Below, one piece after another: positions 1 to 51,778 of a stretch of DNA of 51,778 bases. The DNA is from a virus. Taxonomy: Duplodnaviria > Caudoviricetes. A program made the translations under genes and the position numbers. The notes below the pieces were generated by a model. The model was not told where the DNA came from, did not search any database, and saw nothing but the letters and a program-made list of their open reading frames with translations. The DNA lies in the IMG/VR virus record IMGVR_UViG_3300043783_000043, positions 1 to 51,778 of that record; one strand, written 5' to 3'. The first letter of the stretch is position 1; the number at the start of each line of letters is the position of its first letter.

Positions 1-136
1 ACTGCGCGCCGAACTCGCTAAACAAAAAGGCCCGTGGTAGTCCTTAGTGATCACAATTTCGTGATATGCGTATCCTTAAGGACAGGTATGCAAAAATAGT
101 TCTTGCAATCCTTTAGGACTGTGCTAGATTAAGCAT
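1..136. repeat. Direct terminal repeat / circular overlap, left copy
   Basis: Identical to 51643..51778 except G127 vs A51769. Confidence 0.95.
103..130 (+). promoter_or_regulatory. Sigma70-like early promoter P1
   Basis: TTGCAA(103-108)-16 nt-TAGATT(125-130) with GCTA context; near-duplicate of the promoter at 591-619. Confidence 0.65.
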
Positions 137-159
137 CGTTGAAACGTTGGAGAACGAAC

Positions 160-387
160 ATGGCACTCAGAAAGACGACTATCGCAAAAGAGGCATTGCG
201 ACAGCTTGAAGCTATTCGCGAGCTTGCTACGGAAGGGCGTTCATGGGCCTTTCACGCCAATTCCGCCAACAACTACATGCGATCGGTTGTTGCGGCGGGA
301 TGGGTACTCCCCGACTGGATTATCAAAGACTGGCGATTCCTACGTACGCAAGGATGGACCGTTGATTATTTCACCAATTGCAAGTGA
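160..387 (+). CDS. Small early hypothetical protein (75 aa, MALRKTT...)
   Basis: ATG160 preceded by the conserved leader AAACGTTGGAGAACGAAC. Confidence 0.75.
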   Translation: MALRKTTIAKEALRQLEAIRELATEGRSWAFHANSANNYMRSVVAAGWVLPDWIIKDWRFLRTQGWTVDYFTNCK

Positions 388-590
388 CGCACGTTTATAC
401 ACGTTAAAAAATTGTGGCGAAAACGACAGGTCAATATGAACGAACATGAAATCGTCCACGGTTCGTTCATGGGTATTTAGTATGGCTCGGCGTACGTACG
501 CACAGGTAATCGCTGCGGCGCAGACAATTCTCAAACTATCACAAAATGTTTCAAAACAGAACGGACCGCGTACGTACGCCAAAAACCGAA

Positions 591-619
591 TTGACAATCC
601 CTTAGGACTGTGCTAAATT
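591..619 (+). promoter_or_regulatory. Sigma70-like early promoter P2
   Basis: TTGACA(591-596)-17 nt-TAAATT(614-619). Confidence 0.75.
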
Positions 620-626
620 GAGCATC

Positions 627-755
627 GTTGAAGGACGGGGTGATTGCAGGAAACCGACAAGCAGACGGACGCACCGAGGGGAACGCCAGAGCGACTGCCC
701 CAAGGGAATGAACCGAAGCCCCCCACCGGACCCTGCAATCACCCCGTCCTTTAAC
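627..755 (+). ncRNA. Candidate structured RNA closed by a long terminal stem
   Basis: Perfect 20-bp inverted repeat 631-650 / 732-751 (24 bp with one G-U), starting just after P2; 81-nt interior has only 2 T; family not recognised. Confidence 0.45.
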
Positions 756-782
756 CACCCTCACAAACGTTGGAGAACGAAC

Positions 783-1061
783 ATGTGGACAGTTCGCCTA
801 GGTGCCTATTCGCTTGAACAAGATCAGGTCGGCAAAGGGTGGCACGTTGTGCATACTGAAAGCTTTCCAACCGCGCCGGAAGCCTTGACGGCTCTCAACG
901 CTAGTTTCGGAAAGCCGGGAATCACAACTTATGAAATCGTGTCGCCCGAAGGGAAAGCGCTCGCGCTAAATGATGCGTACCGTACGCACTATGGCGAAGA
1001 ACCCATTTATTCAAACAAGGGTTACCGCTACCCGCGGCAACGCAACCTTAACTCTAAATGA
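783..1061 (+). CDS. Small early hypothetical protein (92 aa, MWTVRLG...)
   Basis: ATG783 after conserved leader 765-782. Confidence 0.75.
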   Translation: MWTVRLGAYSLEQDQVGKGWHVVHTESFPTAPEALTALNASFGKPGITTYEIVSPEGKALALNDAYRTHYGEEPIYSNKGYRYPRQRNLNSK

Positions 1062-1078
1062 AACGTTGGAGAACGAAC

Positions 1079-1327
1079 ATGATCACACTAGACGATGGTC
1101 GCGTGTTCCCCTCTTTTGATGGCAAGCCGCTGTCATGGGATATTGGCTCAGTATGTACGCAAAAAGACGAAAGCGAAGGTTTTCCCCGTACACGCGCCGT
1201 AATCCAGGCAATGCGCGAATACCGGCCCGAACAGCTTGAACGTGAGCGTAGATTGTATCTCAAACACAGCTTCGACCGGATATTTGGGCACAATGCTCGC
1301 AAGCTGTTGGCGCTAATCGAAAACTGA
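1079..1327 (+). CDS. Small early hypothetical protein (82 aa, MITLDDG...)
   Basis: ATG1079 after conserved leader 1061-1078. Confidence 0.75.
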   Translation: MITLDDGRVFPSFDGKPLSWDIGSVCTQKDESEGFPRTRAVIQAMREYRPEQLERERRLYLKHSFDRIFGHNARKLLALIEN

Positions 1328-1348
1328 ACTCAAACGCTGGAGAGTGAA

Positions 1349-1543
1349 ATGAAACTCGGAACTGAGGCACACCGCGAGGCGCTGGCAACTGACAATGCTT
1401 GGCAAGCCGAATTGGTGAAAGCATTCGGCAAGCACGCAGGTGACATGCGCTATCAAAGTCCTGGGAAGGGTGATCCTGGCACGGCACTACGCGCGGCTTA
1501 TGAAGCTCGCATGGCCGCACAAGCACGCTGGCACGCAGAATGA
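1349..1543 (+). CDS. Small early hypothetical protein (64 aa)
   Basis: Leader variant AAACGCTGGAGAGTGAAATG. Confidence 0.75.
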   Translation: MKLGTEAHREALATDNAWQAELVKAFGKHAGDMRYQSPGKGDPGTALRAAYEARMAAQARWHAE

Positions 1544-1579
1544 CCGTACCGGTTTCCCCTCAAACGCTGGAGAGTGAAC

Positions 1580-1726
1580 ATGGAAATCAACGTAACGCAC
1601 ATGGCCGAGAAGCACAAATGCGATGATCGTTGCATCAACGCCACCGGCCGCGTCATGAAGTGCGAGTGCTCTTGCGGCGGTAAGAACCACGGCAAGGGCG
1701 CCTTCAATTGCTCCCATGGGGCCTAA
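1580..1726 (+). CDS. Small Cys-rich, probably Zn-binding protein (48 aa)
   Basis: Not in ORF track; leader 1562-1579; motif CDDRCINATG...CECSCGGKNHG. Confidence 0.7.
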   Translation: MEINVTHMAEKHKCDDRCINATGRVMKCECSCGGKNHGKGAFNCSHGA

Positions 1727-1808
1727 CCCGCTTTCTGTTGGTCTCGCCGAAGCAAAGCACGCATTCGTCACAAAGACGTACATTCAACCTGCGGCGGAGG
1801 GCTGAAAC

Positions 1809-1964
1809 ATGAAATATGTATCTGAGGAAGCCTTCAACAAAACAATTGACTTGATGAACAAGCGTCGAGAGTTACTAGAACAAGCCCGCAACCCAAAGCT
1901 TACGCTGGCGCAAAAACTTGAATTGCGGCGGCAAGCGCTAGCAATCGATCCGATGGATACCTGA
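1809..1964 (+). CDS. Small hypothetical protein (51 aa, MKYVSEE...)
   Basis: GGAGG SD upstream; fills the gap before ORF 1967. Confidence 0.6.
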   Translation: MKYVSEEAFNKTIDLMNKRRELLEQARNPKLTLAQKLELRRQALAIDPMDT

Positions 1965-1966
1965 AC

Positions 1967-2227
1967 ATGGCACGTGACCGCTCGACTGGCATGCAAGATC
2001 GGTCCGCGTGGACACGCGTCGCGGAGGGGCCGAAATTCCTCCGCGGACGTGACTACTCGCATTTGATCGAGTTCAGACGGCCATGTTCTACCTGCGGAGA
2101 AGCGTTCTCAATCTTCGTCACGTGTCGCATCGCAGACGGCGAAGCGGACACCAACTCATTCGGCCTGATCAATTGCGACGCGCACAGGCGTACGCGAAAA
2201 GTAAAAAGAATGCCCTGGGAGATTTGA
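1967..2227 (+). CDS. Zn-finger-like hypothetical protein, paralog of 51167..51682
   Basis: RPCSTCGEAFSIF...NSFG...CDAHR; ends RMPWEI. Confidence 0.7.
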   Translation: MARDRSTGMQDRSAWTRVAEGPKFLRGRDYSHLIEFRRPCSTCGEAFSIFVTCRIADGEADTNSFGLINCDAHRRTRKVKRMPWEI

Positions 2228-2283
2228 CAGCCATAGGGAAACGGCGTTCAAATCCAAGAACTGATTCGCTTGCGGGGGACTCT

Positions 2284-2484
2284 ATGAAAGCGTTCATGCA
2301 GTTTTTTAAGCCGCCCGGGGCGGCATCGTCGCCGGAAGATCGCGTGCGCGTCGCTTTTAATGCCATGGCGACCGTGCTGCTCACCGGGCTTTCGGCGAAC
2401 CCTGAAAGCACGGTGGCCATGCGAAAGCTAATGGAAGCGCAGGATTGCGCGTTGCGTGCGTTGGCGTTCAAATCAGAAAGCTGA
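2284..2484 (+). CDS. Small helical protein resembling the Acb2/Tad1-type hairpin family (66 aa)
   Basis: MQFF...NPESTVAMRKLMEAQDCALRA resembles, from memory, the NPERTVALRKLLEAKDAAVRA family; GGGGA SD. Confidence 0.5.
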   Translation: MKAFMQFFKPPGAASSPEDRVRVAFNAMATVLLTGLSANPESTVAMRKLMEAQDCALRALAFKSES

Positions 2485-2498
2485 TTCGCAACAGAATA

Positions 2499-2533
2499 GC
2501 CCCCTGGGCGGTCTTGGATTCCGTCCAGGGGGC
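2499..2533. terminator. GC-rich intergenic hairpin before the primase gene
   Basis: GCCCCCTGGGCGG / CCGTCCAGGGGGC 13-bp stem with one G-U; no clear U tract on +. Confidence 0.35.
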
Positions 2534-2562
2534 CCGAATCATACACTCGCGAGCCACCGCGA

Positions 2563-4671
2563 ATGCATTCACTTCCTACTGTAACAGAACGCCCGGCGCA
2601 ACCCCCTCGCGCCCCATTAAAGCATGCTTTTCCTGCCACAATGCAGGCGTTTTGGGACGCCTCGATTGCGCGCGGCCTGTTCCCGCTTGCAATAGCGCCC
2701 GGAACTAAACGACCGATTGGCGAGGGCTGGAACTCCTGGACGATGCCGATCGCACATCCAGGCGCCGGCTCCATCGGCTACCGCTGCGTTGACCGCGGGC
2801 TAACAGGCTTTGATACCGACGTGAGCGAGCCAATCCTTTCAGCTCGGCTTCTGGCAGCCTTCCGCGAGGTCCTAGGGCCTAAGATTCCCGTGCGGTGGGG
2901 TAACAAGCCCCGGTTTCTTATCCCCTACTTTTTGACTGACGCGCCGGTCAAAGGCTGCACATTCGAATTTGCGACTGGCGAGAAGCTGCAGCTTATCGGC
3001 GGTCAGTTTGTCGCCTTCGGCCCGCATAAAGACACCGGACAGCCGTACGAATGGGAAAATTGGGATAGCGAATGGCCACGTCTGACGAAAGCGCAGGTGC
3101 TCGACGTGCTGGCGCGCGTACCTGCCATGGCCGGCACGTCGCTCCGCATGCACGCCGAGCACGAGACATGCGACCTGGCAGAGCTGCAAGAGGCCACACC
3201 GCAAACGGAAGATGAATGGCAAGCCGGGCGCGACGCTTCCATGCGCTATCTCGGCATGCTGAAACAAGAATTGATGGGAAGATGGGAGGGCCGCGGCTCA
3301 ACGATTTTCGCGATCGTGGGCGTGCTCAAATTCGGCGAAATGACCGGCTTGTGCACGCGGGAACAAATCGAAGGCGCCGTGATCGAGGCGGGCCATACTT
3401 TAGACGAAGGCCACGGCGGACGCGTGCTTGGCGAGGAGATAGCGCGGCACGATTCGTTGCCCGTACTCCGCGGCAACCTGATCATGGGTGCCATTATGGC
3501 CAGGCGTACATTAAAGCATGCTTTTTTAGAGGCGCAACGAGCGCCGACCTTGGCCGGATGTACGGGCTTTGAGCTTTCACTAAATGACGACACTGCGGAA
3601 CTGCCGTGGCTGCTTTACCAAAGGATTCTATGCGGCGAGGTCCATTTGTTCACTGGCCACTCGGGGGCCGGCAAATCAACTGTGGTCACGGATATAGTCT
3701 ATAGCTACCTGACTGGCACCGCATGGCTTGACGCGGATGTGGAGAAGACTGGCGGCCATGTAATGTGGATCGCCGCGGAGGATGATTACGGCACCGAGCG
3801 CCGCATGCGTCATCTTCTCAGGCAGCATCCTGACGGCCTTGCGCTCGCACAGCGGTTCCATTTGATTCGCGCAATTACTGAGCCCCTCGCCTTCGAGCAG
3901 CAATGCATTGCCCTGATCCAATCAATGGCGGCCATGGGCAAGCGCACCGACGTGCTCGTGCTGGATACCTGGGGAGCTTCGGGCCTGTGCTTTGCGGATA
4001 ACGACACGGAAGCAGTTCTCAGGGCCATGTTCATCCTAAAGCTGGTAGCGCGCCGTACGGAAACAGCATTGCTGATCACGGACCACTTGCCGCTCGGGAA
4101 CGAAGACGCGTGGCAAAAGGGCAACGGCGCCAAGTCGGGCAACAGCGGATTCGTCTATCGCATCACGGCTGGCAGGCAAGAACAGATTTCAATTGATTGC
4201 GGCAAGGCCCGCGGCGCTCCGAAGGCAAAGAGCTATGCCGGCCGAATCGTTTCGGAACCGTACGGGACTGATCGCAAGGGCCGCACAACCACCGTCAACG
4301 TGTTCCGACGCGAAAATGTTGTGAAAGAAGCCGAACAAACAGCGCCGATCCGCCTCGCTGCGATGTTGCCCGGCGCTGTGGCAGAGGGTATGGACGCCTT
4401 GCGAGGTGGGCAGATTGTCAAGTTTGAAAGTGTCAGCGAGCTGGGGAGCAAATTGGCCGATGACGAAGTTCCGGGCCACGTCGTCAACCGCGACGCAGCG
4501 TTCCGAATTTTCGGCAAAGATGGACTAAAAGGCTTGCTCGACTCGGGCTATTTACGTACAATGCGAAGCGCTCCGTACTATGCCGTTTACTCGCCAGTGA
4601 ATGGCCATACAAAGCATGCTTTAGTTATGCCGTGGGCAATAGAGCTACCGAAAAACGGACCATGGAGCTAA
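2563..4671 (+). CDS. Bifunctional primase-polymerase fused to a RecA-type (AAA_25/SF4-like) helicase
   Basis: N-terminal prim-pol motifs (PGTKRPIGEGW, GFDTDV, FVAFGPH); Walker A GHSGAGKST; Walker B VLVLDT. Confidence 0.85.
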   Translation: MHSLPTVTERPAQPPRAPLKHAFPATMQAFWDASIARGLFPLAIAPGTKRPIGEGWNSWTMPIAHPGAGSIGYRCVDRGLTGFDTDVSEPILSARLLAAFREVLGPKIPVRWGNKPRFLIPYFLTDAPVKGCTFEFATGEKLQLIGGQFVAFGPHKDTGQPYEWENWDSEWPRLTKAQVLDVLARVPAMAGTSLRMHAEHETCDLAELQEATPQTEDEWQAGRDASMRYLGMLKQELMGRWEGRGSTIFAIVGVLKFGEMTGLCTREQIEGAVIEAGHTLDEGHGGRVLGEEIARHDSLPVLRGNLIMGAIMARRTLKHAFLEAQRAPTLAGCTGFELSLNDDTAELPWLLYQRILCGEVHLFTGHSGAGKSTVVTDIVYSYLTGTAWLDADVEKTGGHVMWIAAEDDYGTERRMRHLLRQHPDGLALAQRFHLIRAITEPLAFEQQCIALIQSMAAMGKRTDVLVLDTWGASGLCFADNDTEAVLRAMFILKLVARRTETALLITDHLPLGNEDAWQKGNGAKSGNSGFVYRITAGRQEQISIDCGKARGAPKAKSYAGRIVSEPYGTDRKGRTTTVNVFRRENVVKEAEQTAPIRLAAMLPGAVAEGMDALRGGQIVKFESVSELGSKLADDEVPGHVVNRDAAFRIFGKDGLKGLLDSGYLRTMRSAPYYAVYSPVNGHTKHALVMPWAIELPKNGPWS

Positions 4672-4675
4672 TCAG

Positions 4676-5233
4676 ATGAGCGTTGGATCACACCCGATTG
4701 ATATCGACGACGTGCCTGCACGCTATGACGACCTTCGACTTGTTTTTCGTCGTCATCCTTTTATTGCCGACACTATCGATAATCTAATAGACACTGCTGT
4801 TGTCAATCACAATTTCGACATGCCGTTCACTGCCGGCTATAGTCGGTCTTGGCCTCCGCGTTACTATATTGATCGCCACGTCCCTGAAATGGTCCGTTTG
4901 CCAGTTTCCTCGCACAAAGAACTGTTTCGCATTTCTCGTTTTCTTCTTTGTCACGAAGTAACAGAGGTTGTGTTGCAACGTAAATTGTCCGTGCCGCACG
5001 AACGCGCCCATCATCTCGCTACTGCGGCTGAGTACCACGAAGTAAAACGCAAGAATATCAACCTTTTTGCTTATCGAACTTGGATGGCAAAATGGGTGAA
5101 GGCCGACGAAATACGTGCTAGTCGTACTCCGTACCTTCGCATTCCAGCCGATTTCGACACGACACCCATTGAAGCCGATCGTTCTGCCAGAGGCAGCATG
5201 CTGCTTGTACGCGTACGGGAAGCCATGCAATGA
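4676..5233 (+). CDS. Hypothetical protein, possibly metal-binding
   Basis: AGYS...YYIDRH...HEVTE...AHHLA; in operon context. Confidence 0.65.
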   Translation: MSVGSHPIDIDDVPARYDDLRLVFRRHPFIADTIDNLIDTAVVNHNFDMPFTAGYSRSWPPRYYIDRHVPEMVRLPVSSHKELFRISRFLLCHEVTEVVLQRKLSVPHERAHHLATAAEYHEVKRKNINLFAYRTWMAKWVKADEIRASRTPYLRIPADFDTTPIEADRSARGSMLLVRVREAMQ

Positions 5234-5391
5234 CAATAAACAAAGACGGTGAGTTCGACGGCGTGTGCGCGTGCGGCAAGAAAGAGAACGACGGCATACG
5301 GTGCCGTTTCGGAGCGACGCATAAAGTACCGCCTCCACGCGGTATGCCGTGGGAAACAGAACCGCGAAAGGCCATGCCATGGGAGCTTTAA
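5230..5391 (+). CDS. Small protein (53 aa) ending GMPWETEPRKAMPWEL
   Basis: Not in ORF track; ATGA-coupled to the upstream stop. Confidence 0.6.
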   Translation: MTINKDGEFDGVCACGKKENDGIRCRFGATHKVPPPRGMPWETEPRKAMPWEL

Positions 5392-5429
5392 GACAAACAC
5401 GTACATGCGTCACTCTGGAAGTGTCCGCA

Positions 5430-5633
5430 ATGACGTACGCGGAGATCGCCGGAAAACTCCGCGTTGCCGGCTACAATCACGCCTTTGACCGCAATGGCGA
5501 GATTGATATGCACGGGCTCGCGCTTGTGAAAGCCCCGGAGGCAGAGCCGGGCGAACAGTTCAATGAATTCTGTCGGGAGCCGCCATGCGCGTCGGATGTG
5601 TGCCGTCGTCAACGAAAATGTATGTACGCATGA
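5430..5633 (+). CDS. Hypothetical protein (67 aa, MTYAEIAG...)
   Basis: GGAAG SD; ATGA coupling to next gene. Confidence 0.6.
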   Translation: MTYAEIAGKLRVAGYNHAFDRNGEIDMHGLALVKAPEAEPGEQFNEFCREPPCASDVCRRQRKCMYA

Positions 5634-5941
5634 GTATGCCATGGGAACAACCGGAAGCTGACGACGTAGCGGCGACCGTACGCGCGTTACAAGCGGACCT
5701 ACAGTTCATGGTCAGCCATACAGGCATCCTCGTACGGAGTAGCAATGAAGCGCTTCGTATGGTTTTCAATACCGAACGCGGTCAGAGTATGCCAGACCCG
5801 CTCAAATGCACGTTCCGGGAGGGGACGGTAATGGAATTCCAAGACATTGGGATGCCACAGCCCGGAGTGCCGACGAAAACCATCAAGGACATAGTAACGA
5901 CAGCACTAGAACAAGCGTTTGCGTTAGGGTTGCAACCATGA
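5630..5941 (+). CDS. Hypothetical protein (103 aa, MSMPWEQ...)
   Basis: ATGA overlaps at both ends. Confidence 0.7.
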   Translation: MSMPWEQPEADDVAATVRALQADLQFMVSHTGILVRSSNEALRMVFNTERGQSMPDPLKCTFREGTVMEFQDIGMPQPGVPTKTIKDIVTTALEQAFALGLQP

Positions 5942-6504
5942 CCGTTGTCGCTTCTAATTTCGCGCGAAAGCCAAACGACCTCTACGAGACGGAGCCTTGG
6001 GCAACGCGCGTATTGCTGCGCCACTTTCCATCCGTACGCGGCCGTAAAATTTGGGAACCGGCCGCCGGCAATCATGCAATTGCGGACGTTCTATCGTTCG
6101 AGGGCGCAGACGTGTGCACGAGTGACGTGGCAACGTACAACAAAAAGCATGTTTTCATGTACGACTTCCTCGCAACGCCGACTGGCGGGAGTGGAGCAAC
6201 TGAACGCGACATAGTTACTAACCCGCCATACGGGCCGCACAATCGTGACGCAGCGCGATTCGCACGCTTGGCACTCCAGCGCACCGCCGGATGGGTGGCG
6301 CTCTTGCTTACGGCCAAATTTGACTTTGGCAACACGCGGTGTGATCTATTCGCCGACAATCCGCGATTTGCATTCAAGATCGCGTTAATCGACCGCATAC
6401 AGTGGTTCCCGAGCAAAATGCAAGGAACGGAAGACCATGCGTGGTTTTGTTGGGGGCCGTTGTTCCAGCCACCGCCACGTCTCTACTACGGAGGGAAAGA
6501 ATAA
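5938..6504 (+). CDS. Small phage DNA amino-methyltransferase (N6A/N4C type)
   Basis: DLYETEPW, SAM-binding motif IWEPAAG, catalytic TNPPY. Confidence 0.85.
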   Translation: MTVVASNFARKPNDLYETEPWATRVLLRHFPSVRGRKIWEPAAGNHAIADVLSFEGADVCTSDVATYNKKHVFMYDFLATPTGGSGATERDIVTNPPYGPHNRDAARFARLALQRTAGWVALLLTAKFDFGNTRCDLFADNPRFAFKIALIDRIQWFPSKMQGTEDHAWFCWGPLFQPPPRLYYGGKE

Positions 6505-6809
6505 TGCGTTACTGGCCGATTAGTTCTATCCGCAACTGGCCGTACTTGGCTCCGGAGGTCGTAAGAGGGTTGGATACGGCTCTCGCAACGCGGAAACTAA
6601 CGCAAGATTGTTATAGAGCGTGCATTCGTGCATGTGAATTCGTGCCGGCCGCACCCGTCGGATTAGTCTTGATTAAAGACGAAGGTTCGTTACCAAAGCA
6701 TGCTTTTTTAAAGCGACCGGAGGCGACAGAACTAAGTCACTTAGAACGTTCTTGCGTGTTTGAAAATTTTGATGGTGAAATGTTCCTTATGGTCAGCGCG
6801 TTGCACTGA
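6504..6809 (+). CDS. Hypothetical protein (101 aa, MRYWPIS...)
   Basis: TAATG coupling; GGAGG SD. Confidence 0.65.
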   Translation: MRYWPISSIRNWPYLAPEVVRGLDTALATRKLTQDCYRACIRACEFVPAAPVGLVLIKDEGSLPKHAFLKRPEATELSHLERSCVFENFDGEMFLMVSALH

Positions 6810-6812
6810 CAC

Positions 6813-6841
6813 TTGACACGAACGTACGTACGGTGTACAAC
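6813..6841 (+). promoter_or_regulatory. Sigma70-like promoter
   Basis: TTGACA-17 nt-TACAAC, with CGTACGTACG in the spacer. Confidence 0.6.
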
Positions 6842-6863
6842 ACATGAATCGGAGTGAATCACT

Positions 6864-7139
6864 ATGGCCCTAACCACCCCAAACAGCGAGCTAGCTAAAA
6901 CGGTCGGACGTGACTGGCTCGAAAACTACATGAAATCTTTTGCGCCGCACGTCCGATCGGAACGCGCCACGAGCAAGATTGTATCTGCGCTTTTCATCGA
7001 TGCGCTGGCAGGCACTCTTGCCCTTACAATCGCAGGACGGCAAGACAGCGAAGAAGAAATCCTAGGCGCTGCAATAGATTCACTACGAGATGCTGTGAGG
7101 CGCGACCTTCGACACCTCGGGGAGCTTGGACACAGATGA
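6864..7139 (+). CDS. Hypothetical protein (91 aa)
   Basis: GGAG SD; follows promoter. Confidence 0.7.
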   Translation: MALTTPNSELAKTVGRDWLENYMKSFAPHVRSERATSKIVSALFIDALAGTLALTIAGRQDSEEEILGAAIDSLRDAVRRDLRHLGELGHR

Positions 7140-7333
7140 CATTCTATATCGTGCGCAGTAAGAGACAAAAGGACGCTGGCCAGGGCGGTTACTTTGCGTC
7201 CCCGGACCTCGGCAGGGCGATCGACATTGCTCAATCCGAAGCTTCAAAACGATCCGAACGCATGTATGTTCAGGTTTGGAAACCTGCAACAAACTCAAAA
7301 CGTAAGTACGTTCAAAAGAGGCCGACGCGCTAA
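7136..7333 (+). CDS. Hypothetical protein (65 aa)
   Basis: ATGA coupling; ends just before the helicase start. Confidence 0.6.
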   Translation: MTFYIVRSKRQKDAGQGGYFASPDLGRAIDIAQSEASKRSERMYVQVWKPATNSKRKYVQKRPTR

Positions 7334-7334
7334 A

Positions 7335-8957
7335 ATGTTCGTCCCGCGTAAACATCAAATCGAAGGCGTACGGGCGCTAACCGAATACCCTGAACGTTTC
7401 AGCGTCGTCGAAGCATGCGTGGCCTCCGGCAAGTCAGCCATGCTCGGCATGCTGGCCGCCCACTATCAGCAACACGGTCGCATTCTCATTGTCGCTCACA
7501 ACAAAGAACTGGTGGTTCAAAATGACAAAGCATGCCGAGAACTCGGGTTGCGCCCTGGCATCTGTAGCGCATCCATCAGCACCAATGCCTTTGCCCGGAT
7601 CACAGTGGGAACTGTCGGAACGATCATTAACCGAACACACCTTTTCCGTGACGTGGTGGCAATTCTTGTGGACGAAGTGCACCGCGTACCGCCCGCCAAA
7701 TCTTCGCAGTACAGAGGGCTTTTCGATAAAATCAAAACTGCCAAAGTTCACGGCTTGACAGGTACGCCGTTCCGGGCCGATGGGACGGGTGATCTAGAGA
7801 AAACATTCGGTCCTGTCGTGTACAGGTACACATTCTTAGATGCACTCCGCGACGGCTATGTTAAGCCGTTAGTGCCTGTTGACGCAGGCGAAGACGAAAT
7901 AATCGATGTTGAGGGGCTGAAAACCATAAGCGGTGACTTCGATCTGGAAGAAATGGCGCCCCGTGCAATAAAACTTGCTCCAAGTCACGCAAAGACCATT
8001 TTAGATGTCATGCAGAAATTCAACCGACGCCGTGTACTGGTTTTCTGCTGCAACATAGCTCATGTTGACAAACTAGAATCGGAGTTCAAACGCCATGACG
8101 CTGCTACTGCCGGAGTGCACTCTAGATCGATTGTGGGGAAGCGCGACAAAGCCGTGGATGCCTTCCGGGCGGGGCACGTTCAGATTTTGGTGTCTTGCAA
8201 CATGTTCACCACTGGCTTTGATGTACCCGACATTGATTATCTTGCATTTTGCCGGGCCACCAAATCGGCAGTCTACTACGCGCAAGGTTTGGGACGTGGC
8301 GCTCGGATAACGCCGTATGCTGCAAATTGTCTCGTTTCGGATTTCGGTGGAAATATCGAACGGCACGGTGCGCTTGATGCTGTTGTCGCGACTCCGGGTC
8401 GAATGCTCACATGCGAGCGCGTGTTTGCGGATGATTGCCTATGCAACTGTTCGTGGGAAACTTGGGAGCATGGGCGGACGTGCCCTGCTTGCGAGACAGT
8501 CCATAAAAGCGCTCCCAAGTGTAAGCAATGCAGCGAACGTTTTGATCCTTACTACCACGGCATGCTATGCCCCCATTGTGGCGCGCAGCAAGCAGCAATT
8601 AAACAGTGTGCCGCATGTAGCGAACCGTACGCTGCATTTCTGCACCCTACTTGCCCCTTCTGCGGCTACGACAATGCAGTAGAACAATCGCCTGGCAAAG
8701 ACCTAAAAACCCGTGGGGGAGCTAACGAAGCGGTGACAGTGGCCAAGATTATCGAATCAGAACCGTGGCAAGCGGTTGTTTCTCCGCCAGTCAAGCAATC
8801 CGGCGGCGGGTGGCTGTTAACAACCAAATTCGCAACTGCGATCTGGCCTTACGAGCACCTCCCACAACCGCATTCGGTATTCCTGAAACGTGCACAGAAC
8901 GGACGCTACATGGCTGCAGGCATTTACGACGTTAACGGCGCAGTGCATCAAAAATAA
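7335..8957 (+). CDS. SF2 DExH helicase (RadD/UvsW-like) with C-terminal multi-CxxC Zn ribbons
   Basis: ASGKS, DEVH, GLTGTP, TGFDVP, QGLGRGAR, many CxxC. Confidence 0.9.
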   Translation: MFVPRKHQIEGVRALTEYPERFSVVEACVASGKSAMLGMLAAHYQQHGRILIVAHNKELVVQNDKACRELGLRPGICSASISTNAFARITVGTVGTIINRTHLFRDVVAILVDEVHRVPPAKSSQYRGLFDKIKTAKVHGLTGTPFRADGTGDLEKTFGPVVYRYTFLDALRDGYVKPLVPVDAGEDEIIDVEGLKTISGDFDLEEMAPRAIKLAPSHAKTILDVMQKFNRRRVLVFCCNIAHVDKLESEFKRHDAATAGVHSRSIVGKRDKAVDAFRAGHVQILVSCNMFTTGFDVPDIDYLAFCRATKSAVYYAQGLGRGARITPYAANCLVSDFGGNIERHGALDAVVATPGRMLTCERVFADDCLCNCSWETWEHGRTCPACETVHKSAPKCKQCSERFDPYYHGMLCPHCGAQQAAIKQCAACSEPYAAFLHPTCPFCGYDNAVEQSPGKDLKTRGGANEAVTVAKIIESEPWQAVVSPPVKQSGGGWLLTTKFATAIWPYEHLPQPHSVFLKRAQNGRYMAAGIYDVNGAVHQK

Positions 8958-9036
8958 AGACGTACGTCTGCTTGCGTACCATAGCAAACAGTGTCATACA
9001 CGCGTTGTGTTGATTCCATCAACGGGAGCAAGGGAA

Positions 9037-9468
9037 ATGAAACTTGAATTCGGCAGTATCGAGGAAGTGAAAGAGTTCGTAGCGGCGCTCAAAGGCACAC
9101 GCGGCAGGAAAGGCGATGGCGACGGCGAGGCCGGTCCGCAAGCTCCGGCGCCTGTGATGCCGCCGGCGCCGACCGCAGCTACCGCGTTCCAAGGCCCCAG
9201 CGCTGCGCAGGGCTTCATGCCCGCAGCGGCCCCCTTCCCGACCGTCGCGACGGCAAGTGACCCTATTGCTGCACTTGTTCACCGGATTAGCGCGGGCATC
9301 GACACGCAATTGGCACGGGGCTCGGACCCGAACAATGCGTTGACGTGGTTCCGTCAACAGTGCGGCCCGGAGGCCGCCACGGCCACGATGGATCAAATCA
9401 AAGCGGTGTTCCTGCCGCGGCTGCCAGTGCCGGCGCTGGAGAATATTGCGAAACTGACTGGCGCATAA
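9037..9468 (+). CDS. Hypothetical protein with Pro/Ala linker (143 aa)
   Basis: SD; position typical upstream of DUF2800/SSB/PolA modules. Confidence 0.75.
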   Translation: MKLEFGSIEEVKEFVAALKGTRGRKGDGDGEAGPQAPAPVMPPAPTAATAFQGPSAAQGFMPAAAPFPTVATASDPIAALVHRISAGIDTQLARGSDPNNALTWFRQQCGPEAATATMDQIKAVFLPRLPVPALENIAKLTGA

Positions 9469-9489
9469 AGCATGCTTTAGGGGCGTTCC

Positions 9490-10485
9490 ATGGGACACGA
9501 TATTTTCAACGCATCGTCCGCGGCGACTTGGCTCGAATGCTCATGGAGCGCCCTTAACGCCGTTCCAGAACCACCAAAGAAAGCGAGCACACTTGCCGCG
9601 GCCGATGAAGGCACGCGAAAGCATGGCGTTCTGCTGAATGACGCGAGCATGTTTTTCGGGGAGCTACCCGACGATGCCACGGACGAAGATTACGAAAACG
9701 TGGGTTGGGTAGCAAGCTACGTCAAGCAGCTCGAACGGGGCGCAATCCAGTTTGAATTGCGCGTAAAGATCGCAGATAACTGCGGCGGAACCGCCGACCT
9801 TTTCAACTCACATCCGAACATCGCTACAGTACTGGACGCCAAATTCGGCAAGTGGGACGTTCCCGCATTTCACAACAAGCAATTGCTGACATACGCCGCC
9901 GCGTTGCTGCCGCAGTGCAACGCTGAATGGTGGCGACTTGTGATCTTCCAGCCGAACGGCTTGGATGACGATGACGACCCTTTTAAGCAGTGGATTGCCC
10001 ACCGCTCCGAGGTAGAAGCACACCGGGCTCGTGTGCTGCGTGCTATCGCGGATCGCAGCGCCCCGAGGCCGGGGCCGCATTGCCGTTGGTGCAAGGCATT
10101 CCAGGCTTGTCCGGCGATGGCATCCGACGCGGCTTTCACCATAGGCGCCATGTCGCGCCGGCCGGAAGACCTGACAACTGAGGAACTGGTAAGATTGCTT
10201 CGACTGATTCGCGCCCTGGGGGACGTGAAGCCAGTCTATGAAGATGCTTTGACAGTTCAGTTGAAACTTGGCCGTGCGGCGGAGGGCGCTACGCTAAAGC
10301 CCGGCCGAAAATGGCGTTCGTGGAATGATGATAAGCAAGCGGCTGAATACTTACATTCTCGTTACGGAGCGAAGGCGATAAAACCCGTATCTCCGAAACA
10401 AGCTGAACAACTTGGCGTAGAGGGCAAAAAATACGCCGCTATTGCTGCTCACACTCCCGAAGCGGAATTAAAAGCGTTCTACTGA
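9490..10485 (+). CDS. Cas4-like PD-(D/E)XK exonuclease (DUF2800-like)
   Basis: SSAATWLEC, AADEGT, GGTAD, DAKFG, QLLTYA, GPHCRWCKAFQACP. Confidence 0.85.
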   Translation: MGHDIFNASSAATWLECSWSALNAVPEPPKKASTLAAADEGTRKHGVLLNDASMFFGELPDDATDEDYENVGWVASYVKQLERGAIQFELRVKIADNCGGTADLFNSHPNIATVLDAKFGKWDVPAFHNKQLLTYAAALLPQCNAEWWRLVIFQPNGLDDDDDPFKQWIAHRSEVEAHRARVLRAIADRSAPRPGPHCRWCKAFQACPAMASDAAFTIGAMSRRPEDLTTEELVRLLRLIRALGDVKPVYEDALTVQLKLGRAAEGATLKPGRKWRSWNDDKQAAEYLHSRYGAKAIKPVSPKQAEQLGVEGKKYAAIAAHTPEAELKAFY

Positions 10486-10971
10486 ATGACACCGCAACAA
10501 CGATACCGTGCAAAGCACCCTGATAGGTGTCGAGCTTCGCGTCGAGCGAGCTATGCGAAAAACCCATCGACAGAGCTTGCTAGCTCAGAATTATGGAGAC
10601 AAAAGAATCTTGCCAAAGTTAATAAAACTCGCCGCGAACTATACGCAGAAAACATTTATCAAGAACGCGCTTACGCGGCAGCAAAACAAGCGGCTCGCAG
10701 AGCAAATGACGGAAACGTGTTTACGGAAGATGACGTACATCTAATTTGGGAACTACAAAATGGACTTTGCTTCTACTGTGACGCAGAAACAAACGGCAGA
10801 ATAGAGCACACTGACCACTTCATACCGCTGATTTTAGGCGGCTCAAATGCTAGGTTTAATATTGTAATCGCATGTCAGCGATGCAACTGTAAGAAAGGCG
10901 GAAAAGCACCGCTCCAATTCATGGGCTTTGCTAAATTCAAATTTCCGCCTCTTTGGCACGAACAGGCTTGA
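10486..10971 (+). CDS. Free-standing HNH endonuclease
   Basis: CFYC...DHFIPLILGGSN...NIVIACQRCNCKKG. Confidence 0.9.
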   Translation: MTPQQRYRAKHPDRCRASRRASYAKNPSTELASSELWRQKNLAKVNKTRRELYAENIYQERAYAAAKQAARRANDGNVFTEDDVHLIWELQNGLCFYCDAETNGRIEHTDHFIPLILGGSNARFNIVIACQRCNCKKGGKAPLQFMGFAKFKFPPLWHEQA

Positions 10972-11033
10972 CTCTGGGTAGCGTAAAGCGTAGGCGTACA
11001 TACGTTGACAAACTGGCAAAAGGACTAAATAAC

Positions 11034-11885
11034 ATGGCAACCGGCAGACAGTATGAAGCAGCAACCGTGTTCAATGCGCGCATTGTTGACCTTCGCCACC
11101 TTTGGGTTCCCAGCGATACGTATCAAGGACAGAAAACGCAGAAGCCCAACTTTTTCGCATCGTTCATCGTGCGGAAGACTGCGCCACAATGGCACATGGA
11201 ACCGGCACTCGCGGGTATCGCCCAAGCGTGCGGTAACCTCTTTCAGAAAAATCCGCATATCGTGTCGTGGCCCGTCCAAGACGGTGACGTGCCGAGCCCC
11301 ACTGGCAAACAGTCCGAGCACATCAAAGGGCACTGGTTGTTTACCGGGTCCAGTAGTAACTCGCCATCGGTGGAGCTAGCGCAGCCAAACGGCACTCTCG
11401 TAAAGCTCGCGAACCGCGTCGGCGTGAAACCGGGCGACGTTGTGATGGCTGGCGTCACTGCGGCCGTCAAGCAGAACGACCCGCGCGGCGTCAAGTTGTA
11501 CCTCAATGCCGTCGTGTTCTGCGCTCCGGGCGAAGAAATCGTGTTCGCCAACTCCGTCAGTGGCGCGGAGCTGATGGCGCAGGCCCAGAAGCAGGGCTTG
11601 CGAATTGCCGGGTTTTCAGGCTCTCCAGGTTTCGGAGGCGGCGGGTTCGCACCCCAACCGGGGCCGTTTGGAGGGGCGCCACAGCCGGGTTTTACGCAGC
11701 CCCCGCAAGGGGGGTTTGCTGCGACACCGGGCAGCCCTGCACAACCGGGTGCACCGGCCCCGTCTGGAGCGGCCGCGGTTGGGACTGCATACCCTTCTAA
11801 CCCTGCTCCAGGCGGCTTCCAGCCGCCACCGGCATTCGCACCACAAGGCGGGGCGCCTCAACCGCAAGCGTGGCCGCAGCGATAG
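11034..11885 (+). CDS. ssDNA-binding protein (DUF2815/gp2.5-like) with Pro/Gly/Gln tail
   Basis: PVQDGD, GVKLYLNAV; lies between exonuclease and PolA; AAGGA SD. Confidence 0.75.
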   Translation: MATGRQYEAATVFNARIVDLRHLWVPSDTYQGQKTQKPNFFASFIVRKTAPQWHMEPALAGIAQACGNLFQKNPHIVSWPVQDGDVPSPTGKQSEHIKGHWLFTGSSSNSPSVELAQPNGTLVKLANRVGVKPGDVVMAGVTAAVKQNDPRGVKLYLNAVVFCAPGEEIVFANSVSGAELMAQAQKQGLRIAGFSGSPGFGGGGFAPQPGPFGGAPQPGFTQPPQGGFAATPGSPAQPGAPAPSGAAAVGTAYPSNPAPGGFQPPPAFAPQGGAPQPQAWPQR

Positions 11886-11902
11886 AGTTCCTCCCAGCCT
11901 TG

Positions 11903-11931
11903 GCCTAGGGTTCCGGCCCTAGGCTCTTTTT
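11903..11931 (+). terminator. Rho-independent terminator
   Basis: GCCTAGGG-TTCCGG-CCCTAGGC then TCTTTTT. Confidence 0.75.
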
Positions 11932-11946
11932 CTGAGGGGGCTTACA

Positions 11947-14769
11947 GTGATCCCCGATAGTCTCCTAGCTGACGTGGAAACTCGGTCTCGCGTCAATCTT
12001 AAGGCGGCCGGCGCGCGACGGTACGCAGCGGACCAATCTACGCAGGTTACGACAGCTACGTGGATATTTCGCGGCGTTTTAAAAACCGCATGTACAGTGC
12101 ATCCATTCCTAGGGACACACGAGATTCACGAACTCTATAGCGATATCCGGCAGTGCCAACGCTTTGTGGCGCATCATGCAAATTTCGACGTTAACGTGCT
12201 ACGGCGCCAAAATCCGTTCATTGAGATTCCGGTCTCCAAAATTGACTGTACGATGGCCCGTGCACAGTGCCTCGCACTGCCTGGCGGTTTGGACGAAGTA
12301 TGCACGGCACTCGGAATCCGCGGCAAAGACCCACAGGGTCGTGCGCTTGTCATGGCGACATGCAAACCGCAACGCAACGGAGCATTCAACGAAGATGTTG
12401 AAACGTACCGACGATTGCTTGCCTACAACGTACAGGACACGCGTTGCCTTCAAGAGGTAGACAGCCGGCTGCCGCTGTTGTCGCCTTCCGAGCGATTGAT
12501 TTTCGAGCGTACATGGCGGAAGAATGAAACCGGACTGCCTATCGATATTCATTTGGCGACCGCAATTGCGCTCCGGCGAGAGGAGATTGAACAAGAAACG
12601 ACACTGAAACTCATGGAGATCACGAGCAACGCCGTAACCAAACTGTCGCAGCGTCAACGCATTATCGATTGGTGCAATGGCGGAAACCGTGCCGCGGGCT
12701 TGACAGACACGCAAAAGCACACGATTGCCGACAAATTGACTGACGAAAATCTGCATCCCGATGTACGTCTAGTCCTAGAGCTACTACGAGACGAAGGAGG
12801 TTCCGCGCCGCTCAAAGCACAGTCGCTTTTAGACCGACACGTCGATGGCTGGTACAAAGATGCAACACGCTATTTCGGAGCGCGATCGGGCCGCGGCACG
12901 TCCGAGGGCGCCAATATGTTCAATATCGCAAGACCGTCCGGCAAGCACGACGGCAAAAATGGCCGCCCGTCAATCGACAACATAATAGAGCGGCTAAAGC
13001 AGGGGCACACATCGCTAGGCAATATCGCCCTGACAGATTGCCTCCGCGGCTGTATCGTCGCGCCACGCGGCTGGTACATCTGCAATAACGACGAATCAGG
13101 AGCCGAGCTGCGCATCGCACTGTGGCAGGCTGGCGATGGCGAACGTTTAGGCATCTTAGCCGCCGGTAAAGACCTTTACATGCATAACGCGCGAGTTTGC
13201 TTAGGACTTCCTGAAACAGCGACTAAAGACACGCACCCGAAAGAACGTCAAACATTCAAAAGCGTTACACTCGGGGGCAACTACCAACTAGGTTGGCGTA
13301 CGTACCTCGCATTTCTGATAAAAACCGCCGCAGAAAACGGGCTGAAGAAACACGAACTTACCGAAAACAAGGCGCGGACTGACATTGAAGGCTATCGCCG
13401 CGCGAATCCGCTGCTGCAGAAACTTTGGTCGGACCTGGCCGACGCGTTCAAGTTCGCGATCTACGAGCCCCCCGGCCGCATCTTCCCAGCCGGTAAGATC
13501 GCATTCCAGAAAGACGTACACGGTACGGTATGGATGCTGTTGCCGTCCGGCCGTGCCGTACCGCATTACTCGGCGCACATTACGCACACGGGCGAGATGG
13601 CATTCTTTCGTGGCAAGTTCGGTGCCATGCTTCGGCAAAAGGCGTTTGGCGGTTCACTTCTTGAAATATCATGCTTAGCAGGCGAAACAGAGGTACTTAC
13701 TGACGCAGGACTGAAAAGAATTGACAGTGTGTCTGATAACGATAGGGTGTGGGATGGCTATGAATGGGTTAGTCATGGGGGGCTGATATGCCAAGGAAGC
13801 AAAGCCGTCGTGGTAGTATGTGGAACCCACGTCACCCCGGACCATTTGATACTGTGCTCCGAAAAGGACAGTATGCAGACGTGGCGCGCCGCGGGCGCCC
13901 TGTCGCGGAGCGAATTGAAATTGGCGATCGGTTTGGCAATGTCGTCATTACCGGATGGGTCCCGCGTCACGAGGGGCGTGGGAAGCGCATGGACGTTCTT
14001 GTTAAATGCGATTGTGGCGGTCCAGAAGAAATTAAACGCCGCAGTGACTTTCGCAATGCGGGTTTCACAGGCTGCACAATCTGCGCTCGAAATTCATTCG
14101 ACAGGATGCACGCCGTTAACTCCGGCCGCGATTTGGGGCTGGCCAGGACAGTGCATAAGCGACTCGCACGCCAGCTATCGGACGCTGTTTCGAGGTGCAC
14201 AAACCCAAATACACGAAGCTGGCCGCATTACGGCGGTCGCGGAATTTCTGTCTTTTGGCTGTGGCGCGTCAAAGGCGGCACGCGAAATTTTATCGAGTAT
14301 GCTGCGACACTGCCGCACTTTGACAACCCCGCTTTTGAAATGGATCGGAAAGACAACGACGGGAATTATGAACCGGGAAACATTCAATTTATTAGTCGCC
14401 AAGCAAACATGCTCAATCGCAGAAAAATCGAAGATTTTGAAGCAATCCGTTCCGGTTTACGATTTGTTGGACTGTGGCCCTCGCAACCGCTTCATGATAC
14501 GTACGCGTGCGGGGCACTTTCTCTTGGTACATAATTGTCAATCCATGACACGCGATCTCATAACTGCGGCAGAGGCAGATATCGAAAACGAGCTGCCCGA
14601 CGTCCTCTTGCTTCTGGACGTATACGATTCTATTCTGGCCCTTGCTCGTCAAGAGGTCGCTGCCGAACGATCTGCACAAATGCGTGCAATAATGAAACGT
14701 TCGCGATCGTGGACCACCGGACTGCCACTGGACTGCGAAGGCTACGAGGGTAAAAGGTATTCGAAATGA
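11947..14769 (+). CDS. polA: Family A DNA polymerase precursor with intein (940 aa; 652 aa after splicing)
   Basis: Exo DVETRS, HHANFD, YNVQD; motif A DESGAELR; motif B RQTFKSVTLGGNY; motif C DVYDS. Confidence 0.9.
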   Translation: MIPDSLLADVETRSRVNLKAAGARRYAADQSTQVTTATWIFRGVLKTACTVHPFLGTHEIHELYSDIRQCQRFVAHHANFDVNVLRRQNPFIEIPVSKIDCTMARAQCLALPGGLDEVCTALGIRGKDPQGRALVMATCKPQRNGAFNEDVETYRRLLAYNVQDTRCLQEVDSRLPLLSPSERLIFERTWRKNETGLPIDIHLATAIALRREEIEQETTLKLMEITSNAVTKLSQRQRIIDWCNGGNRAAGLTDTQKHTIADKLTDENLHPDVRLVLELLRDEGGSAPLKAQSLLDRHVDGWYKDATRYFGARSGRGTSEGANMFNIARPSGKHDGKNGRPSIDNIIERLKQGHTSLGNIALTDCLRGCIVAPRGWYICNNDESGAELRIALWQAGDGERLGILAAGKDLYMHNARVCLGLPETATKDTHPKERQTFKSVTLGGNYQLGWRTYLAFLIKTAAENGLKKHELTENKARTDIEGYRRANPLLQKLWSDLADAFKFAIYEPPGRIFPAGKIAFQKDVHGTVWMLLPSGRAVPHYSAHITHTGEMAFFRGKFGAMLRQKAFGGSLLEISCLAGETEVLTDAGLKRIDSVSDNDRVWDGYEWVSHGGLICQGSKAVVVVCGTHVTPDHLILCSEKDSMQTWRAAGALSRSELKLAIGLAMSSLPDGSRVTRGVGSAWTFLLNAIVAVQKKLNAAVTFAMRVSQAAQSALEIHSTGCTPLTPAAIWGWPGQCISDSHASYRTLFRGAQTQIHEAGRITAVAEFLSFGCGASKAAREILSSMLRHCRTLTTPLLKWIGKTTTGIMNRETFNLLVAKQTCSIAEKSKILKQSVPVYDLLDCGPRNRFMIRTRAGHFLLVHNCQSMTRDLITAAEADIENELPDVLLLLDVYDSILALARQEVAAERSAQMRAIMKRSRSWTTGLPLDCEGYEGKRYSK
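13672..14535 (+). mobile_element. Intein (288 aa, residues 576-863 of the PolA precursor)
   Basis: Block A CLAGETEVLT, block B VTPDHLI, block F VPVYDLLDCGPRNRF, block G LVHN followed by Cys+1; removal restores GGSLLEIS-CQSMTRD. Confidence 0.93.
13788..14534 (+). CDS. HNH homing endonuclease in an alternative frame inside the intein (start ATG13788 or GTG13881)
   Basis: GDRFGNVVI, KCDCG, CTIC, RCTNPN...YGGRGI, DRKDNDGNYEPGNIQF...NRR. Confidence 0.88.
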   Translation: MPRKQSRRGSMWNPRHPGPFDTVLRKGQYADVARRGRPVAERIEIGDRFGNVVITGWVPRHEGRGKRMDVLVKCDCGGPEEIKRRSDFRNAGFTGCTICARNSFDRMHAVNSGRDLGLARTVHKRLARQLSDAVSRCTNPNTRSWPHYGGRGISVFWLWRVKGGTRNFIEYAATLPHFDNPAFEMDRKDNDGNYEPGNIQFISRQANMLNRRKIEDFEAIRSGLRFVGLWPSQPLHDTYACGALSLGT

Positions 14770-14987
14770 CGCTACGGTGGGGGACAAAAAGGACAAAAAC
14801 GCGTAAAATACTCAACCACCAACAGAAAAGGGAGGTCGCAAAAGACGTACTAAACGGAAGACCAGTGAAACAAGTGGCGGCGGTGTGGCACATATCCCTA
14901 TGTGCTACCTACAAAATAATAAATGAGTATACTGTACTGGCGCGCACGGAAAGATATCCAGATATTCACTTTAATTTGAGTGGTTAG
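14766..14987 (+). CDS. Small helix-turn-helix protein
   Basis: GRPVKQVAAVWHISLCATYKII HTH pattern; ATGA-coupled to polA. Confidence 0.65.
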   Translation: MTLRWGTKRTKTRKILNHQQKREVAKDVLNGRPVKQVAAVWHISLCATYKIINEYTVLARTERYPDIHFNLSG

Positions 14988-15616
14988 AAACCAAACTTGA
15001 GTCCGCTGAATAACGTCCCGAGCCCGCTACCGAAACTTTGATCGTTTTTCGCCTGGGCCTGCGCGATCTGAGAATTGGCGTACATCTGTGACGCATCCAT
15101 GCTTTCTTGCTGTCCGGTGGCCGTGGTGCCTACGCCGATCCCTTGGAACATGTTGGATAGCGCGCTTTGCAACTGCCCAAATTGCTGTTGGTTGCCCTGC
15201 AAATAATTGGTATACGCATTGTTTGCGTACGTGCTCGTAATCCCTGTGTTGATACCTGACAGCGCTCGCTCATTCGCCCCTGATAGCAACCCGCCATTGG
15301 CAGCCGCACTGCTGTTCTGCGCAGCATCGGCGACGCCCATTTCATACTTGGCAGCCGGCGACGTTTGGTAGTTCGACATGAATGTGTTGTAGTTCAGATT
15401 CGGGTCCGCGCCCGCAACGCCGCTGATGCGATTGATGGCGCTTGTCGCTGGGTTCAGAAACGATTGCCCGAATTGATTGTACGGTTGCGTTTGACCGATA
15501 AAATTGTTGGCAATGTTGCTGATGTTGGATTGCGCGGAGTTGAGGTCGCTCATTGCGAGGCCGGAACCGATGACGCCCCCAAGTCCTGAACCAAACGTCG
15601 ATAAGTCCATTGCCAT
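14984..15616 (-). CDS. DNA ejection/pilot protein (P22 gp7-like)
   Basis: Gly/Ser/Asn/Gln-rich; TQPYNQFG, SAAANGGLLSGA; start 15616 or 15610. Confidence 0.7.
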   Translation of the reverse strand: MAMDLSTFGSGLGGVIGSGLAMSDLNSAQSNISNIANNFIGQTQPYNQFGQSFLNPATSAINRISGVAGADPNLNYNTFMSNYQTSPAAKYEMGVADAAQNSSAAANGGLLSGANERALSGINTGITSTYANNAYTNYLQGNQQQFGQLQSALSNMFQGIGVGTTATGQQESMDASQMYANSQIAQAQAKNDQSFGSGLGTLFSGLKFGF

Positions 15617-15660
15617 CACCCTCTTGTAGTGTATGACACTTTCAGATAGGACAATCATAC

Positions 15661-15852
15661 ATGAGTCGCACCCGAAAGATCATGATTTCTGTGAGGCTCC
15701 ATGCCGGACTTGTGGACCGGCTGGACTACGTTGTCCGCAACACAGATGAGTGCAAAGCAACGCGGTCCTCTGAGATTCAGGAGGCTATAGAGGTATGGCT
15801 AAGAAGCCGCGAAGACCAGTTGCGAAAGCTGGGGCTAGAGCCCCCACGGTGA
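15661..15852 (+). CDS. Ribbon-helix-helix (CopG/MetJ-like) regulator
   Basis: ISVRLHAGLVDRLD...TRSSEIQEAIEVWL. Confidence 0.75.
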   Translation: MSRTRKIMISVRLHAGLVDRLDYVVRNTDECKATRSSEIQEAIEVWLRSREDQLRKLGLEPPR

Positions 15853-16193
15853 CTCGGAAAGTCAGCGAGCGGGAACTGCATTTCCACTGTCAGCAGTGGC
15901 TCGAAAAATCAGGCATCTGGGGCCGGCATCTGATCTTCCATGTTCCTAACGAACGTAAGGGTGGCATCGGCGCGATCGTACACTTTAAGCGCATGGGCGT
16001 CCGCCCTGGCGTCGCGGACTACCTTATGTTCACCAACCGCAATGCAGCTATCGAACTTAAAGACGACAAGGGCAAGCAGCGTCAAGGACAAGAGAAATTC
16101 CAACGTGATTGGGAACGCCTGGGGCACTTGTACTTTGTCGTCCGTACGCTGGAAGAGTTCCAGGGCGTCGTTACCGCCCTGATCTTGTTCTAG
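15849..16193 (+). CDS. VRR-NUC-like nuclease
   Basis: SERELH, FHVPN, GVRPGVAD, IELK, Q...F, YFVVRT. Confidence 0.85.
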   Translation: MTRKVSERELHFHCQQWLEKSGIWGRHLIFHVPNERKGGIGAIVHFKRMGVRPGVADYLMFTNRNAAIELKDDKGKQRQGQEKFQRDWERLGHLYFVVRTLEEFQGVVTALILF

Positions 16194-16828
16194 GGCGTAC
16201 GGTAGTGCACGACGCCCCCTAAGGTGGTCGCAGCCGCGAACACGCCGACACCCGTTGATTGACCGGCATGGCCGCTTCCCAGCTCTTGCAACGCTACGAG
16301 AGACGTGTTTGGCGCTACTATACCTGTTAGCGTCACGTAGCCGGCGTCAAGCGTAACGCCGCTCATGAAGTGGATTGTGCAGCCGCCATTGTCATTCGCG
16401 GAATTCACAGACGTGAATGGCAGCCCCGAAATTTGCATGCTGCCCGTGGGGCCGCCGAGCGCCGAAGTCGCCACCGAAAAACGCGCCGTAACCATGCGTC
16501 CAACTTTTTCCCAGGTACCCGACTGCAGTGTGTACGTGGGAGTACCGCCGAGGGTGCTTCCTTGCAGTGAGGGCACCCAAGCACCAAAAGAATACTGCGC
16601 TTGCAGCGCTGTAACTTCGCTGTTCAGCGTAGTAATTTCGCCATTGATCGTCGCAATATTCGCCGTGTTGGTGGCAACTTGCGCCGTTGTTGCCGGTAGC
16701 GTGTCAACGGCGCTCGGATCGATAAGCCCGGAAGTACTCAATACTGACTGTACGTCCAAGAGCCAACGGTTGAGCGTTTGAAACTGCTTACCGGTCAGGA
16801 AAGGCGGCGGCGGGAACTTAATCGGCAT
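16190..16828 (-). CDS. Tail-associated protein with short coiled coil and fibre-like C-terminus
   Basis: ANIATINGEITTLNSEVTALQ; GAWVP...GTWEKVGRMV...ISGLPF. Confidence 0.65.
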   Translation of the reverse strand: MPIKFPPPPFLTGKQFQTLNRWLLDVQSVLSTSGLIDPSAVDTLPATTAQVATNTANIATINGEITTLNSEVTALQAQYSFGAWVPSLQGSTLGGTPTYTLQSGTWEKVGRMVTARFSVATSALGGPTGSMQISGLPFTSVNSANDNGGCTIHFMSGVTLDAGYVTLTGIVAPNTSLVALQELGSGHAGQSTGVGVFAAATTLGGVVHYRTP

Positions 16829-16830
16829 GT

Positions 16831-18270
16831 TCAGTTCCCAGGCGTTATTTTCGCGAACATTTCGTCAATCGTAAACGGGGCCTGCGTGCCACTGTACTGG
16901 AGCCGGAACACTCTACGGCGACCCGTGCCCATTTCGCGTGCAATGGCACGTATCTGCCCCGTGCTTGATAGTGTAATCTGCCGCACGCCACGCCCTGCAG
17001 TTACAGGGAAAATTTCGGACCAATCAAGTTGAAGCGTGCCAGCCACGGGACCCATTGATGAGGCAATATCGATCGAATCGAATGTCTGCCGCGATTCTTG
17101 GCTGCCTATCCACATAGTTTGAATGAGTCGGTTCATGGTGCCCGCGGGCTCTGATGCGCTATTCAGGTCCATTGCGCAGACGTGTCCCGTATCGAGCCCG
17201 ACGTACGTCACGCCCCCGTCGTGCTCTGTAGCGCAACGACTGGCATGATCTAGGCGACCACCCGGAGATTGCCGATACGACCACACGTTTGTCGTGGAGC
17301 ACAGCTCCACGGTCCACTGCCCCGGCAACGTCAACACATAAAAATCACTACCGCCCTGTCCGTACGTGTACGCGGTCAGCGTCGCAAGCACAGCCGTTGT
17401 GAGCCTCTGTAGCATCAAATCAAGCCATGGCGGTGATATTGCTTGGCCCCCTTGTCCCAGGCAGCCCCACACGCGGCGATCCGTGCCCACAAACATGATG
17501 GCATCGCGAATCACTGCAAGCGAGCCGCGGGCCGCGATGCCTACGGACAAAAGCGAGTTAGGATAGGAACTGAAAGCGAAATCCGTAGCGCCCCCCGGAT
17601 TGTACCACTGTTCGCACGATCGCGCACCGAGCGGCCACAGCACACGCCCCGAAACAGCCAAATCTACCAGCTTGTCCGCTCGCGCTTCCTTCGTTGCGAA
17701 GTTCGTTCCCGGTACGTTCGCCGGCTGCAGCGGAAGCGAGCTGAACATTTTGCTATCTTGATTCGCGTAAAAATCCGACGCGCCACCCCAAACCGTGAAG
17801 TTTTCCATGACTACAACAGCGGACGGATCGAAATTGATCGACGCGTCTAATCCGGCATTCACGACACCGCCGCCCTGCGTTGCCGTGTAGCCGGTTCCGC
17901 CTGGCGTGATAACGTTGGCGTTCGTCGCGATCACAAGTGCTGTACGGTCTTCCGCAAGCCGTATGATCGGCAACGTTGGGTTGACGGCCACGAAACCCGC
18001 CAAATGAGGTGTGCCAGTCTGTACGTCGTACCAAATAGAGCCGTCCGCATGCGCGCTCCAGATCGTTCCTAAAGCGTGGCACAGAGCAAGACACGGCGCG
18101 GTAGTAGGCTGTGACACAACGTCGAGCCCTGGGGCTCCCATGAAGCGCACGCCGGCTTCGCGGCCCTCTTTAGGATCGCGCGGAACGACTCGCACATTGA
18201 CGAGCTTTGCGGAGCCCTGATCTAAGTTTCCCGTGTCCAGGAACGAGCCTAAAATGTTGATTGCGGTCAT
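16831..18270 (-). CDS. Tail hub / DNA stabilization protein (P22 gp10-like)
   Basis: FATKEARAD, SCEQWYN, YTYGQGGSDFYVL, GTGRRRVFRL. Confidence 0.8.
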   Translation of the reverse strand: MTAINILGSFLDTGNLDQGSAKLVNVRVVPRDPKEGREAGVRFMGAPGLDVVSQPTTAPCLALCHALGTIWSAHADGSIWYDVQTGTPHLAGFVAVNPTLPIIRLAEDRTALVIATNANVITPGGTGYTATQGGGVVNAGLDASINFDPSAVVVMENFTVWGGASDFYANQDSKMFSSLPLQPANVPGTNFATKEARADKLVDLAVSGRVLWPLGARSCEQWYNPGGATDFAFSSYPNSLLSVGIAARGSLAVIRDAIMFVGTDRRVWGCLGQGGQAISPPWLDLMLQRLTTAVLATLTAYTYGQGGSDFYVLTLPGQWTVELCSTTNVWSYRQSPGGRLDHASRCATEHDGGVTYVGLDTGHVCAMDLNSASEPAGTMNRLIQTMWIGSQESRQTFDSIDIASSMGPVAGTLQLDWSEIFPVTAGRGVRQITLSSTGQIRAIAREMGTGRRRVFRLQYSGTQAPFTIDEMFAKITPGN

Positions 18271-18590
18271 TACGTACGCTTCCGCTTTATATCTGGCTCC
18301 GGGGTACCATTGGCGGTCACGCACTGACCGTTGCGGATGAATCCATGCCAGCAATTTCGGCAATTGACAGAGGGATGCAATGTGGGGGCCTCACGATCGC
18401 CATTCCAGTCCCATTGCGCAGCACCGCCATTCTGGCCCCGCGGATCGCGCTTCAGACTCGTACGGCCTGCGATGATAATCGGACCGCAACGGCGATCAAA
18501 CAGCGGGCAGTTGAACTCCACGCACTGTTCGGCACCCGCCGCAGCCGGACCGTGGTCGAGCGTATGAAACGTCACTTTAGCGTCGCTCAC
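18270..18590 (-). CDS. Hypothetical protein (DUF6527-like)
   Basis: WDWNGDREAPTLHPSVNC...CWHGFIRNG. Confidence 0.7.
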   Translation of the reverse strand: MSDAKVTFHTLDHGPAAAGAEQCVEFNCPLFDRRCGPIIIAGRTSLKRDPRGQNGGAAQWDWNGDREAPTLHPSVNCRNCWHGFIRNGQCVTANGTPEPDIKRKRT

Positions 18591-18603
18591 GACCGCACCA
18601 TCC

Positions 18604-18632
18604 TTGACATAGCTAAATTCATTATGTATGGT
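18604..18632 (+). promoter_or_regulatory. Sigma70 promoter of the antisense HNH gene
   Basis: TTGACA-17 nt-TATGGT, then GGAGG SD. Confidence 0.65.
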
Positions 18633-18657
18633 CCAATCACGTTAATGGAGGCATATC

Positions 18658-19149
18658 GTGCGTGACAAAGAGAAGCAACGAGATACCGAACGTAAATGGA
18701 GAGCGAAAAACAACGAACGATTGAAGCAACGACGGCGTGAATTGTATGCTGCAAGTTCTGAGCGTCGAATGCGAATTGCGGCAGAAAACGCTGATTATCG
18801 TCGTCGAAATCGTGATGCCAAACTCGCGTACGACCGCAATCGTTACGAGACGCGACGCCCGGATGTAATGCTTTGGCATGCACGCAGGCGCGCTGCCAAA
18901 TTGAAAATACCGTGTACCATCGCCAAAAGTGACATAGTGATTCCGAATTTGTGCCCATATCTTGGCGTGCCTTTCGCAAAACGGGGTGATTATGTTCCGA
19001 CACTCGATCGCATACAACCGCATCTTGGTTACACGCCAGAAAATACACTCGTCGTAACAAAACGTGCAAACCGCATAAAAAACGATGCTACCTGGCAAGA
19101 ATTGCTTTTGATAGGAAACGCACTGCAAAAACTTCTCAACTGCGAGTAA
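18658..19149 (+). CDS. His-Me/HNH-type endonuclease, antisense within the tail module
   Basis: IPNLCPYLG...PTLDRIQPHLGYTPENTLVVTKRANRIKND. Confidence 0.8.
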   Translation: MRDKEKQRDTERKWRAKNNERLKQRRRELYAASSERRMRIAAENADYRRRNRDAKLAYDRNRYETRRPDVMLWHARRRAAKLKIPCTIAKSDIVIPNLCPYLGVPFAKRGDYVPTLDRIQPHLGYTPENTLVVTKRANRIKNDATWQELLLIGNALQKLLNCE

Positions 19150-19822
19150 GCCTAAGCCATTGCTGGCCTCTTGCCCAATTCTTCCACTTGGCGTTCGCGG
19201 CTTCGGCATCGACGATAATCGGATCGGTCGGCGAAAGTACGCGTCCGTACGAACCCATAACGCGCCGTCCGAGTAGCAATGCGATCTCGTGAAGGCCCTC
19301 CGGCGGTAGCGAGACGGCGTCTGTACCCGCTGCGTTCGTGAGTGCCGGAATGCGTCCGCCGTAGTCGATAAGCGCTTTCGCGGCGGCCCGTGGCGGTTGC
19401 CACGCCGTGATCAATACGGAACCGTCAACCTGGCGCTCCTGATGCCATCTCGTGACGATGCCAACTTGCGTCGTGCGCACCACATCCACCATTGGCGACA
19501 TGCGCGTTTCGCGATTTGTGTTGTTGTTCAGGTCGTTCATCCAAATTGATTTGACCGCAACCGCGTCCACTTGAACCAAATAAGACGCGTTCGCAGTGCC
19601 GATCGAAAAGCTGTAAATGTTGCCCGTCACACCGGGTGGCAACGTCACAACCGTACGGGCTTGGAGGTACATCGTGGCGCCGTCCATGTGTTCGGCGCGG
19701 AGAAGGTCATTCAAAATCGGAACGTTGTTCGCGAGGTCGGCCGCCGTTGGCTGCTCTGTTTGGTCGATGATGCCGAACAGCCGCAGGGCTTGCGTGATGA
19801 CGTAGGCTGCATTCTGCGTCAT
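19136..19822 (-). CDS. Head-to-tail adaptor (P22 gp4-like)
   Basis: ITQALRLFGI...PTAAD...LNDLL; LPPE...LALLL. Confidence 0.75.
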   Translation of the reverse strand: MTQNAAYVITQALRLFGIIDQTEQPTAADLANNVPILNDLLRAEHMDGATMYLQARTVVTLPPGVTGNIYSFSIGTANASYLVQVDAVAVKSIWMNDLNNNTNRETRMSPMVDVVRTTQVGIVTRWHQERQVDGSVLITAWQPPRAAAKALIDYGGRIPALTNAAGTDAVSLPPEGLHEIALLLGRRVMGSYGRVLSPTDPIIVDAEAANAKWKNWARGQQWLRLTRS

Positions 19823-19826
19823 TTCG

Positions 19827-20450
19827 TCACACTCCTACGCGTGCGGCCCAAGGCGGTGTCAAAAGCGGGTCTGTCACGTCTTTGTCCGTGGTGTTGACGT
19901 TGGCAAGCTCCGTCGAGGCGACCGGCGGCGTAACCGTCCGTATGGAAGCGGACGGAATGAACGTTCCATCGTAATCGGAAGGCACGATGGTTTGCAACTC
20001 AACAACCACGGACGGCACTGGTTGCGCGAGCGCCTGAATGCCGGTAAATGAGGCCGTTTTGCCCACCTGCTTGTAGTAGGGCGGAGCCTGCAAGAGCGCT
20101 GCTAGCCGGGTCGCATCGTCCGGCGCTGGAGTCGGTGCGTTGGCGAACGTGCTCGGGGCTCCCGACGATGGACCGGCGCCCCAGATATCGTCTAGATTCC
20201 AACGTGCGGGTAGCGGTTCGGGCGGCGGATCGAGGGAACGATCGGGCGCAACTTGGAAATCGTAGACCGGCGGCCACGGGTCCCAGCACGGCCGCACAGC
20301 GCGTCCTGACGCCTTCGTACAGACAAGCAGGCCGGTAAGTTTCTCACGCGCGAGCGTGATGTATGGAACTCGCGTTCCGCAGCGCGAGCACGCGCCCCAG
20401 AAACGATAAGGGGAAAGCTTCGGCTTGACAGTGTGGACGGGCTGGCCCAT
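19827..20450 (-). CDS. Virion-module protein with N-terminal Zn knuckle
   Basis: CSRCG...TGLLVC...CWDP; directly downstream of the capsid gene. Confidence 0.65.
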   Translation of the reverse strand: MGQPVHTVKPKLSPYRFWGACSRCGTRVPYITLAREKLTGLLVCTKASGRAVRPCWDPWPPVYDFQVAPDRSLDPPPEPLPARWNLDDIWGAGPSSGAPSTFANAPTPAPDDATRLAALLQAPPYYKQVGKTASFTGIQALAQPVPSVVVELQTIVPSDYDGTFIPSASIRTVTPPVASTELANVNTTDKDVTDPLLTPPWAARVGV

Positions 20451-20469
20451 GCGCGACCTTCAAAGGAAG

Positions 20470-20500
20470 GGCGTCCCCGGCGGAGGAAATCGGGGACGCC
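20470..20500 (-). terminator. Hairpin after the capsid gene
   Basis: GGCGTCCCCG / CGGGGACGCC 10-bp stem, weak U tract. Confidence 0.45.
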
Positions 20501-20522
20501 TCGCTCACCCGCCCCGAAAAAG

Positions 20523-21455
20523 TTACTGGTTGTCGGCGCCGGGACTGACGAAGACTGTGCGCCAGTCAATGACGGATGCTGCGCATCGGAACCAAAGAGC
20601 AATCAACGAAGCCTGATTCGACCAATTGCTATCTTCGCGGATTTCTAGTTCCGAGCGCTCCCAGAATGTAAAACCCTGGCCGTTGTCCTTGTCCTGTTCG
20701 GAAGACTGAATGAAATAATTGTCCTTGTCCACGAGGTACGGCGTTTCGATCACCTCCGGCAGCGCATTCGTGGCACGGAGAACGTTGATGTTGTTCGTCT
20801 GCGCGTTCCACTGCAATGGCGATCCGAGAATACGTCGCGTCTCCGGGCCGCTTTCCGGCGATAGGATGACACGCCGCGGCAGTACGTTGATGACAAAGCC
20901 GCGGCCGTTGCGCGTGTATGAAATCTGAATGATCGCGTTTTCGAACGCCAATTCCGACACATTGGCGGCAATCAGCAAATTCGACTGCGCCCCGACGGCG
21001 GTTGGGTGCGCAGCGGAGCCCAAGGGCACGCCATCGGCCCGCACGCCATTGACAGCATCCACGGAGACCTGCAGCGGCGCGTGGGCGATGTATTCCTCCG
21101 TTTGACGCGCCGAGAAGGCGAGTTCCTTCATCATGCGGGCGCCAACGTCCTCGTAGAGATTGTCGTCTTTCGCTTCGCGGGAGATCGCAACGGCCAACCC
21201 ATACGAAGCATGGGTGACTTGCGTACGGTAGCCCTCGTTTGGCACGTCGAACTGTACGGGCTCTAGTTCCGGTTGCTGGACCGCAAGGCCCAAGCCGGCA
21301 CGCTCCGTCATGAATTCTTCGAAGGCTTTTTCCGAGGGTTTGGAATCGAAGAATTGCGGGTAGATCGGCATAAGTCGTTCGTAGTCCATGCCGAACAAGG
21401 CGTATAAGCCCGGCCAGTATTGCGAAGCTTGTAAACTGCGATCAATGACTTGCAC
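20523..21455 (-). CDS. Major capsid protein (310 aa from GTG21455)
   Basis: PGLYALFGMDY, SEKAFEE, ISREAKDDNLY, ADGVPL...HP; GGAGA SD. Confidence 0.85.
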   Translation of the reverse strand: MQVIDRSLQASQYWPGLYALFGMDYERLMPIYPQFFDSKPSEKAFEEFMTERAGLGLAVQQPELEPVQFDVPNEGYRTQVTHASYGLAVAISREAKDDNLYEDVGARMMKELAFSARQTEEYIAHAPLQVSVDAVNGVRADGVPLGSAAHPTAVGAQSNLLIAANVSELAFENAIIQISYTRNGRGFVINVLPRRVILSPESGPETRRILGSPLQWNAQTNNINVLRATNALPEVIETPYLVDKDNYFIQSSEQDKDNGQGFTFWERSELEIREDSNWSNQASLIALWFRCAASVIDWRTVFVSPGADNQ

Positions 21456-21553
21456 GGTTGCGTTCTCCCCGTAGGTGGCCCATTGGCTGCGAATCACTTA
21501 TGCGGATAGACTACCCGATTCAAAAGACAATACACAGTCTCTAAGAATGCTTG

Positions 21554-21583
21554 TTGACACCCTCTAAAGACCGGATGTATGAC
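21554..21583 (+). promoter_or_regulatory. Promoter for the portal operon, probably leaderless
   Basis: TTGACA-18 nt-TATGAC, 5 nt before ATG21589; no SD. Confidence 0.5.
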
Positions 21584-21588
21584 ACGCC

Positions 21589-23538
21589 ATGCGCGATCTT
21601 CCGACAATTAAGTTTGATGTTGGCAAGCCCGAAAAATTTGGGAATTTGGCTGAAAAACTTGACAAAGCCGAGCGCCAATTGATCGCCGAGGAGCTGATAT
21701 CGCTAGTCGGTATCGACGAACAGTCAATGTCCGATTGGCTTGCGAAGGCCGAAGGCTACTTGAACGCAGTGACCGCGGAAGGTAACGATGCCATGCCGCA
21801 GAACCGGGAGCAAGAGGGCACAAACGAGCAAGGGGCGCCCGCAACCGAAATGACGCTTACGGCCGTTATTCAGTTCTCGGCCCGTGCCACAGACGCGCTT
21901 CTCGGGGAACCTGATCTTGCAAAAGCGAGCGAACCCGGTGGCGAAGCCGTGGCAGCTTGGGTGTCCAGTCAACTCCGTACAGAAGACCCGAATTGGATTA
22001 CGGACACCGACCCGCTAATCGTTCACATGTCGGTAACCGGGCTCGCGTGGCGCAAACGTACGGTTAGTCGCGAGGAAAAATCTTTTCATACCTCATTCCG
22101 TACGTGTAAAGATGTCATTTTGAACGTCAAGCATCTTCGTCACATCGAACGCGCACCGCGGATTACGGACCAGTTTACGCGCTATCCGTACGAGATTAGG
22201 CGGTCGATCGAACGCAAACACTGGATTGACTACGAACCCGACTTTGACGAAGCGGACCCGCAAGCGCCGAAGAATTTTTATGAATGTGACGCGTGGCTCG
22301 ACCTCGATGGGGATGAAATCGACGAACCGTGGACGATTGTAATCGCACGAGACGACAAACCCGAGGTCGTCAAGATCGAGCCGCGATGGACAGCGAAGAC
22401 CGTCACGAACACGCCAGACACGCTTTATTTTAATCCGGTCGTCCGATTCTATCCGTACAAGTTCCTGCCCGACCCGGAAGGCGACTTCATGCCAATGGGC
22501 TTCGGCAAATTGCTTGCACGCATTGAAAACTCTGCAGACCGTCTGCTTGCGTCAATCAGCGACACAGCAAAGACAGAAAGCGAGAACGGCGGCTTGATGG
22601 GCGGCAGCGGTACCGGGCTGCCTGATAAAGTTGAAATCAAGAATAACCGCATTACCACCATTCCCACGGATGGCATGCCGCTTGAAAAAATCCTGTCAAT
22701 GTTTCCGTCGAAAACGGTGTCCGCCGGTTCCGTGCAGGTACTAGACAAAATCATGACACTAGGTGACCGGCTTGCCGGTACGCTGAACTTGCTGGAAAAC
22801 GCGCCTGCATCGATGACGGCCACCATGGCGCGTGGCGTGCTCGACAATGGCGCGCAAGTTCAGTCAGCCGTGCACCGCCGGCTAGTGGCCTCCATGACGC
22901 AAGAATTTCGCCAGTTCGTAAATATGGCGAAGGCATACGACATGCTGCCGGATGCACTCCGCAGCGCTAATTCAAATGGTGTTGCTGTGACGGCCGATCC
23001 ACAACTTGCAACCGAAATGCACCGCAGCGCGCTTCTCGGTTTTCACATGGAAATTGTGAAGGAATTTGGGCCGCTCGGCGCTGTAGATGTGCGGGCCGTG
23101 TTAGCAGAAATCTACCGACTCGCACGCGTACCCAACGGCCAGCAGTTCGTACTGCCGCCGCAACCGCCGCAAGCCACGCCTAAGGAAAAGCTGCAGGGTG
23201 CCGTTGCGCTGATGAAGCATCAGACTGAAAAGATCAAGGTGACCGGCGCCGTAGCCGTACAGCTGACGCAGGCACTCAAGAATCTTGTGGACGCAGGCGG
23301 CGGCATGATCAACACGCAGATGGCCACGTTACAGATGGCGCAGCTAGAGCACGCCGTGAATGACATGATCGGGGAGGCGACAAGTGCGGGACGTGCCTTT
23401 GACGGAATGGATCAACAGTCCCCAAACCAAGGCCCTGCGGGACTACCTGCACCACCGGGCACGACCGATAGTAGCGGCATTCCTGGCGGGGGAGCCGGTG
23501 AACCCGGTAACCCAGGGCCGGGCGGCGGCCTTCAATGA
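21589..23538 (+). CDS. Portal protein
   Basis: LTAVIQFSARA, WLDLDGDEIDEPWTI, YKFLPDPEG...MGFG, SAVHRRL. Confidence 0.85.
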   Translation: MRDLPTIKFDVGKPEKFGNLAEKLDKAERQLIAEELISLVGIDEQSMSDWLAKAEGYLNAVTAEGNDAMPQNREQEGTNEQGAPATEMTLTAVIQFSARATDALLGEPDLAKASEPGGEAVAAWVSSQLRTEDPNWITDTDPLIVHMSVTGLAWRKRTVSREEKSFHTSFRTCKDVILNVKHLRHIERAPRITDQFTRYPYEIRRSIERKHWIDYEPDFDEADPQAPKNFYECDAWLDLDGDEIDEPWTIVIARDDKPEVVKIEPRWTAKTVTNTPDTLYFNPVVRFYPYKFLPDPEGDFMPMGFGKLLARIENSADRLLASISDTAKTESENGGLMGGSGTGLPDKVEIKNNRITTIPTDGMPLEKILSMFPSKTVSAGSVQVLDKIMTLGDRLAGTLNLLENAPASMTATMARGVLDNGAQVQSAVHRRLVASMTQEFRQFVNMAKAYDMLPDALRSANSNGVAVTADPQLATEMHRSALLGFHMEIVKEFGPLGAVDVRAVLAEIYRLARVPNGQQFVLPPQPPQATPKEKLQGAVALMKHQTEKIKVTGAVAVQLTQALKNLVDAGGGMINTQMATLQMAQLEHAVNDMIGEATSAGRAFDGMDQQSPNQGPAGLPAPPGTTDSSGIPGGGAGEPGNPGPGGGLQ

Positions 23539-23620
23539 AATTGCCATGCTTCTGAGGCAGTCCCCTGAGAAGCTGCGAGAAATCCTTAAAGGGACACCCG
23601 AACAATCGGAGACACTATGA
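23384..23620 (+). CDS. Small protein overlapping the portal 3' end (78 aa)
   Basis: GGGGAGG SD before GTG; EWINSPQTK; ATGA-coupled to groES. Confidence 0.65.
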   Translation: MRDVPLTEWINSPQTKALRDYLHHRARPIVAAFLAGEPVNPVTQGRAAAFNEIAMLLRQSPEKLREILKGTPEQSETL

Positions 23621-24072
23621 GCAACGTAGGCGTTCATTCGTTCCAGATTCCGCACGAGCATGTACAGCCGACCCGCGACATGGTTATTGTACGTATTCCC
23701 CTCCCGCCGTCCAAAATCGGCAGCATCCTGACGCCCGACATTACGCGCGACATAATGCAGCATAACGTCATGGCTGGGCGCATAATCGCCATGGGGCCGC
23801 TCGCATTCCAGTACCGGAAAGGCGAAGACGGCTTTGCATGCCACGGCGCTAATATCGGCGATTGGGTTCTGTTTCGGCCGTTCGCCGGTACGATGATCCA
23901 AGGCGGTCAGCTCATGGCCACCAACGGCTACCGCTACGTTTCCAGCTTTAATGACGTGATCGGCATCATTTTCGCCGAAGATTGGAACCCCACATGCGAG
24001 TGGGAATACAAAAGTGACGAAGCTACATCACCGGCGTTTGAGTTCCACAACACCAAAGAAAAGGTGGCGTAA
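23617..24072 (+). CDS. groES: GroES-like co-chaperonin
   Basis: PTRDMVIVR, GSILTPD, GRIIAMGP, GDWVLF, NDVIGII. Confidence 0.8.
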   Translation: MSNVGVHSFQIPHEHVQPTRDMVIVRIPLPPSKIGSILTPDITRDIMQHNVMAGRIIAMGPLAFQYRKGEDGFACHGANIGDWVLFRPFAGTMIQGGQLMATNGYRYVSSFNDVIGIIFAEDWNPTCEWEYKSDEATSPAFEFHNTKEKVA

Positions 24073-24074
24073 CC

Positions 24075-24743
24075 ATGGACCTGAACGTGATGCTGCGGCA
24101 GACGGCCCGCAGCGGCCTGGAGGCCAAACTTACCCAAGCCGTCGTGGATGGCGACCAAGAAGCCGCAAAGAAGATCGCAAAGGAAATGAGCGATCTTGAA
24201 TTGCAGACGGCACCCAAAGCGCCCCCGTATGGGGATGCTGAAATTCGTGCAGAATTGAACAAGCTTCCTTGGTTCGGTATCGATCCACGCAAATCCGCCA
24301 AAGCAATGCAGTACGGCAAAGACCTGGACCCGCGAAAGTTCTCTACCGCGGAAGCCTTTGCTAAGGCGGTCGCCGAAGCCGTGGAGCAAGATTTCAAGCC
24401 TGCATCTGAGACACCCCCGGAGGATGACGAAGAAGAAGACGAGGACGAAAAGGAAGAAGAGGAAGAAGACGAGGACGAAGGGGAAAACAAAAGCAAACCC
24501 GGCAAGCCCCGTAAGCGTACGGACGGACCCGGCGAAAACGATGCCGATGGCTCGCGTCCTCGCCGTGCTTCCGGTCCTTGGAAGAAAATGAGCGACGCAC
24601 CGCCAGCTATCCAAGCAGAAACCCGGCGCACTATGACCAAGCTTCTAGGCGCACGGACGACAGAGGACCAACGGAAGGCTTTCGAAACTCGTGCGCTAGA
24701 AAGCCACTATGCTGCACAGCAGCGCGGCAAGCAGAGGAAATGA
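24075..24743 (+). CDS. Scaffolding-like protein with acidic tract
   Basis: AVVDGD, PWFGID, D/E-rich linker; position after groES. Confidence 0.65.
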   Translation: MDLNVMLRQTARSGLEAKLTQAVVDGDQEAAKKIAKEMSDLELQTAPKAPPYGDAEIRAELNKLPWFGIDPRKSAKAMQYGKDLDPRKFSTAEAFAKAVAEAVEQDFKPASETPPEDDEEEDEDEKEEEEEDEDEGENKSKPGKPRKRTDGPGENDADGSRPRRASGPWKKMSDAPPAIQAETRRTMTKLLGARTTEDQRKAFETRALESHYAAQQRGKQRK

Positions 24744-24745
24744 CC

Positions 24746-25288
24746 ATGGATTCGCCTTTTCAAAGTGTCGGGCTCGCACCGAACTTGATGCCAAATCCGC
24801 CGCCCCTCATGCCGGAGGCGCCTGGCATCCCCGACGCGGCTGCCGCCCTATCGCCATTCTCAGAACCACAGGACGTTGAGAGCATCATAAAACAGCTCGT
24901 GCTTGACCGTCCGCTAAAGCTGTTCATTCCCAATCGTGAAAAATATCCAGAATGGGAATTCCGGATCATCAACAGCATTCCGGCGGAAATCGTAGACGCG
25001 AACAACAAGGGCTGGCGACAGGTCTCCGATGAAAAGTTGGTGGCGCTGTTCGATGGCCTCCACGCCGGAGTGGACAAAACGGGGAAGGCATTCCGCCCGC
25101 TTCTGTTCGCCCGCAGCAAGAAAATCGGCGACCATGTCACCCGGCAGAACCGTGCAAAGCTAAGCAGCATCTATGCCGGCATGGACCCTAGCAACAAGGA
25201 ACTCGACGGTAAGTACACAAGCCGGGTAGACAAGAAAGACGGTACCTTCGGCAACTTCACTGGTTGGGGCTTCCGCATCCGCGTCTAG
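24746..25288 (+). CDS. Head-module hypothetical protein (180 aa)
   Basis: EWEFRIIN...KGWRQV...LLFAR; GAGGA SD. Confidence 0.65.
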   Translation: MDSPFQSVGLAPNLMPNPPPLMPEAPGIPDAAAALSPFSEPQDVESIIKQLVLDRPLKLFIPNREKYPEWEFRIINSIPAEIVDANNKGWRQVSDEKLVALFDGLHAGVDKTGKAFRPLLFARSKKIGDHVTRQNRAKLSSIYAGMDPSNKELDGKYTSRVDKKDGTFGNFTGWGFRIRV

Positions 25289-25319
25289 CATTGCATGACT
25301 GATTCGAGGAACGACCATC

Positions 25320-25496
25320 ATGGCAAAGAAACCAAGCAAGCCCGCCAAAAAGGCCGCTAAGACGATGACGGCGGATGATCACCGCAAACTTTCCGAAATG
25401 CACCACGCAAAAGGAAGCCTCCATAGTGCCAAGGCACAGCTTTTGGAGGTGCAAAACCCGGCGCAGAAAAAGGGGCCGCGCGGTAGCGTCTTCTGA
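25320..25496 (+). CDS. Small basic protein (58 aa, MAKKPSKPAKKAAK...)
   Basis: Not in ORF track; GAGGA SD. Confidence 0.6.
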   Translation: MAKKPSKPAKKAAKTMTADDHRKLSEMHHAKGSLHSAKAQLLEVQNPAQKKGPRGSVF

Positions 25497-25536
25497 GGTA
25501 TGCTGGCAACCAACTGATTCGCGGGGACTGCGGACT

Positions 25537-25785
25537 GTGAAAAGACTGGCAATTGTACTGGCACTGGCGCTGCTGTGTACAAGCGTACCAGCGCAACAGA
25601 GCCAATTGCCAACCGGGCCTGGCGGTATTCCCGACCCGAATCAAAGCCAGTTCCCGCAGGAAGGCGCACAAATATCGCCAATCGGCAGCCCCCTTAATCC
25701 GGGAGGCGGCGGTGGTGGTGGCGGTTGCATGGGCGTCATCGATTTCTCAACCGGCTGCACAATGCCGATGTTTGGGGGGCTCTAG
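25537..25785 (+). CDS. Small signal-peptide protein (82 aa)
   Basis: MKRLAIVLALALLCTSVPA|QQ; Gly run and Cys pair. Confidence 0.7.
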   Translation: MKRLAIVLALALLCTSVPAQQSQLPTGPGGIPDPNQSQFPQEGAQISPIGSPLNPGGGGGGGGCMGVIDFSTGCTMPMFGGL

Positions 25786-25786
25786 C

Positions 25787-26500
25787 ATGAAACGATTGGC
25801 ACGTGGCCTGTTCGACGCGATCGGCGCGGCGCTCTATAAGGTCTTTATCGCGACTCTGACGGTTGCCTTCATCGGTGGCGGCATCGCAGCGCTTGCGAAC
25901 TACACGGCAACGCAAGGAGCTGGAACAACCTTCGGCTCGATTGTTGTCTCGACTGTCCATTACGCGCAGATGCTTCTATGCGATCCAAACACGCCCGCCA
26001 ATTGCGGCACAATACAGCTCGCAAACTCGCATGGGGCAGTAGATACTGTCATTAACGACGTTTCCGGCAATCGCCTGAACGGCCTGACGACCGGCACCTT
26101 CGGAACGCCTTCGACGCAGGTTGTTTCCGTCATCACAGCGCCATCGTCCTCGGCAGTCGTTGGGATCACCCCTATTGTTGGCGGTTCGGCGGTATCGAGC
26201 CTCGTGCTAAAGGCCAGTCCTGGAAATCTCTACGGGATTTATGCCGAATGCACTTCCGCCTGTTGGCTCATGGTCTTCAATTCGACAACGGCACCATCGA
26301 ACGGCTCGACCACGGCCGGTGTTGCGTCGGGAAATCTTGTTGAATGCATCCCAATCGTTGCAAATGGCTCGGGGTCCATCACTTACGCACCGGGGCCGCC
26401 GGCAATCTACTCGGTGGGGATGACCGCAGCTATTTCCTCGACGACGTGCGCGACGCTGACGCTATCAACTGTCGGGTTCATTCATGGGTTGGTGATGTGA
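25787..26500 (+). CDS. Signal-peptide Thr/Ser-rich beta protein (237 aa)
   Basis: Hydrophobic N-terminus ending ALA|NY; LKASPGNLYG. Confidence 0.7.
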   Translation: MKRLARGLFDAIGAALYKVFIATLTVAFIGGGIAALANYTATQGAGTTFGSIVVSTVHYAQMLLCDPNTPANCGTIQLANSHGAVDTVINDVSGNRLNGLTTGTFGTPSTQVVSVITAPSSSAVVGITPIVGGSAVSSLVLKASPGNLYGIYAECTSACWLMVFNSTTAPSNGSTTAGVASGNLVECIPIVANGSGSITYAPGPPAIYSVGMTAAISSTTCATLTLSTVGFIHGLVM

Positions 26501-27225
26501 TGAGACATGCGCTCGCTTTACTAGTTGCGATTTTCTTGCTGACTCCTGCGGAAGCGCAGCAAGTTACAGTTACAGCGCCGACGATTGTGGTTTCATCGCA
26601 GATATTTGCGAGTAGCGGCACATACACGCCGCACGCCAATCTGCTCTACGTTCAAGCCATATGCATTGGCCCCGGTGGCGGTGGGGGTGGCGCTGCTGCA
26701 TCCGCAACGGGCACCTCCAGCGGTGGCGGTGGAGGTTCGGGCGGCTGGGCGCAAGTTACGTTATCGGCTGCGACGATTGGGGCAAGTCAGACTGTCACGG
26801 TCGGCACAGCCGGGGCTGGCGCCGCTGCAGGAAATAATACAGGCGGCAGCGGTTCCGGTGCAACATCATTGGGGACTCTGTGTGTTGCCAATCCCGGTGC
26901 TGGCGGTGCTGGCGCGGCAACGCAAAGTGGCGCTCAGGGCGGCACGGGCGGCGCCGGTGCAGGCCAAGTCGGCGATCAAACGATTGCAGGCAATGCAGGG
27001 GGTCCTGGCTTGGGGGCTGTAATCGGCACAGTATCTCTAGCGTCGGGTTATGGAGCAGGCGGAACGCCTGCAGTGACAGCAACCGCCTCTGCTGTGACGG
27101 GACAAAATGCAGTCAATCCAGGGTATGGCGGATCGGGAGGACTGTCGAATGGAAGTGCGAGCACCGCCGCCGGCGGCTCCGGTGCGAACGGGCTTGTTCA
27201 AATAACCGAATTCAGCTCTCACTGA
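26500..27225 (+). CDS. Signal-peptide glycine-rich fibre-like protein (241 aa)
   Basis: MRHALALLVAIFLLTPAEA|QQ; SGTYTP...GPGGGGGG...GANGLVQITEF. Confidence 0.75.
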   Translation: MRHALALLVAIFLLTPAEAQQVTVTAPTIVVSSQIFASSGTYTPHANLLYVQAICIGPGGGGGGAAASATGTSSGGGGGSGGWAQVTLSAATIGASQTVTVGTAGAGAAAGNNTGGSGSGATSLGTLCVANPGAGGAGAATQSGAQGGTGGAGAGQVGDQTIAGNAGGPGLGAVIGTVSLASGYGAGGTPAVTATASAVTGQNAVNPGYGGSGGLSNGSASTAAGGSGANGLVQITEFSSH

Positions 27226-27236
27226 GAGATTGTGTC

Positions 27237-27436
27237 ATGTTCAGCAATAGCCTAAGGGTTGCGGCGATCCTGCTGCTTGCTGGCGCCGCTGCGGCGCTGG
27301 CACAAGTCAGCGTAATTCCCATTTTGGTTGCGCCAACAACGGGTCCGTCTGGCAAGGTGCTTGTAGTCGCTGGCGGTGCAAATCATCTTCTCCTTGTAAA
27401 CAACACTAACCACGTTTGTCGGGCCGGAGGATGCTG

Positions 27437-27437
<1 letters not shown>
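27237..27437 (+). CDS. Small signal-peptide protein (66 aa)
   Basis: ...LLAGAAAALA|QV; C-terminal CRAGGC. Confidence 0.65.
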
Positions 27438-28777
<1,340 letters not shown>

Positions 28778-28789
28778 TCGGATCAGCTC

Positions 28790-29809
28790 GTGATCATCAA
28801 GCCTCGCCGACCACAATTATGGATGCCGAGTCGGCGCGAGGTCTGCCGCGGGCTCGTTACTGCGCCATTCATATTGCGCGCTCGTCCGTCTGATGCTCAG
28901 GGGATCGTCTTCAACGGCATGGCTGCGTTGCGCAACGCCTATGTAGCATTGAGGTATGGTTTCCTCATCCACTTCAATATGTACACGTTCAGTCAGACAC
29001 ATGCCGCCAACCAGGCGATCAACACCTTCGCGCCTTCGACCACGAATTTCATTGCGCAATGGGTGACGACGGCGCAGGCTGCGGGCATTAAGTACTGCGG
29101 CCTGACGGCAAAGCACATTGACGGTTTCTGCATCTGGAACACCGCTTCAACGGCCTACAACGTGACGCAAACAACCTGGTATCAGTCCGGCGGTGGCTTC
29201 GATATCGTGGGGCAATTCTGCACGCAGATGCGGGCGGCCGGAATCGCTCCCGTGCTCTATTTCTCCATGTCGGATAACACGTACAGCGGCGGTTTCAGCG
29301 GCAGCGGCCTTAGCGCATTGAATTACGCCAAATTGCAACTCACTGAGTTGCTCACGAACTACGGTGCTGTAGCCGGCATCTGGTCCGACCCGGACTATGG
29401 CTCGGGGCCGAACAATTCCTTGCCGTTCCTCAGCGACGGTCAGCGCAACACCTTCATTCATAATTTGCAACCAAATTGCCTCGATTTGAAAAACAGTCAT
29501 GTCGGCAATCTTGGCCTGTCTCTGGCCGATATTATCTTGTACGAAGCCGTGCAGCCAACTAATCAATTAACCTATCCGCAGGAAATGGCTGAGACGAGTT
29601 TCAATAATGGCAATACGCTGTGGTTCTGGACATCCGGATATGCACTGAAAACTGTTGGAGATCACAACACAGCGGGCACTCTCGCCAATGACATGTTCAT
29701 AACGCATAACCGCAATGGCACATTCACCCTCGGCGTTGGCCCTAATCAGACCGGCGCGATCCCGAGCGATATCGTCACCCAGGTCACGAGCCTGGGGACC
29801 TTCAACTGA
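28790..29809 (+). CDS. GH29 alpha-L-fucosidase-like glycosidase with twin-arginine-like leader
   Basis: GFLIHF, AAGIKYCGLTAKHIDGFCIW, QLTELLTNYG, IWSD nucleophile region; SRREVCRG leader. Confidence 0.85.
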   Translation: MIIKPRRPQLWMPSRREVCRGLVTAPFILRARPSDAQGIVFNGMAALRNAYVALRYGFLIHFNMYTFSQTHAANQAINTFAPSTTNFIAQWVTTAQAAGIKYCGLTAKHIDGFCIWNTASTAYNVTQTTWYQSGGGFDIVGQFCTQMRAAGIAPVLYFSMSDNTYSGGFSGSGLSALNYAKLQLTELLTNYGAVAGIWSDPDYGSGPNNSLPFLSDGQRNTFIHNLQPNCLDLKNSHVGNLGLSLADIILYEAVQPTNQLTYPQEMAETSFNNGNTLWFWTSGYALKTVGDHNTAGTLANDMFITHNRNGTFTLGVGPNQTGAIPSDIVTQVTSLGTFN

Positions 29810-29817
29810 GAGACGCC

Positions 29818-30468
29818 ATGCTTTCTCTTGACATGATGAAGCGACGTTGGCCGCATGGGAATCAGCACATCCCCGGCCTGATCGAAGGCATTGTCGCGTC
29901 GGCCCCCGCCGTGATCGAACGATATGCGCTCGCCAAGAGCGGCAAGCTTGCGCTTGTTCTCGCTCATGCCATGGGCCAGTTTAGCGAGGAGTGTGGCTGT
30001 GGCCTCGAAATGATCGAGAGCCTCAACTATACAGCCATCCGGTTAAGACAAATTTTTCCCACGCATTTTACTCCATCCATGGCCGAACGTTGGGCTCACA
30101 ATGAGAAGATGATCGGCGAGATCGCCTATGGGGGGCGGATGGGGAATGCGCCGCCGCCGTCAACAGACGGCTTTGACTTTCGGGGGGCAGGACTATCCCA
30201 GGTCACCGGCCGCGAGGGCTTTGCCTCCCTCCAGCAGAAGCTCGACGCCATGAACGCCGGCTTCTCGATCCTCGACGATCCTGGATTGATCATTGATCCG
30301 GCTCTTACATTTGAATGCGGCATTGCCGACTGGATTGTGTGCGGATGTTTTCCCCATGCCGAACGCGACGATATTCTCGGCGAGACACGAGCACTCAATG
30401 GCGGCCTCAACGGACTGAATGAACGCCGTAGACAGATCGGGCTGTGGAAGAAGGAATTTGGGACATGA
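29818..30468 (+). CDS. Endolysin, GH19 family
   Basis: GQFSEE, ESLNY, YGGRMGN, FRGAGLSQVTGR, TRALNGGLNGL. Confidence 0.85.
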   Translation: MLSLDMMKRRWPHGNQHIPGLIEGIVASAPAVIERYALAKSGKLALVLAHAMGQFSEECGCGLEMIESLNYTAIRLRQIFPTHFTPSMAERWAHNEKMIGEIAYGGRMGNAPPPSTDGFDFRGAGLSQVTGREGFASLQQKLDAMNAGFSILDDPGLIIDPALTFECGIADWIVCGCFPHAERDDILGETRALNGGLNGLNERRRQIGLWKKEFGT

Positions 30469-30947
30469 TTCGCCTTCGTTTCGTGACTGGAAATTCATGG
30501 GTATCGAACGCAATTCGTGCTGGCGAGCGCGATGGGTGGTGTACCCATGTCGAAGCTGTAATGCCGGATGGAACGCTCTTAGGTGCGCATCTTGTCGGTG
30601 GCGTACAGGCGCGGTTGGTGGGGTACGACAAGGCAGAGATGACACGGGAACTGTTCGTCGAGCTTCATGCAGCCGATGCGACAATTTATGCGCCTGATAT
30701 CGAGAACGTCTTTTACATCTTCCTTCGTACTCAGCTCGGCAAGCCCTACGATACCGAAGCAGTCCTAGGGCTCGGCGTCGGTCGAAACTGGCGTAACGCG
30801 GATTCGTGGTTCTGCAGCGAATTGATAGCGGCTGCCCTCGAAACCTGCGGCTATCTGCCCAGACTCTCGGCGGCCGACAACCACATCAGCCCGCGGGACT
30901 TGCTGCTTGTCCTGAGTGGGCGCGTTTCAATCCCTGACGCAGCGTAG
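30465..30947 (+). CDS. Permuted papain-like NlpC/P60 (YiiX-like) enzyme
   Basis: THVE, QLGKPYD, WFCSEL. Confidence 0.8.
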   Translation: MIRLRFVTGNSWVSNAIRAGERDGWCTHVEAVMPDGTLLGAHLVGGVQARLVGYDKAEMTRELFVELHAADATIYAPDIENVFYIFLRTQLGKPYDTEAVLGLGVGRNWRNADSWFCSELIAAALETCGYLPRLSAADNHISPRDLLLVLSGRVSIPDAA

Positions 30948-30957
30948 GACAAATCCC

Positions 30958-31215
30958 ATGGACTGGACCACAATTGCTACACTCATCGCGCGCCACTCGC
31001 TCACGACTGCCGGCGGCTGGCTTGCTGCCAATGGCTTCCTTCCCACGGGAACGAGCATGGAGGCTTTCGTCGGCGCCGGCATGACGCTTCTTGGTGTCGC
31101 ATGGTCGGTGTGGCAGAAGGCCGACCATGCGAAGGTTATGGACGAACTTAGAGCATCGCTCGATTACTGGCAGAACAAGAAATCCGAGCAAAATCGCGCC
31201 AACGCGAAACCATGA
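30958..31215 (+). CDS. Holin-like membrane protein
   Basis: ARHSLTTAGGWL...GVAWSVW; two hydrophobic segments next to the endolysin. Confidence 0.7.
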   Translation: MDWTTIATLIARHSLTTAGGWLAANGFLPTGTSMEAFVGAGMTLLGVAWSVWQKADHAKVMDELRASLDYWQNKKSEQNRANAKP

Positions 31216-31379
31216 TACCAGATATCCGCTCCGAAAATACCGGCCACGGCCATGTGCGCCCGCGTCCGGATGGCGTGAAGGCGCGATGCGGCGGCCCGGC
31301 ACTTTGCTCCGTCTGCGCTCGCGAAGCCGCGCGATTGAAAAATCACGAACTCAATCACCCATGTGCGCCTAACAAGTGA
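31212..31379 (+). CDS. Small His/Cys protein (55 aa)
   Basis: Not in ORF track; GHGHVRPRPDGVKARCGGPALCSVCA; 4-nt overlaps at both ends. Confidence 0.65.
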   Translation: MIPDIRSENTGHGHVRPRPDGVKARCGGPALCSVCAREAARLKNHELNHPCAPNK

Positions 31380-32938
31380 ACATCAATCCGCCTTGGGAAA
31401 CGGTCAGACCGCCGTGGGAGCCCGTACTGCTCAACAAAGCAACTGTACGGGCTAAGTTGCTTGATTTCGACAAATACCGTGAAAAGTTTTTGCGCGTACG
31501 GCCGCGGAACGGCGGCGAACGCATACCTTTCATCCTGAATGCGGCGCAGCGTGTTTTGCATGCCAGCATAGAGCGGGAGCGTACCCGATTTGGATTGGTG
31601 CGCGCACTTATCCCTAAAGCCCGGCGGATGGGCGTTAGTACGTACATCGGCGGTCGTTATTTTCATCGCACAGCAACGGAATGGGGCAGACGAGCCCAAG
31701 TTGTGGCGCACCGTTCGGATAGCGCTACGAACCTGCATCGCGAAATAAAGCAGTTCTATGAAGGACTGCCGGCATCCGTACGGCCACGCCTCGGCGCGTC
31801 AAATGCGCGGGAGCTGATCTTTGACGTCCTGAAATCGCTATACAAGGTAGCATCGGCAGAGGGTGGCGATATCAGCCGTTCCGACGATTTTCATCTATTG
31901 CACATGTCCGAAGCGGCATTTTTTGACAACACAGAAGACCTGTCGGCAGGCCTCTTGCAGACCATACAGGATTTGCCCGATACAGAAATTGCAGTGGAAA
32001 GCACGGGCAACGGGCAGTCGGGCATGTTCTATGACATGTGCCGCACAGCTCACGATGAACAGGGCGGCGGGCTGTGGCGGCTGCATTTCCTGCCCTGGAC
32101 AGTAATGCCGGAGTACCGTACGGAGGTTCCGACCGGATGGAAGGCGCCGAAGGAATTTGACGACTACGCCAAGTTCCACGGCCTCGATCGAGAGCAACTC
32201 TATTGGTTCTGGACGAAGAACTACACCCTTGCCGCCATGAACGGCGGCCAGCCGGAGATGATTCACCGGCTCACTAGGCAAGAATATCCGGCGATCTACA
32301 GTGAATGCTTTATGACCGACAGTACGCTGGATTTTTTCCCAGCGTCTCTTGTTGGAGCTGCAATGATACGCAAACCTGCCCCATCAGCCGGTGCATTGAA
32401 ACTTCTGGCCGTGGACCCGGCCGGCGACGGACAGGACAAGTGCTTCGTTTGCGACCGACAGGGCTCTGCGATCGGCGCGCGGGTGTGGGGCGAATTAGCA
32501 AACCGCGATTATAACGTACAAGCAGACTGGCTTGTGCAAACGTTCGAACGATTCAGTATGGACGCAATCGTAATCGATGTGACCGGAACAGGCAAAGGTT
32601 TGCTGGATGCCGTACGGCTCCGCATGCGTCGCTACGGTCCCGAAAAGGTGGTGGCGGTCAACTTTGCATGGGGTGCACTTAACGACGTGCTGTACGGCAA
32701 TCGACGCGCAGAACTCCACGACAGGCTTCAACGCTGGCTGCAAGGCGACGTTTCTGTGCCGAACGATAAAATGCTGCAGGAAGAATGTGCGGCGTATAAG
32801 TGGGGTACAGGCGGCTGCCGACGCGATGAGAAAATGCGGTTGTTCTTGACGCTGAAAGAGAAGGTGCGCGCAGAGTTGAAACCCGTGCGGTCACCCGATC
32901 GGCTAGATGCATGTGCGGTTTCCATGGCTGTGGATTGA
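31376..32938 (+). CDS. terL: Terminase large subunit
   Basis: KARRMGVST, LHMSEAAF, ESTGNG, VDPAGDG, SPDRLDA. Confidence 0.93.
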   Translation: MNINPPWETVRPPWEPVLLNKATVRAKLLDFDKYREKFLRVRPRNGGERIPFILNAAQRVLHASIERERTRFGLVRALIPKARRMGVSTYIGGRYFHRTATEWGRRAQVVAHRSDSATNLHREIKQFYEGLPASVRPRLGASNARELIFDVLKSLYKVASAEGGDISRSDDFHLLHMSEAAFFDNTEDLSAGLLQTIQDLPDTEIAVESTGNGQSGMFYDMCRTAHDEQGGGLWRLHFLPWTVMPEYRTEVPTGWKAPKEFDDYAKFHGLDREQLYWFWTKNYTLAAMNGGQPEMIHRLTRQEYPAIYSECFMTDSTLDFFPASLVGAAMIRKPAPSAGALKLLAVDPAGDGQDKCFVCDRQGSAIGARVWGELANRDYNVQADWLVQTFERFSMDAIVIDVTGTGKGLLDAVRLRMRRYGPEKVVAVNFAWGALNDVLYGNRRAELHDRLQRWLQGDVSVPNDKMLQEECAAYKWGTGGCRRDEKMRLFLTLKEKVRAELKPVRSPDRLDACAVSMAVD

Positions 32939-32995
32939 CATGCGCTCTCCGTACAGTGTACATGCTGATTCGTACACGTACAGCTAGGAGTGCAT

Positions 32996-33229
32996 ATGAA
33001 CGACGTAACCGAATTGCCGGCGACGGCCCCGACCACAAAGAAGCCGAGAGCCAAGCCGAAGGTTAAGAAGAAGCCGAAGGCCGTACGGAAAGGCCGTCCG
33101 CTCGTACGTACGTGTAGGATGGATATCCGACTCGCGCCGAAAGAGCTGGCGAAGCTGAAACGAATCGCCAAGGCGAAAGATATTTCGGCAACCGCAATGC
33201 TGGTCAGGCTGATCGAGAAGGCCGCCTGA
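32996..33229 (+). CDS. Basic RHH-like DNA-binding protein
   Basis: RMDIRLAPKELAKLKRIA...ISATAMLVRLI; TTGACA promoter at 32935; GGAG SD. Confidence 0.65.
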   Translation: MNDVTELPATAPTTKKPRAKPKVKKKPKAVRKGRPLVRTCRMDIRLAPKELAKLKRIAKAKDISATAMLVRLIEKAA

Positions 33230-33232
33230 CGC

Positions 33233-33262
33233 AATAAAGGCCCCGGTTTTTGACCAGGGCCT
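33233..33262 (-). terminator. Terminator between convergent genes
   Basis: AGGCCCCGGT / ACCAGGGCCT stem; TTTATT tail on the minus strand. Confidence 0.6.
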
Positions 33263-33284
33263 CCGACCGCGAGAACTCAGAAAC

Positions 33285-34013
33285 TCAATACAAGATCGAG
33301 AACCCAACCTCGTATCTCTGCGCCAAGCCAACCAAGGCGCTCTGCCCGACTGGACCGATGGCAAAGCCCTTGGCCGGGAATACGGTGCCAACCCAGGCGT
33401 CCGCGGCAAAGCCGTTGCTCAACTGCCCGATCATGCCGACTCCGAGCGCTGGCGCGATCGACCATTGTTTGTTGGCGCCCAAGCCGAAATTGGCAGAGAT
33501 ATCATCCTCGTGCATGCCGCCCCAAAGGTAGGTAAGAACGTTCGTCGCGACCTGGCCATTCGGGAGTGGGGGGAATGGCGGAACGGTCGGGAGATTCAAC
33601 GCCGGGAAGTAGCTCAAGAGCTGCGCCAGCGGTACGCCTGCCTTGATGCGTTGCTCGAAGGCGGCAGGACCGGAAAGACTGAGGCCCACCGTATTGCCGC
33701 CGTTGAAGTTGGTAATCCCAAACGTGCCCTCGATTGCGTAGAACGCAGGGCCGCCGGCATTGAATGCCCACCCGACCGTGCCGGCAAGCGCGATCTGATT
33801 GGTAGTGAGACTTGCCGGCCCGATCCCTTCGATGCTGCCCTTGACCGGGCCCGCATCTGCGAACGTGGTCAATCCCCAATAGAAGCCTGAGCCGGCCGGA
33901 TAGCCGACAACGGGCGCTGGCGCGGCAAGGGTTTTTAGCTTCACCGGCATGTCGGCAGCATGGGCCGCTCCGAAACACGCCATGGTGGCCAGAGCAATCA
34001 ATGCACGTTTCAT
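33285..34013 (-). CDS. Outer-membrane beta-barrel protein (Omp25/RopB-like)
   Basis: Signal AHA|ADMPVK, SGFYWG, amphipathic strands, terminal aromatic (FSILY). Confidence 0.8.
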   Translation of the reverse strand: MKRALIALATMACFGAAHAADMPVKLKTLAAPAPVVGYPAGSGFYWGLTTFADAGPVKGSIEGIGPASLTTNQIALAGTVGWAFNAGGPAFYAIEGTFGITNFNGGNTVGLSLSGPAAFEQRIKAGVPLAQLLSYFPALNLPTVPPFPPLPNGQVATNVLTYLWGGMHEDDISANFGLGANKQWSIAPALGVGMIGQLSNGFAADAWVGTVFPAKGFAIGPVGQSALVGLAQRYEVGFSILY

Positions 34014-34039
34014 GGTGATTTCCTTTCGAGTTTACGAGG

Positions 34040-35371
34040 CTAACCTGCCATCTCAAGTAAGCCGTTGTCAACCGCGCCCATGATCTCCTTGACACGCAAA
34101 TAGCTACCGATCGAACCGCCGAACTTGCGCGCGCCGCTTTGACCATTAAGCGTGATCGTAGATGCTGCGTTGTCACCTGCGCGTACTTTGAAGGTCGTCA
34201 AGGATAGCGTCCCGGAAAGCATCGACCACTCGACTGGAGCCTCAATAGCCGCACCTGATGCCGTACTAAACAGGAGCCATGACGCCAGCGCATTAACGGT
34301 CGAATCCTGAAACAGAGCCATCCCCATCGTGGCCGCGCTGGCATTTCCATCGGAAATATCCAACATACCCGTGATGCGCAGCACATTCGCCGAAGATATG
34401 GGCGTGATCGCCTGTGAGATGAGCTGCGCGCCGCGCGTGTTCGGCGGGATCGTGTCATCGATCGTAAATGCCGTCGCGCCAGTCGCCACTGCCCCTGTGT
34501 AAGCCTCTTGCGTTTGAATTTCCTGTCCTGGGAGCGGCGTAGAACCCGGCTGGTACAGGCTTAACCGCGTCGGTGCTGCGTTCCACGTCCCGGCAGTTGC
34601 GAGCGTACCGCCGGCCTCCCATGTGGCATAAGCGAGTGGAACATATGCAAGACTGGAGCGCGCTGTAGTGCTGTACGCAACACCGCTTGACGAGGCGCCA
34701 GAAACAGCCGACGTTGAGATGATGCCCCAGCCCTGCAATGGGTAAATGCTTGTGCCTGTCAACGCATTGAGGACGAATAGTTCCACTGTCCCGGCATTGT
34801 CGAGCGCACCAATCCAGATGCGACCAGGGGTAGCATTGGAAAAGCCTATCGCTTGGCCCGATGGAATTGTGATGTTGAGTGCTGTTGTGACCGTACGCAT
34901 GACATAGTTGCCAGTCGCGGCGGTCACGTTACGAAATAGGAATACTACCGGATCGCTTGCTGCCGGATCGATACCCGCCAACGTCTTGACTGCAAACGTC
35001 TGTGCATTGCCCACTTGGGACTGAACAAGCGTTCCATTCATCATGGCCGACGCATATGCGTACGGCGTTGCCCATGTGCCATCTCCGCGCCAAAACGTCG
35101 TCGAGCTGGCGTTTGTACCGCTGTTCAAGTTGGCTACAGGTAGATTGCCAGTAATGCCCGCGGTACCGAGATTGACTGCGCTGCAGGTCGGATCGGCCGA
35201 GGCTCCAGCGCCGACGAGCGGCACGCCTGCGGCACACGGTCCGACGCTGCCAAAGCCGATGATGCCGAGCCCGCGCCCGAGCGGCACGGAGTGATTCGGC
35301 GTTTGCCATTGCGCCTGCGCGGCGAATATCGACGCGAACAGGCAAACAATCGAAAGAGCGATGCGATTCAT
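34040..35371 (-). CDS. Tail fibre-like protein with signal peptide (443 aa)
   Basis: [20 protein letters not shown]|QW; [24 protein letters not shown] fibre motif; [11 protein letters not shown]-terminal domain. Confidence 0.75.
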
Positions 35372-35985
35372 GGCGCGATAACCCATGCGTTGAGATCGGG
35401 GGAAGGCTGGAGCATAATGCCCGAAAGTTGCACAGCCGTCGAAAGCAACTGGAACGTAGCTTGCTGCATGATGGTTGCACTGTCGGGTACGGACAACGTA
35501 ATGGTGTGATTCGTGACCGCTGTCGAAAAGTCCACAATCTGGAGCTTCTTGCCGGACGCGAATTGACTTGCAAGTGTTGGCAACGTAAGCGCGGTTGCCG
35601 TAGGCGAAGCGCGCTGGACTGCAACAAGCGACGTGCCCGCAACAATCGCCGCAGCGCCGGCTGTGACGCTCTGAAACGCATAGCCGGATATCAACGGTAG
35701 GAAATACGTCTGCCACAGGGCGGGCGTTGCAGGCTGGTATACTGATAGGGTAGCATTCCATAAGAACAGTTGCCCTTCGGCCGACCACGACGGCACCGCG
35801 GGCTGAAACCAAGCTGTCGAAGCCTGATTCGCAATCGGCGCTGACTGCCCAACAAAAAGATTGATGAATCCCGCTCGCGCGAGTGCTTCCACAAACCAAT
35901 CGAGGCCCGGAATACTCCCCAAGCGCTCTACGCCGCCAATATTGCGAAGCAACGCAAGAAAGTCTGTTGTGGCCGAGTAAGACAT
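35368..35985 (-). CDS. Virion-module hypothetical protein (205 aa)
   Basis: ATGA coupling; TALTLP...LQIVD beta pattern. Confidence 0.7.
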
Positions 35986-35994
35986 TGAGAACCC

Positions 35995-36435
35995 CTATAT
36001 TGCGTGCGAATCCTCGGCTGTATACAGCGTGTTCAGCGTGACGCCTACGCTTGCAGGATTCGCGGGCCACGCGCCCGCCGCCTTCGGCCCGTAGATCGAA
36101 ACGGGGTTGAGTCCGTAGTTGCCAAAACCTGCCCACAATAGGAAGTAGTCGCCGTTCACGCCAATGTCGGCTGTAGGCGCAGACGTACCGAACCATTTCA
36201 ACGCCGGTTGATAGGTCAGTGGCACGGCAAAGAGAAAGTGGCCCCACGGGTCTACGTCACCGCCTGCGTCCGTTGACCGCTTGCTGTATATGTTCCACGC
36301 CTGCACATCAATGTATAGGTCACCGACAACGCCCGCCTGAGGCACAGGTGGCCCGTTGCCACGCGCAATCGAGCCAAACTGCTTGGCCTGGAAATAAATG
36401 CCGCCTTGCATTGTACCGTTGTCAAATCCGGAAAT
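35995..36435 (-). CDS. Virion-module protein, short paralog of 36447..37088, probable ATT start
   Basis: (I)[15 protein letters not shown] aligns with MAGIDNGTSQGGIYFQ; GGAGG SD 5 nt before ATT36435. Confidence 0.7.
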
Positions 36436-36446
36436 TGGAGCCTCCC

Positions 36447-37088
36447 CTAGAGGGCATGCGAATCCTCCGCCGTATACAGCGCATTCAACGTTACCGCAAC
36501 ATTTGCCGGATTGCTCTGGATGCCGATCTGCAAGACCGGCGTTCCGGCCGCAGTGCCCACAGGCGTCGGCTGCACATATTCGTCCACAATGCCGATTACG
36601 ATCAGTTGCGTCGAACTGCTAAGCGCAATTGGCGCACCTTCGTCCGCGAGTCCGATCGGAAGCACAAAGCCCGCACCTGTATTCGATATGGACGTGTTCG
36701 GACCGTTGCCGTTTTCCGCCCACACACCGAAAGCAGTTTTCGGCCCGTACATGGCAGGCTGGAGGCCGTAGTTGCCGAAACCCGCCCATGCCAAACAGTA
36801 GTCGCCCGTGACGCCCACACTGTCGCCAGGTGCCGACGCGCTGAACCATTTGAGCTGATTTCGGTAAGTGACCGGGACGTTGAAAAGGAAATGGCCCCAT
36901 GGGTCTACGTCGCTCCCGGCTTCGGTAGAGCGTTTCGTGTACAGGTTCCAGGCAGCAACATCTAGATAGAGATCGCCGACAAGCCCGGCTTGCGGCACGG
37001 GCGGCCCGTTGCCGCGCAGGATCGAGCCAAATTGCTTGGCTTGGAAGTATATCCCGCCTTGCGATGTGCCGTTGTCGATGCCTGCCAT
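36447..37088 (-). CDS. Virion-module protein (GxGPP...GDLYLD repeat type)
   Basis: [22 protein letters not shown]. Confidence 0.75.
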   Translation of the reverse strand: MAGIDNGTSQGGIYFQAKQFGSILRGNGPPVPQAGLVGDLYLDVAAWNLYTKRSTEAGSDVDPWGHFLFNVPVTYRNQLKWFSASAPGDSVGVTGDYCLAWAGFGNYGLQPAMYGPKTAFGVWAENGNGPNTSISNTGAGFVLPIGLADEGAPIALSSSTQLIVIGIVDEYVQPTPVGTAAGTPVLQIGIQSNPANVAVTLNALYTAEDSHAL

Positions 37089-37092
37089 GGCG

Positions 37093-37515
37093 TCACATCT
37101 GCGCTCCCACGTCTTCGGAGCGCGTTACTTGCATCGCCATGTTGACGCCAGTCCCGTCGCCGTTGTTGATGTTCAGAATGCGGAGCCGCACCCATCCGGC
37201 GCGGTGCGCGCGCCTGGACGTGGCGACTACCATATTCTGCCACTGATCGATAGGCCACGCGTTGCCGCCGGCTACTTGTTCAGCTCCCGACGCCCGCATT
37301 TCCATGAGCACGGACGCCTCCGGGGCGATCGGCGACATGGTGACCGCGCTCATTTGTGCAGAGCTAAAAGCGATCGAAGCGCGAGCGATGTTGATCGAGA
37401 TGTTGTCGCCTGTGTTGATAGGCAGCCAACCAGTTGTTTGCCCGATCGTATCAGCGTAGCAGCAATCAAATTGCCTGTTAAGTGCTTTCGTGCCTCCGCC
37501 TTGTCGGTAGAACAT
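37093..37515 (-). CDS. Virion-module hypothetical protein (140 aa)
   Basis: GGAGG SD; operon context. Confidence 0.7.
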   Translation of the reverse strand: MFYRQGGGTKALNRQFDCCYADTIGQTTGWLPINTGDNISINIARASIAFSSAQMSAVTMSPIAPEASVLMEMRASGAEQVAGGNAWPIDQWQNMVVATSRRAHRAGWVRLRILNINNGDGTGVNMAMQVTRSEDVGAQM

Positions 37516-37516
37516 G

Positions 37517-37942
37517 CTATGCCTCCAAGTATCGTACAGCGTTCTGTAGCAAGTCTGTACGATCTTTGAAACAACCGAGTCCTATATTGCAGTGGTGGCA
37601 TAGAAGTCCGCGTACGGCGTCGGTCGCATGATCGTGGTCTACGCAAATCTTAATGCCAATAAACGCAATTCCGCAGATAGCGCATTGAGCACCTTGCGAA
37701 ACAAGCAACGCTTGAAAATCTTCTAAACCCATACCGTATTTGTAGGTAAGCCACGTGGCTTGCCTTCGTTCGGCTGACTTATTTCGAAAAGTCTCATCTC
37801 GGCCGTACCGCTCTTTGGCCTTTTCGATCAGGCAAGCTTGGCAATACGTGCTACCATTAACGCGTTCGCGACGATGCTGTGCAAGGTCATGCCCCCGCTT
37901 GCAAAGCGCTTTACGCTTTGGTCCTGTAGGTCCTCGCATCAT
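37517..37942 (-). CDS. Endonuclease VII-like His-Me nuclease
   Basis: KYGM...QCAIC...VDHDHATDAVRGLLCHHCNIGLG. Confidence 0.9.
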   Translation of the reverse strand: MMRGPTGPKRKALCKRGHDLAQHRRERVNGSTYCQACLIEKAKERYGRDETFRNKSAERRQATWLTYKYGMGLEDFQALLVSQGAQCAICGIAFIGIKICVDHDHATDAVRGLLCHHCNIGLGCFKDRTDLLQNAVRYLEA

Positions 37943-38253
37943 TTCTGGTTGCTCAGTGTAGCCATTGCCGCTTCGGCGGTCTGAACGCTGCTTTCAGCGT
38001 CAGCAACGATCGCCTCAATTGCAGAAAAGGTGTTGTCGCCATGGACCTCCAATGCGTCAAAACGTCCCATGATGCTGTCCATGCGCGCATGCAGCGCCGC
38101 CGGAACTTTGCCCATGCGTGCCGCTAGGATGTCTGCTTTGTCCTTAAGGGCCATCCGCCTCCCCTCTGCAATCAAAACCCGCATAGATTCGAATCGATCC
38201 GCGGCTATGCTCAACTGCGCCACGATGGGCACTTGTGATTGCTGCCCGAACAC
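37939..38253 (-). CDS. Helical hypothetical protein (104 aa)
   Basis: GGGG SD; ATGA coupling. Confidence 0.65.
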   Translation of the reverse strand: MFGQQSQVPIVAQLSIAADRFESMRVLIAEGRRMALKDKADILAARMGKVPAALHARMDSIMGRFDALEVHGDNTFSAIEAIVADAESSVQTAEAAMATLSNQK

Positions 38254-38264
38254 TGCCGCCCCCG

Positions 38265-38411
38265 CTACTTGGATTTGCGCGTGACCGGCTTTTCGCCCTC
38301 TTTGCGCGTGCCGTTGAAGATCATGGCCGCGTGTTTCTTCAACAGCGCGCTGGGCATCTTAGGGTGCCCGGCGCGCAATTCCCGCTTAATCGCTTCGTAC
38401 CGGCGCGGCAT
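38265..38411 (-). CDS. Small basic protein (48 aa) containing the mini-array protospacer
   Basis: Not in ORF track; MPRRYEAIKRELRAGHPKMPSALLKKHAAMIFNGTRKEGEKPVTRKSK; synonymous differences to the spacer support coding. Confidence 0.7.
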   Translation of the reverse strand: MPRRYEAIKRELRAGHPKMPSALLKKHAAMIFNGTRKEGEKPVTRKSK

Positions 38412-38422
38412 GTGGTCTACTT

Positions 38423-38512
38423 CGGTTCATCCCCGCGCGTGCGGGGAACGCGACAAGCTGCTGAAGAAACACGCAGCCATGATCGGTTCATCCCCGCGCA
38501 TGCGGGGAACAT
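38423..38512 (-). CRISPR. Type I-E CRISPR mini-array (2 repeats, 1 spacer, no cas genes)
   Basis: 29-nt repeats ATGTTCCCCGCATGCGCGGGGATGAACCG (38484-38512) and GCGTTCCCCGCACGCGCGGGGATGAACCG (38423-38451); 32-nt spacer 38452-38483. Confidence 0.9.
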
Positions 38513-38518
38513 GCAGCT

Positions 38519-38800
38519 CTACTTCTTGTTGTAGCCCATGGCCTTCGATGGCTTGCCACCCATGCCTTCTGTGGTGCGCTTGCCGTCCAGGCCAGTCCGC
38601 CGGCCGCCGAAGGCCGTATTGCCGTGGTAGGTCACGCCGTCGTTCAGGCCCCCGCCATCGGATAGGTTCGTTTTGGCGAGCCTGCGGTTGCCGGTGCTGA
38701 TATCGGCGGCGCCGCCGGGAAAGCGTTTCAGTGGCCCCGCAGGCACGGCAGGACGGCCGCCAAATTTGGTTGTCGGCGGGCCCATTAGGTTTGGCGTCAT
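38519..38800 (-). CDS. Small basic Gly-rich protein (93 aa)
   Basis: GAGA SD before ATG38800. Confidence 0.65.
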   Translation of the reverse strand: MTPNLMGPPTTKFGGRPAVPAGPLKRFPGGAADISTGNRRLAKTNLSDGGGLNDGVTYHGNTAFGGRRTGLDGKRTTEGMGGKPSKAMGYNKK

Positions 38801-38850
38801 GTCATTCTCGCCGCTCGGATTGAAGCCCGTTTTGTGACCGCAAAAGCTTG

Positions 38851-39072
38851 TCATTTGCGCCCCCTCTGTTTGCCGCGATCACACAAGCCGCCCGGCAACT
38901 TGTCCTGTGGCTGCGCAACGCGCATGATCTTGCTATCTGCCGCGGATGCCGGTAACGCGTAGCGCGAAAGCACGGTCGTCCGAATCGGACCATCATACTT
39001 CAATTCTCGAGTCGGCGGCACTCGCGGTTTGCGATTTGCTATCCCGAGCACCTTGTCTCCCATGGACTTCAT
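38851..39072 (-). CDS. Small basic protein (73 aa)
   Basis: ATGA coupling. Confidence 0.6.
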   Translation of the reverse strand: MKSMGDKVLGIANRKPRVPPTRELKYDGPIRTTVLSRYALPASAADSKIMRVAQPQDKLPGGLCDRGKQRGRK

Positions 39073-39233
39073 TTGCGGGCCTTGCCTGTATGCGGATTGA
39101 TCGGGAAACGCAACTTGTCGTTGAGGCGCGATCGCCGCTCAACATTCTTCGCCATGAGCTTTTCGGGGTAGCGCGCGTACTTGGTTGCTTTGATCGTGCC
39201 ACCGTACTTGCCAGGCTGTCCCACGACTTTCAT
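39069..39233 (-). CDS. Small basic protein (54 aa, MKVVGQPG...)
   Basis: ATGA coupling at both ends. Confidence 0.6.
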   Translation of the reverse strand: MKVVGQPGKYGGTIKATKYARYPEKLMAKNVERRSRLNDKLRFPINPHTGKARK

Positions 39234-39514
39234 GGCTTCGCCCCCATCCATTTTGCTACCAGCGCAACAGCCACGCCGCCGCCTACTACCATCAGAAAAT
39301 TCATGGTCCAGCGGCCCAGATTAAAATAGATAGCTGCCTGTGTCAGTATCTTTTCGATCTTCGCAAACCGCTCTGTCGTCTCTCTTTCGATTCTGTACAG
39401 GCGTGCCGCGTTTTCTTCGTGGCGCTGCTGCTGCGTTTCCTCGCGCCGTCGCGCGTCCGTTTCAATCATCTCCAAGCGGCGAATGATTTGATGCATATCC
39501 GCAGGGACGCTCAA
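39230..39514 (-). CDS. Coiled-coil protein with C-terminal TM helix (XhlA/holin-like)
   Basis: TTG start after GGAG; FLMVVGGGVAVALVAKW. Confidence 0.55.
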   Translation of the reverse strand: MSVPADMHQIIRRLEMIETDARRREETQQQRHEENAARLYRIERETTERFAKIEKILTQAAIYFNLGRWTMNFLMVVGGGVAVALVAKWMGAKP

Positions 39515-39518
39515 TTCG

Positions 39519-39908
39519 CTAGCTCCAATAGCTGACGGACATGGTTGTCCCTTGCACCTTGATTGCCGCAATTGCCGCCGCGCCCTGGACGGGCAGCGAT
39601 GCGCCGGCCGCAAGCGAGATGGCGTAGTTCACGGAACTTGGCGTGGACCCGTCATAGGTGACGTAAAGCGGGCCGCCGATTGCCGTGATAACGGCGTACG
39701 TAGGCGGATTGTTTACTGTCGTGCCGGGTGGCGACGTGGCACCGCTTGGGACGGTCAAACCTGTCGCAACTGCAATGCTGACATTCTCTTGCGAAGGAAG
39801 CTGGATACGTGACGGGTAGTCATCGGAAACCATCCGCGACTCGCCTTGCTTCACAGCCTTGGCCATGAAGCTGTTTGGAAACAAATTTGCAGAATCAACG
39901 CCAGCCAT
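39519..39908 (-). CDS. Virion-module beta protein (129 aa)
   Basis: LTVPSGA, YDGSTP; GAAGGG SD. Confidence 0.7.
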   Translation of the reverse strand: MAGVDSANLFPNSFMAKAVKQGESRMVSDDYPSRIQLPSQENVSIAVATGLTVPSGATSPPGTTVNNPPTYAVITAIGGPLYVTYDGSTPSSVNYAISLAAGASLPVQGAAAIAAIKVQGTTMSVSYWS

Positions 39909-39946
39909 GTTTCCAAACCCTTCGATCGAGTCAGTCTAGCGGATGG

Positions 39947-40591
39947 CTACCAAGCGCCGATCGGGAACGTCAAGAACAGGATACCGGCTTGCAACCCTCC
40001 GTACATGCACATACGGGCGGTTGTGTAGAAAGGAACCGCCGAATGCGGCCCGGTTGATCCGCCAACTCCGCGGAGATTAAGCGCCGGTCCGAGCGTCGGG
40101 ACGGTCCCCGGTGGTACACCTGGAACGTTCGCTGCCGTGGAGGCGGGGCACGCAGAGCCCCACACGAGATTCGCGGCCGTGACGGTCGTGGCGACCGATG
40201 TGGTGATGCCCGTAGTCCCATTGAAGGCCGTGATCGTGGTTCCGGCCGGAATGGTGCAGGGCGTGATTACGTTCGACGCGGCGCATGAAATGACCGCACC
40301 TACAAGCGGAGTGTTGGCCGCATTCGGCGTTGTCGCCAATGTCAGCGCTGTGGTTCCGGCCGACGTACCGATGCCGCCGCCGCCCGACGTGTACAGCTCG
40401 CCAGAGCCCTCGGTGACCAGTATTTCGACCGGACCATTGCCGAGATCGATCCATTGCTGATTCTGGTCAAACCGCGGCTGTTTGTCCGAAGTCTGCGCGT
40501 GCGCGCCCGAAAGCATCGCGGTGACGAGCGCGAGAGCCGCAAGTGTGTTGATCGCGAGCCGACGCGCCCAGCTCTTTGCGTAGTCCAGCAT
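39947..40591 (-). CDS. Signal-peptide Thr/Gly-rich virion-module protein (214 aa)
   Basis: ...AALALVTAMLSGAHA|QT; IPAGTTITA fibre-type motif; paired Cys. Confidence 0.7.
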   Translation of the reverse strand: MLDYAKSWARRLAINTLAALALVTAMLSGAHAQTSDKQPRFDQNQQWIDLGNGPVEILVTEGSGELYTSGGGGIGTSAGTTALTLATTPNAANTPLVGAVISCAASNVITPCTIPAGTTITAFNGTTGITTSVATTVTAANLVWGSACPASTAANVPGVPPGTVPTLGPALNLRGVGGSTGPHSAVPFYTTARMCMYGGLQAGILFLTFPIGAW

Positions 40592-40625
40592 TGTGAGTGC
40601 TCCCTGTAGCGTAAACGTCGCCGAA

Positions 40626-41372
40626 TTAGTCGGCAGTGAAGCCCGCGCCGCCGCGCCAGTGGCGCGCCTGGTTGAACATGACCTGAACGACAAAACCGGG
40701 GGATGTCACATCGTTACCGATTTGCTCACCCGAATTGATGATGCGCAGCGGCAGGGTCGCTGTGGTGGCGAGCGATGCCGGATCCAGCGACATTCCTGAG
40801 ATGCCGAACCGCGTGGACTGGAAGCCTGCATTAGCTTTCACATCGACGCCAAGGTCCAAATCTAGGTTGAAGGTGGCACCCGCGCCGCCACCCGCGGGAA
40901 CTGTCGGCATGGTAGCCGCCATGTAGACCTGAGGATCGGTTTCGACGAATGCCCACGCCTCCGTGCTGGCCGGAGTGTACTGCCACCCGTTCTTGGCCAT
41001 GTACAGCGAGATCGGTCCCCAGCCGACCACAACGCCGGCAATGACGCTGGTCGTGTCGGCGGGCACCCATCGCGAAATGTTGGCCGCCATCGAACCGTTG
41101 CCCAGCAACGAGCCGCCGCCGTTGCCGACGACAAGACCGCCGGGCGCACCGATGTTCGGAAGCAGGTCACCCGCGCCCTGAACGCCAATGGTGGCGGAGT
41201 TGATCACGACAATATCGCCGCGGAATATCGCCAAGGCGTTGGTCGCCGCGATGTGGAAAGGCCGAACGGATGCTTGCGCCTGCGGGCCGCCGTCGCCAGG
41301 CGTGGTCGGCAAAAGACCGCTGTAATGCTTAAAACCACCGCCAAGGATGGGTTGGTTAACGATCTGCACCAT
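40626..41372 (-). CDS. Capsid decoration/cement-like protein
   Basis: AIFRGDIV, IAGVVVG, VETDP, TGxS-like FGISGM, TLPLRII; the gene type usually just before the capsid gene in this phage type. Confidence 0.65.
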   Translation of the reverse strand: MVQIVNQPILGGGFKHYSGLLPTTPGDGGPQAQASVRPFHIAATNALAIFRGDIVVINSATIGVQGAGDLLPNIGAPGGLVVGNGGGSLLGNGSMAANISRWVPADTTSVIAGVVVGWGPISLYMAKNGWQYTPASTEAWAFVETDPQVYMAATMPTVPAGGGAGATFNLDLDLGVDVKANAGFQSTRFGISGMSLDPASLATTATLPLRIINSGEQIGNDVTSPGFVVQVMFNQARHWRGGAGFTAD

Positions 41373-41472
41373 TGCTCGGCCCTCCCAGAGCCCCTAGAGA
41401 CGAATCAGCGTCGAATCAGGCGTAGCAAATAAACTTGTCCTACGTCAAACCACCCGTATGACATTTAGTGGA

Positions 41473-41500
41473 TTGCAAAGTGTCATACGCTGTGCTAGGA
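41473..41500 (+). promoter_or_regulatory. Promoter flanked by inverted CGTATGACA boxes
   Basis: TTGCAA...TGTGCTAG, as in P1; boxes at 41455-41463 and 41481-41489. Confidence 0.55.
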
Positions 41501-41527
41501 CCGTACGTACACAAAGGAGTAGAGACG

Positions 41528-41674
41528 ATGACAAATTGGCTGGCTTTTTTACTTGGCGCATGCGCAATGACCGTGCCGAGCATTCTGTTGCTTTCGCTTC
41601 TTGCCTGGAACGCACCGGAACTGTGCGACGAATTGCGCGTGGACGTACGCGATGATTCGGAGCCGCAACAATGA
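41528..41674 (+). CDS. Small membrane protein (48 aa)
   Basis: AAGGAG SD; one hydrophobic helix and an acidic tail. Confidence 0.65.
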   Translation: MTNWLAFLLGACAMTVPSILLLSLLAWNAPELCDELRVDVRDDSEPQQ

Positions 41675-41829
41675 ACATGCCTTGGGACGTACCGCCGGAA
41701 CCCGTACGCGTGCCCTGGGATGTGCCATCAAAGCCTGTACGCCCAGAGCTGGTCAAAGACCCGGTAACGGGGCTGTACCCCGGTCAGATAGATGCTGATG
41801 ACATTCCAGGGTTTCTGAAACGTACGTGA
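41671..41829 (+). CDS. Small protein (52 aa) with 2x PWDVP repeat and FtsZ-tail-like C-terminus
   Basis: Not in ORF track; ATGA-coupled, GGAG SD; ends DADDIPGFLKRT. Confidence 0.7.
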   Translation: MNMPWDVPPEPVRVPWDVPSKPVRPELVKDPVTGLYPGQIDADDIPGFLKRT

Positions 41830-41840
41830 GGAGCGTCACA

Positions 41841-42017
41841 ATGAACATTATGCAAACCGTACGCTGCATATCAGGCCGGCATGAACTGGTATTCTGCGAA
41901 GGCTTTCCGGTGCTGGCAGAAGATTGTATTCGCTGCAAACACTGTCCGTACGTCAGTCCGCGCGCGTTGTCGGCTCCGGCGGCACATCATCACGTAGCCG
42001 CCGGAACGCAGTCCTGA
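41841..42017 (+). CDS. Small Cys/His protein (58 aa)
   Basis: GAGGAG SD; CISGRH...CIRC. Confidence 0.6.
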   Translation: MNIMQTVRCISGRHELVFCEGFPVLAEDCIRCKHCPYVSPRALSAPAAHHHVAAGTQS

Positions 42018-42019
42018 CG

Positions 42020-42409
42020 CTATTTCCTGCACACACCTGTAATAAAATAATCGGCTTCAGGGTCTCGCATCAATTCCTGGGCGGCGACCGAAAAATCCGC
42101 CGCCGAATCGAAATACGCGATAGCCCAAGTTTTCACATCGTGTGCCGCGCGGCCGACTGATGTAGCAACACTCTGCGCAAGGTCACGCGCGAAGTCACCG
42201 TCTGTGTAGTCGTACTTGGCCGTTTCATAGAAACTAGGCCCCCGGGCTAGCTGTCCATGAAGCTTCGTTACGCTGCAAAGGTACCAACATGTCGGGCTGG
42301 AACATCCCGACGTTACCCTTGGAATCTTGGGTTGAGGCTTGGAAAACTCGGGTTGAGCGAGTGCAGGCGTTGCGAGCAACGCCAAAATAGGAAACAGAGC
42401 GATTCTCAT
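42020..42409 (-). CDS. Secreted hypothetical protein (129 aa)
   Basis: MRIALFPILALLATPALA|QP; AGGAGG SD. Confidence 0.75.
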   Translation of the reverse strand: MRIALFPILALLATPALAQPEFSKPQPKIPRVTSGCSSPTCWYLCSVTKLHGQLARGPSFYETAKYDYTDGDFARDLAQSVATSVGRAAHDVKTWAIAYFDSAADFSVAAQELMRDPEADYFITGVCRK

Positions 42410-42419
42410 GACACACCTC

Positions 42420-42794
42420 CTAAAACGAAATTGGGTAGTACATGGTGCCGGTAAAGTAGTAGCTTTCCCTTCCGTCCATCAGGTCTTCGGCAGTATCCTG
42501 GAAGCTGCCCGGATCGGTAAACGTGCCGATGTTGCCGATATTTTGGAAAATTCCGCGCATGTTCTGCGCCAGTTGGTTTGCGAAGGCAAAGGCCTCACCC
42601 TGGGTCGTCCATCCCTGACGAGGCGAGATGAAAATATTCGGACCATTGCCATAAATAATGTGGCCCGGCGGCGGATAGGAAGTCCATGCGCCATCTTGCG
42701 ACAGCGCAAACCAGCACTGGCCGACAAAACAGCCGGCCGCTTTTGCAGGAACCGCAAACAAGAGCGAACACAACAACAGAGTTAGCTTTTTCAT
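42420..42794 (-). CDS. Secreted hypothetical protein (124 aa)
   Basis: MKKLTLLLCSLLFAVPAKA|AG; C-terminus loosely similar to 42020..42409 (xLM...YFxTG). Confidence 0.75.
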   Translation of the reverse strand: MKKLTLLLCSLLFAVPAKAAGCFVGQCWFALSQDGAWTSYPPPGHIIYGNGPNIFISPRQGWTTQGEAFAFANQLAQNMRGIFQNIGNIGTFTDPGSFQDTAEDLMDGRESYYFTGTMYYPISF

Positions 42795-42823
42795 AATTTA
42801 ACCCCTTTCCAGTTGTCCGTACG

Positions 42824-43123
42824 TTAGTCTTTTAGATAATCCTCCAATGTCAATCCGATGTCAACCTCAGCCTTTGGCATCCACGATTTAGCTTCGCGGC
42901 GCATGGCGGCCCGTACGACTCCGGTAACCCCGCTATCGCGTGCGCGCTCGAATAGCAGGATTTCGCCTTCCGCGAGCGCCATGTCCACTTCGCGGTCGTC
43001 CTTGAGCGATTCCATCGTGATGCCCGCCGCGCGTGTCGCCAGTTCCGGCGGCACGCCATCACGCAACCGCTGCAGCATCACGTCACGCGGCGTTTTGGAT
43101 TGCTGTGTCCACGGGCCGAACAT
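42824..43123 (-). CDS. Possible terminase small subunit (HTH)
   Basis: LRDGVPPELATRAAGI HTH, LAEGE...LFERA, C-terminal TLEDYL. Confidence 0.5.
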   Translation of the reverse strand: MFGPWTQQSKTPRDVMLQRLRDGVPPELATRAAGITMESLKDDREVDMALAEGEILLFERARDSGVTGVVRAAMRREAKSWMPKAEVDIGLTLEDYLKD

Positions 43124-43126
43124 CGC

Positions 43127-43354
43127 CTACTTTACTACTGTCAGGGTGGGCTTTGAGACGTCCGGACGTACTGTAAAGTCGCACCCCGGTACTCTTTCTA
43201 TTAAAAGATTGATACCTTCAATTGCCATGTACAAAGCACGATCTAGGTCGTTCATGCCGCCAAAGGTACTAGCAGCCTTGGCATAGCAATCTAGCCGCTC
43301 TGCAAGTTCGATCCATGAATTGATGGGCGCCGGTTCGTCATTCGGATTGCTCAT
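43127..43354 (-). CDS. Hypothetical protein (75 aa)
   Basis: Operon coupling. Confidence 0.65.
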   Translation of the reverse strand: MSNPNDEPAPINSWIELAERLDCYAKAASTFGGMNDLDRALYMAIEGINLLIERVPGCDFTVRPDVSKPTLTVVK

Positions 43355-43632
43355 TTTAACCTCGCGCGGTTCGTACGGGGATCGTACGTAAAAGCCGATG
43401 GATGCTTGCCGCTGGCCTTCGCTGCGCGATCGAGTGCCCTGCCCGCGGCTCCGAGTGATTCACGTTTCTGGCCCTCAGGCGTCAACCGCTCCGAATTTTG
43501 GTGTACGTGGCCGCGGTCACGCAGGATCGATAGCGCCATATCGCGCGCCTTGTGCGCCGGGGTGCCGCTGTCCTTGAGCTGCACCGTCAGCCGGTCGATT
43601 AAGCCGAGGTGCATAGACTGTTCATTGTTCAT
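43351..43632 (-). CDS. Hypothetical protein (93 aa)
   Basis: LTPEGQKR...RALDRAAK...FTYDPRTN. Confidence 0.7.
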   Translation of the reverse strand: MNNEQSMHLGLIDRLTVQLKDSGTPAHKARDMALSILRDRGHVHQNSERLTPEGQKRESLGAAGRALDRAAKASGKHPSAFTYDPRTNRARLK

Positions 43633-43787
43633 GGCTGTACCGATAGGATGAATTTTGCCTGCCGTAAGTACGCAGCCTTAAACTGCTCTGGCTGCGCCGC
43701 ACACGCTGCTTGCTGCGCTGTTGGTGTCGCTAGCGCGATGTTGTTGTCCAAGATGCAAAGCATCAAAGCAAGCTGAATGACTGTCAT
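43629..43787 (-). CDS. Small protein (52 aa, MTVIQLAL...)
   Basis: ATGA coupling at both ends. Confidence 0.55.
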   Translation of the reverse strand: MTVIQLALMLCILDNNIALATPTAQQAACAAQPEQFKAAYLRQAKFILSVQP

Positions 43788-46700
43788 TGTGTCATTGCTC
43801 CTACGCCAAGCCGTGCCCCTGCGTATCCGGTAAGATCGCGAACCGTACGGCCTGTACGGGTGCGCTCCGCTTTCGCCGCGGCCAATTCCGGCACAAGGTC
43901 CTCGAATCTTGCCGGGTTGCCGGCCGCCTTTTCGCGTGCCCAACCCGCCAAATCGAGTGCCGATTTCCCTGCGGCGAGGTACTTGCCGATGCCGGGCACG
44001 TTTTCCAGCCGAATTTGACTCAAGATCGATTGTTCGGTGCCTGCCGACGCAGTGCCCGCTTTCACACGCATGGCGTCCCATGCTTTGAGTGCCGATTGAT
44101 CATTTTGCGCAAACGCGCGGAAGGCACGGTCTGCCTGACGGCCCGCTTCGCCTTTAAGCGCCGCAGCTTTATCCAGCTGCATGCCGTTTGTGGCATCCAT
44201 CAGTCGAGCATAGCGCGTATCGAGTACCTTCAAGCGCGCGATCATCTGTCCGCCTTGCTGGTCACCAAATGCAAACGTCGCGGCCTTCTCTTGTTGTTTA
44301 CGTACGCCATCCGCAAGTGCGCGATAGTCTTGTGCTGTTTGCGTACGGCCCGCCGTTGTGCTGGTCATGGCATCGCGTTCAAGGTCTAACAGCGCCGAAC
44401 GTGCATCTTTAAGTTGCACCCATTTTTCCCGCCAATCCTTGGCGGGCGCTGTAACCGCCATCTCCGCACGCTCGGCGGTGTTTTGCATGGCCGGCGACAT
44501 TTTCGCGGTTCGTGCGACAGCGATAGGGCCATCCGGCAGTGTTTGCTGACCCTGTGGCGGGCGCAATTCAGCTTCCCGCAGTACGGCCGCCGGATCGCGA
44601 AATGCGCGGCCAGTACCCATCTCGCCTTCAAGTTGCTGATAGCCCGCACCGATACGTGCTCGCTCGACCGCCGCCGGCCGCGTCACCTCGGCTTCACGTT
44701 GTGGCACGCCTTCCGCCGTGACCTTGTGTGCGTACGCGGCTTCATCGGGCTTCAATCCTGCGTCCTTAAGTACGGTTTCTGCTTCTGTACGCGCCTTGTC
44801 CGCAGCGTCGTACTTCGGATTTGGCGCGGCGCCAGTCGGTCCTGCGATCTTCGGTTGTTCCGTTTTCAGGACTTCATCCGCATCGTAGAACTTTTTTGCG
44901 GCGCTCTGTATCGCGGTTTGCGCGTCAGGCGAGAACATTGACCATACCTTGTGGCCGGCCATGCCAAGCGCGCGGCCAAACATTTCACTCAGCCCCGCGC
45001 CCGCTGCCCCCTGCGTGGCGGCTTCGGCCACGTCGCCTGCGTCGCCACCCTCGATAGCCTTGGCGCCGCCCTCGACAGCACCCGCGCCAAGCGTACGCGT
45101 CAGCGCGCCAACGACAGGCCGCCCCTCGGGCGCAACGCCAAGCACACCTCCCAGGGCGCCCTGCTTTGCAATCTCGGTCGGGTTTTGCGGATTGCCACTG
45201 AACCAGTCTTTGAGTATCTGACCGCCCGCGCCGCCCGCAGCGCCGCCGCCGACAACGCCCGCGGGCCCGGCCATGCCGCCGGCCATGGCGCCAACTATCG
45301 AACCGCCTTCGGGGCCGTATTGCTTCGTTGCTTCAACGCCGCCTTCCGCATCACGACCGAACAGCAGCCCGGCAGCCACCCTCTTGTACCACGGCATTTC
45401 ACCGTAGTTCTTAGAGATAGCTTCGGCCTCAGTCATGCGCGGTGCGCGCTGATTCGCTGACAGGGGAGGCGCTTCGGTGCTTCCGCTGGCCAGCATGCGC
45501 GCGCCCGCTGCGGCGCCCGTTGGTGCATCCGTGCCGTTGTAGCGCGCCTCCCACAGACGTGTGAAATCGCCCGACGTAACCTTGTTAACGTCGCCACCCG
45601 CCGCCGCGCGCATTGTAGGCGTCATGTTGCCCCAAACGGCCTGCTTGGCGAGCGAATCCGTACGGTAGTACGGCTTTAGGTTCTGCCACGCTACGCCGTC
45701 CGGATTGTGCAAATGCGCTTCCAATCCGGCCTCGCCTTGTTGGTGCATCAAATAGACGTTTGCAGCCGTTGCCGGGAAGCCGTCCTTTGTCAGCTTTGCC
45801 GCGCGGGTCTGCATATCCGTCTTGAGCGCCGTACGGGTTTGCTCAACGTCATCGGGGTCAGTGATGCCATGACTTAGCATCTCCCCTTTCGACCACTGGC
45901 CGAGCCCAACATACGAGCCTGTCTTCTGGTTGGGCTTAAAACCGCTTTCCATTTGAATCGTACGGTTCGCCGCAGCGTCTAACGCTTGCGGGTTGTCGAG
46001 CTTCATTCCGGGCGGAAGCCCACTACGGCCCGGAGTACTACCGCCGACCGGTGGCGAAGGCGTGCCGTCCGGGCGCGTTGGTCCGCCACCCGCCGCAGGC
46101 CCAAAGGTGCCACCGGTTGCACCCATGGTCGAGGGGTTACCCGCGGCGGGTGGCGAAGACGGCTGTTGTACGGGCGCGGCAGTAGTCGCGCCCGGAATGC
46201 TGCTGCCCGTGGGGAGCATGACACGCCGATCGCCGACTGCGACCATCGGATAACCGGCAATCTCGCGTTTGCTGTTGGCAACGGCGCTGTTGTACGTTGC
46301 CAGCAATTGCGGATCGCCGGTCAATTCTTTCGAAAGCCCTAAATCTTCCAAATTCATGCCGTAGCGGCCGGCGGTCTTGAATGGCTGACTAAGACGCTCA
46401 CTCGCCTCTTTCACCAATTCTTGATGATTGAAATTGGCAACCGCCTTAATGCCTTCGATCGAAGGCGGCGCTGCACGCTGTGACGCCGGCTTTCCGAACC
46501 ACTCCTTAAGTGCTGCGGTTTCGTTCGCAATCGTATTGCGCGCCTTGTCGATGTTGCCGTACTTTGCTTCTAACATTTTCGTCAGGCCGATACTGCCCGC
46601 GGCCTTTGTGCCTTCCGCAACGTCGCGGCCAACCGCGCCAAGAGCGTCAGACAGGTACGCCATGCCCGCGGCGGATTTGTACAGGTCCGGGTTGTTTGCA

Positions 46701-47791
46701 GCAGTGACAAAATCGCGACTGATCTTGTACTTGCTAAGTAAGCCCTTGACTTCGTCAGCACCGAGCTGTCCGGTAACGGTTTTGATTTGATCAGGCGACG
46801 CGGTGTTCCACGTTTTGCCGAAATTGTTAATGTCCTTCGAACCGGGCGGTCCTTGTACGCCTTGCTGATCGCCATAGCCAGGCAATGTCACAGCCTTGAA
46901 ACCGGGCACTTGTTCGCTGTTGCTGAACTGGTAGCTACCTTCGATGCGGCCGGCGACCTTTTCATCCGTGATCGGCACAGCCTGCCCGAGTTGGTTTTGC
47001 CGTACAAAAAAGTTGCTCACCATGCGATCAGCGTTGCTATACTTTGCTGTGATCGCTGCGCCGCTGCGTTTCCAGTCATCGACCTTCTGCGGCACTTGGC
47101 CGGGCTTAAGGCCGATGGAGCCCCAATCTTGGTCGCTAAGGCCGTTACGTACAGAATCGTATGCTTGCTGATCACGGTGCTGCGCCGCCGCATTGAGTGC
47201 AGTCAGACCTTGCTGCACAACGCCGATATGCTGTTGCAATTTCCCGATCGCTTCTGGCGCATACAAGTTCGCTCGCGCCGCCCATTCGGGTGATGTGCCC
47301 TGCAGAGCGAGATAAGCGTTGTAACTACCTTCCTCTTTCCACTGCCGCAGTTGCTCGTTAGCGAGGGTATCGTCGGTAGCCGCTGCACCGAACTGTCCGG
47401 GATTGCGCAATCCCTGATTCACGGCACGTTGCTGTATGTCGATTTGATGCTGTTTTTGTTGCTGAATGGCAAGCCATTTTTCTGCAATTTGGGGGATGGC
47501 CTGCCGCGCTTCGTCAGCACCGCCGAATATTTGCGCCCATGGATTGGTAGCGATCCACTGTGCCCGCTCACTTTGCTGGCGCAACTGATTCGCGGCAGCG
47601 TCAAGCGGCGATGAGTTAGGAGGTGCAGGATCGTAGCGCGGGCCAAAAAGACTGCCATGAGGGCCGAGGAACGAGCCGCCAAAACCGCTGCTTTGCGGCT
47701 GCTGGTCACTGTTTTGCGGGGGCGCCGGCGGTTGCTGATCGCCGCTAAAGTTCAACCCGCTGCCGAATTGCCCGCTATCGCCATCCGCCAT
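43784..47791 (-). CDS. Large DNA ejection/internal virion protein with lysozyme/transglycosylase-like domain
   Basis: 1335 aa Ala/Gly/Gln-rich; IQMESGF...YVGLGQW...YLMHQQG; Gly-zipper segment. Confidence 0.8.
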   Translation of the reverse strand: MADGDSGQFGSGLNFSGDQQPPAPPQNSDQQPQSSGFGGSFLGPHGSLFGPRYDPAPPNSSPLDAAANQLRQQSERAQWIATNPWAQIFGGADEARQAIPQIAEKWLAIQQQKQHQIDIQQRAVNQGLRNPGQFGAAATDDTLANEQLRQWKEEGSYNAYLALQGTSPEWAARANLYAPEAIGKLQQHIGVVQQGLTALNAAAQHRDQQAYDSVRNGLSDQDWGSIGLKPGQVPQKVDDWKRSGAAITAKYSNADRMVSNFFVRQNQLGQAVPITDEKVAGRIEGSYQFSNSEQVPGFKAVTLPGYGDQQGVQGPPGSKDINNFGKTWNTASPDQIKTVTGQLGADEVKGLLSKYKISRDFVTAANNPDLYKSAAGMAYLSDALGAVGRDVAEGTKAAGSIGLTKMLEAKYGNIDKARNTIANETAALKEWFGKPASQRAAPPSIEGIKAVANFNHQELVKEASERLSQPFKTAGRYGMNLEDLGLSKELTGDPQLLATYNSAVANSKREIAGYPMVAVGDRRVMLPTGSSIPGATTAAPVQQPSSPPAAGNPSTMGATGGTFGPAAGGGPTRPDGTPSPPVGGSTPGRSGLPPGMKLDNPQALDAAANRTIQMESGFKPNQKTGSYVGLGQWSKGEMLSHGITDPDDVEQTRTALKTDMQTRAAKLTKDGFPATAANVYLMHQQGEAGLEAHLHNPDGVAWQNLKPYYRTDSLAKQAVWGNMTPTMRAAAGGDVNKVTSGDFTRLWEARYNGTDAPTGAAAGARMLASGSTEAPPLSANQRAPRMTEAEAISKNYGEMPWYKRVAAGLLFGRDAEGGVEATKQYGPEGGSIVGAMAGGMAGPAGVVGGGAAGGAGGQILKDWFSGNPQNPTEIAKQGALGGVLGVAPEGRPVVGALTRTLGAGAVEGGAKAIEGGDAGDVAEAATQGAAGAGLSEMFGRALGMAGHKVWSMFSPDAQTAIQSAAKKFYDADEVLKTEQPKIAGPTGAAPNPKYDAADKARTEAETVLKDAGLKPDEAAYAHKVTAEGVPQREAEVTRPAAVERARIGAGYQQLEGEMGTGRAFRDPAAVLREAELRPPQGQQTLPDGPIAVARTAKMSPAMQNTAERAEMAVTAPAKDWREKWVQLKDARSALLDLERDAMTSTTAGRTQTAQDYRALADGVRKQQEKAATFAFGDQQGGQMIARLKVLDTRYARLMDATNGMQLDKAAALKGEAGRQADRAFRAFAQNDQSALKAWDAMRVKAGTASAGTEQSILSQIRLENVPGIGKYLAAGKSALDLAGWAREKAAGNPARFEDLVPELAAAKAERTRTGRTVRDLTGYAGARLGVGAMTQ

Positions 47792-47857
47792 TGTGCCAGC
47801 CCCCGCTCATCTAGGGAGCTGATTCGTAGCACAGCCGGCGCAGCTACTCAATCCAGC

Positions 47858-48112
47858 CTATGGCTTGGATATCATCCTCGCAAACCGGCGTTGCAGCTTT
47901 TCATCGGACAGACGCGCAACCGCACAGCCGATGGTAACCGCGTCTTCGTCCCTTGCCCCGCGCAACAGCCAGTCCCGGACGTTGTGATGCGGAATGTGGT
48001 GCATAACGCTTGCATAGGACGGAACGCCCGCAAGTTCCTTTTTGCCCGCGCGCGTCTTCACCCATTTGCGGAGATGCTTGTTTTGCACATGGCGCAAAAG
48101 TTTCCACATCAA
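47858..48112 (-). CDS. Basic hypothetical protein (84 aa)
   Basis: Overlap coupling with 48109..48483. Confidence 0.5.
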   Translation of the reverse strand: MMWKLLRHVQNKHLRKWVKTRAGKKELAGVPSYASVMHHIPHHNVRDWLLRGARDEDAVTIGCAVARLSDEKLQRRFARMISKP

Positions 48113-48483
48113 ATCGGCGCTCCTGGGAGCTTAATTGCGGCCCATTGCTTTAGAGGCGTGACACCCTGATATTGGCCATCCTTGTCCATGGCGCCAATGA
48201 TCAGGATTTGCCGAATGGCGTAGTCCCCATCGCCCATGTGCACAACCTTGACAGCATCCCCGGTTATGTACGCGATCTTGCGGCTACCGCAAGCCTTCTC
48301 TTCCCCGCCGAAATGGGCGTTGGCGTCCTCGATCCATTCGCGATCGCGCTCAAAATCGTTAAATCGCGCTATCAAATACTCAACTTGTGCCTGCGTATCG
48401 CAGTAGACGCCCTGATCATAAGCAACGTCAAGGTTGCTAGCTAGCGTTAGTGAAATGGCAAGCACTGCAGGAGCGAGGATCAT
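48109..48483 (-). CDS. Secreted hypothetical protein (124 aa)
   Basis: N-terminal hydrophobic signal; GVYCDTQAQVE...ACG. Confidence 0.7.
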   Translation of the reverse strand: MILAPAVLAISLTLASNLDVAYDQGVYCDTQAQVEYLIARFNDFERDREWIEDANAHFGGEEKACGSRKIAYITGDAVKVVHMGDGDYAIRQILIIGAMDKDGQYQGVTPLKQWAAIKLPGAPI

Positions 48484-48726
48484 AGGGGCGTCACTTTCCC
48501 TTTACCCGGCATTCCGCCGAGATGATCAGCGGGGTGGGGGGATGTCGAATGGATTCGGCCAAGCTGATGCAGTTGCCGTAGTAGCCCGCCGTGACCTCGA
48601 ACGTGTGGGGGTGACCGAGCCGCAGCATCGTGACCACGAGTACAGATGGCAGAGAAATAAGGGACATGGGCGCGCGATCTCCGGCTGCCTTAGGAAACTG
48701 ATTCGTAGCACAATTGCGACCGACAT

Positions 48727-48990
48727 TCAATCGACCTTGGTCCAGTGCGTCCAAGCCGTCGTCACGGCTCCGTAGTAGCGCGTCAGCTCGCTACCGTCCC
48801 AGCGTACAGTTACCCCGCCGCCATCCGTGTCCGTGACGCTGCCAGCCGTCCCGGCCATGGGATTCGCAATACGGTCGCCCGGTTTCAGCGCAGCAAATTC
48901 CTTGATGTTCATTGCACGATACCCCTCACAAGGTCCGTCACACATGCCGCAGCCATGGTGACCGAAGCACCAGACCGTCCGCTCCCTCAT
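48727..48990 (-). CDS. Small SH3/KOW-like protein (start 48990 or 48912)
   Basis: LKPGDRI...GSVT...VTVRWDG. Confidence 0.6.
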   Translation of the reverse strand: MRERTVWCFGHHGCGMCDGPCEGYRAMNIKEFAALKPGDRIANPMAGTAGSVTDTDGGGVTVRWDGSELTRYYGAVTTAWTHWTKVD

Positions 48991-49184
48991 CTGCGTTCCG
49001 GTATGTATTCGTAGACCATTACACGAAGGCCGGCTTTCCGAATAGCGCTCAAATGCTCGTCAAGGAAACGCGGATCGAAGATTTCGATCCGACGCTTCCG
49101 TACCCAATCCAAGCCGTAGTCGGTATTGCCGTGCACACTTACCCACGGGCGGCCAGGCTTGATGACGATATCAATATCAGTCAT
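48987..49184 (-). CDS. Hypothetical protein (65 aa, MTDIDIV...)
   Basis: ATGA coupling; GAGG SD. Confidence 0.6.
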   Translation of the reverse strand: MTDIDIVIKPGRPWVSVHGNTDYGLDWVRKRRIEIFDPRFLDEHLSAIRKAGLRVMVYEYIPERR

Positions 49185-49492
49185 TCCGGCCTCGTCCAAC
49201 CCGTCAATATCGTGCTCGAAGGCTTCGCAGTCTCTTGACACAAATAGCGCTCGACCAGCGTAGCATAGCCCGCAATGTCGTGCCAATGATCCATGTGATT
49301 GCGATCACCTTCGAGAATGCGCGCGATCTTGTGTTGAATCATTTCCAAGGCTTCGCGCTGATGTGGTGTCAAGCTCTTGTAGTTCGTCGCGCGGCGCATA
49401 ACATCAGATAGCGCTTGCGAGATTTCCGCCTGATCAACGAAAGCGCCGTGCACGGCATGACGCTCCGTTAGCGTTTTGCCAATATCGCTCAT
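49181..49492 (-). CDS. DUF6378-like protein
   Basis: LTERHAVHGAF, REALEMIQHKIARIL...DHWHDIAGYATL. Confidence 0.75.
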   Translation of the reverse strand: MSDIGKTLTERHAVHGAFVDQAEISQALSDVMRRATNYKSLTPHQREALEMIQHKIARILEGDRNHMDHWHDIAGYATLVERYLCQETAKPSSTILTGWTRPE

Positions 49493-49796
49493 TCGTCTCC
49501 CCCGTCGTCTTCCATAATGTCAACGATTGCCTTCATGATGTTTTTCAACTTCGCACCCTCAACGCTGCTTTCCGTAATATCGCCAAGCCGACGACGTACG
49601 CGATCAATCTGCGCCTTCCGCGAACGCCGCGCGTCCGTTTCGGCAGTAGTGCGGCGCTCGCGCATGTCAAAAGTTTTCATGTCAACACATTCCATCCGGG
49701 CTATCGTCGCTGGGAGCGGTGAAAAGTTCCCATACAATCCAGACCACTAACGCGAAAAACAGCACTAGGACTATGCTGGCGATTGTCGCTTGCATG

Positions 49797-50198
49797 TCAA
49801 TAGGCCGCCTTGAAAGCAGGCTCGGGCTTTGTACTGGCAACAGCGACAAGCGCCATGCCTTCCTCGCCGAGCTTCTCCAGCGCAGCCGGCGATTGCAACT
49901 TGAACGCCTTAAGCCCGTACGTGGCGAATGCGAGATCAGCTGCTACAGTTTCGTCATGCCAGAAGCGATGCTTGGCAATCGGCTTGCGCATGGCGCCAGC
50001 GATTGACATGCCATCGGCAATAACGCGCATTTGGATGCGGCTATCGATCACTTCGATGAAGCTAGCCGCAGCCTGCATAGTCTTGGCAAGCGGCACAAGC
50101 TCATTGTCATTGATTGCAGCAACGTCGAGCGCTTGCAGCTCGGACACGATTGCGTCAAGGGCAGATTTCAGTTCAGCGGGGGTCCGGTGGTTTTTCAT
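49797..50198 (-). CDS. Stand-alone paralog of the exonuclease C-terminal domain (133 aa)
   Basis: RFWHDE...YGLKAFKLQSPAALEKLG...FKAAY vs RSWNDD...YGAKAIKPVSPKQAEQLG...LKAFY; conserved leader. Confidence 0.75.
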   Translation of the reverse strand: MKNHRTPAELKSALDAIVSELQALDVAAINDNELVPLAKTMQAAASFIEVIDSRIQMRVIADGMSIAGAMRKPIAKHRFWHDETVAADLAFATYGLKAFKLQSPAALEKLGEEGMALVAVASTKPEPAFKAAY

Positions 50199-50252
50199 GT
50201 CCGATCTCCATCGTTTCGAATGGTGGCGTTCTAGGGTGATTCGCGGCTCGAG

Positions 50253-50405
50253 TCAAGGGCCGTTAATGATCACCATAGCCACAAATGCCACAACAACGAG
50301 CGCACCTGCGACGAGCATGAGCGCCGCTAAAGCGCGAGCTACGTTTGCGCCGAACGCAAATCCGACAAGCGCAATCAAACCAGCCGCAGTCAGAAAATGG
50401 TGCAT
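50253..50405 (-). CDS. Small two-TM membrane protein (50 aa)
   Basis: Conserved leader 50403-50422; hydrophobic. Confidence 0.7.
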   Translation of the reverse strand: MHHFLTAAGLIALVGFAFGANVARALAALMLVAGALVVVAFVAMVIINGP

Positions 50406-50454
50406 GTCACTCTCCAGCGTTTGAATTACGATGGTCGTACGTGTAGCCGGTTGT

Positions 50455-50934
50455 TCAAAGCTTGTCAAGCGTTCGCATTTGGCGCTGTGAATATCTTTTC
50501 GACGCGTCGGTGTCCATGCCGAGCAACCACGCAAGCCGGCCAATCTCGTGCTTTTCGTACTTATTCGCGCAAACCGCGTCCCAATGCGCCACAGCAGCAC
50601 GACCGTTGATCGGCGAGGCCGCAATTGCGATCTTCAGCGCGTAACTAGCCGGTTCATTGCAAGCCGCAACGATCCGCTCTTTGCGTTTCGTGCGTTCAAA
50701 ATCCGTGCGCGCCAGCCGGCTTACCGCAATCAAGTCGTCAATCACGCTTGCAAGCAATCCGCCGCACAATTCCGCTTGTTCGTGCGTTAAGCCGGCATCC
50801 GTACAAGCCGCCGTTAAAGCCGGCGACGTGAACCGTACCAGCTTACTGCGAATAGCCGAACCGTGCCTGCTAACTTGCTCAATTGCATAGCCGGACAGCC
50901 GGGTCGTCAATTGCGTGCTCATGCGATCCGTCAT
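50455..50934 (-). CDS. Hypothetical protein (~160 aa; start uncertain)
   Basis: First gene of the leftward unit. Confidence 0.6.
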   Translation of the reverse strand: MTDRMSTQLTTRLSGYAIEQVSRHGSAIRSKLVRFTSPALTAACTDAGLTHEQAELCGGLLASVIDDLIAVSRLARTDFERTKRKERIVAACNEPASYALKIAIAASPINGRAAVAHWDAVCANKYEKHEIGRLAWLLGMDTDASKRYSQRQMRTLDKL

Positions 50935-51166
50935 AGCCGATCTTGCGCTTTCACACAACTAAGTTTTGCCCCCTCTTTCTTGGCTAGCCCCAGCGTAGCG
51001 GTCGGGGCTAGCCCCCAGGGGGCAGCCCCTCCTCCGGAGGAAGCTATCTGGCATTGCACACCTCTTGACAGCATACATTGCACTGTCCTAAGACCGTACC
51101 ATCAGGGGTCTGTGAGATACCCATGAGACCGCAATTACAACCCCCGGAACCATAGGAGAGCAGAAA

Positions 51167-51682
51167 ATGGGCTTTTTGCGCGGACAGCGGACTGCTGGCG
51201 GATTCCCGCCCAACGGCCAAATGAGCAATCCTGATCCCGGCCGGCACTCCAGGGATGGATGGCAATTCGTCGCAGAGCGCGAAAGCATCCAACTCCAAGG
51301 CAAGCAATACCGGCACATGAAAGAATGGTCGCGACCATGCGCAATCTGCGGCACTCATTTCTCGATCTTTGAGAAGAGCGGCGCTGTGGATGCCAATTCA
51401 CGATTCGGCAACAAGACGTGCGAACACCATCGCGGATTGCTTCCTGCAATGGAAAAAGGCCTGATCAAATGGGATACTGGCACAAAACGATTAGTTGCCG
51501 GCCTCATGCTCGGCACGGACCCTACGCAACCACTCGGCGACATGACCACGGTGGAGCAATTTCAAATGATCAAAAGCACTATGGAACAAGAGATCGCGTG
51601 CCTAAATGAAGACAATACGCGTTTGTTCGCTGAAAACAAACAACTGCGCGCCGAACTCGCTAAACAAAAAGGCCCGTGGTAG
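51167..51682 (+). CDS. Zn-finger plus coiled-coil protein; 3' end lies in the terminal repeat
   Basis: AGGAGA SD; RPCAICG...CEHHR; ends KGPW; TTGACA at 51065. Confidence 0.75.
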   Translation: MGFLRGQRTAGGFPPNGQMSNPDPGRHSRDGWQFVAERESIQLQGKQYRHMKEWSRPCAICGTHFSIFEKSGAVDANSRFGNKTCEHHRGLLPAMEKGLIKWDTGTKRLVAGLMLGTDPTQPLGDMTTVEQFQMIKSTMEQEIACLNEDNTRLFAENKQLRAELAKQKGPW

Positions 51683-51778
51683 TCCTTAGTGATCACAATT
51701 TCGTGATATGCGTATCCTTAAGGACAGGTATGCAAAAATAGTTCTTGCAATCCTTTAGGACTGTGCTAAATTAAGCAT
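51643..51778. repeat. Direct terminal repeat / circular overlap, right copy
   Basis: 135/136 identical to 1..136. Confidence 0.95.

Follow-up and report, generated by a model that had tools for sequence, protein, structure and literature searches.

Within the 51,778-nt virus contig IMGVR_UViG_3300043783_000043 (the window, that is, the whole stretch of DNA analyzed), nine proteins carry at one end a short peptide with a Pro-Trp core. This recurrence raises the question of whether the peptide is kept on these proteins for a common reason and, if so, which one. In this study, we found that the motif is real, terminal, conserved, under selection at the protein level, and shared with replication proteins of unrelated phages. 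Its consensus is Phi-P-W-(E/D/Q), in which Phi stands for M, F, or Y in most copies and for G or P in some copies of the window. Genes of the window and of its relatives alike were called with a simple, purpose-made caller. The relatives form a clade of some 70 contigs from uncultured phages, in which complete genomes are about 52 kb long.

Tagged proteins and terminal enrichment

All nine peptides named in the first-pass annotation were found in the window, each at its gene and with matching coordinates (Table 1). The observation that the Pro codon uses every wobble base was likewise correct (CCC, CCG, CCA, and CCT across the tags). The tags occupy the extreme end, N- or C-terminal, of tails that vary and are of low complexity, and they are frequently paired, with 7-11 residues between copies. 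Among distinct contexts (55 of them N-terminal), PW at termini is preceded by M/F/Y and followed by E/D/Q/S/A, whereas internal PW follows G/L and is itself followed by L/T/R/V. In the tails, most residues at positions -2 and -3 are K, S, A, T, or E, and 0-4 residues follow the Pro-Trp core at the C-end.

Table 1. Proteins of the window that carry the terminal Pro-Trp motif, with positions counted from the first nucleotide of the window.
Protein	Position	Strand	Features and tag copies
g1967, zinc-ribbon protein, 86 aa	1967-2227	+	Paralogue of g51167; RMPWEI-stop; C-terminal MPWE 2210-2221, 2 residues ahead of the stop
Prim-Pol/AAA_25 primase-helicase	2563-4671	+	PHROG and Pfam matches; MPWA 4627-4638 (VMPWAI); GPWS 4657-4668 (NGPWS-stop), the final 4 residues
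g5230, small Cys-rich protein, 53 aa	5230-5391	+	CxCG..C..H; two MPWE, 5344-5355 and 5374-5385 (GMPWE..AMPWEL-stop)
g5585, core protein, function unassigned	5585-5941	+	MSMPWEQ; N-terminal MPWE 5636-5647; start may be ATG 5630 or 5636
g19827, 207 aa	19827-20450	-	Gene adjoins the major capsid gene; TPPWAARVGV-stop; C-terminal PPWA 19845-19856
Large terminase TerL	31376-32938	+	phrog_2; GTG start 31376; VNINPPWETVRPPWEP; N-terminal PPWE twice, 31388-31399 and 31409-31420
g41671, adaptor-like protein, 52 aa	41671-41829	+	MNMPWDV..VPWDV; MPWD 41677-41688, VPWD 41710-41721
Helix-rich protein, 99 aa	42824-43123	-	MFGPWTQ; N-terminal MFGPW; GPWT 43106-43117
g51167, zinc-ribbon plus coiled-coil protein, 171 aa	51167-51682	+	KGPW-stop; GPW 51671-51679, W is the final residue

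The tag is retained in orthologues. In TerL, PW precedes the conserved core at 70 of 70 loci (55 distinct sequences, 1-3 copies), and the C-terminal tag of the primase-helicase is present at 26 of 26 loci (24/24 distinct sequences). A non-orthologous primase-helicase in one genome (G005) is also tagged. The core protein g5585 begins with [MFYW]PW[ED] at all 24 loci (21/21 distinct sequences), and each of the 25 listed relatives of g5230 has 1-3 PW copies on a tail of variable length. PW is found no more than 12 residues from the stop in 13/13 distinct orthologous ORFs of g1967, mostly as K-M-P-W-E, and in 12/12 of g51167; the motif is kept in every row of this zinc-ribbon family. The helix-rich protein has an N-terminal PW in nine of 11 genomes, seven times as (M/L)FPW. 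It matched no family, and its earlier labeling as a possible TerS is therefore unsupported. The ending of g19827 is a variant, PPWAxxKG[VI]-stop, which is kept in 11/11 genomes (36 of 39 distinct sequences) and may be a structural or fold element rather than the same tag. An RPW at 48987-49184, absent from the initial list, showed no conservation in orthologues.

Further carriers in the clade are two methyltransferases, one of them of the N6_N4 type, and a ParB-like protein, and the tag occurs in at least 10 unrelated protein families. Terminal [MFYWLIVP]PW was counted 119 times in 35 families of 11 genomes. The window's own Enc34/gp2.5-type SSB lacks the tag and ends in QAWPQR; the SSB tip of the clade is a different one, NPF[GA]PR or AWPxR.

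In the 82 called genes of the window, which include neither 1967-2227 nor the TerL extension, 12 PW dipeptides lay no more than 20 residues from a terminus, compared with 3.6 expected from per-protein shuffles, and none of 1000 shuffles reached 12. Five relatives treated likewise gave 11-18 terminal PW, whereas 2.8-4.3 were expected, and the observed count was reached in 0-1 of 1000 shuffles. Among 400 dipeptides, PW ranked first for terminal enrichment (z 4.85). Across 11 whole clade genomes, [MFYW]PW was terminal 80 times and internal three times, while termini account for only 25% of residues.

Because only one codon encodes W, a DNA or RNA motif is a conceivable reading of CCNTGG, and the DNA pattern ATGCCNTGGG is over-represented in the window (seven matches versus 0.63 expected, six of them in frame). 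However, CCNTGG is enriched at gene ends in the P-W frame only (1.09 vs 0.43 per kb); the remaining two frames gave 0.51 vs 0.62 and 0.26 vs 0.21 per kb. The codon before PW varies, encoding M, F, Y, or W, but PW itself is constant, and no extended DNA similarity was found around the tag sites. The frame restriction, together with a motif that is kept on tails that vary, supports the protein-level selection proposed from the wobble bases. Chance, a composition effect, or a nucleic acid signal by gene boundaries can practically be discarded, as the shuffles, the look-elsewhere test over 400 dipeptides, and the scrambled control given below also contradict it.

The K-M-P-W-E ending in unrelated phages

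DNA coding for K-M-P-W-E-TGA had 19 matches, 16 of which terminate ORFs of at least 96 aa. Thirteen of these 16 ORFs lie outside the clade: five gp4-like primase-helicases, five SSBs, two proteins in the SSB position, and one exonuclease. For K-M-P-W-E-TAA, at least 121 matches were obtained at no fewer than 119 loci, and at least 94 terminate ORFs of 95 aa or more; the scrambled control K-W-P-M-E-TAA had 19 matches and terminated no frame of at least 95 codons. One cluster contained 77 tagged gp4-like ORFs, and its representative matched phrog_239. SSBs of several families end in the tag outside the clade. Among 18 homologues of the Enc34/gp2.5-type SSB, nine have a PW end and 15 have W within the last four residues.

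Outside the clade, each locus has one tagged protein (43 of 1692 ORFs over 43 loci), a helicase every time; hence, those phages are no proof of a hub with many clients. The K-M-P-W-E phages range in GC from 0.27 to 0.67, and some are temperate and have no polymerase in the locus. No phage protein common to all outside-clade tag loci was found; the tag may therefore have more than one receptor.

A putative docking motif and its candidate receptors

The first-pass annotation regarded the peptide as a docking motif analogous to the SSB C-terminal tail, which recruits its carriers to one hub, membrane site, or protease. The first half of this reading has support: the motif is short, linear, shared, and selected at the protein level, and its likeness to the SSB tail is supported because SSBs and primase-helicases of unrelated phages carry the same ending. 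The second half is a step that we infer, as are binding by the tag, a single receptor for all carriers, and the identity of that receptor. We consider it rather probable that Phi-P-W-(E/D/Q) genuinely serves as a short linear docking motif, a dialect of replisome tether tips, with one receptor shared by the carriers of the clade. As in other tether tips, a hydrophobic-Pro-aromatic plug with an adjoining carboxylate would insert into a pocket of the partner. Elsewhere, the tip is confined to an SSB, a primase-helicase, or an exonuclease; in the clade, it would have been extended to at least 10 client families, including the primase-helicase, TerL, two kinds of DNA methyltransferase, the ParB-like protein, the zinc-ribbon proteins, the small helix-rich protein, and mini-adaptors. 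These DNA-acting enzymes and regulators could thereby be gathered on one receptor where phage DNA is replicated and packaged, and paired copies would add avidity. Against docking, the tails lack the acidic character of T7 gp4/gp2.5 and of the bacterial SSB C-terminus (SSB-Ct), with K, S, A, or T preceding the motif, and the SSB of the window is untagged.

Known systems resemble the tag to different degrees. In T7, the C-terminal tails of gp4 (primase-helicase) and gp2.5 (SSB) contact the DNA polymerase gp5. A role of T7 tails in polymerase and helicase contacts is described in an excerpt of PMC5686142. The tag shares with the T7 gp4/gp2.5 tails a short terminal aromatic tip, a disordered tail, and the placement on the primase-helicase (C-end, 26/26 loci) and, in other phages, on gp2.5/Enc34-type SSBs (9/18). 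However, the T7 tails have a strongly acidic character and a final Phe, whereas the clade tails are neutral or basic with a Pro-Trp core; moreover, the tag is also N-terminal and is found on at least 10 families, including TerL and methyltransferases. The SSB-Ct (D-D-D-[IL]-P-F-COOH) binds many genome-maintenance enzymes (PMC3159472, excerpt). In common with it, the tag has a hydrophobic residue followed by Pro-aromatic, a disordered linker that it terminates, and an adjoining carboxylate. Three features of the SSB-Ct are missing: an aromatic end residue whose alpha-carboxylate is free (W closes just four of 64 distinct C-terminal contexts), the acidic run before the tip, and, in the clade, the presence of the tip on the SSB itself, which was seen in other phages only. 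N-terminal copies also have no counterpart in the SSB-Ct, and the topology is reversed: one tail serves many pockets there, and many tails presumably share one pocket here.

Sliding-clamp motifs are similar in that one short terminal motif, at either end, links many DNA-acting proteins and connects replication with other DNA transactions; in T4, the gp45-binding tails belong to gp43, gp33, and gp55. Their sequences (QL[SD]LF, PIP box) are unrelated to the tag, which has no Q and no LxLF. Neither of the consensuses Q-L-[SD]-L-F and QxxLxxF occurred in the motif contexts, and PHROG and Pfam searches recognized no clamp gene in the window. The beta-clamp is described as an interaction hub in an excerpt of PMC11139829. 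According to an excerpt of PMC12339391, (R/K)PWE of PEX39 and PEX13 binds the WD40 protein PEX7, the two compete for one site, and a salt bridge from K to an acidic residue is predicted; K-P-W-E there is comparable to K-Phi-P-W-E here, and in both cases a short plug is conserved on proteins that are not otherwise related. However, that system serves eukaryotic peroxisome import, [RK]-P-W-E is one residue shorter between K/R and P, and these phages of bacteria have no known PEX7-like protein. The resemblance is taken as convergence and not kinship.

As to the receptor, a conserved host protein is a tentative candidate. The phage family-A DNA polymerase is a possible but doubtful one, and the same applies to another core phage replication protein (gp2.5-like SSB, DUF2800 exonuclease, SNF2 helicase, or g9037). 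A receptor of some other kind seems rather unlikely. A related reading, that the tag mimics a host motif and hijacks a host hub by docking on a conserved host protein, such as the one with the SSB-tip pocket or another replisome or divisome protein, is a possibility that we rate as somewhat unlikely. It would account for the K-M-P-W-E ending in phages of widely different GC with no phage protein in common, for tagged temperate phages that lack a polymerase in the locus, and for the FtsZ look-alike on tagged mini-proteins of the clade. In contrast, the context of the tag is basic and that of the SSB-Ct acidic, and no relatives were found in a search of bacterial genomes. The residue before PW also drifts by lineage, as would be expected of a receptor that co-evolves more than of a pocket conserved universally; its agreement between families within one genome was 0.425 versus 0.227 after permutation of genomes (0 of 5000 permutations reached 0.425), in a test that is confounded by shared ancestry, as G006-G009 are one lineage.

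The tag might instead mimic ssDNA in the cleft of the gp2.5-like SSB, with Trp resembling a stacked base and the carboxylate a phosphate, so that SSB-coated DNA would be the hub. The window encodes an SSB of this type, SSBs of several families end in the tip in other phages, and Marintcheva is said to have found in 2008 that ssDNA and the T7 gp2.5 tail are competitors for the cleft of gp2.5 itself. We judge this unlikely, given that the clade SSB carries its own, different tip, that nothing places the tag on the SSB, and that N-terminal copies have no free carboxylate beside W except the E/D side chain. The ssDNA-mimic reading falls within the hub reading, of which it is the version that names the receptor.

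A terminal degron or remodeling signal for ClpX, Lon, or an adaptor, which would time the life of the tagged proteins, is less plausible still. Tags at either end, disordered tails, and the many carriers that are small, early proteins would suit it, and a protease was among the options listed in the first-pass annotation. However, TerL and the primase-helicase, enzymes needed in bulk and late, are tagged in every member; frequent pairing 7-11 residues apart suggests avidity and not threading; SSBs elsewhere end in the tag; and we know of no ClpX or Lon tag that resembles Phi-P-W. That the tag directs proteins to the capsid or into the virion, to be packed with the DNA, is very improbable: some phages do package methyltransferases and ParB-like proteins, and g19827 adjoins the capsid gene, but TerL and the primase-helicase are unexpected in virions, and the tip elsewhere closes SSBs and gp4-like helicases.

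The FtsZ-like tail of tagged mini-proteins

The C-end of g41671 in the window reads DDIPGFLKRT-stop, and DDIPGFLKR (41797-41823) resembles the FtsZ C-terminal peptide. As judged from its sequence, it fits the pattern D-[IV]-P-x-F-L-[KR]-[KR] near the C-end after a disordered stretch. All 12 homologues of g41671 have the N-terminal tag, and 11 have IPGFL[KR]R; the other (P0012) has TPGFLKR. Tagged mini-proteins of the clade thus clearly appear to mimic the C-terminal peptide of host FtsZ.

Docking by the tag may be part of a general address-tag system, an idea that we put forward as speculative. The Phi-P-W-E plug, borrowed from the SSB/helicase tether, would bring its carriers to a single multivalent receptor in a replication-and-packaging factory. 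If so, doubly tagged mini-proteins would be the cross-linkers of this factory, and the one with the FtsZ mimic would tie it to FtsA or ZipA, or stop cell division.

Related small ORFs of the clade read EPDYNEIPEFLKR and LAIPAFLKR; for comparison, the E. coli FtsZ tail is EPDYLDIPAFLRKQAD, followed by the stop.

Terminal PW peptides and their carriers

Replisomes are organized by short docking peptides, such as SSB-Ct, clamp-binding motifs, and the T7 tails. To our knowledge, the docking peptides of phages are mostly unknown, because domain searches miss them. The first-pass annotation listed nine terminal PW peptides in window proteins and proposed selection at the protein level from the wobble of the proline codon. 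All nine were found in the window, and all four third bases are used in the codon. In a conservative 82-gene call of the window, 12 PW copies lay within 20 residues of a terminus, against a mean of 3.6 when each protein was shuffled separately; 12 was reached in 0/1000 shuffles. Five relatives gave 11-18 terminal copies, with 2.8-4.3 expected. Because the motif could have been chosen post hoc, all 400 dipeptides were scored, and PW ranked first for terminal enrichment (z 4.85).

Further comparisons covered 11 genomes, namely the window and ten related contigs taken whole (G001-G010); these genomes are related, and counts across them are non-independent. Genes were called using a simple caller of our own. 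C-terminal results are independent of the caller, and N-terminal ones were read off orthologue alignments. Across the 11 genomes, [MFYW]PW occurred 80 times in termini and three times internally, and termini hold only 25% of residues. The context of terminal copies was [M/F/Y]-P-W-[E/D/Q/S/A], and that of internal PW was [G/L]-P-W-[L/T/R/V].

A motif acting at the DNA level was also considered. The DNA pattern ATGCCNTGGG has seven copies in the window vs. 0.63 expected, six of them in frame as M-P-W. In the 11 genomes, CCNTGG read in the P-W frame was enriched at gene ends (1.09/kb vs. 0.43/kb), and the two other frames showed no end enrichment (0.51 vs. 0.62 and 0.26 vs. 0.21 per kb). No extended DNA similarity was found around the tag sites. 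A DNA-level motif was rejected on account of this frame-specific enrichment and the absent similarity. The residue preceding PW, hereafter Phi, varies across orthologues (M, F, Y, W, L), and PW itself is constant, which likewise supports the earlier proposal of protein-level selection. Phi-P-W is thus selected as a peptide and is no nucleic-acid signal.

The first-pass annotation had made its reading depend on conservation in orthologues, and the tag is kept in those of the primase-helicase, the zinc-ribbon proteins, the core protein g5585, and the large terminase (TerL). The primase-helicase has PW plus 0-7 residues at its C-terminus in 26/26 loci (24/24 distinct sequences), and the 20 residues ahead of PW are highly divergent among loci. 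The zinc-ribbon family ends mostly in K-[MFY]-P-W-[EQGS] in all relatives, after a linker whose length and sequence differ in nearly all of them; for the window paralogues g1967 and g51167, the tag was present in 13/13 and 12/12 distinct sequences, respectively. Both paralogues bear CxxC..C..H; g1967 has no counterpart of the coiled-coil of its 92%-identical orthologue in L002, and its tag is kept. The Cys-rich mini-protein carries 1-3 copies in 25/25 relatives, g5585 is tagged at its N-terminus in 24/24, and TerL has 1-3 copies ahead of the conserved core in 70/70 loci (55 distinct sequences). The 99-aa protein has PW near its N-terminus in 9/11 genomes, as (M/L)FPW in seven of these. A protein encoded beside the capsid gene ends in PPWAxxKG[VI] in 11/11 genomes, a flavour that may be part of a fold. 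RPW at 48987-49184 was not conserved in relatives.

Additional carriers in relatives were an N6_N4 DNA methyltransferase (4/4 members), a second methyltransferase, a ParB-like protein, a 68-aa protein tagged at both ends, many lineage-specific small proteins, and, in G005, a non-orthologous primase-helicase. In total, the 11 genomes hold 119 instances in 35 families, and all carriers with an identifiable function act on DNA.

Lineages differ in the dominant Phi, which is Y in G001, F in G006-G009, M in G002-G004, and M mixed with G or P in the window. Different families of one genome agreed in Phi at 0.425 vs. 0.227 with genomes permuted, and 0.425 was reached in 0/5000 permutations; this agreement is inflated by shared ancestry and is thus only a hint of a co-evolving reader.

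Coordinates of tagged proteins and other features of the window
Feature	Coordinates	Assignment
12-base palindrome GCGTACGTACGC	490-501, 568-579	
18-base inverted repeat GGACGGGGTGATTGCAGG and complement	~635-652, 733-750	
Gene following the intergenic repeats	783-1061	
Zinc-ribbon paralogue g1967	1967-2227	
Prim-Pol/AAA_25 primase-helicase	2563-4671	PHROG/Pfam
Cys-rich mini-protein	5230-5391	
SNF2-type helicase	7335-8957	PHROG/Pfam
g9037	9037-9468	
DUF2800 PD-(D/E)XK exonuclease	9490-10485	PHROG/Pfam
Enc34/gp2.5-type SSB	11034-11885 (C-end ~11868-11882)	PHROG/Pfam
Family-A DNA polymerase	11947-14769	PHROG/Pfam
Alpha-L-fucosidase-like protein, tail-fibre region	28919-29809	
TerL	31376-32938	PHROG/Pfam
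Tagged 52-aa protein	41671-41829	
DDIPGFLKR of the 52-aa protein	41797-41823	
99-aa protein	42824-43123	
Zinc-ribbon paralogue g51167	51167-51682	
Capsid protein, SU10-like portal, endolysin, holin		PHROG/Pfam

Terminal tips outside the clade

IMG/VR was scanned for DNA encoding K-M-P-W-E-stop in its TGA and TAA forms. The TGA form gave 19 hits, of which 16 end ORFs of at least 96 aa; 13 of these 16 lie beyond the clade of the window phage. They comprise five T7-gp4-like primase-helicases, five SSBs (phrog_6015/2300, 4932, and 112), two proteins in the SSB position, one of which adjoins a Sak4-like gene, and one exonuclease. The TAA form was found at no fewer than 119 loci; among the 121 matches listed, 94 end ORFs of at least 95 aa, and the largest cluster among them holds 77 gp4-like ORFs, whose phages have a GC content of 0.30-0.41. 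For the scrambled control K-W-P-M-E-TAA, 19 hits were obtained, none ending a frame of at least 95 codons. In 43 loci around gp4-like helicases, the tag was on the helicase only (43/1692 ORFs). A group of 12 low-GC phage loci (L170 and 11 similar loci) encodes 12 proteins of ~130 aa with the doubled ending DFPWEKMPWE-stop; these proteins had no PHROG family match.

We also compared homologues (n = 18) of an Enc34/gp2.5-type SSB whose gene lies, like that of the window SSB, in an exonuclease-SSB-polymerase module. A PW ending was present in 9/18, W in the last four residues in 15/18, and an aromatic residue in the last five in 18/18. Inheritance of the tag with the primase-helicase family of the window was rejected: only 4/120 distant homologues of at least 550 aa end in PW, and F or Y is among the final three residues of 32/120. 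By eye, several distant Prim-Pol/AAA_25 helicases (P0052-P0181) have, as their last three residues, Phe between a hydrophobic residue and a small or acidic one (such as VFD, IFD, or PFS), and endings of this type are a further dialect among the tails of phage helicases. The tail of the window SSB is long, of low complexity, and rich in Gly, Pro, and Phe. Its own conserved tip, QAWPQR-stop in the window and NPF[GA]PR-stop in most relatives, is a second, different terminal motif alongside Phi-P-W-E.

Given the SSB, helicase, and exonuclease tips beyond the clade, Phi-P-W-E is best described as one dialect among the terminal tips of phage SSBs and helicases. It is a new and very compact one, with hundreds of uncultured phages carrying it at the end of a primase-helicase or an SSB. 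To judge from the carriers, the peculiarity of the clade is the spread of the tip to many further families and to N-termini; here it has turned into a general tag, borne also by the packaging motor and by enzymes that modify DNA. The clade would hence be a natural case of a two-partner contact growing into a many-client hub. The tag is a simple means of spotting, by sequence, replisome-associated proteins among phage "hypotheticals", and it makes the organizing hub directly searchable by experiment.

Proposed receptor and FtsZ-like tails

As working models for the tag, the tails of T7 gp4 and gp2.5 and bacterial SSB-Ct come closest. The tail of gp2.5 has been implicated in polymerase and primase-helicase contacts (PMC5686142). 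By analogy, Phi-P-W would insert into a hydrophobic pocket, with the adjacent carboxylate held by a basic lip. A single receptor in the clade would gather the enzymes of replication, modification, and packaging on phage DNA, and where tags are doubled, 7-11 residues apart, avidity would rise. Among described motifs, the one nearest in sequence is (R/K)PWE, a eukaryotic plug through which PEX39 and PEX13 bind PEX7 (PMC12339391); we regard this likeness as convergence. Searches of the open-access literature turned up no description of a phage Phi-P-W tag.

A single complex prediction for G002, combining its DNA polymerase, its SSB, and the C-terminal 65 residues of its primase-helicase, scored 0.00, which speaks neither for nor against binding. 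The AlphaFold2 model of the primase-helicase, built on only a 9-row alignment, had a mean pLDDT of 50; its tail coil was at ~30, as was half of the protein, and the model is uninformative on disorder or self-docking. The core gene g9037 is present in 11/11 genomes, flanked by the SNF2 helicase and exonuclease genes. In the model of its protein, a short N-terminal helix is followed by a disordered Pro/Ala-rich linker, in which FNP and FPG spots are conserved, and by a C-domain of four helices. No fold match was found in the PDB, and the protein atlas gave nothing usable. The product of g9037 was considered as a candidate for the hub; its build is adaptor-like.

The tagged 52-aa protein of the window ends in DADDIPGFLKRT, including DDIPGFLKR, and its counterparts in relatives (L070, L073, L068, L077, L089, L057, and L064) carry EPDYNEIPEFLKR, EPDYDEIPDFLKR, or LAIPAFLKR. 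The C-end of Escherichia coli FtsZ is EPDYLDIPAFLRKQAD. All 12 database homologues of the 52-aa protein have the N-terminal tag, and 11/12 have IPGFL[KR]R; the remaining one, P0012, has TPGFLKR. In all DNA gathered, the pattern [IV]P.[FY][LM][KR][KRN] had 11 distinct matches, 10 of which are small tagged ORFs of this kind. Among the binding partners of the FtsZ C-terminal peptide are ZipA, FtsA, and further division proteins (PMC8669495). The C-end of the 52-aa protein looks like a phage mimic of this peptide, joined to a Phi-P-W tag; the resemblance suggests a proteobacterial host and a tag reader linked to the division machinery. The mimic might instead inhibit division, with the hub raising its avidity, or it may be a membrane tether. 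Searches of the open-access literature turned up no description of a phage FtsZ-tail mimic, and such a mimic would be a new route from phage to the host division machinery.

Genome context of the window phage

The window, a whole IMG/VR virus record, is estimated to be 99% complete, and its recognizable genes in PHROG and Pfam scans are those of a tailed phage. Megablast found no match among GenBank phages, and a protein-level search from the window gave distant Prim-Pol hits only, with coverage of at most 30%. Searches of 185,579 species genomes with the primase alignment and with the TerL alignment found no relatives. Related contigs, ~70 in number, were found in IMG/VR. The TerL alignment search recovered the clade itself (57-99% identity) and one match at 24%; with no intermediate phages, a gene-content contrast by TerL profiling was impossible.

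The DNA polymerase is 940 aa long in the window vs. ~645 aa in ten relatives. Its residues ~577-863 match the endonuclease family phrog_93 and are missing from the five relatives compared; an intein or the insertion of a homing endonuclease would probably account for the extra segment. Within the tail-fibre region, a protein of 296 aa hits the alpha-L-fucosidase family at 1e-25 and may be a receptor-degrading tail enzyme. GTACGC has 71 copies in the window vs. 29 expected (71 reached in 0/100 shuffles), and two copies of the palindrome GCGTACGTACGC lie at a distance of 78 bases in one intergenic region; these may be operator or methylation/restriction-related sites. In the same region, the inverted repeat GGACGGGGTGATTGCAGG encloses ~80 bases and may form a structured RNA or a regulatory hairpin.

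What the first reader, a model, noticed from the sequence alone, without database searches (positions are those of the whole stretch)
13672..14535. PolA intein whose homing endonuclease is hidden in an overlapping reading frame
Seen: the polymerase frame stays open through a 288-aa intein (C-LAGETEVLT ... TPDH ... VYDL ... VHN/C). Between blocks B and F this frame shows no LAGLIDADG or HNH motifs and reads like off-frame filler. The same DNA in the -1 frame (open 13773-14534) encodes a clear phage HNH endonuclease: GDRFG, KCDCG, CTIC, RCTNPN..YGGRGI, DRKDNDGNYEPGNIQF..NRR. Its stop codon is formed by the intein's terminal His-Asn codons (caTAAt). Possible starts are ATG13788 (after GGGGGG) or GTG13881 (AAGGA 12 nt upstream). 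Established: canonical inteins carry the endonuclease in frame, within the excised protein. Inference: this is a dual-coded mobile element of about 650-750 nt with separate translation of splicing and homing functions, and selection keeping both frames stop-free. A -1 slip at T GGG GGG (13776-13782) is a less likely route. I recall out-of-frame HNH genes inside phage insertions being reported, so novelty needs a literature check.
Basis: partly seen in the sequence, partly recalled or inferred. Interest (0 to 1): 0.92.

Follow-up and report, generated by a model that had tools for sequence, protein, structure and literature searches.

The report
Polymerase intein with out-of-frame endonuclease gene
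A phage DNA polymerase gene carries a self-splicing intein whose middle part also encodes, in a different reading frame, a separate HNH-like homing-endonuclease gene; this layout is conserved in many phages and resembles cases described recently for other endonuclease types.

Summary
The family A polymerase ORF (11947-14769, 940 aa) stays open through a 288-codon intein (13672-14535). A 248-codon ORF (13788-14534) lies in the -1 frame and matches phage families named HNH endonuclease (phrog_374, E 1e-28).

It is not a sequencing error. The same two-frame layout occurs in 15 of 84 related loci, including Salmonella Jerseyviruses, Vibrio phages and APSE-2. None of the 84 has the endonuclease in frame.

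Between the window and its 79%-identical relative, substitutions fall on the polymerase-frame wobble position in the exteins and intein ends. In the middle they fall on the endonuclease-frame wobble position (16/75/24). Synonymous recoding keeps the polymerase frame stop-free in only 0.1-0.4% of trials.

AlphaFold confidence is complementary between frames. The polymerase frame gives a Hint fold at both ends with an unstructured ~160-aa linker. The other frame folds confidently exactly where the linker lies.

33 of 34 close polymerase relatives lack the intein at a precise junction, and the two carriers sit in different clades, so the element looks mobile.

Caveats: translation, splicing and cleavage are inferred, and the canonical HNH catalytic His is an invariant Arg in this family.

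Out-of-frame endonucleases in inteins were already reported (Gorbalenya 1998; Gogarten lab 2025-26). This is therefore a new member of a known kind.

The parts
11947..13671 (+). Family A DNA polymerase, N-extein (575 codons, GTG start)
   Evidence: ORF. Matches phrog_17 DNA polymerase at E 3e-53 and Pfam DNA_pol_A at E 6e-7, below the cutoff. It ends ...GGSLLEIS, which is the exact junction seen in 33 intein-less relatives.
13672..14535 (+). Intein, 288 codons in the polymerase frame (class 1 type: Cys1 ... His-Asn, followed by Cys+1)
   Evidence: Boundaries come and from the intein-less alleles. Invariant residues are C1, T55, H58, D264, H287 and N288 in 11 aligned inteins. All 10 PDB profile hits are inteins. 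Foldseek on the AF2 model also hits inteins.
13672..13956 (+). N-terminal splicing domain (blocks A and B, then the W..A..L strand), intein aa 1-95
   Evidence: pLDDT is 90-95 for aa 1-90. Window-vs-L003 substitutions at polymerase codon positions 1/2/3 are 14/20/28 over 13672-13910.
13957..14448 (+). Polymerase-frame read-through linker (intein aa ~96-259): stop-free, not conserved as protein, no confident fold
   Evidence: pLDDT is 24-61 for aa 101-260. Substitutions over 13911-14440 are 16/75/24, so they concentrate on polymerase-frame position 2. There are 0 stops against an expected ~5.
14449..14535 (+). C-terminal splicing domain (blocks F and G: VYDL...RNRF...LLVHN), intein aa 260-288
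   Evidence: pLDDT is 93-94. Substitutions are 4/5/10 over 14441-14535. Y263, D264, G269, R273, F274, H287 and N288 are conserved.
13788..14534 (+). Nested ORF in the -1 frame: HNH-like putative homing endonuclease, 248 aa, lying wholly inside the intein
   Evidence: ORF. PHROG matches: phrog_374 E 1e-28, phrog_3377 E 3e-17, phrog_2081 E 2e-12, all named HNH endonuclease. AF2 mean pLDDT is 78.8. BFVD gives 94 hits at E<=1e-3. The wobble-position substitution bias falls in this frame.
13777..13790 (+). Candidate ribosome-binding site (GGGGGG) and ATG start of the nested ORF
   Evidence: Sequence. L003 has GGAAGGGG 4 nt before the homologous ATG at the same intein offset of 116. This part is inferred and not shown.
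13905..14465 (+). Confidently folded core of the nested protein (aa 40-226): Cys-rich beta-hairpin module, helical module with YGGRGI, and a beta-beta-alpha motif MDRKDNDGNYEPGN..N
   Evidence: pLDDT is 84-97 for aa 41-210. Secondary structure shows E183-187, E199-203 and H204-226. Invariant residues are C74, C76, C96, R136, Y148, R151, G152, R187, Y194 and N198 in 29 relatives.
14532..14534 (+). TAA stop of the nested ORF, formed by the intein's terminal His-Asn codons (caTAAt)
   Evidence: The same caTAAy arrangement is found in L003, L004, L010, L011 and L069. In the other relatives the stop lies 22-61 nt upstream, in block F.
14536..14769 (+). Polymerase C-extein (Cys+1, CQSMTRDL...) with stop codon
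   Evidence: Substitutions are 18/8/40 at polymerase-frame positions 1/2/3.

Best explanation
The window is a complete 51.8-kb phage genome. Its family A DNA polymerase gene is interrupted by a mobile intein. The region where canonical inteins hold an in-frame endonuclease domain is occupied by an independent gene for an HNH-like homing endonuclease, read in the -1 frame.

Proposed mechanism:
1. Ribosomes translating the polymerase read straight through. They produce the N- and C-terminal halves of a Hint splicing domain joined by a ~160-aa unstructured linker. That linker is simply the off-frame reading of the endonuclease gene.
2. The intein then excises itself and ligates a 652-aa polymerase.
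3. Other ribosomes start internally at ATG13788, behind a G-run, and make the 248-aa endonuclease. Its reading frame ends at a TAA formed by the intein's last two codons.
4. The endonuclease is expected to cut intein-less polymerase alleles of co-infecting relatives at ...LLEIS|CQSMTRD.... Repair then copies the whole element in.

Selection therefore acts on three things:
- the polymerase frame at the two ends;
- the endonuclease frame in the middle;
- the absence of stop codons and indels in the polymerase frame across the middle.

The most likely origin is invasion of an endonuclease-less intein by a free-standing gene of this family, not a frameshift of an in-frame domain.

Shown: the anatomy, the conservation of the layout, the frame-specific selection, the fold predictions and the sporadic distribution.
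Inferred: splicing, internal initiation, nuclease activity and target.
For: **Anatomy:**

**Conserved layout:**
- The endonuclease match lies inside a polymerase ORF of another frame in the window, L001-L008, L010-L012 and L069. In all of these the polymerase frame is +1 relative to the endonuclease.
- In L027 the polymerase frame is +2.
- APSE-2 has P46 annotated inside P45.
- Hosts L069 and L027 match DNA_pol_A.
- None of the 84 sources has the endonuclease in frame within a long ORF; the longest same-frame ORF is 353 aa.
- The 'longer' protein search found only 2 proteins, and neither is an intein.

**Stop avoidance:**
- 14 of 14 nested loci with a +1 host have 0 stops in +1 and 3-28 stops in +2.
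- 2 of 69 non-intein relatives have +1 stop-free.
- The recoding simulation gives P 0.0013-0.004.

**Frame-switching selection.** Substitutions at polymerase codon positions 1/2/3:

| Comparison | Region | Pos 1/2/3 |
|---|---|---|
| window vs L003 | N-extein | 132/101/326 |
| window vs L003 | middle | 16/75/24 |
| window vs L003 | C-extein | 18/8/40 |
| L006/L008 | middle | 35/107/53 |
| L002/L006 | middle | 33/80/46 |
| L010/L011 | middle | 2/15/1 |
| L004/L007 | middle | 55/92/68 |

There are no gap columns in the intein for window vs L003.

**Folds:**
- The intein model has pLDDT >=90 at aa 1-90 and 261-288 and 24-61 in between. It hits solved inteins.
- The nested protein has pLDDT 84-97 at aa 41-210 and <50 at both ends, where it overlaps the splicing blocks.

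**Mobility:**
- 33 of 34 close polymerase relatives are intein-less with an exact junction.
- In a tree of 32 N-exteins the two carriers lie in different starred clades. The label needs 2 changes, and 0 of 200 bootstrap trees allow 1.

**Starts:** SD-like purine runs precede in-frame ATGs. These are GGGGGG in the window, GGAAGGGG in L003, AAGGAGG in L027 and GGGGAGGAG in L004.
Against: - There is no expression, splicing or cleavage data.
- Neither frame reaches any Pfam or NCBIfam model. The HNH name comes from PHROG family labels.
- The family has Arg where I-HmuI has its catalytic His, and it has no invariant His at all. Nuclease chemistry is therefore uncertain.
- Foldseek of the nested protein against the PDB finds nothing (best E 0.9). 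The I-HmuI profile match is not significant (E 0.4).
- The start codon is uncertain. Most relatives have ATGs at intein offsets 77 or 92, which the window closes with a TAG.
- No promoter-like site lies inside the intein, so expression would depend on the polymerase mRNA.
- With only two carriers among 35 close alleles, gains cannot be told from losses.
- The dip in identity next to the junction, relative to L118, is small: 54, 59 and 60 of 60.
Confidence: 0.8

Rival explanations
1. The nested ORF encodes a sequence-specific DNA-binding protein derived from an HNH endonuclease that has lost catalysis. It might act as a maturase-like or regulatory factor, or as a targeting subunit for another nuclease. 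Alternatively the element is no longer actively homing. In either case the dual coding is real, but the 'homing endonuclease' function is not.
For: - An invariant Arg replaces the His general base, and the family has no invariant His.
- Pfam HNH models do not match the motif region in 0 of 29 members, even at E<=10.
- Relatives in BFVD are variously named AP2 domain, DNA-binding domain or HNH.
- P0001 carries the module twice in tandem, which is more usual for binding modules.
Against: - The family is abundant as free-standing ORFs scattered in phage genomes. 510 of 597 candidate stretches in IMG/VR were confirmed, and 615 phage records match. This is the typical behaviour of homing endonuclease genes.
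- The intein is sporadic among near-identical polymerases.
- Strong purifying selection acts on the ORF in several lineages.
- The acidic and Asn residues of the beta-beta-alpha motif (D186, D191, E195, N198) are conserved.
Confidence: 0.13
2. The endonuclease is made by programmed -1 ribosomal frameshifting from the polymerase frame. The product would be a fusion of N-extein, N-intein and endonuclease, not the product of internal initiation.
For: - The window has T GGG GGG at 13776-13782, just before the ORF.
- In one Jerseyvirus-like contig (L009) a one-base difference fuses the N-intein frame to the endonuclease frame, so such a fusion is at least encodable.
Against: - The G-run is not a canonical X XXY YYZ heptamer in the polymerase frame and is not conserved in L003.
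- Only 2 of 14 inteins have any such heptamer in the first 300 nt, and at different offsets.
- All relatives have in-frame ATGs, several with good SD sequences.
Confidence: 0.03
3. It is an artefact or a decayed element. On this view a canonical intein with an in-frame HNH domain has been put out of frame by two compensating sequencing errors or mutations. Alternatively the insertion is a group I intron with an HNH ORF, and the open polymerase frame is a coincidence.
For: - The homopolymer G6 at the frame boundary could attract indel errors.
- Long off-frame ORFs do occur in this genome, for example 185 aa at 12199..12756.
Against: - The same relative frames occur in 14 further assemblies from isolates and metagenomes, at 20-79% protein identity.
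- There is no in-frame version among the 84 sources.
- The polymerase frame is stop-free at P~0.001-0.004.
- The ends of the insert show polymerase-frame wobble bias and fold as a Hint domain. An intron would not.
Confidence: 0.02

Closest known systems
[quoted passage not shown]
   Same: - A contiguous, presumably splicing intein whose endonuclease is a separate ORF, in another frame, between the splicing blocks.
- The in-frame reading of that stretch has no recognisable structure.
- The proposed origin is invasion of an intein by a free-standing HEN.
   Different: - The out-of-frame types listed there are EndoVII-like, LAGLIDADG and VSR-like. HNH is listed only as an in-frame type.
- The hosts there are actinophage genes: terminase, minor capsid, thymidylate synthase and a DNA polymerase.
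- Here the HEN is HNH-like and the host is a family A polymerase of phages of Gram-negative bacteria.
- Here the layout is shown across about 10 divergent lineages, with frame-specific substitution counts.
- Their supplements could not be seen and may list more.
Cyanobacterial DnaX intein with an out-of-frame LAGLIDADG endonuclease (Gorbalenya 1998, 'Non-canonical inteins', not held and known only through citations; Phillips et al., bioRxiv 10.64898/2026.09.14.751524, abstract and section 17 read)
   Same: - Overlapping ORFs.
- Low dN/dS in the endonuclease frame and loss of synonymous change in the extein frame across the overlap.
- Sporadic distribution.
- Interpreted as secondary invasion of a mini-intein.
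   Different: - A different endonuclease family.
- A cellular rather than phage host gene.
- A different host protein.
ShiLan domain and Pacc40 gp60 insertions: a hidden out-of-frame HNH in phage DNA methylases (Arsenault et al. 2025, PMC11855218; abstract, section 4 and found passages read)
   Same: - An HNH-type ORF in another frame of an insertion that the host frame reads through without stops.
[quoted passage not shown]
- The translation route is unknown.
- A relative of the window's endonuclease sits in exactly such a helicase-methylase host without an intein (L044).
   Different: - Those insertions have no detectable splicing domain and are thought to stay in the host protein.
- Here the insertion is flanked by a complete Hint domain and should be removed by protein splicing.
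Fractured genes: split inteins with a free-standing endonuclease gene between the halves (Dassa et al. 2009, PMC2677866; abstract and found passages read)
   Same: - A free-standing type endonuclease gene lies between the N- and C-terminal intein parts.
- Short overlaps occur between the end of the endonuclease gene and the C-intein coding region.
   Different: - There the host gene is broken into two ORFs and trans-splicing is needed, and the endonucleases are GIY-YIG or Vsr-like.
- Here the host frame stays open and the intein is contiguous.
[quoted passage not shown]
   Same: - The endonuclease sits at the same place in the intein, between blocks B and F.
- The beta-beta-alpha motif aligns with I-HmuI's DH...N...N motif. 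I-HmuI is the best PDB profile hit, but E is only 0.4.
   Different: - The endonuclease is not part of the intein polypeptide.
- The catalytic His is an invariant Arg.
- Pfam HNH models do not match.
GenBank annotations of the same element: APSE-2 P46 inside P45 (DQ092617), and nested ORFs called 'endonuclease' or 'hypothetical protein' in some Jerseyvirus records
   Same: - It is the same intein-plus-nested-ORF family.
- The BFVD top hit is an 'uncharacterized protein' of 247 aa from Salmonella phage LPSE1.
   Different: - These are annotated only as hypothetical.
- I found no text that interprets them as an out-of-frame intein endonuclease.
- The APSE-1 paper of 1999 is not held, so I cannot say what it states.

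Membership tests
Intein (Hint domain, class 1) | N-terminal Cys/Ser, block B T-x-x-H, C-terminal His-Asn, and Cys/Ser/Thr as the first C-extein residue | tested here: met
   C1, T55-P-D-H58 and H287-N288 are present, followed by Cys. These residues are invariant in 11 aligned inteins. The block names are recalled from the intein literature.
Intein (Hint domain, class 1) | Hint fold, or sequence relationship to solved inteins | tested here: met
   - The profile of 11 inteins against the PDB gave 10 hits, all inteins (E 0.003-0.06).
- The AF2 model has pLDDT >=90 at both ends.
- Foldseek ranks 1-27, as listed, are inteins or a bacterial intein-like domain, with probability up to 1.00 and best E 5.9e-3.
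- Pfam and NCBIfam intein models gave no hit.
Intein (Hint domain, class 1) | Precise in-frame insertion relative to uninterrupted alleles of the host gene | tested here: met
   33 of 34 close polymerase relatives read ...GGSLLEI[S/A/F] directly followed by [C/G/A]Q..., with no insert.
Intein (Hint domain, class 1) | Protein splicing activity | not testable with these tools
   This needs expression of the precursor. The expected products are a 652-aa ligated polymerase and a 288-aa intein.
HNH / His-Me finger endonuclease | Match to curated HNH models | tested here: inconclusive
   - PHROG families named HNH endonuclease match at E 1e-28 to 2e-12.
- Pfam gives 0 hits for the window protein. 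HNH_3 matched 1 of 29 relatives over the whole protein and 0 of 29 on the motif region.
- NCBIfam gives nothing.
HNH / His-Me finger endonuclease | Beta-beta-alpha-metal fold | tested here: inconclusive
   - The AF2 model has strand 183-187, strand 199-203 and helix 204-226 at pLDDT >90.
- Foldseek of the whole model against the PDB found nothing (best E 0.9).
- The best PDB profile hit is I-HmuI, at E 0.4.
HNH / His-Me finger endonuclease | Catalytic histidine (general base) at the end of the first strand | tested here: not met
   - The position aligned to I-HmuI 'DH' reads 'DR'.
- R187 is invariant in 29 relatives, and no His is invariant.
- The role of His is recalled from the HNH literature.
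HNH / His-Me finger endonuclease | Conserved Asn residues of the motif | tested here: met
   N198 is invariant. D186, D191 and E195 are nearly invariant. The Asn of the helix (..N..N) is present in most rows.
Homing endonuclease gene (mobile element) | Sporadic presence among close relatives, incongruent with the host gene tree | tested here: met
   - 2 carriers among 35 alleles, counting the window plus 34 loci.
- The carriers lie in different starred clades, each with an intein-less sister. At least 2 changes are needed, and 0 of 200 bootstrap trees allow 1.
Homing endonuclease gene (mobile element) | Cleavage of the empty target site | not testable with these tools
   This needs a cleavage assay on the intein-less allele.
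Non-canonical intein with out-of-frame endonuclease | Both frames open across the overlap, and purifying selection on the alternative frame | tested here: met

The most novel reading that the evidence does not exclude
This is one widespread lineage of composite elements in phage family A polymerases, with four unusual properties.

1. A free-standing, His-less (Arg-substituted) HNH-like gene has become the obligatory mobility partner of a Hint domain while staying a separate gene.
2. The composite has moved between at least three insertion points of the polymerase. These are motif B, LLEIS|CQ in the window, and |CENICQ in APSE.
3. It has been captured in two different relative frames.
4. The intein's own conserved W-D-G-x-E-W codons serve as Shine-Dalgarno plus AUG for the nested gene in most members. 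One stretch of RNA would then be a splicing-domain strand and a translation start at once.

The same endonuclease lineage would also be the source of the intein-less 'hidden HNH' insertions of the ShiLan/Pacc40 type. Those would then be relatives or derivatives of such inteins.
Probability: 0.3. Interest if true: 0.65.

Novelty: new member of a known kind. Interest (0 to 1): 0.5.

Why it matters
- **Annotation.** It shows that the 'endonuclease domain' of a large, well-sampled group of phage polymerase inteins is not a domain at all but a nested gene. That group includes about 155 Salmonella phage records, as well as Vibrio phages and APSE. Gene callers miss the nested gene, and annotators label it 'hypothetical' or not at all.
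- **Evolution.** It supports the 'splicing domain first, endonuclease invades later' view of intein evolution. This is a case where the two partners are still separate genes.
- **A clean example of dual coding.** One frame is constrained only to avoid stops and indels.
- **An experimental system.** It offers culturable models in Jerseyviruses and an Escherichia phage for three questions:
  - how a nested homing endonuclease is translated from inside an essential gene;
  - how a Hint fold tolerates a 160-aa arbitrary linker;
  - whether an HNH-like motif with Arg in place of His cuts DNA.
- **Practical point.** Intein surveys that look only at the in-frame translation will misclassify these as inteins with degenerate or unknown endonuclease domains.

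Tried and rejected
- blastn (distant mode) of 13000-15000 against the phage collection found nothing. Relatives were reached only at the protein level.
- Pfam and NCBIfam gave no hit for either frame of the insert.
- A sequence profile of the endonuclease against the PDB gave nothing significant. Foldseek of its model against the PDB also gave nothing. Only the viral predicted-structure library matched.
- The feature search in the ESM Atlas returned unnamed viral clusters at 0.94. It gave only sub-0.9 leads to NUMOD and AP2 families. I use it as a lead only.
- I looked for co-conversion tracts next to the insertion site against the near-identical intein-less L118:
  - Identities per 60 nt outward from the junction were 54, 59, 60 on the left and 58, 55, 55 on the right.
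  - There were six synonymous differences within 21 nt of the site.
  - This is suggestive but too small to claim, and L118 has only 230 nt of left flank.
- A -1 frameshift route was considered and rejected.
- An internal promoter was looked for and not found. That scan covers sigma-70-type sites only.
- The search for fused in-frame forms among longer proteins found only 2 proteins, neither of them an intein. The tool itself says that finding none is weak evidence.
- In the tree I left out L115, L117 and L118 as short fragments.
- In the pair counts, L001/L005 had too few substitutions (2/4/0) to be informative, and L004/L007 is close to saturation.
- I did not run RNA read mapping, complex prediction or the representative-protein search. 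None of them would have decided translation or activity.
They may list polymerase inteins with out-of-frame endonucleases that overlap this family.

Full report
**What is there**

The window is a whole virus record, 51,778 bases and 99% complete by CheckV. A 940-codon ORF at 11947..14769 on the + strand is a family A DNA polymerase. It matches phrog_17 at E 3e-53, and Pfam DNA_pol_A at E 6e-7, below the cutoff.

From 13672 to 14535 this frame reads a 288-residue insert. The insert starts with Cys, has T-P-D-H at residues 55-58, and ends V-H-N, followed by Cys.

In the -1 frame a stop-free span runs from 13773 to 14531. It has an ATG at 13788 and a TAA at 14532-14534 built from the His-Asn codons.

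**Is the second frame a gene?**

- The 248-aa translation matches PHROG families named HNH endonuclease: phrog_374 at E 1e-28, phrog_3377 at E 3e-17 and phrog_2081 at E 2e-12. The polymerase-frame reading of the insert matches only the first ~45 residues of an 'endonuclease' family.
- tblastn against 50,697 phage records finds 615 records. The best are Salmonella Jerseyviruses, where the match lies under 'intein-containing DNA polymerase precursor'.
- In Salmonella phage SE2 and Vibrio phage 97.13 the polymerase ORF carries a homologous intein. A 252- or 248-aa ORF in another frame encodes the homologous protein.
- A 79%-identical copy in an IMG/VR contig (L003) has the same layout.

**How general is the layout?**

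A profile scan of IMG/VR returned 80 loci, taken from 510 confirmed relatives. I examined 84 sources in all.

| Group | Sources | Layout |
|---|---|---|
| Polymerase frame +1 to the endonuclease | window, L001-L008, L010-L012, L069 | Endonuclease inside an open polymerase frame of 794-1207 codons |
| Polymerase frame +2 | L027 | Endonuclease inside a polymerase frame |
| Frame-fused | L009 | A Jerseyvirus-like copy in which a one-base difference fuses the frames |
| Remaining | 69 loci | Almost all free-standing ORFs of 159-353 codons |

- No source has the endonuclease in frame inside a long ORF.
- Stops inside the matched stretch: 0 in the polymerase frame in 14 of 14 '+1' loci, against 3-28 in the third frame.
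- Among the 69 others, only L042 and L044 have that frame free of stops. Both are 64-70% G+C.
- APSE-2 has the same arrangement, annotated as P46 inside P45, in the other relative frame.
- The 15 nested loci are not independent. They fall into roughly ten lineages, because the Jerseyvirus, Vibrio, window and L010/L011 groups each hold close relatives.

**Chance**

I recoded the window's -1-frame protein synonymously, using the codon usage of the window's 31 long ORFs. This leaves the polymerase frame stop-free in 0.13% of 20,000 trials over 248 codons, and in 0.4% over the 176-codon core.

**Which frame is selected where**

Between the window and L003 I counted substitutions at polymerase codon positions 1/2/3:

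| Region | Pos 1/2/3 |
|---|---|
| N-extein | 132/101/326 |
| 13672-13910 | 14/20/28 |
| 13911-14440 | 16/75/24 |
| 14441-14535 | 4/5/10 |
| C-extein | 18/8/40 |

There is no gap column in the intein. Position 2 of the polymerase frame is the wobble position of the -1 frame.

The same switch is seen in the middle region of other pairs: L006/L008 (35/107/53), L002/L006 (33/80/46), L010/L011 (2/15/1) and, more weakly, L004/L007 (55/92/68). L001/L005 has too few changes, at 2/4/0.

So the middle evolves as the endonuclease gene and the ends evolve as the intein. Across the middle, the polymerase frame is constrained only to stay open.

**Folds**

- An alignment of 11 polymerase-frame inteins gives an AF2 model with pLDDT 90-95 for residues 1-90 and 93-94 for 261-288, but 24-61 in between.
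- Foldseek places the model among solved inteins. Ranks 1-27, as listed, are inteins or an intein-like domain, with best E 5.9e-3 and probability 1.00.
- A profile search of PDB sequences returns 10 hits, all of them inteins.
- The -1-frame protein, modelled with 29 relatives, has pLDDT 84-97 for residues 41-210. It falls below 50 at both ends, exactly where the ORF overlaps the splicing blocks.
- Structured parts of the two products therefore overlap by only a few codons at each side.

**Is it an HNH nuclease?**

This is the weakest point.

- Pfam and NCBIfam do not recognise the protein.
- Foldseek against the PDB finds nothing.
- The best PDB profile hit is I-HmuI, at E 0.4. That alignment puts the family's D-R on I-HmuI's D-H.
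- R187 is invariant in 29 relatives, and there is no invariant His.
- The model does show strand-strand-helix at 183-226.
- The viral structure library gives 94 hits at E<=1e-3. They are named HNH, AP2 or DNA-binding, and the top hit is a 247-aa 'uncharacterized protein' of Salmonella phage LPSE1.

I therefore call it HNH-like. I treat nuclease activity as inferred from family behaviour, namely many free-standing copies, intron and intein association, and sporadic distribution.

**Mobility**

- Of 34 IMG/VR loci with a close polymerase (68-93% identity over the 300 residues before the intein), 33 read straight across the junction. Only L110, which is the L003 contig, carries the intein.
- In a maximum-likelihood tree of 32 N-exteins, the window pairs with intein-less L085 (support 100/99). 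L110 lies in the other main clade (99/95) beside intein-less L114. The label needs two changes, and 0 of 200 bootstrap trees allow one.
- Homologous inteins sit at different points of the polymerase:
  - most in the K...LG|[C/S]GYG motif;
  - the window and L003 at LLEIS|CQ;
  - APSE-2 at |CENICQ.
- The correspondence of the last two sites, four codons apart, and the name 'motif B' are my reading by eye and from recall.

**Expression**

- No sigma-70-like site lies inside the intein. No conserved slippery heptamer exists (2 of 14).
- In-frame ATGs with purine-rich upstream runs are present everywhere. In most relatives they are at intein offsets 77 and 92, created by the conserved W-D-G-x-E-W codons.
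- The window closes those starts with a TAG. Its start is at offset 116, behind GGGGGG. L003 has GGAAGGGG at the same place.
- Internal initiation on the polymerase mRNA is the simplest reading. It remains untested.

**Comparison with the literature**

- The Gogarten-lab preprint on actinobacteriophage inteins reports out-of-frame EndoVII-like and antisense LAGLIDADG and VSR-like endonucleases in inteins. It lists HNH only as in-frame.
- Arsenault et al. 2025 describe an out-of-frame HNH in a non-splicing methylase insertion.
- Phillips et al. 2026 show frame-dependent selection in the dnaX intein, and cite Gorbalenya 1998 for the idea.
- Dassa et al. 2009 describe split inteins with a free-standing endonuclease gene between the halves.
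- Five full-text searches found no paper describing an out-of-frame HNH-type gene in a polymerase intein of Jerseyviruses, Vibrio phages or APSE. [quoted passage not shown]
- Gorbalenya 1998 and the APSE-1 paper of 1999 are not held, and supplements were closed. Prior mention therefore cannot be excluded.

**Verdict**

The kind of element is already known, so this is a new member: a different endonuclease family, a different host gene and a wide phage range. It comes with unusually clear comparative evidence. One open biochemical question remains, the Arg in place of the catalytic His.

Noticed in passing
L044:2968-3444 inside host ORF L044:1928-5236: A relative of the window's endonuclease lies out of frame inside a 1103-aa helicase_C + N6_N4 DNA methylase ORF. 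That ORF reads through it without stops, and no intein blocks are present. This is the same kind of host and layout as the Pacc40 gp60 'hidden HNH' insertion in the literature. The locus is 70% G+C, so the open frame is weaker evidence here.
   Followed up: partly
L009:2719-3525 (IMG/VR Jerseyvirus-like contig): A one-base difference relative to SE2 puts the N-terminal intein part in frame with the endonuclease. One ORF then reads N-intein plus endonuclease, and the polymerase is broken. This is either a sequencing error or a natural fused or dead variant.
   Followed up: no
L001:3235-4110 versus L001:1011-3395 (Salmonella phage SE2, JQ007353): The SE2 polymerase is annotated as two CDS because the frame breaks about 50 codons after the intein. 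Other Jerseyvirus records and L005 have one ORF. A frameshift or sequencing error in the C-extein is likely.
   Followed up: no
window 13749-13769 and the same intein offsets (77, 92) in L001-L012: The conserved intein motif W-D-G-x-E-W is encoded as TGGGAYGG....GAATGG. In the -1 frame this reads as a purine-rich run followed by ATG, so it creates the commonest candidate start of the nested gene. In the window a TAG at 13770 closes this start.
   Followed up: partly
P0001 (519 aa) and P0002 (679 aa): P0001 holds the endonuclease-like module (YGGRGI ... DRIDNDGxY ... N) twice in tandem. P0002 holds it once, in frame, in the middle of a longer protein of another kind. Neither was scanned against family libraries.
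   Followed up: no
intein ends in window, L003, L004, L010, L011, L069: In 6 of 14 inteins the nested gene's stop is the TAA inside caTAAy (the His-Asn codons). The published ShiLan insertion also ends TAAC, with TAA as the stop of its hidden HNH. This raises the untested idea that such intein-less insertions descend from inteins of this type.
   Followed up: no
window 11902-11925: A terminator-like hairpin (10 pairs, then a T-run) lies directly upstream of the polymerase start codon at 11947.
   Followed up: no

What the first reader, a model, noticed from the sequence alone, without database searches (positions are those of the whole stretch)
38265..38512. Cas-less type I-E CRISPR mini-array whose spacer matches the next phage gene, with AAG PAM
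Seen: two 29-nt I-E-type repeats flank a 32-nt spacer, with no leader and no cas genes, between two late genes. In crRNA orientation (minus strand) the spacer is ATCATGGCTGCGTGTTTCTTCAGCAGCTTGTC. It matches 38320-38351 (ATCATGGCCGCGTGTTTCTTCAACAGCGCGCT) at 26/32, about 100 bp away, directly preceded by AAG (38317-38319). Positions 1-8 are perfect; mismatches fall at 9, 23, 28, 29, 31 and 32. In the frame of the 48-aa gene 38265..38411 the spacer reads DKLLKKHAAMI versus SALLKKHAAMI, and the two internal mismatches are synonymous (GCA/GCG, CTG/TTG). Established: AAG is the canonical I-E PAM; PAM-distal mismatches hinder R-loop locking and Cas3 recruitment; viral mini-arrays against related viruses are known. 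Inference: the spacer comes from a competing relative's orthologue, so host Cascade would destroy the competitor while sparing this phage. Alternatively, partial pairing lets host Cascade act as a repressor or decoy on the phage's own late operon.
Basis: partly seen in the sequence, partly recalled or inferred. Interest (0 to 1): 0.9.

Follow-up and report, generated by a model that had tools for sequence, protein, structure and literature searches.

The report
Phage mini-CRISPR aimed at its relatives
An uncultured phage carries one bacterial-style CRISPR spacer but no cas genes, and the spacer matches the neighbouring gene of its closest relatives better than its own copy, which makes it a clean new example of a known virus-against-virus weapon.

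Summary
The window is a whole 51.8-kb phage record. At 38423-38512 on the minus strand, two 29-nt type I-E repeats flank a 32-nt spacer. There is no leader and there are no cas genes.

Comparison with relatives shows a 102-nt insert between the stop codon of a 111-aa gene and the start codon of a 48-aa gene. Three distinct relatives from public collections lack the insert, as do three bridging contigs in two metagenome runs.

The relatives match the spacer at 30-31 of 32 positions behind an AAG PAM, and their only differences can form wobble pairs. The phage's own copy matches at 26 of 32. It keeps the PAM and seed but differs at positions 28, 29, 31 and 32, the region that controls R-loop locking.

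This fits the published pattern of leaderless viral mini-arrays that target an adjacent gene in related viruses. It is therefore a new member of a known kind, not a new system.

Still untested or unknown:
- the host
- crRNA processing
- interference against relatives
- whether the phage's own copy is really spared

No perfect protospacer was found, and only one array-bearing genome exists. Interest is moderate. A bolder reading, a homing-like weapon-plus-antidote cassette, remains open.

The parts
38484..38512 (-). CRISPR repeat 1 (29 nt). Its last 8 nt would supply the 5' handle of the crRNA.
   Evidence: hairpin fold. The same 27-nt core lies next to a type I-E cas operon in L080.
38452..38483 (-). 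32-nt spacer. It is antisense to the 48-aa gene family.
   Evidence: It matches the relatives at 31 of 32 (L021/L151) and 30 of 32 (L020/L152, L145), and its own genome at 26 of 32.
38423..38451 (-). CRISPR repeat 2 (29 nt). It would supply the 3' hairpin of the crRNA.
38513..38518 (-). 6 extra nt between the upstream stop codon and repeat 1. They are part of the 102-nt insert and are not a leader.
   Evidence: Comparison with the array-less relatives and the 'skips 102' joints.
38416..38423 (-). Right copy of an 8-nt direct duplication (GAAGTAGA) that flanks the insert. The left copy is at 38518-38525. Relatives have a single copy.
   Evidence: The joint shows 7 letters that fit on either side.
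38317..38351 (+). AAG PAM (38317-38319) followed by the phage's own diverged protospacer (38320-38351).
   Evidence: Codons 21-22 are the only non-synonymous differences from L151 in this gene.
38265..38411 (-). 48-aa gene of unknown function, the target gene family. It is conserved in 11 protein clusters and 20 IMG/VR loci.
38519..38854 (-). Upstream 111-aa gene of unknown function. Read-through from it would transcribe the array.
   Evidence: No promoter-like or terminator-like site lies between it and the array.

Best explanation
This is a cas-less, leaderless type I-E mini-CRISPR array carried by a phage and used against its own close relatives.

Shown:
- A 102-nt repeat-spacer-repeat insert sits in the same orientation as its flanking genes, between two genes of a co-directional block.
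- Relatives lack the insert. They carry a protospacer with an AAG PAM that pairs with the spacer except for one or two wobble-compatible positions.
- The carrier's own copy also differs at positions 28, 29, 31 and 32.

Inferred:
- The array is transcribed by read-through from the upstream gene.
- The host's Cas6e cuts at the two repeat hairpins and releases a 61-nt crRNA, made of an 8-nt handle, the 32-nt spacer and a 21-nt hairpin.
- Host Cascade loads this crRNA, forms a full locked R-loop on a co-infecting or superinfecting relative, and recruits Cas3 to degrade it.
- On the carrier's own genome the R-loop stalls before 28 bp and stays unlocked, so the carrier is largely spared.
For: Repeat identity:
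- 29-nt repeats, a 32-nt spacer, a 61-nt period and a stable hairpin.
- In the one locus I examined (L080, 1 of 1), the core sits directly downstream of cse2-cas7e-cas5e-cas6e-cas1-cas2.

The array is an insert:
- The L020 and L021 phages have 5 nt between the stop codon and the ATG where the window has 107 nt.
- Whole-genome alignments break exactly at the array.
- One X1 contig and two X3 contigs bridge the site without the array; two of these joints skip 102 nt and one skips 106 nt.
- 0 of 20 IMG/VR loci that encode the 48-aa homologue have an I-E-like repeat within 3 kb.
- Neither G001 nor G002 has the repeat anywhere in the record.

The relatives are targets:
- The spacer matches at 31 of 32 in L021/L151 and 30 of 32 in L020/L152 and L145, each next to CTT on the gene strand, which reads AAG as the PAM.
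- One contig each in X1 and X3 carries the five bases that make a 31 of 32 match.
- Read directly from the sequences, the differences at positions 9 and 23 give rU-dG and rG-dT pairs.

The carrier's own copy:
- Against its closest relative, 8 codons of the 48-aa gene differ. Six are synonymous. [quoted passage not shown]
- Ser21 is unique among the window protein, 11 homologous protein clusters and 20 loci.

Support from the literature:
- Passages in PMC6859484 say a minimum R-loop of 28 bp is needed for locking and that positions 28-33 are decisive.
- Passages in PMC6858448 and PMC7099407 describe the same design: spacers against adjacent genes of related viruses, the carrier's own locus mutated, and leaderless arrays in phages.
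Against: - No perfect protospacer exists in three collections. The exact 32-mer gives 0 hits in viral contigs. A degenerate 26-mer finds only the relatives.
- Only one array-bearing genome is known, so conservation cannot show selection. I could not check read support, because no run held more than 0.17 of the sampled words.
- The host is unknown. The repeat is shared by many phyla. The only host lead is one spacer from a Burkholderiaceae MAG that matches a different gene at 26 of 32 with a non-canonical PAM.
- There is no RNA evidence.
- Self-sparing is not assured. The PAM and seed are intact. Two of the four distal differences (positions 29 and 31) can form rU-dG wobble pairs. In PMC6859484 a target mismatched at positions 28-33 was still cut, only 5-fold more slowly. 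PMC7099407 stresses the cost of primed adaptation from imperfect self-matches.
- The direction of change at codon 22 is uncertain. The window's GCG (Ala) equals the codon in the more distant homologues L153-L155.
- The clustering of substitutions is only modestly unusual. There are 128 window-specific substitutions in 3732 comparable columns, with a few similar clusters elsewhere. My rough estimate is p of about 0.03.
- No integrase appeared among the roughly 40 ORFs scanned, and the phage has its own replication genes. It may be lytic, and the published model expects less benefit for lytic phages.
Confidence: 0.55

Rival explanations
1. Functionless relic. A piece of a host array that once targeted this phage lineage was captured by illegitimate or spacer-mediated recombination. 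It now persists as a neutral or slightly harmful passenger.
For: - The genotype is a singleton: 0 of 20 homologous loci, and none of the bridging contigs in 2 runs, carry it.
- The insert has no leader, and an 8-nt duplication at its ends suggests a one-off insertion.
- The two repeats already differ at 3 of 29 positions.
Against: - Both hairpins and both 3' handles are intact.
- The insert lies in the transcribed orientation.
- The spacer still matches living relatives at 30-31 of 32 with the PAM.
- A passenger that self-targets would be lost quickly unless the carrier's own site had changed, and it has.
Confidence: 0.15
2. RNA anti-CRISPR or decoy, like Racr or Cracr. The transcript soaks up Cas6e and Cascade subunits, or redirects Cascade onto a host cas promoter, and so weakens host immunity against the carrier.
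For: - Phage-borne I-E repeat units and Cracr arrays are documented (review passages; sections 7 and 8 of the preprint 10.1101/2024.10.29.618823).
- 17 other IMG/VR contigs carry this same repeat core, many as single units.
Against: - The spacer has the full 32 nt, unlike the 21-24-nt pseudo-spacers described for I-E Cracrs.
- Its clear homologue is a phage gene.
- It has no seeded match in 120 I-E loci totalling 812 kb; the best is 23 of 32 with no PAM-proximal run. The true host was not among known candidates, so this test is weak.
Confidence: 0.1
3. Self-directed regulator. Either unlocked Cascade bound at the phage's own 26 of 32 site acts as a transcription roadblock, or the spacer pairs in cis with the 48-aa reading frame in the primary transcript and controls its translation or stability.
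For: - The PAM and positions 1-8 are intact on the carrier's own copy.
- The crRNA would pair with the non-template strand of the gene (read from the sequence).
- The 241-nt transcript is predicted to form a long duplex of about 30 bp between the spacer and the ORF, at -119.9 kcal/mol with z = -6.6 and 0 of 200 shuffles as stable.
Against: - The spacer matches the relatives' allele better than the carrier's own, which is the opposite of what a self-regulator should evolve.
- Relatives manage without the insert.
- The duplex follows automatically from any antisense spacer placed next to its target.
Confidence: 0.08
4. Assembly chimera between phage reads and a host CRISPR array.
For: - There is only one record, and its reads could not be examined.
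- The I-E repeat is very abundant in the metagenome runs I laid reads from (depth table).
Against: - The insert has two clean junctions at a single intergenic site, sharing only 8 nt of identity.
- It holds exactly one repeat-spacer-repeat unit.
- The spacer is homologous to the neighbouring gene, and the carrier's own target is altered.
- A k-mer graph error would not produce all of these features together.
Confidence: 0.03

Closest known systems
Leaderless mini-CRISPR arrays of phages and prophages. They are attributed to Faure et al. 2019 by PMC6858448 and PMC7099407. I did not see the Faure paper itself.
   Same: One spacer, no cas genes and no leader. The repeat is of a bacterial type. 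The spacer targets an adjacent gene in closely related viruses but not the carrier.
   Different: Here the carrier keeps the PAM, the seed and 26 of 32 identity, and differs only in the locking region. The host is unknown, and the phage shows no integrase among the roughly 40 ORFs scanned. I could not check whether this record is already in that paper's lists, because supplements are closed.
SPV1 and SPV2 mini-CRISPR arrays of Saccharolobus portogloboviruses (Medvedeva et al. 2019, PMC6858448, passages read).
   Same: Virus-borne arrays of 1-2 spacers that target relatives. The targets lie close to the array. The carrier's orthologous loci carry point mutations or deletions. Proposed use is heterotypic superinfection exclusion.
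   Different: Those arrays have host-like leaders with promoters, target each other reciprocally, belong to archaeal non-lytic viruses, and were tested in cultures. Here there is no leader, targeting is one-way (0 repeats in G001 and G002), and there is no experiment.
Viral Cracr arrays (Liu et al., bioRxiv 10.1101/2024.10.29.618823; abstract and sections 7 and 8 read).
   Same: Phage-borne, cas-less arrays of I-E repeat-like units that host Cas6e processes and that load into Cascade.
   Different: Cracr pseudo-spacers are short (21-24 nt in the I-E example) and match host cas promoters or CreT. This spacer is 32 nt and matches a phage gene. No match was seen in the 120 I-E loci sampled.
Single repeat units acting as RNA anti-CRISPRs (Racr), as summarised in PMC11656645 (passages read).
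   Same: Host-type CRISPR repeats in phage genomes without cas genes.
   Different: A Racr is a lone repeat with no targeting spacer. Here two repeats enclose a full spacer that has identifiable targets.
Intronless homing by free-standing homing endonuclease genes in phages. This comes from my own knowledge; the papers were seen only as a search listing.
   Same: A small insert lies between conserved genes. Its target site is in the neighbouring gene of relatives that lack the insert. The carrier's own site is protected by substitutions.
   Different: The insert encodes only a guide RNA, and the nuclease would have to be the host's Cascade-Cas3. No evidence of gene conversion or spread is available.

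Membership tests
Type I-E CRISPR repeat-spacer unit | 29-nt repeat with a G+C stem-loop, a 32-nt spacer and a 61-nt period | tested here: met
   The stem has 7 bp and the loop 4 nt, at -14.3 kcal/mol for each repeat.
Type I-E CRISPR repeat-spacer unit | The same repeat is associated with type I-E cas genes in cellular genomes | tested here: met
   The core occurs in at least 120 genome loci. In L080 it lies next to cse2, cas7e, cas5e, cas6e, cas1 and cas2 (CT1978 type) (1 of 1 locus examined).
Type I-E CRISPR repeat-spacer unit | Processed by Cas6e into a roughly 61-nt crRNA that loads Cascade | not testable with these tools
   No RNA data are available. The one RNA run I laid reads from had a single contig, and it lay outside the array.
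Type I-E CRISPR repeat-spacer unit | AAG-type PAM 5' of the protospacer on the strand identical to the spacer | tested here: met
   AAG is present in the window, L020, L021 and L145. That AAG is the I-E PAM comes from my own knowledge of E. coli; I did not measure it for this repeat family.
Virus-borne mini-CRISPR array for interviral conflict | 1-2 spacers in a viral genome, with no cas genes | tested here: met
   The window is a whole virus record. It holds 2 repeats and 1 spacer and has no Cas7e, Cas6e or Cas1.
Virus-borne mini-CRISPR array for interviral conflict | Repeat identical to that of the host's own CRISPR system | tested here: inconclusive
   The host is unknown. The core is identical to arrays in many bacteria from several phyla.
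Virus-borne mini-CRISPR array for interviral conflict | Spacer targets a closely related virus | tested here: met
   The spacer matches at 30-31 of 32 with the PAM in relatives of 84-92% nucleotide identity. No 32 of 32 match was found.
Virus-borne mini-CRISPR array for interviral conflict | The carrier's own orthologous site is altered | tested here: met
   The own copy matches at 26 of 32, with extra differences at positions 28, 29, 31 and 32.
Virus-borne mini-CRISPR array for interviral conflict | Cas-dependent exclusion of the targeted virus | not testable with these tools
   This needs infection or plasmid-interference experiments.
Cracr / crRNA-like regulatory RNA | Shortened pseudo-spacer with partial match to a host cas or creT promoter | tested here: not met
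   The spacer has the full 32 nt. Its best match in 120 I-E loci is 23 of 32 with no seed. The true host's locus was not available.
Racr (single repeat unit) | A solitary repeat with no functional spacer | tested here: not met
   There are two repeats and a spacer with identifiable targets.
Free-standing homing element (a 'works like' comparison only) | Encodes its own site-specific nuclease | tested here: not met
   The 102-nt insert has no conserved ORF. A 31-aa ORF across it is absent from relatives by construction.

The most novel reading that the evidence does not exclude
The mini-array and the resistant allele 70 bp away form a linked weapon-plus-antidote cassette that spreads like a homing element.

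Host Cascade-Cas3, guided by the phage's crRNA, would cut array-less relatives in the neighbouring gene during co-infection. Recombinational repair from the array-bearing genome would then copy both the resistant allele and the array into the relative. This would be RNA-guided 'intronless homing' that borrows the host's nuclease.

It would explain the proximity of viral mini-arrays to their targets, which PMC6858448 calls unexplained. It also fits the anatomy here: an insert between conserved genes, a target in the adjacent gene of insert-less relatives, a protected own site, and a free-standing endonuclease VII gene inserted 0.5 kb away that is also absent from both relatives.

Three searches listed no paper that proposes this for mini-arrays. 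I saw these as listings, and read passages of one review.
Probability: 0.12. Interest if true: 0.8.

Novelty: new member of a known kind. Interest (0 to 1): 0.4.

Why it matters
This is an unusually clean natural example of a phage turning its host's CRISPR system against competitors. The insertion boundaries are exact to the base, because insert-free relatives are in hand. The targets are identified, and the carrier's own site differs exactly where Cascade decides whether to lock.

That makes it a compact test case of about 250 nt for three open questions:
- whether PAM-distal changes alone can protect a carrier
- what imperfect self-matches cost through priming
- why viral mini-arrays sit next to their targets

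It does not reveal a new kind of system.

Tried and rejected
Host identification failed.
- The repeat core occurs in at least 120 loci from many phyla.
- I compared 2010 and then 2045 spacers from those arrays with the window, G001 and G002. Only background-level hits of 23-26 of 32 came back.
- The best hit is a spacer from the L032 Burkholderiaceae MAG. It shows codon-level homology to window 30720-30751, but the PAM there is GTA. The exact spacer has 0 hits in viral contigs.

No isolated relative was found.
- Terminase large subunit is at most 31% identical to any phage in the collection.
- A 3-kb DNA query gave no match, and the 48-aa protein gave no match.

Function of the neighbouring genes is unknown.
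- Pfam and PHROGs gave nothing for the 111-aa, 48-aa and 104-aa proteins, or for most of the minus-strand block.
- The protein atlas returned only hypothetical clusters scoring below 0.9.

Other negative results:
- Rfam matches only two plant microRNA families, below their thresholds. These hits are caused by the inverted repeat and I rejected them.
- No tRNA genes were found.
- Sequencing runs: no run held more than 0.17 of the sampled words, so the array-bearing genotype could not be checked in reads. The RNA run X9 gave one 178-nt contig at 37948-38031, which says nothing about transcription of the array. X2 did not cover the junction.
- I do not name a habitat from these small shares.

Flank-duplication survey. 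The longest shared words beside 10 other viral mini-arrays were mostly at chance length. L003 was the exception. The duplication in the window rests on the comparison with relatives, not on that statistic.

Tools and files that were closed:
- I did not use the look-up of encoding contigs, which its description says is closed.
- Supplements are closed. This record may already be listed in the supplementary data of Faure 2019 or Medvedeva 2019, or in Table S2 of Liu et al. (an IMG/VR screen), and I could not check.

Full report
WHAT IS THERE

The window is a complete IMG/VR virus record of 51,778 bp, estimated 99% complete. It encodes a primase, helicase, DNA polymerase, exonuclease, portal, capsid, large terminase and endolysin.

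On the minus strand two 29-nt repeats, at 38512..38484 and 38451..38423, enclose a 32-nt spacer at 38483..38452. The 27-nt core occurs twice in the window and in none of 100 shuffles. Each repeat folds into a 7-bp stem with a 4-nt loop.

In the one locus I examined, L080, it lies directly downstream of cse2-cas7e-cas5e-cas6e-cas1-cas2 and in the same orientation. It is therefore a type I-E repeat, and the minus strand is the crRNA sense.

The phage has no Cas7e, Cas6e or Cas1. Only 6 nt separate repeat 1 from the stop codon of the upstream gene, so there is no leader.

THE SELF-MATCH

The spacer equals the plus strand at 38320-38351 in 26 of 32 positions. The mismatches are at 9, 23, 28, 29, 31 and 32, and AAG lies at 38317-38319. 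The next-best site in the window scores 20. Of 300 random 32-mers from the window, 295 have a best non-self match of 24 or less.

RELATIVES

A search with the upstream 111-aa protein found two related phages. L020 belongs to G001 (52.7 kb, complete) and L021 belongs to G002 (21 kb). A degenerate protospacer pattern found the same two in viral contigs. In metagenome contigs it found L144, which is identical to L020 over the stretch printed, and a third relative, L145. It found nothing in genomes.

Nucleotide identity to the window around the locus is 91.7% for L021, 82.6% for L020 and 80.7% for L145. Genome-wide, 36.3 kb aligns to G001 at 84% and 15.3 kb aligns to G002 at 88.6%.

In all three relatives the stop codon of the 111-aa gene is followed by 5 nt and then the ATG of the 48-aa gene. 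The window has 107 nt there. The array is thus part of a 102-nt insert flanked by an 8-nt direct duplication (GAAGTAGA), of which relatives have one copy.

Contigs from two of the four metagenome runs I laid reads from bridge the site without the insert. X1 has one contig of 4905 nt and X3 has two contigs. Two of the three joints skip exactly 102 nt, and the other skips 106 nt. Neither G001 nor G002 has the repeat anywhere. Among 20 IMG/VR loci with a homologue of the 48-aa gene, 0 have an I-E-like repeat within 3 kb. The array-bearing genotype is so far unique to this record.

THE TARGET

All three relatives encode DKLLKKHAAMI where the window has SALLKKHAAMI. Their protospacers match the spacer at 31 of 32 (L021/L151) or 30 of 32 (L020/L152 and L145), each next to the AAG PAM. 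One contig each in X1 and X3 carries the five bases that give a 31 of 32 match.

The relatives' only differences are at positions 9 and 23. Both are transitions that would give rU-dG and rG-dT pairs, as read from the sequences. No 32 of 32 match exists in the collections I searched.

THE CARRIER'S OWN SITE

Against its closest relative, 8 codons of the 48-aa gene differ. Six are synonymous. The two non-synonymous ones are adjacent codons 21 and 22, each with two changed bases. They fall on spacer positions 27-32.

Ser21 is unique among the window protein, 11 homologous clusters and 20 loci, where Asp or Glu dominates. Ala22 equals the codon of more distant homologues, so only part of the difference is clearly derived in the window's lineage.

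The cluster is modestly unusual. There are 128 window-specific substitutions in 3732 columns, and about four comparably dense clusters. My rough estimate is p of about 0.03.

Passages in PMC6859484 state that Cascade needs an R-loop of at least 28 bp to lock, that positions 28-33 are the major determinant, and that locking precedes Cas3 cleavage. The same source reports that a target mismatched at 28-33 is still cut 5-fold more slowly. Positions 29 and 31 here could also form wobble pairs, so protection may be incomplete.

MECHANISM PROPOSED

These steps are inferred. Read-through transcription from the upstream gene would produce the precursor; no promoter-like or terminator-like site lies nearby. 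The host's Cas6e would then process it into a 61-nt crRNA. Host Cascade would load the crRNA, lock on relatives and recruit Cas3, but would not lock on the carrier. I put this at 0.55.

A side effect is that the unprocessed transcript is predicted to pair the spacer with the 48-aa reading frame, at -119.9 kcal/mol with z = -6.6.

The 8-nt duplication keeps both the upstream stop codon and the purine-rich stretch ahead of the downstream ATG. That may be why this particular insertion survived (inference).

RIVALS

- Functionless relic of recombination with a host array: 0.15.
- RNA decoy or Cracr-like anti-CRISPR: 0.10. The full-length spacer argues against it, and there is no seeded match in 120 I-E loci, although the true host was not sampled.
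- Self-regulator by a Cascade roadblock or a cis duplex: 0.08. The better match to the relatives' allele than to the carrier's own argues against it.
- Assembly chimera: 0.03.

COMPARISON WITH WHAT IS KNOWN

Passages in PMC6858448 describe viral mini-arrays whose spacers hit regions close to the array in related viruses. The carrier's own locus is mutated, and the reason for the proximity is called unclear. The same paper notes that phage mini-arrays lack leaders and target adjacent genes of relatives.

PMC7099407 models the cost of such near-self spacers through priming. The review PMC11656645 treats mini-arrays and single repeat units as established. The preprint 10.1101/2024.10.29.618823 describes Cracr arrays with shortened spacers aimed at cas promoters.

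This locus meets every testable feature of the first class and fails the defining features of Racr and Cracr. It is a new member of a known kind. I did not see Faure et al. 2019 itself or any supplements, so the record may already be listed there.

MOST NOVEL READING LEFT OPEN

The weapon and the resistant allele lie 70 bp apart. The insert sits between conserved genes, and the target lies in the adjacent gene of insert-less relatives. This anatomy is that of intronless homing by free-standing endonuclease genes, a comparison from my own knowledge.

If Cas3 damage to a co-infecting relative is repaired from the carrier's genome, the cassette would be copied into it. Three literature searches listed no paper that proposes this for mini-arrays (seen as listings, plus passages of one review). 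With one array-bearing genome it cannot be tested here. I put it at 0.12.

LIMITS

There is no host, no RNA evidence, no read-level check and no experiment. The search of earlier findings and the supplements were closed.

Noticed in passing
window 37517-37942 (minus strand): A 141-aa endonuclease VII / HNH-type gene (Pfam PF02945, E 4e-19) is absent from both relatives. In them the 104-aa gene's stop codon overlaps the start of the next gene, and both genome alignments break at 37513/37939. This looks like a free-standing homing endonuclease inserted 0.5 kb from the mini-array.
   Followed up: partly
L154 about 2961-3000 (upstream of its 48-aa homologue): A 12-nt tandem duplication (AAGAAGTAGGGC, two copies) sits at the same stop-to-start junction where the window has its insert. 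Either the junction is prone to duplication, or this is a footprint of a lost insert.
   Followed up: no
L009 and L011 (the same mini-array in two IMG/VR contigs): The spacer of this I-E mini-array has a 31 of 32 match 310 nt away in the same contig, with ACG in place of an AAG-type PAM. This is a second case of a spacer next to its own near-target, here apparently protected at the PAM.
   Followed up: partly
L019: The mini-array spacer has a 22 of 32 match only 60 nt from the array, with an ATG PAM. The score is borderline against a background of 17-21.
   Followed up: no
L003: A 14-nt direct duplication abuts the last repeat of this mini-array, with its other copy 39 nt upstream of the array. 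This resembles the flank duplication in the window. 8 other arrays showed only chance-length words.
   Followed up: partly
window 30720-30751, inside ORF 30444-30947: A spacer from an I-E array of a Burkholderiaceae MAG (L032, same 29-nt repeat) matches at 26 of 32, with the first 20 positions exact. The translations are homologous (WLRMQLGKPYD versus FLRTQLGKPYD). The PAM in the window is GTA. This is a weak lead to the host.
   Followed up: partly
L003-L019 (17 IMG/VR contigs): The same I-E repeat core occurs in 17 other viral contigs as single units, 1-2-spacer mini-arrays and one 6-spacer array (L016). This repeat family is commonly carried by viruses.
   Followed up: partly
L006 (a 4306-bp IMG/VR contig): I-E repeats sit at both ends of the contig, with about 4.1 kb of phage-like structural sequence between them. 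This could be a phage fragment inside an array or an assembly artefact.
   Followed up: no
window 38319-38484: Two plant microRNA families in Rfam (MIR837 and MIR918) match here below their thresholds. The hits are spurious and are caused by the 28-nt inverted repeat between spacer and protospacer.
   Followed up: yes
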